This document shows positions 1 to 24,676 of a stretch of 24,676 nucleotides of DNA, in pieces; position 1 is the stretch's first letter, and the number at the start of each line of letters is the position of its first letter. This DNA comes from Wallemia ichthyophaga EXF-994 (lineage: Eukaryota; Fungi; Basidiomycota), in the NCBI RefSeq assembly GCF_000400465.1, contig NW_008806306.1, positions 1 through 24,676 on the forward strand, in the 5' to 3' direction. The notes beneath the pieces are model-generated. The model saw only the letters and a program-made list of their open reading frames with translations, had not been told where the DNA came from and did no database searches. A program made the position numbers and the translations under genes.

Positions 1-3000
1 GTGACCATAGTGAAGCTTACCGCCAATTTGTGACAGTGCTCTGGCTGCCATAGTACCGAAGGTCTGCTCCTTACCAGCAGCAATATCACCAAGAATACCA
101 ATGTTTTCAGAGAAAATATATTCACGAGCACCTAAGATAGCAACTGGAGATTTCTTGAACTCTGACTGACCGAAATGCTCATAAGGCGACTGATTTGAAA
201 CAGCATATTCTTCAAATTCACCAAGAACGTTACGGATCTTAAGACACTCTTCGAGGTAATTGTCCTGATATGTTGTGAGCTGATGCATAATTATCATACC
301 CACAAAAGAATACTCACCTGATTGGCATCGATAAGCTGGAGGTATTCACCGCGGTAGAAAATCATTGCATGGTTTTGATTGTCCGATTTACCATCACCGA
401 GAATTGGGTTACCTGGTAGCTCGACACGGAACTTAGGACGACGTTTACCATCAGGCATAATTTCCGAGTGACCGTCAATCAGCGCTGAGAACATACGTGG
501 TTCAGCACCCTCCTTTCTTGGTGGCTCTTCGTCGATGTATGCGATCTGGAGGTCTGGATAAGCGCGCAAAACAAACTCTGCATTCTCTTGCTCCTCCTTA
601 TTGAATTTGGAGTATCTTTGCATAGAGATAATGAATTTGAATTTACGTCTGGACATGTACTCCAATTCACGTTCCAATCTGTCAGTGTTACCACCAAAGA
701 GCTGTACCACCTCTGGGTTCTCAACACGGTAGAGTAACTTGATTGCCTTGCTGTAATTCATAAATCCGGAAATGGTACGGTAGAGAGTTTGAGCTCTAAG
801 TGATGCCCAGATACGGGTACGCAGTGTGTACTCTGGTGCTGCACTCTTGAAACCAATGCAGTAAAAAGGCAAATCGTCTGTCTTCTTTGGCGTGTCTTTT
901 TCGTCTTGTGATGGCGATCCACCGAATGGATAGCTACCGGGACCACCATATGCTGCCGATTCTTCTGCCAATATCTTAGTGTCTTTCACGAAGTTATCCC
1001 ACTCCACTGGGTGCAATTGCTTAAGGTACTCAAGCATTGTAACCCTTGTGTTGGTATCTTCTTCACGAATAATTTCTCTAAGAGATAACAGAATCTTTTC
1101 GGAGTAGTGCGGAACCAAGACCGTGAAAGTTGGCATTGCATCGACTGGTAGAGGTTCAGGGATAGAAGTAGTCAATGACTGAGAGAAGAAAGAGATACGA
1201 CGCTCGGCTTCTGAGCCCGGTGGGAAGAACTCCGCCTTGAGACCGCGGTCCTCCTGGCTGATGAAGAAGGCTGGTGCTCTAAGTGTGCGCTTGCCATCAT
1301 GTTCTGACGGAACTTGGTGGTAGAGAAGCTTTTGGACGTGGTCGATCGAAAGCAGGTGCTCACGATACATAGATATAATGATTGCGTTCCACACTTGCGA
1401 TACCAGCACCTTAGGTTTGTATTTGACTTCCATGTCAGCTGTAGCGAGCAACTTGGCGTAAATACGCTTAGGAAGGCGCTGGAAGATATCTTTCCAAGGC
1501 GTCCAGATGGATAGACCGAGTGCGAATGAACGCGCAACAGAGAATACGGATGACCAGATGACATACCATAGGTACTGTGGGACTGTTAGAATTAAAGCGT
1601 TGCATGTACATCCAACTCACAGTGTCTAAGAAGAAAAGACTCAAGTCCATGATAAACATGATTGTCAGGGTAAATGCAGCTTGGTTGGTACACAAAGCAT
1701 CACCAAAGAGCTTATCATTGCAATTTTGAATCTTCATTCCAACCATGACAGCCAATGGATCCTTGAACGAGAGCGTCAAGAAGAAGTACGACTCAGTGAA
1801 CTTGCATCCAAAGACCAAAACCCAGAGAAGGAGTGAGGTGACACGTGCGCTGGCGGAGAGAGATGGATAGGATGCAGTGAATGTTTGACTGGCAGCGTAC
1901 TTTCTATTGTTACCGCTAACTCTGTCACCGAGAATACGACCAGAAGGAACGATACCGAAAAAGACAGTGACCAAAACAGAGAAGGCGAACTGACAAATAG
2001 AAAGAATTAAAGCTTTCCTAGTTTCTCTGTCGTAACCAGCAATGTAGATGGTTGGTCCCACACAACCAGCCAAGCAAATGATCAGGAAGACAAGCTTGCG
2101 GGAGAGATTCGACGCGTTGTGCCAAGTAGTAGGAATAAAGATAAGTTCAGCGAGAGTAGCGCCAAGCATAATAACGGTTGCGACACCACCACCGAGAGCG
2201 GTAGCAGACCACTGCATTGGCTTGGTTGGAGCAGGGTCACCATAACGACGGTATACGTTTGGAGCGTTCCAAGCAGTAAAGTACCAAAAGACAGCAATGT
2301 GAGCGATCCAAATACGATTAAAGTTGACCAACAAGTGAAAGAAGGATCTGGATTCCTTGAAAGTCTTGAAGAAAACGGCATACCAGTCAATCTTGTCAAA
2401 CTTTAGGAAACGTTGGGCTGGAGGGATGTCGACTAATCGAGTCTTATCACTGAGAACAATCCTGTTAATACCTTCAGGGTACCAGAAGAGCTGATTAATA
2501 TCGTCGTAACCAATAATTTTTTCGTGGTCCTGTTCACGCTTAACAAACTTTCCATCGACAATCTCGTATCCCTGGTCACGATAATATCTGTAGAGGGGCT
2601 TGATAACGGCGCGAAGGTATAGGCCTTCTGGAACAGGGTCTGTTCTGCTCTGACACTCAGGGGAACGATAGTAATCGTCTGCGCACTTGAAGATGAAACA
2701 AACGCATTCAGGCATGAAACGAACGTTACCAGCTTCACCCCAGCAGAGAAGGTATAATGCGATTTGACGAAGTCTGTCGTAGGGTGACATGTTGTTCATT
2801 GCCTCGCGCCAGCGGCTCTTGGCAGATTCAAGAGATTTCTGACCAGCTGACATGAGTTTAGGCTTCTTACCCTTAGGGAAGGGGAAGGTGCCCAAGTTGG
2901 ATTGACCAATTGCATCGTCGAGATCGAGTTGAGCAGCAAAGTACCATTTGCGGTAGTTGGCGTGCTCACCACCGATGTAATCGGCGTGGAGAGTGGTCAA

Positions 3001-3460
3001 AGCCTGGTCAGGACTCATTCTCGAAGACCTAGAATCGAGCTGAATCATGAGGTGGTCGAAGAGATTCCTCGAGGAATCGCGCTGAAAACCGAATTTATTG
3101 GTCAAATCGATGAAAATATCTTCGATTTCTTCTTTGGACATTGGGATTTGATTTTCAACGGTCCAGCTCGGGTAAGGCTCACGGGGCCTCTGTTCGCGAA
3201 AACTGGGGTGAGGACCACCGAGAAAAGAAGGGGAACTGGTACCAGAGTTGTAGGCGTTTTTGTTGTTCATGAGGGAGTCGGTGGAGGCACCAAAACTGTT
3301 GTCAGGTCTGCGGGCTGAGGAAAGTGTGAGGGCTATAGAGTCATAAAAAGACGGAATACTCACGGTAATCCCAATCAGGCTCGTTGAAAGGATCGTCTAG
3401 CTCATCGATTGAGTGGTTATGCTGAGCGTGGTTGCTGTAATGCTGACCGTTGTAGGCCAT
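1..3460 (-). CDS. FKS1: 1,3-beta-glucan synthase catalytic subunit (GT48), copy A; 3' part runs off the left edge
   Basis: Model: ATG 3460 ([11 protein letters not shown]...DWDY), intron 3363-3315 (49 nt, GTGAGT..CAG), exon to ...FFLDT, intron 1620-1575 (46 nt, CTAAC branch), exon [17 protein letters not shown]...[23 protein letters not shown], intron 317-265 (53 nt), exon [14 protein letters not shown]...[27 protein letters not shown]...GGKLHYGH to base 1. All junctions keep frame. The motifs ([42 protein letters not shown]) are diagnostic FKS/callose-synthase signatures. Confidence 0.97.
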
Positions 3461-3772
3461 ATTTGCAGTCAGATTGAGAAAAGGTATAAATTAAGCTAAA
3501 ATGATAAAATCAAGTATTTCTTGATTATTTTATTTTTAACTCTTGGTGGTTTCCTGTAAAGGCTGCGACACGCTAAATTCCAAGCAGAGAGGGGCGCGGA
3601 GATGAACTAATTTGGAAGGTTAGACGGGTGAAACGCGGAAAACGCAATAGACGAATGTACGCAATGGGTAAATTAATTTTTATATTGTATATTATATTCG
3701 TTTATACATTCCATCACATTTTTGTAATAATGAGGTACTTATGAAAATATTCACTAAAGCGTTGCCTCGTAT

Positions 3773-3778
3773 ACGCGT
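3773..3778. promoter_or_regulatory. MCB-type element (ACGCGT) in the divergent FKS/membrane-protein promoter
   Basis: Exact ACGCGT at 3773-3778, with another ACGCG core at 3633-3637. MCB is the established MBF G1/S element in yeasts; function here is inferred. Confidence 0.35.
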
Positions 3779-4033
3779 TCATTGGAGTACATTAAGGGTG
3801 TCTTAGGTGTTCCGCGGACATGTAAAGAACCGTGCCTTGTTATCTAGCAACATCTCCTAGAATCAGTGAGGTCATTCAACGCACGGGCCAAGGTACTGAG
3901 GATTGAAATAAATAGGGTTATAATGGGTGGAGGGGTCGTGTGAGTTGAATGGTGGTGATTAAAGTGTGGAATTTCTATTATTCGTCTGGATCTCTCCATG
4001 TCTGGTGTTCTGAGATTGATGTGATATTCACCG

Positions 4034-4040
4034 TATATAA
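4034..4040 (+). promoter_or_regulatory. TATA-like element upstream of the membrane-protein gene
   Basis: TATATAA 70 nt upstream of the ATG at 4104. Confidence 0.35.
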
Positions 4041-4103
4041 TCTCGCAGTCAGTGCATACAGACGCAGTCATCAAGTGCGGTTAGTGCATCCAAGAAGAAC
4101 ACA

Positions 4104-5804
4104 ATGAATTTACGAATATATTTTATTAATTGCTTGTTTCTTGCTCACTGATTCCAATTTTTTGTTACTCCCCTTCATTCCAGTCATCGTAGCTGCGCTG
4201 CTTCCTTCTCCCAGCCATTGTCAAATACCCACGAGATGGATCGCCATCTCCCAGCGCCCACTCCTGCGCCATACCCGTCTAAGCCCGCCATCTCCCACTC
4301 TACCAGCTCCCGCGCAAACTCCCACCGCAACAAAGTCAGGAAGAGAGTACGCGCTAATTCTCCATTGAGCAAGAGGTACGGCGCTGGGACTGCCCCAGAC
4401 AACGATGGCTATCCTGACTGCGATAGCGTTGGCAACGATGTCGTTACGTGTTACCCGAGTACAGATACCTCACTCACCTCTGGTGATTATTCTAAAATCA
4501 TCTGGAATCCAAATCTGCCCCAGTTGTCGGTTCTTATTTCTGTTTATCCCCCCATCTAACTTCCATCCAGCACTGAAAACGGCAATCTCGATATTTATCT
4601 CTTTTCTGCCGATACCGAGCAAGTCGTTGAAAGCTGGCAAGATGTCCCCAATCAGCGTGGCTCTCAGCCTATTCACCCTGGTGATAATTGGTGGTCTCCT
4701 ATCGATGACAGCTGGGGTCCTTACGATGCTCAGGATCCTTCTCAGTGGTCTGACACTACCCGCGACTGGACTTATTACGCCGTTCTCAAGCCAGCGGGTC
4801 AGTCTCTTGATGGCGGTGAAGAGCACCAGGCCACTTTCACTGCTGTCCAAACGGCGCCTTTACAAAATCTCGTTCAATCTTCTTCATCTTCCTCATTCTC
4901 TCTAGCCAGTTCCAGGTCAAGTGTTTCTAGTGTTTCTACCGTTTCTTCGGCGTCTACAGCTTTCACTGCGTCCATGTCCGATCCTTCCTTTGCTTCCAGC
5001 GTTTCCACAGCCTCTACAGCCTCTACAGCCTCCATGTCCGGCTCTGACCAATCCAGTGCGGCCACTGCACTTGCAACGGAGTCCATTATATCGTCAGTCT
5101 CAAGTGTTTCTTCGGCCTCTTTAGCCAGTCTATCGTCGATATCCGCGTCCGACAGCGAGCGCTATTCATCGATAACCCAGTCCAACCTATCCACCCAGTC
5201 GGTGTTGTCGACGGCAGCGTCCAACAGTCTGCTCACAACGACAAACTCAAACGGCGACAAAATTACATCTTCAGTGAGGGTGACGCCCACGGGCGTGCTG
5301 CAGAACCAGAGCGCCGATGATGATTTCCCAGCATGGGCGATTGCGGTGATAGTAGTGCTCGGCGTACTAGCGCTGCTCGGAATTGCGGGTGGAATGTATC
5401 TGCTAGCGCGACACTGGCGGAGCGCACGTGGTGCAGCTGCCGCCACTGCTGCGGAGGCGGGTGGAGCGGCTGGCGGGGCTGCTGGTGCTGGTGCGGGTGA
5501 GGGTTCTGCAGCTGCTGGTGCTGCTGGTTTAGGTGCTGGTGCCGGCGCAGCGGCTGCAGGCGCCGGTGCACGGTCTAGTGGTGCTTCTTCGGAGAACGGA
5601 AATGCAAACGGGGCGGATAGAGAAGGCCCCATTACGTCTAATGAGGCTGCTGCTATGGCCGATGCTTTCAGACAAGCACTCCGATCGCCTGGCTTTGACG
5701 CTGGGGCGGCTGGAGTGGCTGCTGGTGAAGGTGCGTCGGGATTACAGCAGAATTCTGCAGCGAGACAGCCGGAAGTGGTACATGGCTCTGAAGCGTCGCA
5801 CTAG
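4104..5804 (+). CDS. Uncharacterised type I membrane protein with Mid2/Wsc-like architecture; 5' end uncertain
   Basis: Intron 4526-4570 (45 nt, GTCGGT..CTAAC..CAG) joins ...IIWNPNLPQF to TENGNLDIYLFSADTEQVVESWQDV...DNWW...ATFTAVQT. This reads in frame into the Ser/Thr-rich ORF 4974-5804. TM helix AWAIAVIVVLGVLALLGIAGGMYLLA at about 5331-5408, then a Gly/Ala-rich tail with AMADAFRQALRSP. The start is either ATG 4104 (needs a weak GTTTCT intron 4136-4183) or ATG 4236. Confidence 0.8.
5007..5033 (+). repeat. 9-nt coding tandem repeat (ACAGCCTCT x3; TAS TAS TAS)
   Basis: ACAGCCTCT ACAGCCTCT ACAGCCTCC, read directly, within the Ser/Thr-rich stalk. Confidence 0.75.
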
Positions 5805-5914
5805 CCTACAACCACTTATAGCCACTTATAGCAACTTGACATGACTTAATTTATTTGTAATATGGACACTAACTTGGTCTAATGAATTTATATATACCTT
5901 TGTTAGTTACCGCG

Positions 5915-8900
5915 ATGGCTCACAATGATGCGTGGATCAGCGATGCGTTTTTAACTCATTTAGGCGTTGCAGATGGGAAAATGGTCGAATACGCTAAGGA
6001 TATTGCATCCACTGCCAAATCAACAGAATCCCTCTACTCCAAACTGACCAGCCTCGGTTTCCCAGCTGGCGCAGATGTTTCCAATTTCGCTGCCCATCTC
6101 TACAGTGCAGTGCCCAAGAAATCAAAGCACAAGCATTCATTCAATTTGCACGAATCAAGGGACTCTAGGAAAAAGAAGGAGCGACTCGCCGTTGATCAAA
6201 ACTCGCAAAGATACGGTCTTCTCTTGGAAGATGACAACGACGACAACGGCAACACTCCCAGCACCTCCAATCTCCCATCTAAGAAAAGAGACAAAAAATC
6301 AAAGGATAAGCGATCTTTTAGAAGGAGAGATGACGACGACGCTTGGAAGAGCGATGACGAGGATAAATCCCGAAAGCGTGCGAGAGATATCTCCCCATCT
6401 CCTCCCCAAGGTGGAATAGATGACAATATTGAAGACGAGGATGCTAAGGAGAGAAGATTGGTTGAAGAGGATGCTCGAGAGCGTGATGAATTCGCCGAGC
6501 GTATGAAAGACAAAGACCGAGACCGCACCAAGAAGCTCGTCGAAGATCGCACCAATGACAGCGAGACAGTGCTACGAAGGAAGCTCGCCGACGATAAAGA
6601 CGCGCGCAAAGAAGCTATGCCTGATCTCCGTCTCCGTTCGCGCCAGGAATACCTCACTAAGCGTGAAATGCAGCAGTTGGAATTACTTAAGAAGAGCATC
6701 GCTGATGAAGAGTCCATGTTTGCTGGGGTGGCCATGTCCAGGCAAGAAATTGAGGAACTAGATCGCAAGAAGGCTGCACTCGCACTCGCTGAAGAACGTC
6801 TCAGGATTGATGACAAAGTTGACGGTTACATGCTCCCAGATGACTATATCACCGAGCAAGGTAAAATCGATTCCAAGAAGAAGAATAACGTTTTATATGC
6901 ACGCTATGAGGAGGGCAAGAAGGGTCAGGATCCTTCTGAGTTTGTTACTGATGTCGATCAGTGGGAGAAAGAGCAAACTGATAAGGCTCAGCTCACTACC
7001 GGTGCCCAAGACAGAGAAGTGACTGTAGACGATTATGACTTTGTCTTTGATGAGTCCCAGACAATCAAGTTTATCGCCGATTCCACCCTCTCAGGCAACA
7101 AGAGACAGACAACCGAACAAGCTCAGATGGAGGCTTCCATACAGGAGGCTGAAAATAGAGCAAAGTCCATCGATCAAGTCAGGAAGTCTCTCCCTATCTA
7201 TGATTACAGGGGCGATATACTACAGGCTGTCCAAGACCATCCCGTGCTTATCGTCTGTGCAGAGACAGGATCTGGAAAGACCACTCAACTCACCCAATAC
7301 CTCCATGAAGCGGGATACACTAAGAATGGACGTAAAATTGGATGTACGCAGCCTAGACGTGTCGCTGCAATGTCTGTTGCTGCCAGAGTGGCTGAGGAGA
7401 TGGGTAGCAAGGTTGGATATGATGTCGGATATTCTATTCGGTTTGAAGACATGACGACTGACAAAACTATGATTAAGTACCTCACTGATGGTATGCTTCT
7501 TAGGGAATTCCTCACTGAACCTGATCTCGCTAGCTACTCGGCTCTCATCATTGACGAGGCGCATGAACGTACACTCTCGACTGACATTTTGTTCGGCTTG
7601 GTGAAAGACATTGCTAGATACAGACCTGATCTTAGGCTATTGATATCTTCCGCGACGATGGATGCCGAGAAATTTAGCGAGTATTTTGATGACGCACCGG
7701 TCTTCTATGGTGAGTCAGCTTCAGAAGAGATTGAGTCGGTAACTGATACGGCTGCAGTACCCGGGCGTCGCTACCCGATCGATATTCACTACACACCGCA
7801 ACCCGAAGCCAACTACCTACATGCGGCGGTGACAACGGTGTTTCAAATTCACACTACGCAACCGCGGGGCGATATTCTCGTCTTTTTGACTGGTCAGGAC
7901 GAGATTGAAGCTGCGGCGGAGAATATACAGGAGACAGCGCGTGTGCTTGGCGACAGGATACCTGAGCTGCTCGTGTGTCCCATCTACGCAAACTTACCTT
8001 CAGAAATGCAGGCTAAGATATTCGAGCCGACGCCGCAAGGTGCACGCAAGGTGGTGCTTGCAACTAACATTGCCGAGACGTCTATCACGATTGATGGTGT
8101 CGTTTTCGTCATTGACCCCGGTTTCGTTAAGCAAAACGCTTATAACCCCCGCACTGGCATGAGCAGCCTGATCGTAACGCCGTGCTCTCGTGCAGCTGCT
8201 AAACAGCGCGCTGGACGTGCCGGTCGTGTTGGCCCGGGTAAATGTTTCCGCCTCTACACCAAATGGGCACACAATAACGAGCTCGACGAGAGCACTGTGC
8301 CGGAAATTCAACGCACTAATCTGGGCATGGTCGTGCTTATGCTGAAGAGTTTGGGTATTAACGATCTTATCGGGTTCGATTTTATGGATCCTCCGCCAGG
8401 AGAGACTATCATAAAGGCACTCGAGATGCTCTATGCACTTGGCGCACTCAATAGCAAGGGAGAGCTAACTAAGATGGGTAGAAGAATGGCGGAGTTTCCG
8501 GTCGACCCTATGCTGAGCAAGAGCATATTAGCGAGTGAGGGCTACGGGTGCACGGATGAGGTGCTCAGTATAATCGCTATGCTTTCCGAGTCTGCCTCTC
8601 TGTTTTTCCGCCCTAAGGATAAGAAGATGCATGCAGACAAAGCTAGACAGAACTTCATCAAGCCTGGTGGAGACCACTTTACGCTGCTGAATGTATGGCA
8701 GCAGTGGGCCGATACCGGATTTAGTCAGCAGTGGTGTTACGAGAACTATGTGCAGTACAAGGTGCTCTGTCGGGTGCGAGATATTCGAGATCAATTGGCA
8801 GGACTGTGCGAGAGGGTGGAGCTCTTTGTCGAGAGCAGCGTGAAGGCTGACGATATCATACCCATCCAGAAGGCCATCCTGAGCGGCTACTTTTACAACA

Positions 8901-9226
8901 CCGCGCGGATGGACAAGGGAGGCGGGTCGTATAGGACGCTGAAAAGTAGGTGTAAGAGTTTTCTTTTGCGCAAACTCGCTAACCACGCCCTATCAGCCAA
9001 CCAGACTGTGCATATACACCCGACTAGCTCGGCATTCAACATGCAGCCGCCACCTCGACACATGCTCTTCTACGAGCTCGTACTCACTTCGAAAGAGTAT
9101 ATGCGACAGATAATGCCTATCCAGTCCAGCTGGCTGGCAGAAGTCGCACCGCACTACTTCACGTCGCAAGACCTCCAGGACCTTAACACGAGCAACAGGA
9201 AAATGCCCAAAGCGGTAGGGAAGTAG
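5915..9226 (+). CDS. PRP2: Pre-mRNA splicing DEAH-box helicase Prp2/Cdc28/DHX16
   Basis: Motifs AETGSGKTT, CTQPRRVAA, DEAHER, SAT, ATNIAETSIT, QRAGRAGR. Subfamily-like segments LRSRQEYLTKRE, DQWEKEQ and DILFGLVKDIARYRPDLRLLISSAT. Likely ATG 5915. Introns 7710-7757 (48 nt) and 8946-8996 (51 nt) restore APVFYVPGRRYP and RTLKTNQTVHIHP. Confidence 0.94.
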   Translation: MAHNDAWISDAFLTHLGVADGKMVEYAKDIASTAKSTESLYSKLTSLGFPAGADVSNFAAHLYSAVPKKSKHKHSFNLHESRDSRKKKERLAVDQNSQRYGLLLEDDNDDNGNTPSTSNLPSKKRDKKSKDKRSFRRRDDDDAWKSDDEDKSRKRARDISPSPPQGGIDDNIEDEDAKERRLVEEDARERDEFAERMKDKDRDRTKKLVEDRTNDSETVLRRKLADDKDARKEAMPDLRLRSRQEYLTKREMQQLELLKKSIADEESMFAGVAMSRQEIEELDRKKAALALAEERLRIDDKVDGYMLPDDYITEQGKIDSKKKNNVLYARYEEGKKGQDPSEFVTDVDQWEKEQTDKAQLTTGAQDREVTVDDYDFVFDESQTIKFIADSTLSGNKRQTTEQAQMEASIQEAENRAKSIDQVRKSLPIYDYRGDILQAVQDHPVLIVCAETGSGKTTQLTQYLHEAGYTKNGRKIGCTQPRRVAAMSVAARVAEEMGSKVGYDVGYSIRFEDMTTDKTMIKYLTDGMLLREFLTEPDLASYSALIIDEAHERTLSTDILFGLVKDIARYRPDLRLLISSATMDAEKFSEYFDDAPVFYGESASEEIESVTDTAAVPGRRYPIDIHYTPQPEANYLHAAVTTVFQIHTTQPRGDILVFLTGQDEIEAAAENIQETARVLGDRIPELLVCPIYANLPSEMQAKIFEPTPQGARKVVLATNIAETSITIDGVVFVIDPGFVKQNAYNPRTGMSSLIVTPCSRAAAKQRAGRAGRVGPGKCFRLYTKWAHNNELDESTVPEIQRTNLGMVVLMLKSLGINDLIGFDFMDPPPGETIIKALEMLYALGALNSKGELTKMGRRMAEFPVDPMLSKSILASEGYGCTDEVLSIIAMLSESASLFFRPKDKKMHADKARQNFIKPGGDHFTLLNVWQQWADTGFSQQWCYENYVQYKVLCRVRDIRDQLAGLCERVELFVESSVKADDIIPIQKAILSGYFYNTARMDKGGGSYRTLKSRCKSFLLRKLANHALSANQTVHIHPTSSAFNMQPPPRHMLFYELVLTSKEYMRQIMPIQSSWLAEVAPHYFTSQDLQDLNTSNRKMPKAVGK

Positions 9227-9314
9227 CGGTGACTGTATTGATTATGTAAAAACAAATATAATATATGCCGCACATGCCAATATTTACTTGTTTTGGCCGA
9301 ACCATCATCCATTA

Positions 9315-11147
9315 ATGGCCGATCAACAACCACCACACGAAGGACACGAAGGACACGATGATCCAATGGGGGATTTCGACAGGACGGTGATAGTGCATCT
9401 CGACCACTTCTTTGCGAATGCAGATGAGAACGGGCAAGGGCAAGGGCGTGGGCATACGCATACGCACACGCACGAAAGGCACAGCGACGACGGCAGCAAC
9501 CAGGAGAACGGTGACGGGGTTGATGAACGTAGCGAACGCAACCCAGAAGGTGTGGGAGGAGTGCACACCACACACCACACACCACTAACAGACATACCAG
9601 AACGCAGAGACAGCCCGTTCCCGCGCCCGCTTATACCTGTCCAGATACTTTTATCGTCATTCATGGCAGCGCTGCGAGCGCGCAATGGCGGTGGTGGTGG
9701 CGTGGCTGGTGTGGATGGCGCGAACGGCGGTGCTGGTGCGAATGCGAATGCAAATACTAACGGTAATGCGAACGGGGGTCCACCTGAATTGACGGGAATG
9801 GGTTTCCGTATCGAACGCAGTCCGCTGCCTGCAGAACACCCACTGCGCCAGCACCTCAGCCATTTGCGGGGGCAGGAGGGGCATGGTAGTGATACAGCGC
9901 ACTCTCCACACCCAAATTACACTCAAACTCAAAATGGCGGCGGTGAGATGGGCGAGCGCAGCAGCCTCCTCGAACGCATCGAGGAGCTGCATAGCAGGAA
10001 CCCCTACGGCGAAAATGCTTCCCGCCTCCCGCCACCGTTTACTATTACTATCAATTTCCCTATCGCGGGCGGACTGCATAGCGAGAAGAAGGCTGATCCC
10101 GCTCGCGCTGAAACCATCCTTGGCGCTCTGCCGAAGCTGCATAAGGGCGTGACGAGACGTATGAGCAGAGTCGGCGTCGAGACTACGTGTGGCGTCTGTC
10201 TCGATAGCCTCAATGCCAAAGCTCCACTACAGAAGGCGGAGAATAGTGCGGGTGCAGAGGGTGGCGAGAATAGGGAGAATAGGGAGAGCGGCACGAGTGA
10301 AACAAATACTACTTGCAGCACTCCCTCTCCAGAAGATGAAGCAAAACGCGAAGAAGAAATCGTCGCTCTGCCATGCTCGCACGTGTTCCACTCTAACTGC
10401 TTAAGACCGTGGTTCGCACTGCACACGCTCTGTCCGATGTGTCGCTTCGATCTCGATCCCGAGTCAATGACCATGTCGACGCCGCCGCCAGAAGAGAGAG
10501 GAAGGGAGGGCGAGGACAACCCTTTTGTCAGCATCATCGAACGTCTCGTGAGAGGTAATAGAGAACGGGCACCGGCACCAGAAGAAACCAACAACGGCGG
10601 CCGAGCTGAAAGTGCAGCTGCGTCAGGCAGGAGCAGTCGTCATCACCCCTATGCTCGCGTGAGGTCGGCCGGTGAAGGCGGCAGTCGCGATAGCCGCCCC
10701 GCTCGCAACACTCGCTCGGCAACTGCTGCTGCTGCGACGGCCGCTTCGCTCGATGAAACACACACACAAACACAAACACACTCACATTCACACACTCAGC
10801 GTCCACCACCACCCCCAAAGAAGTTTGAAATACCAAAGGCTGGACGCTCGCTCGAGGATATTCTAATTAAGCGTGAGAGAGAGAATGGACTGCGGTGCGA
10901 TATGAAGGAGTGCAAACTGGGCCCGACGGATGAGTCAGAAAGGCTCGAAACGGCAGATATGCTGTCTATAGGTGGAGCAGAGAAACCAGTCTGCTCACAC
11001 TTCCTTCACTCTCATTGCTATCACCTCGCCAATGGGAACTGTAGATATTATAACCCGGCGCACACACATCAAGACGGCTGCGTATTGTCGAGATGTCCTA
11101 TATGTAAGACAATTGGGAGTGTGGAGAAGCATGAGCTGGTACATTAA
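9315..11147 (+). CDS. RING-H2 zinc-finger protein (putative E3 ligase) with a second C-terminal RING-like Cys/His domain
   Basis: Single long ORF, first ATG 9315. CGVC...LPCSHVFHSNCLRPW...CPMC at 10188-10442; second C-x4-C...CSHFLHSHC...CPIC at 10896-11105; low-complexity linkers. Confidence 0.85.
   Translation: MADQQPPHEGHEGHDDPMGDFDRTVIVHLDHFFANADENGQGQGRGHTHTHTHERHSDDGSNQENGDGVDERSERNPEGVGGVHTTHHTPLTDIPERRDSPFPRPLIPVQILLSSFMAALRARNGGGGGVAGVDGANGGAGANANANTNGNANGGPPELTGMGFRIERSPLPAEHPLRQHLSHLRGQEGHGSDTAHSPHPNYTQTQNGGGEMGERSSLLERIEELHSRNPYGENASRLPPPFTITINFPIAGGLHSEKKADPARAETILGALPKLHKGVTRRMSRVGVETTCGVCLDSLNAKAPLQKAENSAGAEGGENRENRESGTSETNTTCSTPSPEDEAKREEEIVALPCSHVFHSNCLRPWFALHTLCPMCRFDLDPESMTMSTPPPEERGREGEDNPFVSIIERLVRGNRERAPAPEETNNGGRAESAAASGRSSRHHPYARVRSAGEGGSRDSRPARNTRSATAAAATAASLDETHTQTQTHSHSHTQRPPPPPKKFEIPKAGRSLEDILIKRERENGLRCDMKECKLGPTDESERLETADMLSIGGAEKPVCSHFLHSHCYHLANGNCRYYNPAHTHQDGCVLSRCPICKTIGSVEKHELVH
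10758..10797 (+). repeat. Imperfect (AC)n-rich coding microsatellite (THTQTQTHSHSHT)
   Basis: acacacacacaaacacaaacacactcacattcacacac, read directly; similar CA-rich tracts near 9452-9480 and 9563-9590. Confidence 0.65.
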
Positions 11148-11429
11148 ACAACGATATCACGATATCACAAAGCTTGAACAGCCATTTGGATAACGAATAA
11201 CGACATTTCTTGATAAATTTTAACAGCATTTGTATTGTGATATAGCTATCAAACCTAATTTTTGTGATGAACTCAGTTACGTCAATTGGGCCAGAACTCT
11301 CGAGGCCAATGGCTCGCATAAAACCGCCTCGATTCGCTGCATATCTTAAGCTTGCAAATGACCTTCAGCCTTTTGCGGTTCTTGTCCTTTACGCACCTCC
11401 ACCACCACAAGACACAACGACAGAAGAAA

Positions 11430-12148
11430 ATGGGGAACAAGTCGTCGAAGCTACCGCCACAGGATCTCGAATCGCTGACCAAAGACACTTACTTTGACAG
11501 GAGGGAGATTAAGCAGTGGTGCGTTGGATTGCACATGTAATTTGTTTCTAACCCTCATTTCGCAGGTACAGGGGATTCCACAAGGACTGTCCGAGTGGCG
11601 AGCTCGACGAGCGCAGCTTTGCAGAAATCTACAAGCAATTCTTTCCATTCGGCGACCCTTCCAGCTTCTCGAAGCATGTTTTCAAGGTATTTGATACTGA
11701 TCGTAACGGGCGAATCAATTTCAAAGAGTGTGAGTCGCAGGCGTTCGTGGCGCATTGGTGCACTCGCTCACACCCCTCGCAGTCCTCTCCGCCCTATCTG
11801 TCACTAGCAGGGGCAAGCTCGACGAGAAACTGAAATGGGCTTTCCAGCTGTACGATATAGACGACGATGGTACGATAACGTATGACGTGAGTGTACGATG
11901 CTTAACGTCCCTGCGCTGCTAATTCAACGCAGGAAATGCTCACTATCGTGCGGTCTATCTACCTCATGTCAGGCACTATCGTAAAACTACCTGAAGATGA
12001 AAACACTCCCGAGAAACGCGTCAGCAAGATATTCGCTGCTATGGATAAGGATAAGAACAGCTCACTCGATTATAACGAGTTTGTTGAGGGTTCTAAGAAA
12101 GATGAAACTATCTTGCAGGCTCTGAGCTTATACGATGGCCTGGTTTGA
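11430..12148 (+). CDS. FRQ1: Frequenin / neuronal calcium sensor-1 (EF-hand, N-myristoylated)
   Basis: Exons 11430-11518, 11566-11729, 11783-11886, 11933-12148 (introns 47, 53, 46 nt) give 190 aa: MGNKSSK...KDCPSG...FFPFGDP...[12 protein letters not shown]...[12 protein letters not shown]...[12 protein letters not shown]...LSLYDGLV. MGxxxS myristoylation motif present. Confidence 0.97.
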
Positions 12149-12628
12149 TCGTTTCTTGATCACTGAGCAATTCACGAACGTCATTATAGATACTTTGAAC
12201 GATTCCATCCCTCTTCTCTCTAGCGCGAACAATTTGATCTCTTCTGTAACTTACCTGGTATCCATTATTACGTGTTCTTTTATGTCTTTAATGCAGTGCT
12301 GGCATTGTTTTTTTTTAAGCTGGTATTCGTTCTTACGTGTCACGAGGATATTCAGGTACTATCTCTGACGACAACTTACCGAGACAGAAGCGAGCGGGAA
12401 GTGAGTTGCGGGCAGGGTGCTATGGAAGCAATTGAGCTCTATTTTTGCTTAAATGACGCTCAAATCCCATTACAATGTCACATGCATCGCCTCTCAGGGA
12501 AAATTGGCCTGCGCAGTCGATTTTCGAAGAAACATTCGCAAAAGGCAGGTGACGGACAAGCATAAATATATCAGGTCTTTTATAAAAGACACAGTTGCTT
12601 CAATTGCCACCGTTCTAGCGTTCTTGGC

Positions 12629-12646
12629 TTCGGTGATATCACCGAA
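12629..12646. promoter_or_regulatory. 18-bp perfect palindrome TTCGGTGATATCACCGAA (CGG-N8-CCG with a central GATATC)
   Basis: Reads identically on both strands; about 230 nt upstream of the GDH ATG. The regulatory role is inferred. Confidence 0.5.
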
Positions 12647-12872
12647 AGTAGAGCATATGATACAGTGGCAAAACAAAGTGAGCTCGTAAATGAGACAGGA
12701 GAAGACATGTACCGTAAACTACAATACATGCATCTCATATGATCTTGTACTGCACCAGTGCGGATGCGCCGAAAACCACCGGAAATCTCCCTTATCTAAT
12801 TTTTAATTTTGATGCGTTAAGAAGAGCGTCACTTGCGCGCGCCTTTCTTTAACACACTTTACAAACACAGAA

Positions 12873-14618
12873 ATGGTAAGTTGACGATCGTTCCCTTGGT
12901 ATCCGTGCAGGCTGCCCGCCTCGCTACTCGTGCGGCTCGCCTCCTCCATTCTTCGCTTGGGGCCGGCGGAAGATCGCCGCAGGCGGTCGTTTGAGCAAGC
13001 AGAGTGAATGGAAGCGAGGAACACAATTGGCGGCTGTCGATTTGCCGTGCACTGTGCCGTAGCGTCTCTCGGTTGTTGCATGAGTCATTTATTGCGCAAC
13101 CCCGGAAAAAGGTTCCGCTATTCTGCCGGCAATTCTAGCACCACCGTAGCTAAGCACTACCTGGAATTTAATCCAGCAGCCATAGCTTGGCGGCTTCTGC
13201 ATGGATACCAACATCTGAAGCATTCACTAACATCACGTAGGCCCCACCAGCAGAACCAGAATTCGAGCAAGCTCTTCACGAGGTCGAAAGCACTTTGGCT
13301 CCTCTCTTTGAAAAGCAGCCGGAGTACAAGAAGGCTCTCAAAGTGATCCAAGTCCCAGAACGTGTCATCCAATTCCGCGTTCCATGGGAGAACGACAACG
13401 GTGAAGTTGAAGTCAATATCGGTTACAGAGTCCAATTCAACTCTGCTCTCGGTCCATACAAGGTGTGTTGATAGATGAAAATTTGCATCATTACCTAACA
13501 CTCAGTCCCAGGGTGGCTTGAGATTGCACGAAACTGTCAACCTTTCCATCTTGAAGTTCCTTGGATTCGAACAGATCTTCAAAAACGCCTTAACTGGCTT
13601 GCAGCTTGGTGGTGGCAAGGGTGGTTCCTGCTTTTCGCCAAAGGGCCGCTCGGAAAATGAAATCCGCCGTTTCTGTCAGTCCTTCATGACTGAATTGTCA
13701 AAGCACATTGGTCAAGACACTGATGTTCCAGCTGGTGACATTGGTACCACTGGTCGTGAAGTAGGCTACATGTTCGGCCAATACAAGAGACTCCGTAACG
13801 AGTTCACCGGTATTCTCACCGGTAAGGCTCTCGCATGGGGTGGATCCCTTATCAGACCAGAAGCCACTGGTTACGGTGTTGTCTACTATGTTGTTGAAAT
13901 GCTCAAGTACTTTAACGAGACTGTTAAGGGCAAGCGTACCCTCGTTTCTGGCTCCGGTAACGTCGCTCAATACGCTGCACTCAAGGTCATTGAGCTCGGT
14001 GGCTCGGTCCACTCTCTCTCCGACTCAAGGGGCACCGTCATCTCTGCAAGTGGATTCACTCCAGACGAAATTTTCGAAATTCAAGACCTCAAGGCCAAAT
14101 TTGGTTACCTTAACGACTGGGTTAAGTCGAAAGGTGATAAATTCGTTTACCACGCCGGTGCACGTCCATGGACTCTTGTCGACAAGGTTGACATTGCGCT
14201 TCCATCTGCCACCCAAAATGAGGTCTCTGGCGATGAAGCCAAGGCACTCATCAAGGCAGGTTGCAGAATTGTCGCTGAAGGATCAAACATGGGCTCAACA
14301 CAAGAGGCCATCGATGTCTACGAGTCAACCCTTCAAACCGACAAGCCATTGTGGTATGGTCCAGGTAAGGCTGCCAACTCTGGTGGTGTTGCTGTGTCTG
14401 GTCTCGAAATGGCTCAAAACTCAGCAAGAATCCAATGGACTGCTCAAGATGTTGATGCTCGTCTCGAAATCATCATGAAGGAGTGCTTCCAGAACTGCTT
14501 TGAAGTCGGTCAGAAGTATGGTGCTGGTAGGGGTTACCCATCCCTCGTCACCGGTGCCAACATTGCTGGATTCTTGAAGGTTGCTGATGCTATGAAGTCT
14601 CACGGTGACTGGTACTAA
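12873..14618 (+). CDS. GDH1: NADP-specific glutamate dehydrogenase
   Basis: Exon 1 is ATG only (12873-75, context ACACAGAAATG|GTAAGT). Intron 12876-13240 (365 nt, CTAAC branch, TAG). Exon 13241-13462 ([10 protein letters not shown]...[11 protein letters not shown]...FNSALGPYK). Intron 13463-13511 (49 nt). Exon 13512-14618 (GGLRLH...GGGKGG...DVPAGDIG...RPEATGYG...SGSGNVA...EGSNM...HGDWY). Total 443 aa, with strongly biased codon usage. Confidence 0.96.
12977..12986. promoter_or_regulatory. Leu3/LeuB-type CCG-N4-CGG motif in GDH intron 1
   Basis: CCG-CAGG-CGG read directly. Leu3 (S. cerevisiae GDH1) and LeuB (A. nidulans gdhA) are established activators acting through this motif class. Short motif in GC-rich DNA. 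Confidence 0.35.
13080..13088. promoter_or_regulatory. Gcn4/CpcA (AP-1-like) optimal site ATGAGTCAT in GDH intron 1
   Basis: Exact match to ATGA(C/G)TCAT inside an amino-acid-biosynthesis gene. Confidence 0.5.
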
Positions 14619-15446
14619 GCGTGCGATGTTATGTTGCCATTTTCCACTTCGTTTCTTTCTGTTCGTTTTTACTTACCCTTACACACTCACTGTAAACGCA
14701 TAAATACTCTTGTGAAATTATGTCTTTGTTTGTGTCTGATATGTATGAGTGAGGCTGATTTGGTATAATAGCACTGATGAAATAAGGAGGTATTAATGAG
14801 ATAACTTGGTAGTTTGAAAAATTGCTGTTTCATGCAGTGCGAATCGACTCTTGGTAACACAGTTGCTCATATAGCCTTGCAATTCACTTAGAACGTGAAC
14901 ATATCGACAGGAATGGTCAATAGGTCCACTTTAAGAAAACGCTTCTCTAATAAAACATTCAAACTCAACTCACAATTCCCCCCAAATATCACCGACTGAT
15001 ATCAACATCAGCCCAACCTTGGCACAGTAGATTGACTTTTAGAAATCTTCAAATAAAAATACTTAATTGATAGCCCTAGATAAAAACACGCTCTAATGAC
15101 TAGATTTGCTGCCATTGAGTCGCTATGGCGCCTTGTGGGCTCTTCGGAAGCTGCAATCCGGCATCACCCCTAAGCCGCCAATACCCGAGTAAAGCATGAT
15201 AAATATCCATTAACTGCTGTATTAATGGGAAGCACTAATACGTAAACGTCTCCGGTACAGCATGTGCCCTACTCATATGAATTTTCACTATCCACAGCTT
15301 ACTTGGTAAAATCACCAAAAAAGAAAAAGAAAAACACGCAGCAAACATCTGGGAAATAAGAATCATCAATTAGCGTTAAATGTACATTTACTGTAAGAGT
15401 ACTTGAAGCGTGTAATGTGTTTTGCCTTTGTGAAATAAGGCGAAAC

Positions 15447-15683
15447 TTAATGGCCAGCGACGGTGTGAGCGTTCTTGTTGCCGTTGAATTCGACCTTTCC
15501 GAGAGATTCGAAGATAGCTTGCTTGTGAGCGTTAGCGTTAGTTCCTGCGTCTTTTGACTGTTGAGATGTGAGCAAGGTGTCTAGATAACAAACCCCACAT
15601 ACGACGTGAGCAGCGCTGGCGTGGGCTTTAGAGCCAGTGTGGATTGAGCGGGTGAATTGGGCGATGAATCTTGTACTGAACAT
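15447..15683 (-). CDS. Small (63 aa) uncharacterised protein with a mitochondrial-presequence-like N-terminus
   Basis: CAAAACAAATG start context. Exon 15683-15603 (MFSTRFIAQFTRSIHTGSKAHASAAHV), intron 15602-15558 (45 nt, GTATGT..CTCAC..CAG), exon 15557-15447 (SKDAGTNANAHKQAIFESLGKVEFNGNKNAHTVAGH*). Exon codons show high-expression bias (Phe 5/5 TTC, Asn 5/5 AAC, Ile 3/3 ATC), as in GDH. Confidence 0.8.
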   Translation of the reverse strand: MFSTRFIAQFTRSIHTGSKAHASAAHVVCGVCYLDTLLTSQQSKDAGTNANAHKQAIFESLGKVEFNGNKNAHTVAGH

Positions 15684-16028
15684 TTGTTTTGTAGCTGCGG
15701 TGGTTCAGGACAAGTTCCATATCGGGCTCTTTATCTTCCCCACACTATCGCACCCCAACGAATTAATCGAGAATCGTATGACCGTTGCTTTTCATTTAAA
15801 CAAACAAACCCGAGCAAATAAGTAGACATATTGTGATATGCGGAGTGTGAATTTAGGTATGCGCTGCAAGACTAAGTTTGATTTGTTTTTGTGGGTGAAA
15901 ATCTTCCCAGGACCACGCAGCACAAGGCTAAAAAGAGAGTAAACGTGATTAATAGATGCTGATAGCCTATCTATACACTTCCCACTCTTTGTCTCCAACA
16001 TTTCTCATCACTGGCACTCGCGCCTCAG

Positions 16029-16034
16029 ACGCGT
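16029..16034. promoter_or_regulatory. MCB element (ACGCGT) immediately upstream of MCM3
   Basis: Exact ACGCGT about 25 nt before the start codon, plus a CGCG core at 16019-16022. The element is typical of G1/S DNA-replication genes. Confidence 0.55.
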
Positions 16035-16058
16035 AAAACGACTTCATTAACGATCAAA

Positions 16059-18866
<2,808 letters not shown>

Positions 18867-18966
18867 GCAACATAATTTATACCAATTAAAGTGCATGTAT
18901 TTATAATTAAGTCCGGTTATTATTATGTAGTCGTCTCGTCATTAGTAGAAGAAGGAAGCATGAAGA

Positions 18967-19898
18967 TTAGTTAGAACTGTGTGAAAATAGACTGCATTTG
19001 TATGAGTGAGTAACTAAGGAGCGATGGACAATCACTTACGCTACGAAATAAAATGGCACAGCACATAATAAAACAAATGTGGTTATCCAAACCAGCCATA
19101 ATGAAACGCCATAATGAACAGTCACACCCAAAGCGTCTGTTTTGTTGTTCAGTGAAAATTTGCATGATCGACCAACTTACCACCATTTACGTCTCTCATT
19201 TTGACAATAACAGCTGTGAGGATTGAAGAGCCGACTGTGACGGTCAAGAAAGCAAGCAAACAAAAAACGCCTGCGAAAGAGATAGTATAGCGTATGGGGA
19301 TCAAACCAGCAAACAGAGCAACGCCTGTGAAAATTGCTGACAAGAAGATAAGCCAATATCCAGCAGCGCTATATTCCCTCAGATAGTCGCTAGACGTGAA
19401 GGTGGATTGTGATGTTTCGAAGTGTTGTCTGACAGCATCTTTGAGGTTTTCTGGCGTGTCTTCAATAATGTAAGTGTAAGGATCCAATCTAGAAATGAAA
19501 TGTGAGTCTGCGTCTCTTGCCAACTCGCAAACTCCATCTCTCCTATCCTCGATTGTGCCACAGTAAGAGTACTGACCAAAGTAGTACTCCTGTCTCACAC
19601 CCAGACTCTGTCCAAGAGCAGCTTCCGAGTCATTTGCGTATAGTGTCTATTTCGGCTTTGTGATTAGTCGTGGAGATTATACGTGTGTGACATCACCACT
19701 CACTGATACGTCGAGTTCGCCGTTTTGGATGCTGAGCTGTTGGCCTAAAGATGATGTGTCTACTGAGATATACTTGAGCGCAGACGGCACCAAGTCAGTG
19801 CTAATAGCGCTAATGTTTACGAATATGAGAAGTACGCCGCTTGACAAGGTCAAAAGGACATAAATGAGGATTGAGATGAGCTTCAACGCTAAACCCAT
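18967..19898 (-). CDS. SUR7/PalI-family four-TM membrane protein
   Basis: Exons joined by introns 19703-19647 (57 nt), 19180-19137 (44 nt) and 19039-18992 (48 nt). N-terminal TM; extracellular loop with YYFGQYSYC...C (claudin-like aromatic/Cys motif); three further TMs including YGVSLWLVW. Confidence 0.8.
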
Positions 19899-20209
19899 TT
19901 TAATGATTATTGATTGTGTTGTATTCGCTACGTTTAGATTCTTGGTTCTACTTCTTGCGCTTTCAAGTCTTATAACACTAAATTAAAATTTCACACAAGG
20001 TGCAGTGATGATAGTAGACGAGCTAGAGCGTGATCAAGTATTTGTAAAGCATTTGAAATTTATTCCAAGTTTGAAACATATCTTTATTGGTTTCCGTATC
20101 TCATTCCTTTTCGGGTCTGCTATGTCAAGCTCTGAATTTGCTATGAAAATTTGAGCGTGTAATCGTTTGCAGCACAAATCTTGACTATTCTCAAATGCTG
20201 CTTCCGATA

Positions 20210-20218
20210 ATGACTCAT
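20210..20218. promoter_or_regulatory. Gcn4/CpcA/AP-1-type site ATGACTCAT upstream of the SUR7/PalI gene
   Basis: Exact 9-mer about 310 nt upstream of ATG 19898. Confidence 0.3.
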
Positions 20219-20388
20219 CCTTTATAAAATCAAGCATGCGTTTTATCCCAACACACTGTCTCATAATGCACGTCTTCTCTCCTCTGAAAATTTGCTCACC
20301 AAATTATTAGCTGAAATACATAGATTAGGAAACAAAGATCACTATCAAATTAAGATATCATGAGAAAGACTTTTATTTAAAGAAATCA

Positions 20389-21476
20389 CTACCAAGTCTC
20401 ATATCCACCGCTGACTTTCACATCAGATCCTTGAACGAAGCTGCTGGCTGAGGACAGTAACCACACAGCTGCACCACGTAGCTCATGACTGTAAAAGTGG
20501 TTAGTTACGGTCATTATCAATGTATCAAGAACTCACTGTATACCAAGACGCTGCATGGGTGATCCACTCTCCCACTTCTCTTTCAATCCAGGATTCTGCG
20601 CAAACACAGCTTCCGTCATATTGGTTGAGAAATGACCAGGCGAGATGCAATTCACTCTGATATCGTCCGGACCAAGCTCTGCAGCCATTGAACGAGCCAT
20701 CTGGAGAACAGCACTTTTAGCACTATTGTAGCCAACCCAATGTTGATCGCGGTTTGTTATAGATCCACTCATACTGGCTATCATAGCGATCGAGCCTGTT
20801 TGCTTGTACTTCTTCATCTGCCTAGCTACGCCTTGACTTGTGTAGAGAACACCGCCAGCATTGATTCGCATAATTCTCTCGAATGCTTCAGAGGGATAAT
20901 CACTGCAGTCGTAGGTCTCTAGAATTGCCGCAGCGCATACAGCTCCATTGATACCGCCTTCCTCTTCGCCTATTTTGTCACAGAGAGCGAAGACAGCTTT
21001 CTGATCAGAAACATCGATTTGGTGGTATATTAAGCGACTTCCGAGCGCGCTGACGTAGTCTTGCACAGCTTTAAATGTCGTGTTAGGGGATGCTGCCATG
21101 TCGAACACATGCACGTTTGCACCAGCTTCACAAAGCGATTGTGCAATCTCTAAACCGAGACCGCCTGCTCCTCCAGATACAACTGTACACTTTGATCGAG
21201 TTAGATCTGAATTCAAGTTAAACCAATTTGACTCACTTTGCCCTCTAGTGAAAATTCGTTGAAAATATCCCTCGTGGCTTCGCGTTTGCCTTGAGCGTGC
21301 TGCAAAGCAGCTTCATTACCAATAACACGACCACCGGGCAGCCTGCCTTTAGCATTAGGGGCTGATGGAGCGTGTGTGAATGGGGAGGGTATCGGTGTCT
21401 TAAGTACTGCTGAGCTTTTGAAGGTGCGAGTGGGCTTGAAACTTCTGTTATTTCTGAATGCTCTTGTTAAGATCAT
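20389..21476 (-). CDS. Classical SDR, D-arabinitol/polyol dehydrogenase-like, with a mitochondrial-presequence-like N-terminus
   Basis: ATG 21476 (MILTRAFRNNRSFKPTRTFKSS...FSLEGK), intron 21236-21190 (47 nt), CTVVSGGAGGLG...VFDM...IASMSG...YNSAK...IRVNCISPG, intron 20536-20489 (48 nt), HELRGAAVWLLSSASSFVQGSDVKVSGGYETW*. The Asp after beta-2 suggests NAD(H) preference. Confidence 0.88.
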
Positions 21477-21812
21477 AGTTAAGTGATAAAGCGTTCGCTG
21501 CGGTGTGGAAGCGTCTTATACTCTCAGATCACACCGGCCGGTCATATGAACAATCGGGCCATTCTGGAGAAATGTTGAATGATTTCAAAAACCTTTGAAT
21601 CTAAGTAGTAGAATTAGTGAGAATACTGGAAGAACAAAGCGATTGCTTCGTCCATGTCGTCTGTTTGGCGTGTTGTCGGCGCTGCGGTGAAATGGTGGCG
21701 GAGGTGGCTAAATAGAGTTGTAATTGAGTTTTACATGAGAACTTAAAATATTATCCAATTGTCGTTGATTTTTGATCGGATTAAAACAGTGAAACTCTTG
21801 CCGACAAGCCAC

Positions 21813-21835
21813 CAAGGAATTTCAAGGAATTTCAA
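21813..21835. repeat. 10-nt tandem repeat (CAAGGAATTT x2.3) just upstream of the Ayr1-like ATG
   Basis: caaggaattt caaggaattt caa, read directly. Confidence 0.7.
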
Positions 21836-21850
21836 ATTATCTTCAACTCA

Positions 21851-22761
21851 ATGGCAAGAACAGTATTGATCACTGGATGTAGTCAAGGTTAGCTCAACTA
21901 TTGCCCTCTAATATTTCTGGCATTCCTAACACTCTATTAGATGGCATCGGTGAATCGCTCGCTATAAGCTTCCAAAGAGCAAATTGCGAGGTTATAGCCA
22001 CCGCTAGAGATGCCTGCAAAATGAAAAGACTCGCGGAATCTGGAATCAGAACGCTGGAAATCGATATATCCAGTGACGACAGTGTAAACGCTGCTGTTCA
22101 GAAGCTCGCAGAAGAAAATATATCCATAGATATACTCGTAAATAACGCCGGTATAATAAACAACGGGCCTTTGGTTGAAACTTCCTTAGATACCGCCCAG
22201 AAGGTTATCAACACCAACGTCATCGGCTCCTTCCGTCTCACAAAGGCGCTCGTACCCTCTATGATTAAGTCAAAAGAAGGCCTCGTTATAAATGTCAGCT
22301 CTGTCGTAGGCGAAGTTCCTCTTCCTTTCGGTGGTTTTTACGCTATAAGCAAATCAGCCTTGAATACCCTTTCAACAGTCTTGCGTACAGAGCTAGAACC
22401 ATTCAATATCAAAGTCATGGTCCTCGAGCCAGGCGCTGTGAAGAGCAACATTGCGAATAATCACCTTCCATACACTGCTTCCGAGGCATCTCCGTACCAT
22501 CCTATTAAAGACTTGATTGCAAACAGATTGCAACTCTCTCAAATACACTCAACAGCGCCTGGAAGAGAAGCCTTTGCCGATGACGTCGTTCGATACGCTC
22601 TCAAAAGGTCACCACCAAAGCTTCTCATCACAGGAGGCAAAGCGTGGCTCTTCAAGATACTCACAAAGTTACCCTCGTCTCTTGTGCAATGGCTTTTTTC
22701 ATATAGATTCGGCTTGAAAAAGCTCAAGAACATTGTATCTACTCAGCGCAAGACCAATTGA
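21851..22761 (+). CDS. AYR1: SDR, Ayr1-like (1-acyl-DHAP reductase / lipase family)
   Basis: ATG 21851, MARTVLITGCSQ, intron 21888-21940 (53 nt), DGIGESLA...LVNNAG...NTNVIG...YAISK...KVMVLEPGAVKSNI...FGL. The TGCSx(G/D)GIG motif and overall layout match the Ayr1 subfamily; exact orthology is unverified. Confidence 0.8.
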
Positions 22762-22936
22762 AATGCTTTGTAATATATCACTAAATACACTCTATAGCAA
22801 GATAAATAGGAATGGTTTGAGGTGAGACTGATGTCATCGTCAGTACTTCCATCTCTGAGTATTTTTATGTGGGAATGCAGAGAGTATATAGTTGAATTTG
22901 ATGCGATAAAATTGCTTGGAGAATCGTAAACTTTGT

Positions 22937-24676
22937 TTACCAGCTAAAGAAAATGTCCTTGTAAATCAATGGAATGAAAATAGTTGAAAGCAAACAACCC
23001 ATAATGATAAAATAGATGAATCCATACTTGTAGAATACTCTTCTCCGCTCCATCTGGATCTTGCGTGAGTAAAGCGGTGGTCTGATCTGCTTGGATGGTT
23101 TAAGCCAGAACAATGCGATCGAATGTATCCTGTCAAATCCTGGTATAAGTGTTGGAATTGCGAGTATGAGGAATAAAATGTGACATGTCAGAAAGTCAGC
23201 CGTGAAGAGCGAGCATTCTGCAATCTTTGCGAAGAATTCTCTCAGTGGATGCGTCATAATATGCTGACCTAGCCCCGTGTACCACCATTTACCGCTCCAC
23301 CAAGCTCTGTTTGTCTCATCATTCTTGATTTCCCTGCTAAGGAAGGTGGCTATTATTGACTTAACGAATGCTCTTTGAATCGCCATTGAAGTAATGATAC
23401 CGAGGATGGTTGAACTTCCTCTCCAGTTTTCCAAAAACCATAAATATTCAAATGTGGCAATCTGACCAAGCACCGCAAATGCATGAACAGTTGCAGCCAC
23501 CATAGCTGGATATTTTTGCCAAAGTCCAGTCAGCTTCCTCCCGTAAAAGAATGACAGCATAAACCCAGTGAGTAGTACCATCGCATTAAGAAGAAGTGGA
23601 ATAAACGTAACGTGGAGTATTCTGATGAGCATGCTTGGCTTAACGACGTACTCATTGTTGATGGAATTCATGAACATGTAAGCTATGACGAAAATCAGGG
23701 CCATAAAACACGGCCAGATTATCTCCGAGAACAACACCACCTGCCAACCTGCCTTGGCGCTGTCATCCAAGTATTTTTCAGATGGTAGACCCAGTATCTT
23801 TTTCCGATAACCTGTAACACGAGTACGTGACATCCTACAGAAACTGATCCATGAGTTGGCATGGGTCTTTGAATTGCCTCTCGACATCCAGTGGAGGAAT
23901 TCTCTATAATCTATGATAAAATCATATAAAGAAAATTGATGAGGGTTGAATGCAAATGGTGCAAGTCTAAAAAATGAATCAATATTGCGAAGAGGTTGAA
24001 TAACTTCAAGCACTCACGCCAATGCCAATCCAGAAAACAAGAAGTATAATAGATGCGGAACCCACATCGTAAGCGATATGAAAGTAAGCATCAGCAGCGT
24101 TCGCATACCCATGTATATACTAGGACCAGCAAATCGCGAGAAAAGTAAAGGAAATGATATTCTGGTAGTAGCGAAACCACGTCCGGTGGCAATATATCTC
24201 GCACCACCGAATGTTAACGATGTAACAATCTGTTTAACGGTTAGAAAACTCAACTATGTGGAAAATACCTACAGAGTGACGATAGATTTGTGTTGAAAAC
24301 ACCTCGAAAACTGGGGAAAGTGATAAAAATTGCTTTGTCAACCTGATAAACGCCTTCCATGCACCTCTATCCATGAGCTCGTGCATAAACAGCGGCAGGA
24401 AAGCAATCATGAAGACCAAAAAGATGGAAACGATCGTACGCTTGATCCATTCATAAACCGGGTAAAGATTGTAGCAACCAGGCTGCCCACCCACGTAATC
24501 TCCATTTTCATCGTGTTTGCAGTCTTCTAGTGTCGCATTCAGCGTACCAAGGAATACCACTAAGGTTACATCAGTAAATATAATGAACGAGAGCGGAAAT
24601 CCACTTACTTGTTACTGTAATTATTTGTACGGAAAATATAACTAGTGTGTTGTTTACGTGGAAACCACCATGACCG
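22937..24676 (-). CDS. FKS: 1,3-beta-glucan synthase (GT48), copy B; C-terminal membrane domain only, 5' part beyond the right edge
   Basis: From base 24675: GHGGFHVNNTLVIFSVQIITVT, intron 24608-24560 (49 nt), MVFLGTLN...GQPGCYNL..EWIKR...SLSPVFEVFSTQIY, intron 24272-24230 (43 nt), FGGARYIATGRGFAT.R..F..L.SRFA..SIY.G, intron 24017-23967 (51 nt), PFAFNPHQF...WMSRGN...RELKNDETNRAWW-like segment...FWLKPSKQIRPP; stop 22937-39. Confidence 0.95.

Follow-up and report, generated by a model that had tools for sequence, protein, structure and literature searches.

A Wallemia ichthyophaga scaffold with both ends in the same, probably gene-converted, core of two FKS paralogs

The 24,676-bp stretch of DNA analysed here (the window) makes up the whole of scaffold KE007256.1 (GCA_000400465.1) of Wallemia ichthyophaga EXF-994, and it very probably lies between two diverged FKS paralogs, A and B, whose gene-converted core collapsed during assembly at K = 21 and thereby broke the scaffold at both ends. 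A first-pass annotation of this DNA had asked whether the ends of the window are contig ends and had allowed that the window might be an arbitrary slice of a longer scaffold; the length of the window equals that of KE007256.1, so that it is the entire scaffold and both of its ends are true scaffold ends. Proteins on this scaffold include EOQ98688.1/XP_009270480.1 (W. ichthyophaga EXF-994). The break itself is an ordinary assembly artefact, and the biology underlying it is modest but real. The features concerned are the following.

1..3460, minus strand: 5' part of FKS paralog A, a predicted GT48 1,3-beta-glucan synthase (gene model, Pfam)
3460-3364, 3314-1621, 1574-318 and 264-1, minus strand: exons of A, codons 1-1104 of a 1739-aa protein
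3461..22936, no strand assigned: unique 19.5-kb block between A and B (gene tables, repeat scans)
22937..24676, minus strand: 3' part of FKS paralog B, residues 1351-1881 of an 1881-aa protein, starting from GHGGFH
24676-24609, 24559-24273, 24229-24018 and 23966-22937 (including the stop), minus strand: exons of B, whose translation is the tail of protein P0245
1..21, minus strand: left scaffold end, GGTAAGCTTCACTATGGTCAC (minus strand), the first 21 nt of a 29-nt run shared exactly by A and B
24656..24676, minus strand: right scaffold end, CGGTCATGGTGGTTTCCACGT (minus strand), the last 21 nt of a 71-nt run shared exactly by A and B

Judged from their sequences, A and B are both GT48 fungal 1,3-beta-glucan synthases (FKS). 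The Pfam families FKS1_dom1, FKS1_dom2 and Glucan_synthase occur in canonical order in both paralogs; PF14288, PF23605 and PF02364 (629 bits) were found in the partial A, and the same three families (1186 bits) in the full-length B. The core matches the S. cerevisiae Fks1 structure 7xe4 over residues 1171-1321 (E = 8e-78). The two proteins share 61% identity, and A shows ~84% identity to FKS proteins of other basidiomycetes. Among 78 homologue matches, assigned by sequence comparison rather than by a proper phylogeny, only P0141, the ortholog on contig L010, is clearly of the B type. The genes lie on one strand about 19.5 kb apart, with B upstream and A downstream, and the block between them encodes a DEAH-box helicase, a RING-finger protein, an EF-hand protein, a glutamate dehydrogenase, an MCM protein, SUR7 and two short-chain dehydrogenases; contigs L001 and L010 of relatives have the same gene order in this block. 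Tandem repeats in the window are limited to two low-complexity coding arrays, and no tRNAs were found in it.

The positions at which the two genes are cut agree with the first-pass annotation, which had placed both copies on the minus strand (as translation and exon models confirm), the left end cutting A directly after GGKLHYGH and the right end entering B at GHGGFH. In the minus-strand translation of 264..1, the His codon is completed by base 1, and from 24675 the minus strand reads GHGGFHVNNTLVIFSVQIIT. That annotation had further estimated the two break points to be about 95-100 residues apart in FKS proteins; in complete gene copies the distance is 290 nt, or 97 codons. The scaffold lacks these 290 nt in both genes; they span A 3715-4004 and correspond to about residues 1196-1292 of S. 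cerevisiae Fks1 by the match to PDB 7xe4. As the missing 290 nt were taken from the assemblies of other strains, the core of EXF-994 is presumed to have the sequence found in near-clonal strains that are 100% identical to the window.

Exact matches of at least 21 nt between A and B are only four in number (29, 38, 62 and 71 nt), and all of them fall within A 3694-4025; outside the core, exact matches do not exceed 17 nt. On the left, the 29-nt run occupies A 3694-3722 and the window ends at A 3714, giving an overlap of 21 nt; on the right, the 71-nt run occupies B 4350-4420 and the window ends at B 4400, again giving an overlap of 21 nt. The EXF-994 genome was assembled with SOAPdenovo 1.04 at K = 21 (PMC3849046). 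Each scaffold end thus overlaps the outermost exact run by exactly K, and the coincidence of the two ends is not due to chance. In a K = 21 graph, the shared runs would fuse the A and B paths into a single collapsed chain of nodes with two entries and two exits, and the unique path from the 3' part of B to the 5' part of A would be emitted as a scaffold of its own, each end carrying the 21-nt branch K-mer. The assembler would have been unable to traverse the 0.3-kb core because gene conversion had left it nearly identical in A and B, and the 0.3-kb node appears to have been collapsed in the graph of the EXF-994 assembly. Contigs of ~25 kb interrupted at this core turn up again in independent strain assemblies (24,945, 24,983 and 25,150 bp) and as a Logan contig of 24,603 bp.

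This does not differ in kind from the known collapse of repeats in de Bruijn assemblies (SOAPdenovo, K = 21), in which contigs stop at the outer K-mers of sequence that is exact at two loci, the unique contig lacks the shared stretch, and assemblies made with larger k bridge the gap. The repeat in this case, however, is a 0.3-kb converted stretch inside two diverged essential genes rather than a transposon or rDNA. Of the three explanations that the first-pass annotation had offered for the two ends, a near-identical, gene-converted core collapsed in assembly is the one that the data support, with the amendment that identity within the core is incomplete (93% over 336 nt); the exact runs of 29, 38, 62 and 71 nt are nevertheless sufficient to collapse a de Bruijn graph at K = 21.

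The divergence between A and B along their length indicates that interlocus gene conversion specific to this lineage has homogenised a core tract. In the flanks, DNA identity is 72-76% and synonymous sites are saturated (pS about 0.7). By the Nei-Gojobori method, the A/B pair has a pS of 0.68 in the left flank, 0.45 in core-1 (162 nt), 0.083 in core-2 (174 nt) and 0.71 in the right flank; core-2 holds three A/B differences and is 98.3% identical. The proviso of the first-pass annotation that the two cores might be no more similar to each other than the rest of the genes is thus contradicted by the low value in core-2. Where A and B encode the same residue, 52/55 codons are identical in core-2, compared with 76/157 in the flanks (Fisher p = 9e-11). 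Informative sites in core-2 group the two W. ichthyophaga paralogs together at ratios of 11:0 and 6:0, and those in the flanks favour the ortholog topology (16-32 versus 10-17). The relatives used as outgroups are the metagenome contigs L001, L002 and L010, of which L001 and L010 may represent different species. The signal in core-1 is weak (pS 0.45, Fisher p = 0.009) and could reflect an older conversion that has since eroded, or codon bias alone.

We considered whether purifying selection and shared codon bias could account for the similarity of the cores with no conversion at all, the break then resulting from chance long exact matches. The protein sequence of the core is nearly invariant across the five sequences compared, and species codon usage also yields the 10-17 sites in the flanks that group paralogs by species, both of which are in keeping with such an explanation. 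However, the same 174 nt give a pS of 0.49-0.64 in every ortholog and cross-species paralog comparison, and synonymous differences reach 49-64% for orthologs as well as for the A and B of relatives, compared with 8% for A and B of W. ichthyophaga. Codon identity between A and B in core-2 is likewise only 32-36/55 in the relatives, significantly below the value in W. ichthyophaga (p = 2e-4 to 9e-6). In addition, the extent of the identical tract differs by strain, with a 119-nt exact A-type stretch in B of strain SPNX (see below), and variation of this sort is not producible by codon selection. We therefore regard selection and codon bias as a distinctly unlikely explanation; near identity of A and B in core-2, where orthologs differ at about half of the synonymous sites, argues for gene conversion in the W. 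ichthyophaga lineage.

Assemblies of other strains span the gap. Over its bases 1-21147 and 12937-24676, the window matches SPOK01000011.1 at 100% identity, and on this contig A (1739 aa) and B (1881 aa) are each a complete gene in its own right, with outer neighbours that differ. Other-strain contigs of 217-320 kb agree with the window at every base of their overlap. In at least seven other strain assemblies, the block lies inside contigs of 184-320 kb that contain complete A and B and have unique genes outside each. Two of the bridging assemblies were compared with the window at the DNA level, both being 100% identical to it; the bridging assemblies come from near-clonal strains and were built with IDBA-Hybrid under reference guidance, so that their independence is incomplete. 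Reading frames of both genes are intact in many strains, the complete 1739-aa A being present in contigs L005, L006, L012, L016 and L017 and complete B in contigs L008, L009, L013, L014 and L015.

These contigs bear on a second explanation offered by the first-pass annotation, namely, that the 25-kb block is circular or tandemly repeated, with the fragments of A and B as halves of one FKS gene. The two fragments do lie on one strand and lack the same 97 codons, and joining them through one copy of the core would give an open reading frame. However, the bridging contigs carry A and B as separate complete genes with unique genes beyond them, the continuation of A past base 1 of the window is of the A type and matches A orthologs rather than the 3' part of B, relatives hold complete A and complete B in the same order, and DNA identity between the flanks of the two genes is only 72-76%. 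Repeat scans of the window also detected neither overlap between its two ends nor shared internal repeats linking them. A circular or tandem arrangement is accordingly refuted by the bridging contigs, and we consider the chance of it to be very slight. The remaining suggestion, that the two ends are unconnected and coincide through windowing or through trimming or filtering of scaffolds, has only prior expectation in its favour and is refuted by the equal length of window and scaffold, by the 21-nt overlaps of both ends with exact A/B runs at K = 21, and by the recurrence of ~25-kb contigs broken in the same core, which leave it next to no probability.

With conversion and collapse thus preferred, variation among strains offers some indication of how the conversion proceeded. 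Within the core tract, B differs from A at three sites in EXF-994-type strains and at one site in four other strains. In strain SPNX (GCA_004918315.1), the contigs carrying the left parts of A and B end in an identical 119-nt suffix, a region in which B of other strains has 15 differences; the maximum k of this assembly was 120, and 119 is therefore k-1. The SPNX tract extends at least 80 nt further 5' than that of other strains and replaces a His by Gln in B, as read from one reference-guided assembly. We also considered a chimeric assembly as the origin of the SPNX tract and judged it unlikely, as the only exact run that B of other strains has in common with A where the tract starts is 17 nt, shorter than the minimum and seed k of 20. 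A was probably the donor and B the recipient, a direction suggested by the core-2 counts of 19 versus 28, which differ by little, together with the tract of the single strain SPNX. Conversion between A and B might further be recurrent and ongoing rather than a single old event, such that a fast-evolving and more polymorphic B core is repeatedly overwritten by the conserved A; we put this forward tentatively and with somewhat more doubt than conviction. W. ichthyophaga is an obligate halophile, is non-pathogenic and has long been considered asexual. If recurrent conversion does occur, it would represent natural concerted evolution restricted to the active-site part of an enzyme essential for the cell wall, in a species with that reputation.

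The pattern resembles concerted evolution through ectopic gene conversion as reported from linked paralogs among yeast duplicates and in the globin and opsin pairs, which likewise involves a bounded tract of low synonymous divergence inside old duplicates and a tract tree that groups paralogs by species when the flank tree groups orthologs. It differs from those cases in that the FKS tract is very short, about 0.17-0.34 kb, and in that it coincides with the segment most conserved at the protein level, so that conversion is almost silent in the protein. The sole exception seen at the protein level is the His-to-Gln change in B of one strain.

Another counterpart is the FKS1/FKS2 conversion in Candida glabrata (2025). 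There, too, interlocus conversion of a short tract between FKS paralogs has given rise to a mosaic gene; it varies from isolate to isolate, and short-read methods overlook or misread it. In C. glabrata, the tract spans echinocandin hotspot 2 and was associated with drug resistance in clinical isolates, whereas the W. ichthyophaga tract lies in the cytoplasmic glycosyltransferase core upstream of that hotspot; moreover, unlike in C. glabrata, the W. ichthyophaga paralogs are linked on the same strand. The conversion in W. ichthyophaga reveals no new kind of system.

In practical terms, the EXF-994 reference carries both FKS genes in truncated form, and its annotation lists the B fragment as a 459-aa partial "FKS1". 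Because the genes are truncated and the catalytic core is absent from the scaffold, FKS gene counts, orthology calls, read mapping and variant calls based on this reference are unreliable, with pseudo-SNPs derived from the paralog as a particular risk in the FKS core. For the biology of the family, the locus provides a clean small example of interlocus conversion that is limited to the most conserved segment of old glucan-synthase duplicates and varies among strains. It parallels the conversion between FKS1 and FKS2 in C. glabrata and bears on the debate over recombination in W. ichthyophaga.

The window is the entire scaffold KE007256.1 (GCA_000400465.1; 24,676 bp) of the Wallemia ichthyophaga EXF-994 reference genome, so the assembly itself stops at each end, and the query as to whether these are contig ends is settled in the affirmative. 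Each end falls within a 1,3-beta-glucan synthase (FKS) gene on the minus strand, A on the left and B on the right, and the FKS Pfam domains are present in both. As the first-pass annotation had read them, the left end cuts A after GGKLHYGH, base 1 closing the His codon, and the right end enters B at GHGGFH (minus strand from base 24675: GHGGFHVNNTLVIFSVQIIT). The same annotation was also right that one ~0.3-kb piece is missing from both genes; it measures 290 nt (97 codons) and corresponds to approximately residues 1196-1292 of Saccharomyces cerevisiae Fks1, within a core that matches Fks1 residues 1171-1321. In EXF-994, the B fragment is recorded as “1,3-beta-glucan synthase component FKS1” (EOQ98688.1/XP_009270480.1; 459 aa). 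The B-derived ORF and a RING-finger ORF from the window are members of W. ichthyophaga protein clusters by exact sequence match.

Gene models of A and B in the window
3460-3364, 3314-1621, 1574-318, 264-1, minus strand: exons of A, first 1104 codons of the FKS gene
24676-24609, 24559-24273, 24229-24018, 23966-22937, minus strand: exons of B, last 531 codons, equal to residues 1351-1881 of the complete B protein P0245 (1881 aa)
24608-24560 (49 nt), 24272-24230 (43 nt), minus strand: B introns absent from A, just past the core

The explanation that fared best is that the two paralogs share a near-identical, gene-converted core that collapsed in assembly; collapse and conversion both stand, and a uniformly identical block does not, as long exact runs alternate with mismatches across the core (A/B identity, 93% over 336 nt and 98% over 174 nt). 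When all maximal exact matches of at least 15 nt between the A and B genes were tabulated, those outside the core did not exceed 17 nt, and the only ones of at least 21 nt were of 29, 38, 62, and 71 nt, all within A 3694-4025; the core holds one additional match of 20 nt. EXF-994 was assembled with SOAPdenovo at K = 21 (PMC3849046). The left window end is A 3714, exactly 21 nt inside the 29-mer, and the right end is B 4400, exactly 21 nt ahead of the end of the 71-mer. Since both ends lie 21 nt into the outermost exact runs, they are the branch K-mers flanking a node chain common to A and B, and the scaffold break is a textbook repeat-collapse signature of a de Bruijn graph. The later strain assemblies were reference guided and built with IDBA-Hybrid at a maximum k of 120 (PMC6738226), a circumstance bearing on all strain comparisons here; several of them also break in the FKS core (contigs of 24,945, 24,983, and 25,150 bp). 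Contigs of 24,603 and 9,256 bp from Logan assemblies of public reads are among the cluster members, the former carrying the B and RING-finger ORFs; given this ~24.6-kb contig in independent assemblies, the break seems to recur under a different assembler. Assembly behavior at the FKS core is ordinary.

The proposal that the block is a circular or tandem unit, with A and B as halves of one gene, was tested against the neighborhoods of the RING-finger gene and of B in two strain assemblies, SPOK01000011.1 (217.5 kb) and SPOL01000009.1 (226 kb). Window bases 1-21147 and 12937-24676 are matched at 100% identity by the SPOK loci, which run past both window ends. In both strain contigs, A (1739 aa) and B (1881 aa) are complete, A goes on as A-type sequence past the left end of the window, and TMEM33, Vma12/TPR, and CCDC47 genes precede B; the layout is repeated in four more strains on contigs of 217 to 320 kb. 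Among metagenome contigs of related species, L001 likewise carries a complete A ortholog adjoining helicase and RING-finger genes, and L010 a complete B ortholog adjoining dehydrogenase and MCM genes. Two complete, distinct genes in strains and relatives, together with protein identity of 61% overall (98% in the core), refute the circular, tandem, and half-gene readings. Coincidence of windowing fails because the window is a whole scaffold with each end 21 nt within an exact A/B run.

For the conversion analysis, we built an in-frame alignment that starts 264 nt ahead of the left break and ends 685 nt beyond it, using W. ichthyophaga A and B, two A orthologs (L001 and L002), and the B ortholog L010. 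The core protein is nearly invariant across all five sequences, so that synonymous sites alone are informative.

Synonymous divergence (pS, Nei-Gojobori) between A and B of W. ichthyophaga
Left flank, 240 nt: 0.68
Core-1, 162 nt: 0.45
Core-2, 174 nt, 3 differences: 0.083
Right flank, 372 nt: 0.71

Constraint was rejected as the cause of the A/B likeness in core-2, because all other pairs (A orthologs, B ortholog, and A-B in relatives) differ there with pS of 0.49 to 0.64. Codons for the same amino acid are identical between A and B at 52/55 positions in core-2 versus 76/157 in the flanks (Fisher p = 9e-11), and at 32 to 36 of 55 in core-2 of the relatives' A and B (p = 9e-6 to 2e-4). Parsimony-informative sites group W. 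ichthyophaga A with B in core-2 (11:0 and 6:0), and those in the flanks favor ortholog grouping (16-32 versus 10-17). Judged from these alignments, the core-2 pattern is one of lineage-specific interlocus gene conversion. The signal in core-1 is weaker (p = 0.009); core-1 could represent an earlier conversion that has partly decayed. The conversion tract ends ahead of the first B-specific intron (24608-24560); the L010 B ortholog has introns at both B positions, which makes the A/B intron difference older than the species split.

Among strains, three core-2 sites separate B from A in the EXF-994 type (SPOK and SPOL), and SPOF, SPOC, SPOH, and SPOA have one B/A difference in core-2, which leaves stretches of 101 and 80 nt without a mismatch. 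Around the two window ends (L005, L012, L016, and L017 versus L008, L013, L014, and L015), polymorphism amounts to 1 difference in 800 nt for A and ~14 in 860 nt for B over the matching aligned region. In SPNX (GCA_004918315.1), the 5' part of B lies at a contig end (L018; SPNX01000028.1) and that of A on the 24,945-bp contig (L019; SPNX01000079.1, bases 1-600). Both left contigs stop at one position with a common suffix of 119 nt, equal to k-1. These last 119 nt of the B contig are identical to A and include a His-to-Gln change (SHIGG to SQIGG); over this stretch, B of the remaining strains departs at 15 positions, which implies a longer A-type tract in SPNX B. In this one reference-guided assembly, the sequence suggests that A served as donor and B as recipient in a further conversion, either a second or a longer one.

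Elsewhere in the block, identical DNA received different gene models in EXF-994 and the later assemblies (4236-9226 and 11430-14618, plus strand): the DEAH-box helicase is two EXF-994 genes (507 and 1086 aa) versus one 1572-1592-aa gene in other strains, and EF-hand plus glutamate dehydrogenase form one 631-aa model versus separate genes of 214 and 442-499 aa. GC-rich (~55%) imperfect repeats of the GCTGCTGGTGC type, with a period of 12 to 21 nt (5429-5735 and 9686-9740, plus strand), sit in the helicase N-terminal extension and the RING-finger gene, match GC and AT-skew excursions at 5-6 kb and 9-11 kb, and are probably low-complexity coding sequence. Wallemia-like A/B orthologs occur in several environmental metagenomes (L002, L003, L004, and L010; ERZ286xxxxx and ERZ272xxxxx) at ~70-81% DNA identity to the window, and protein cluster P0001/P0267 was found on up to 24 contigs.

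Neither glucan synthase nor gene conversion is mentioned in the Wallemia genome papers (PMC3849046 and PMC6738226). Gene conversion between FKS paralogs has a precedent in Candida glabrata: an FKS1/FKS2 tract that covers hotspot 2 was associated with echinocandin resistance (PMC12006411); FKS conversion as such is therefore already known, and Wallemia adds another instance. In contrast to the C. glabrata tract, the Wallemia tract lies upstream of hotspot 2, in the glycosyltransferase core, and involves linked genes on one strand in a nonpathogenic halophile. The case offers mainly a clean explanation of an assembly artifact plus a small, well-supported example of concerted evolution, which affects how reference FKS annotations and variant calls are to be read.
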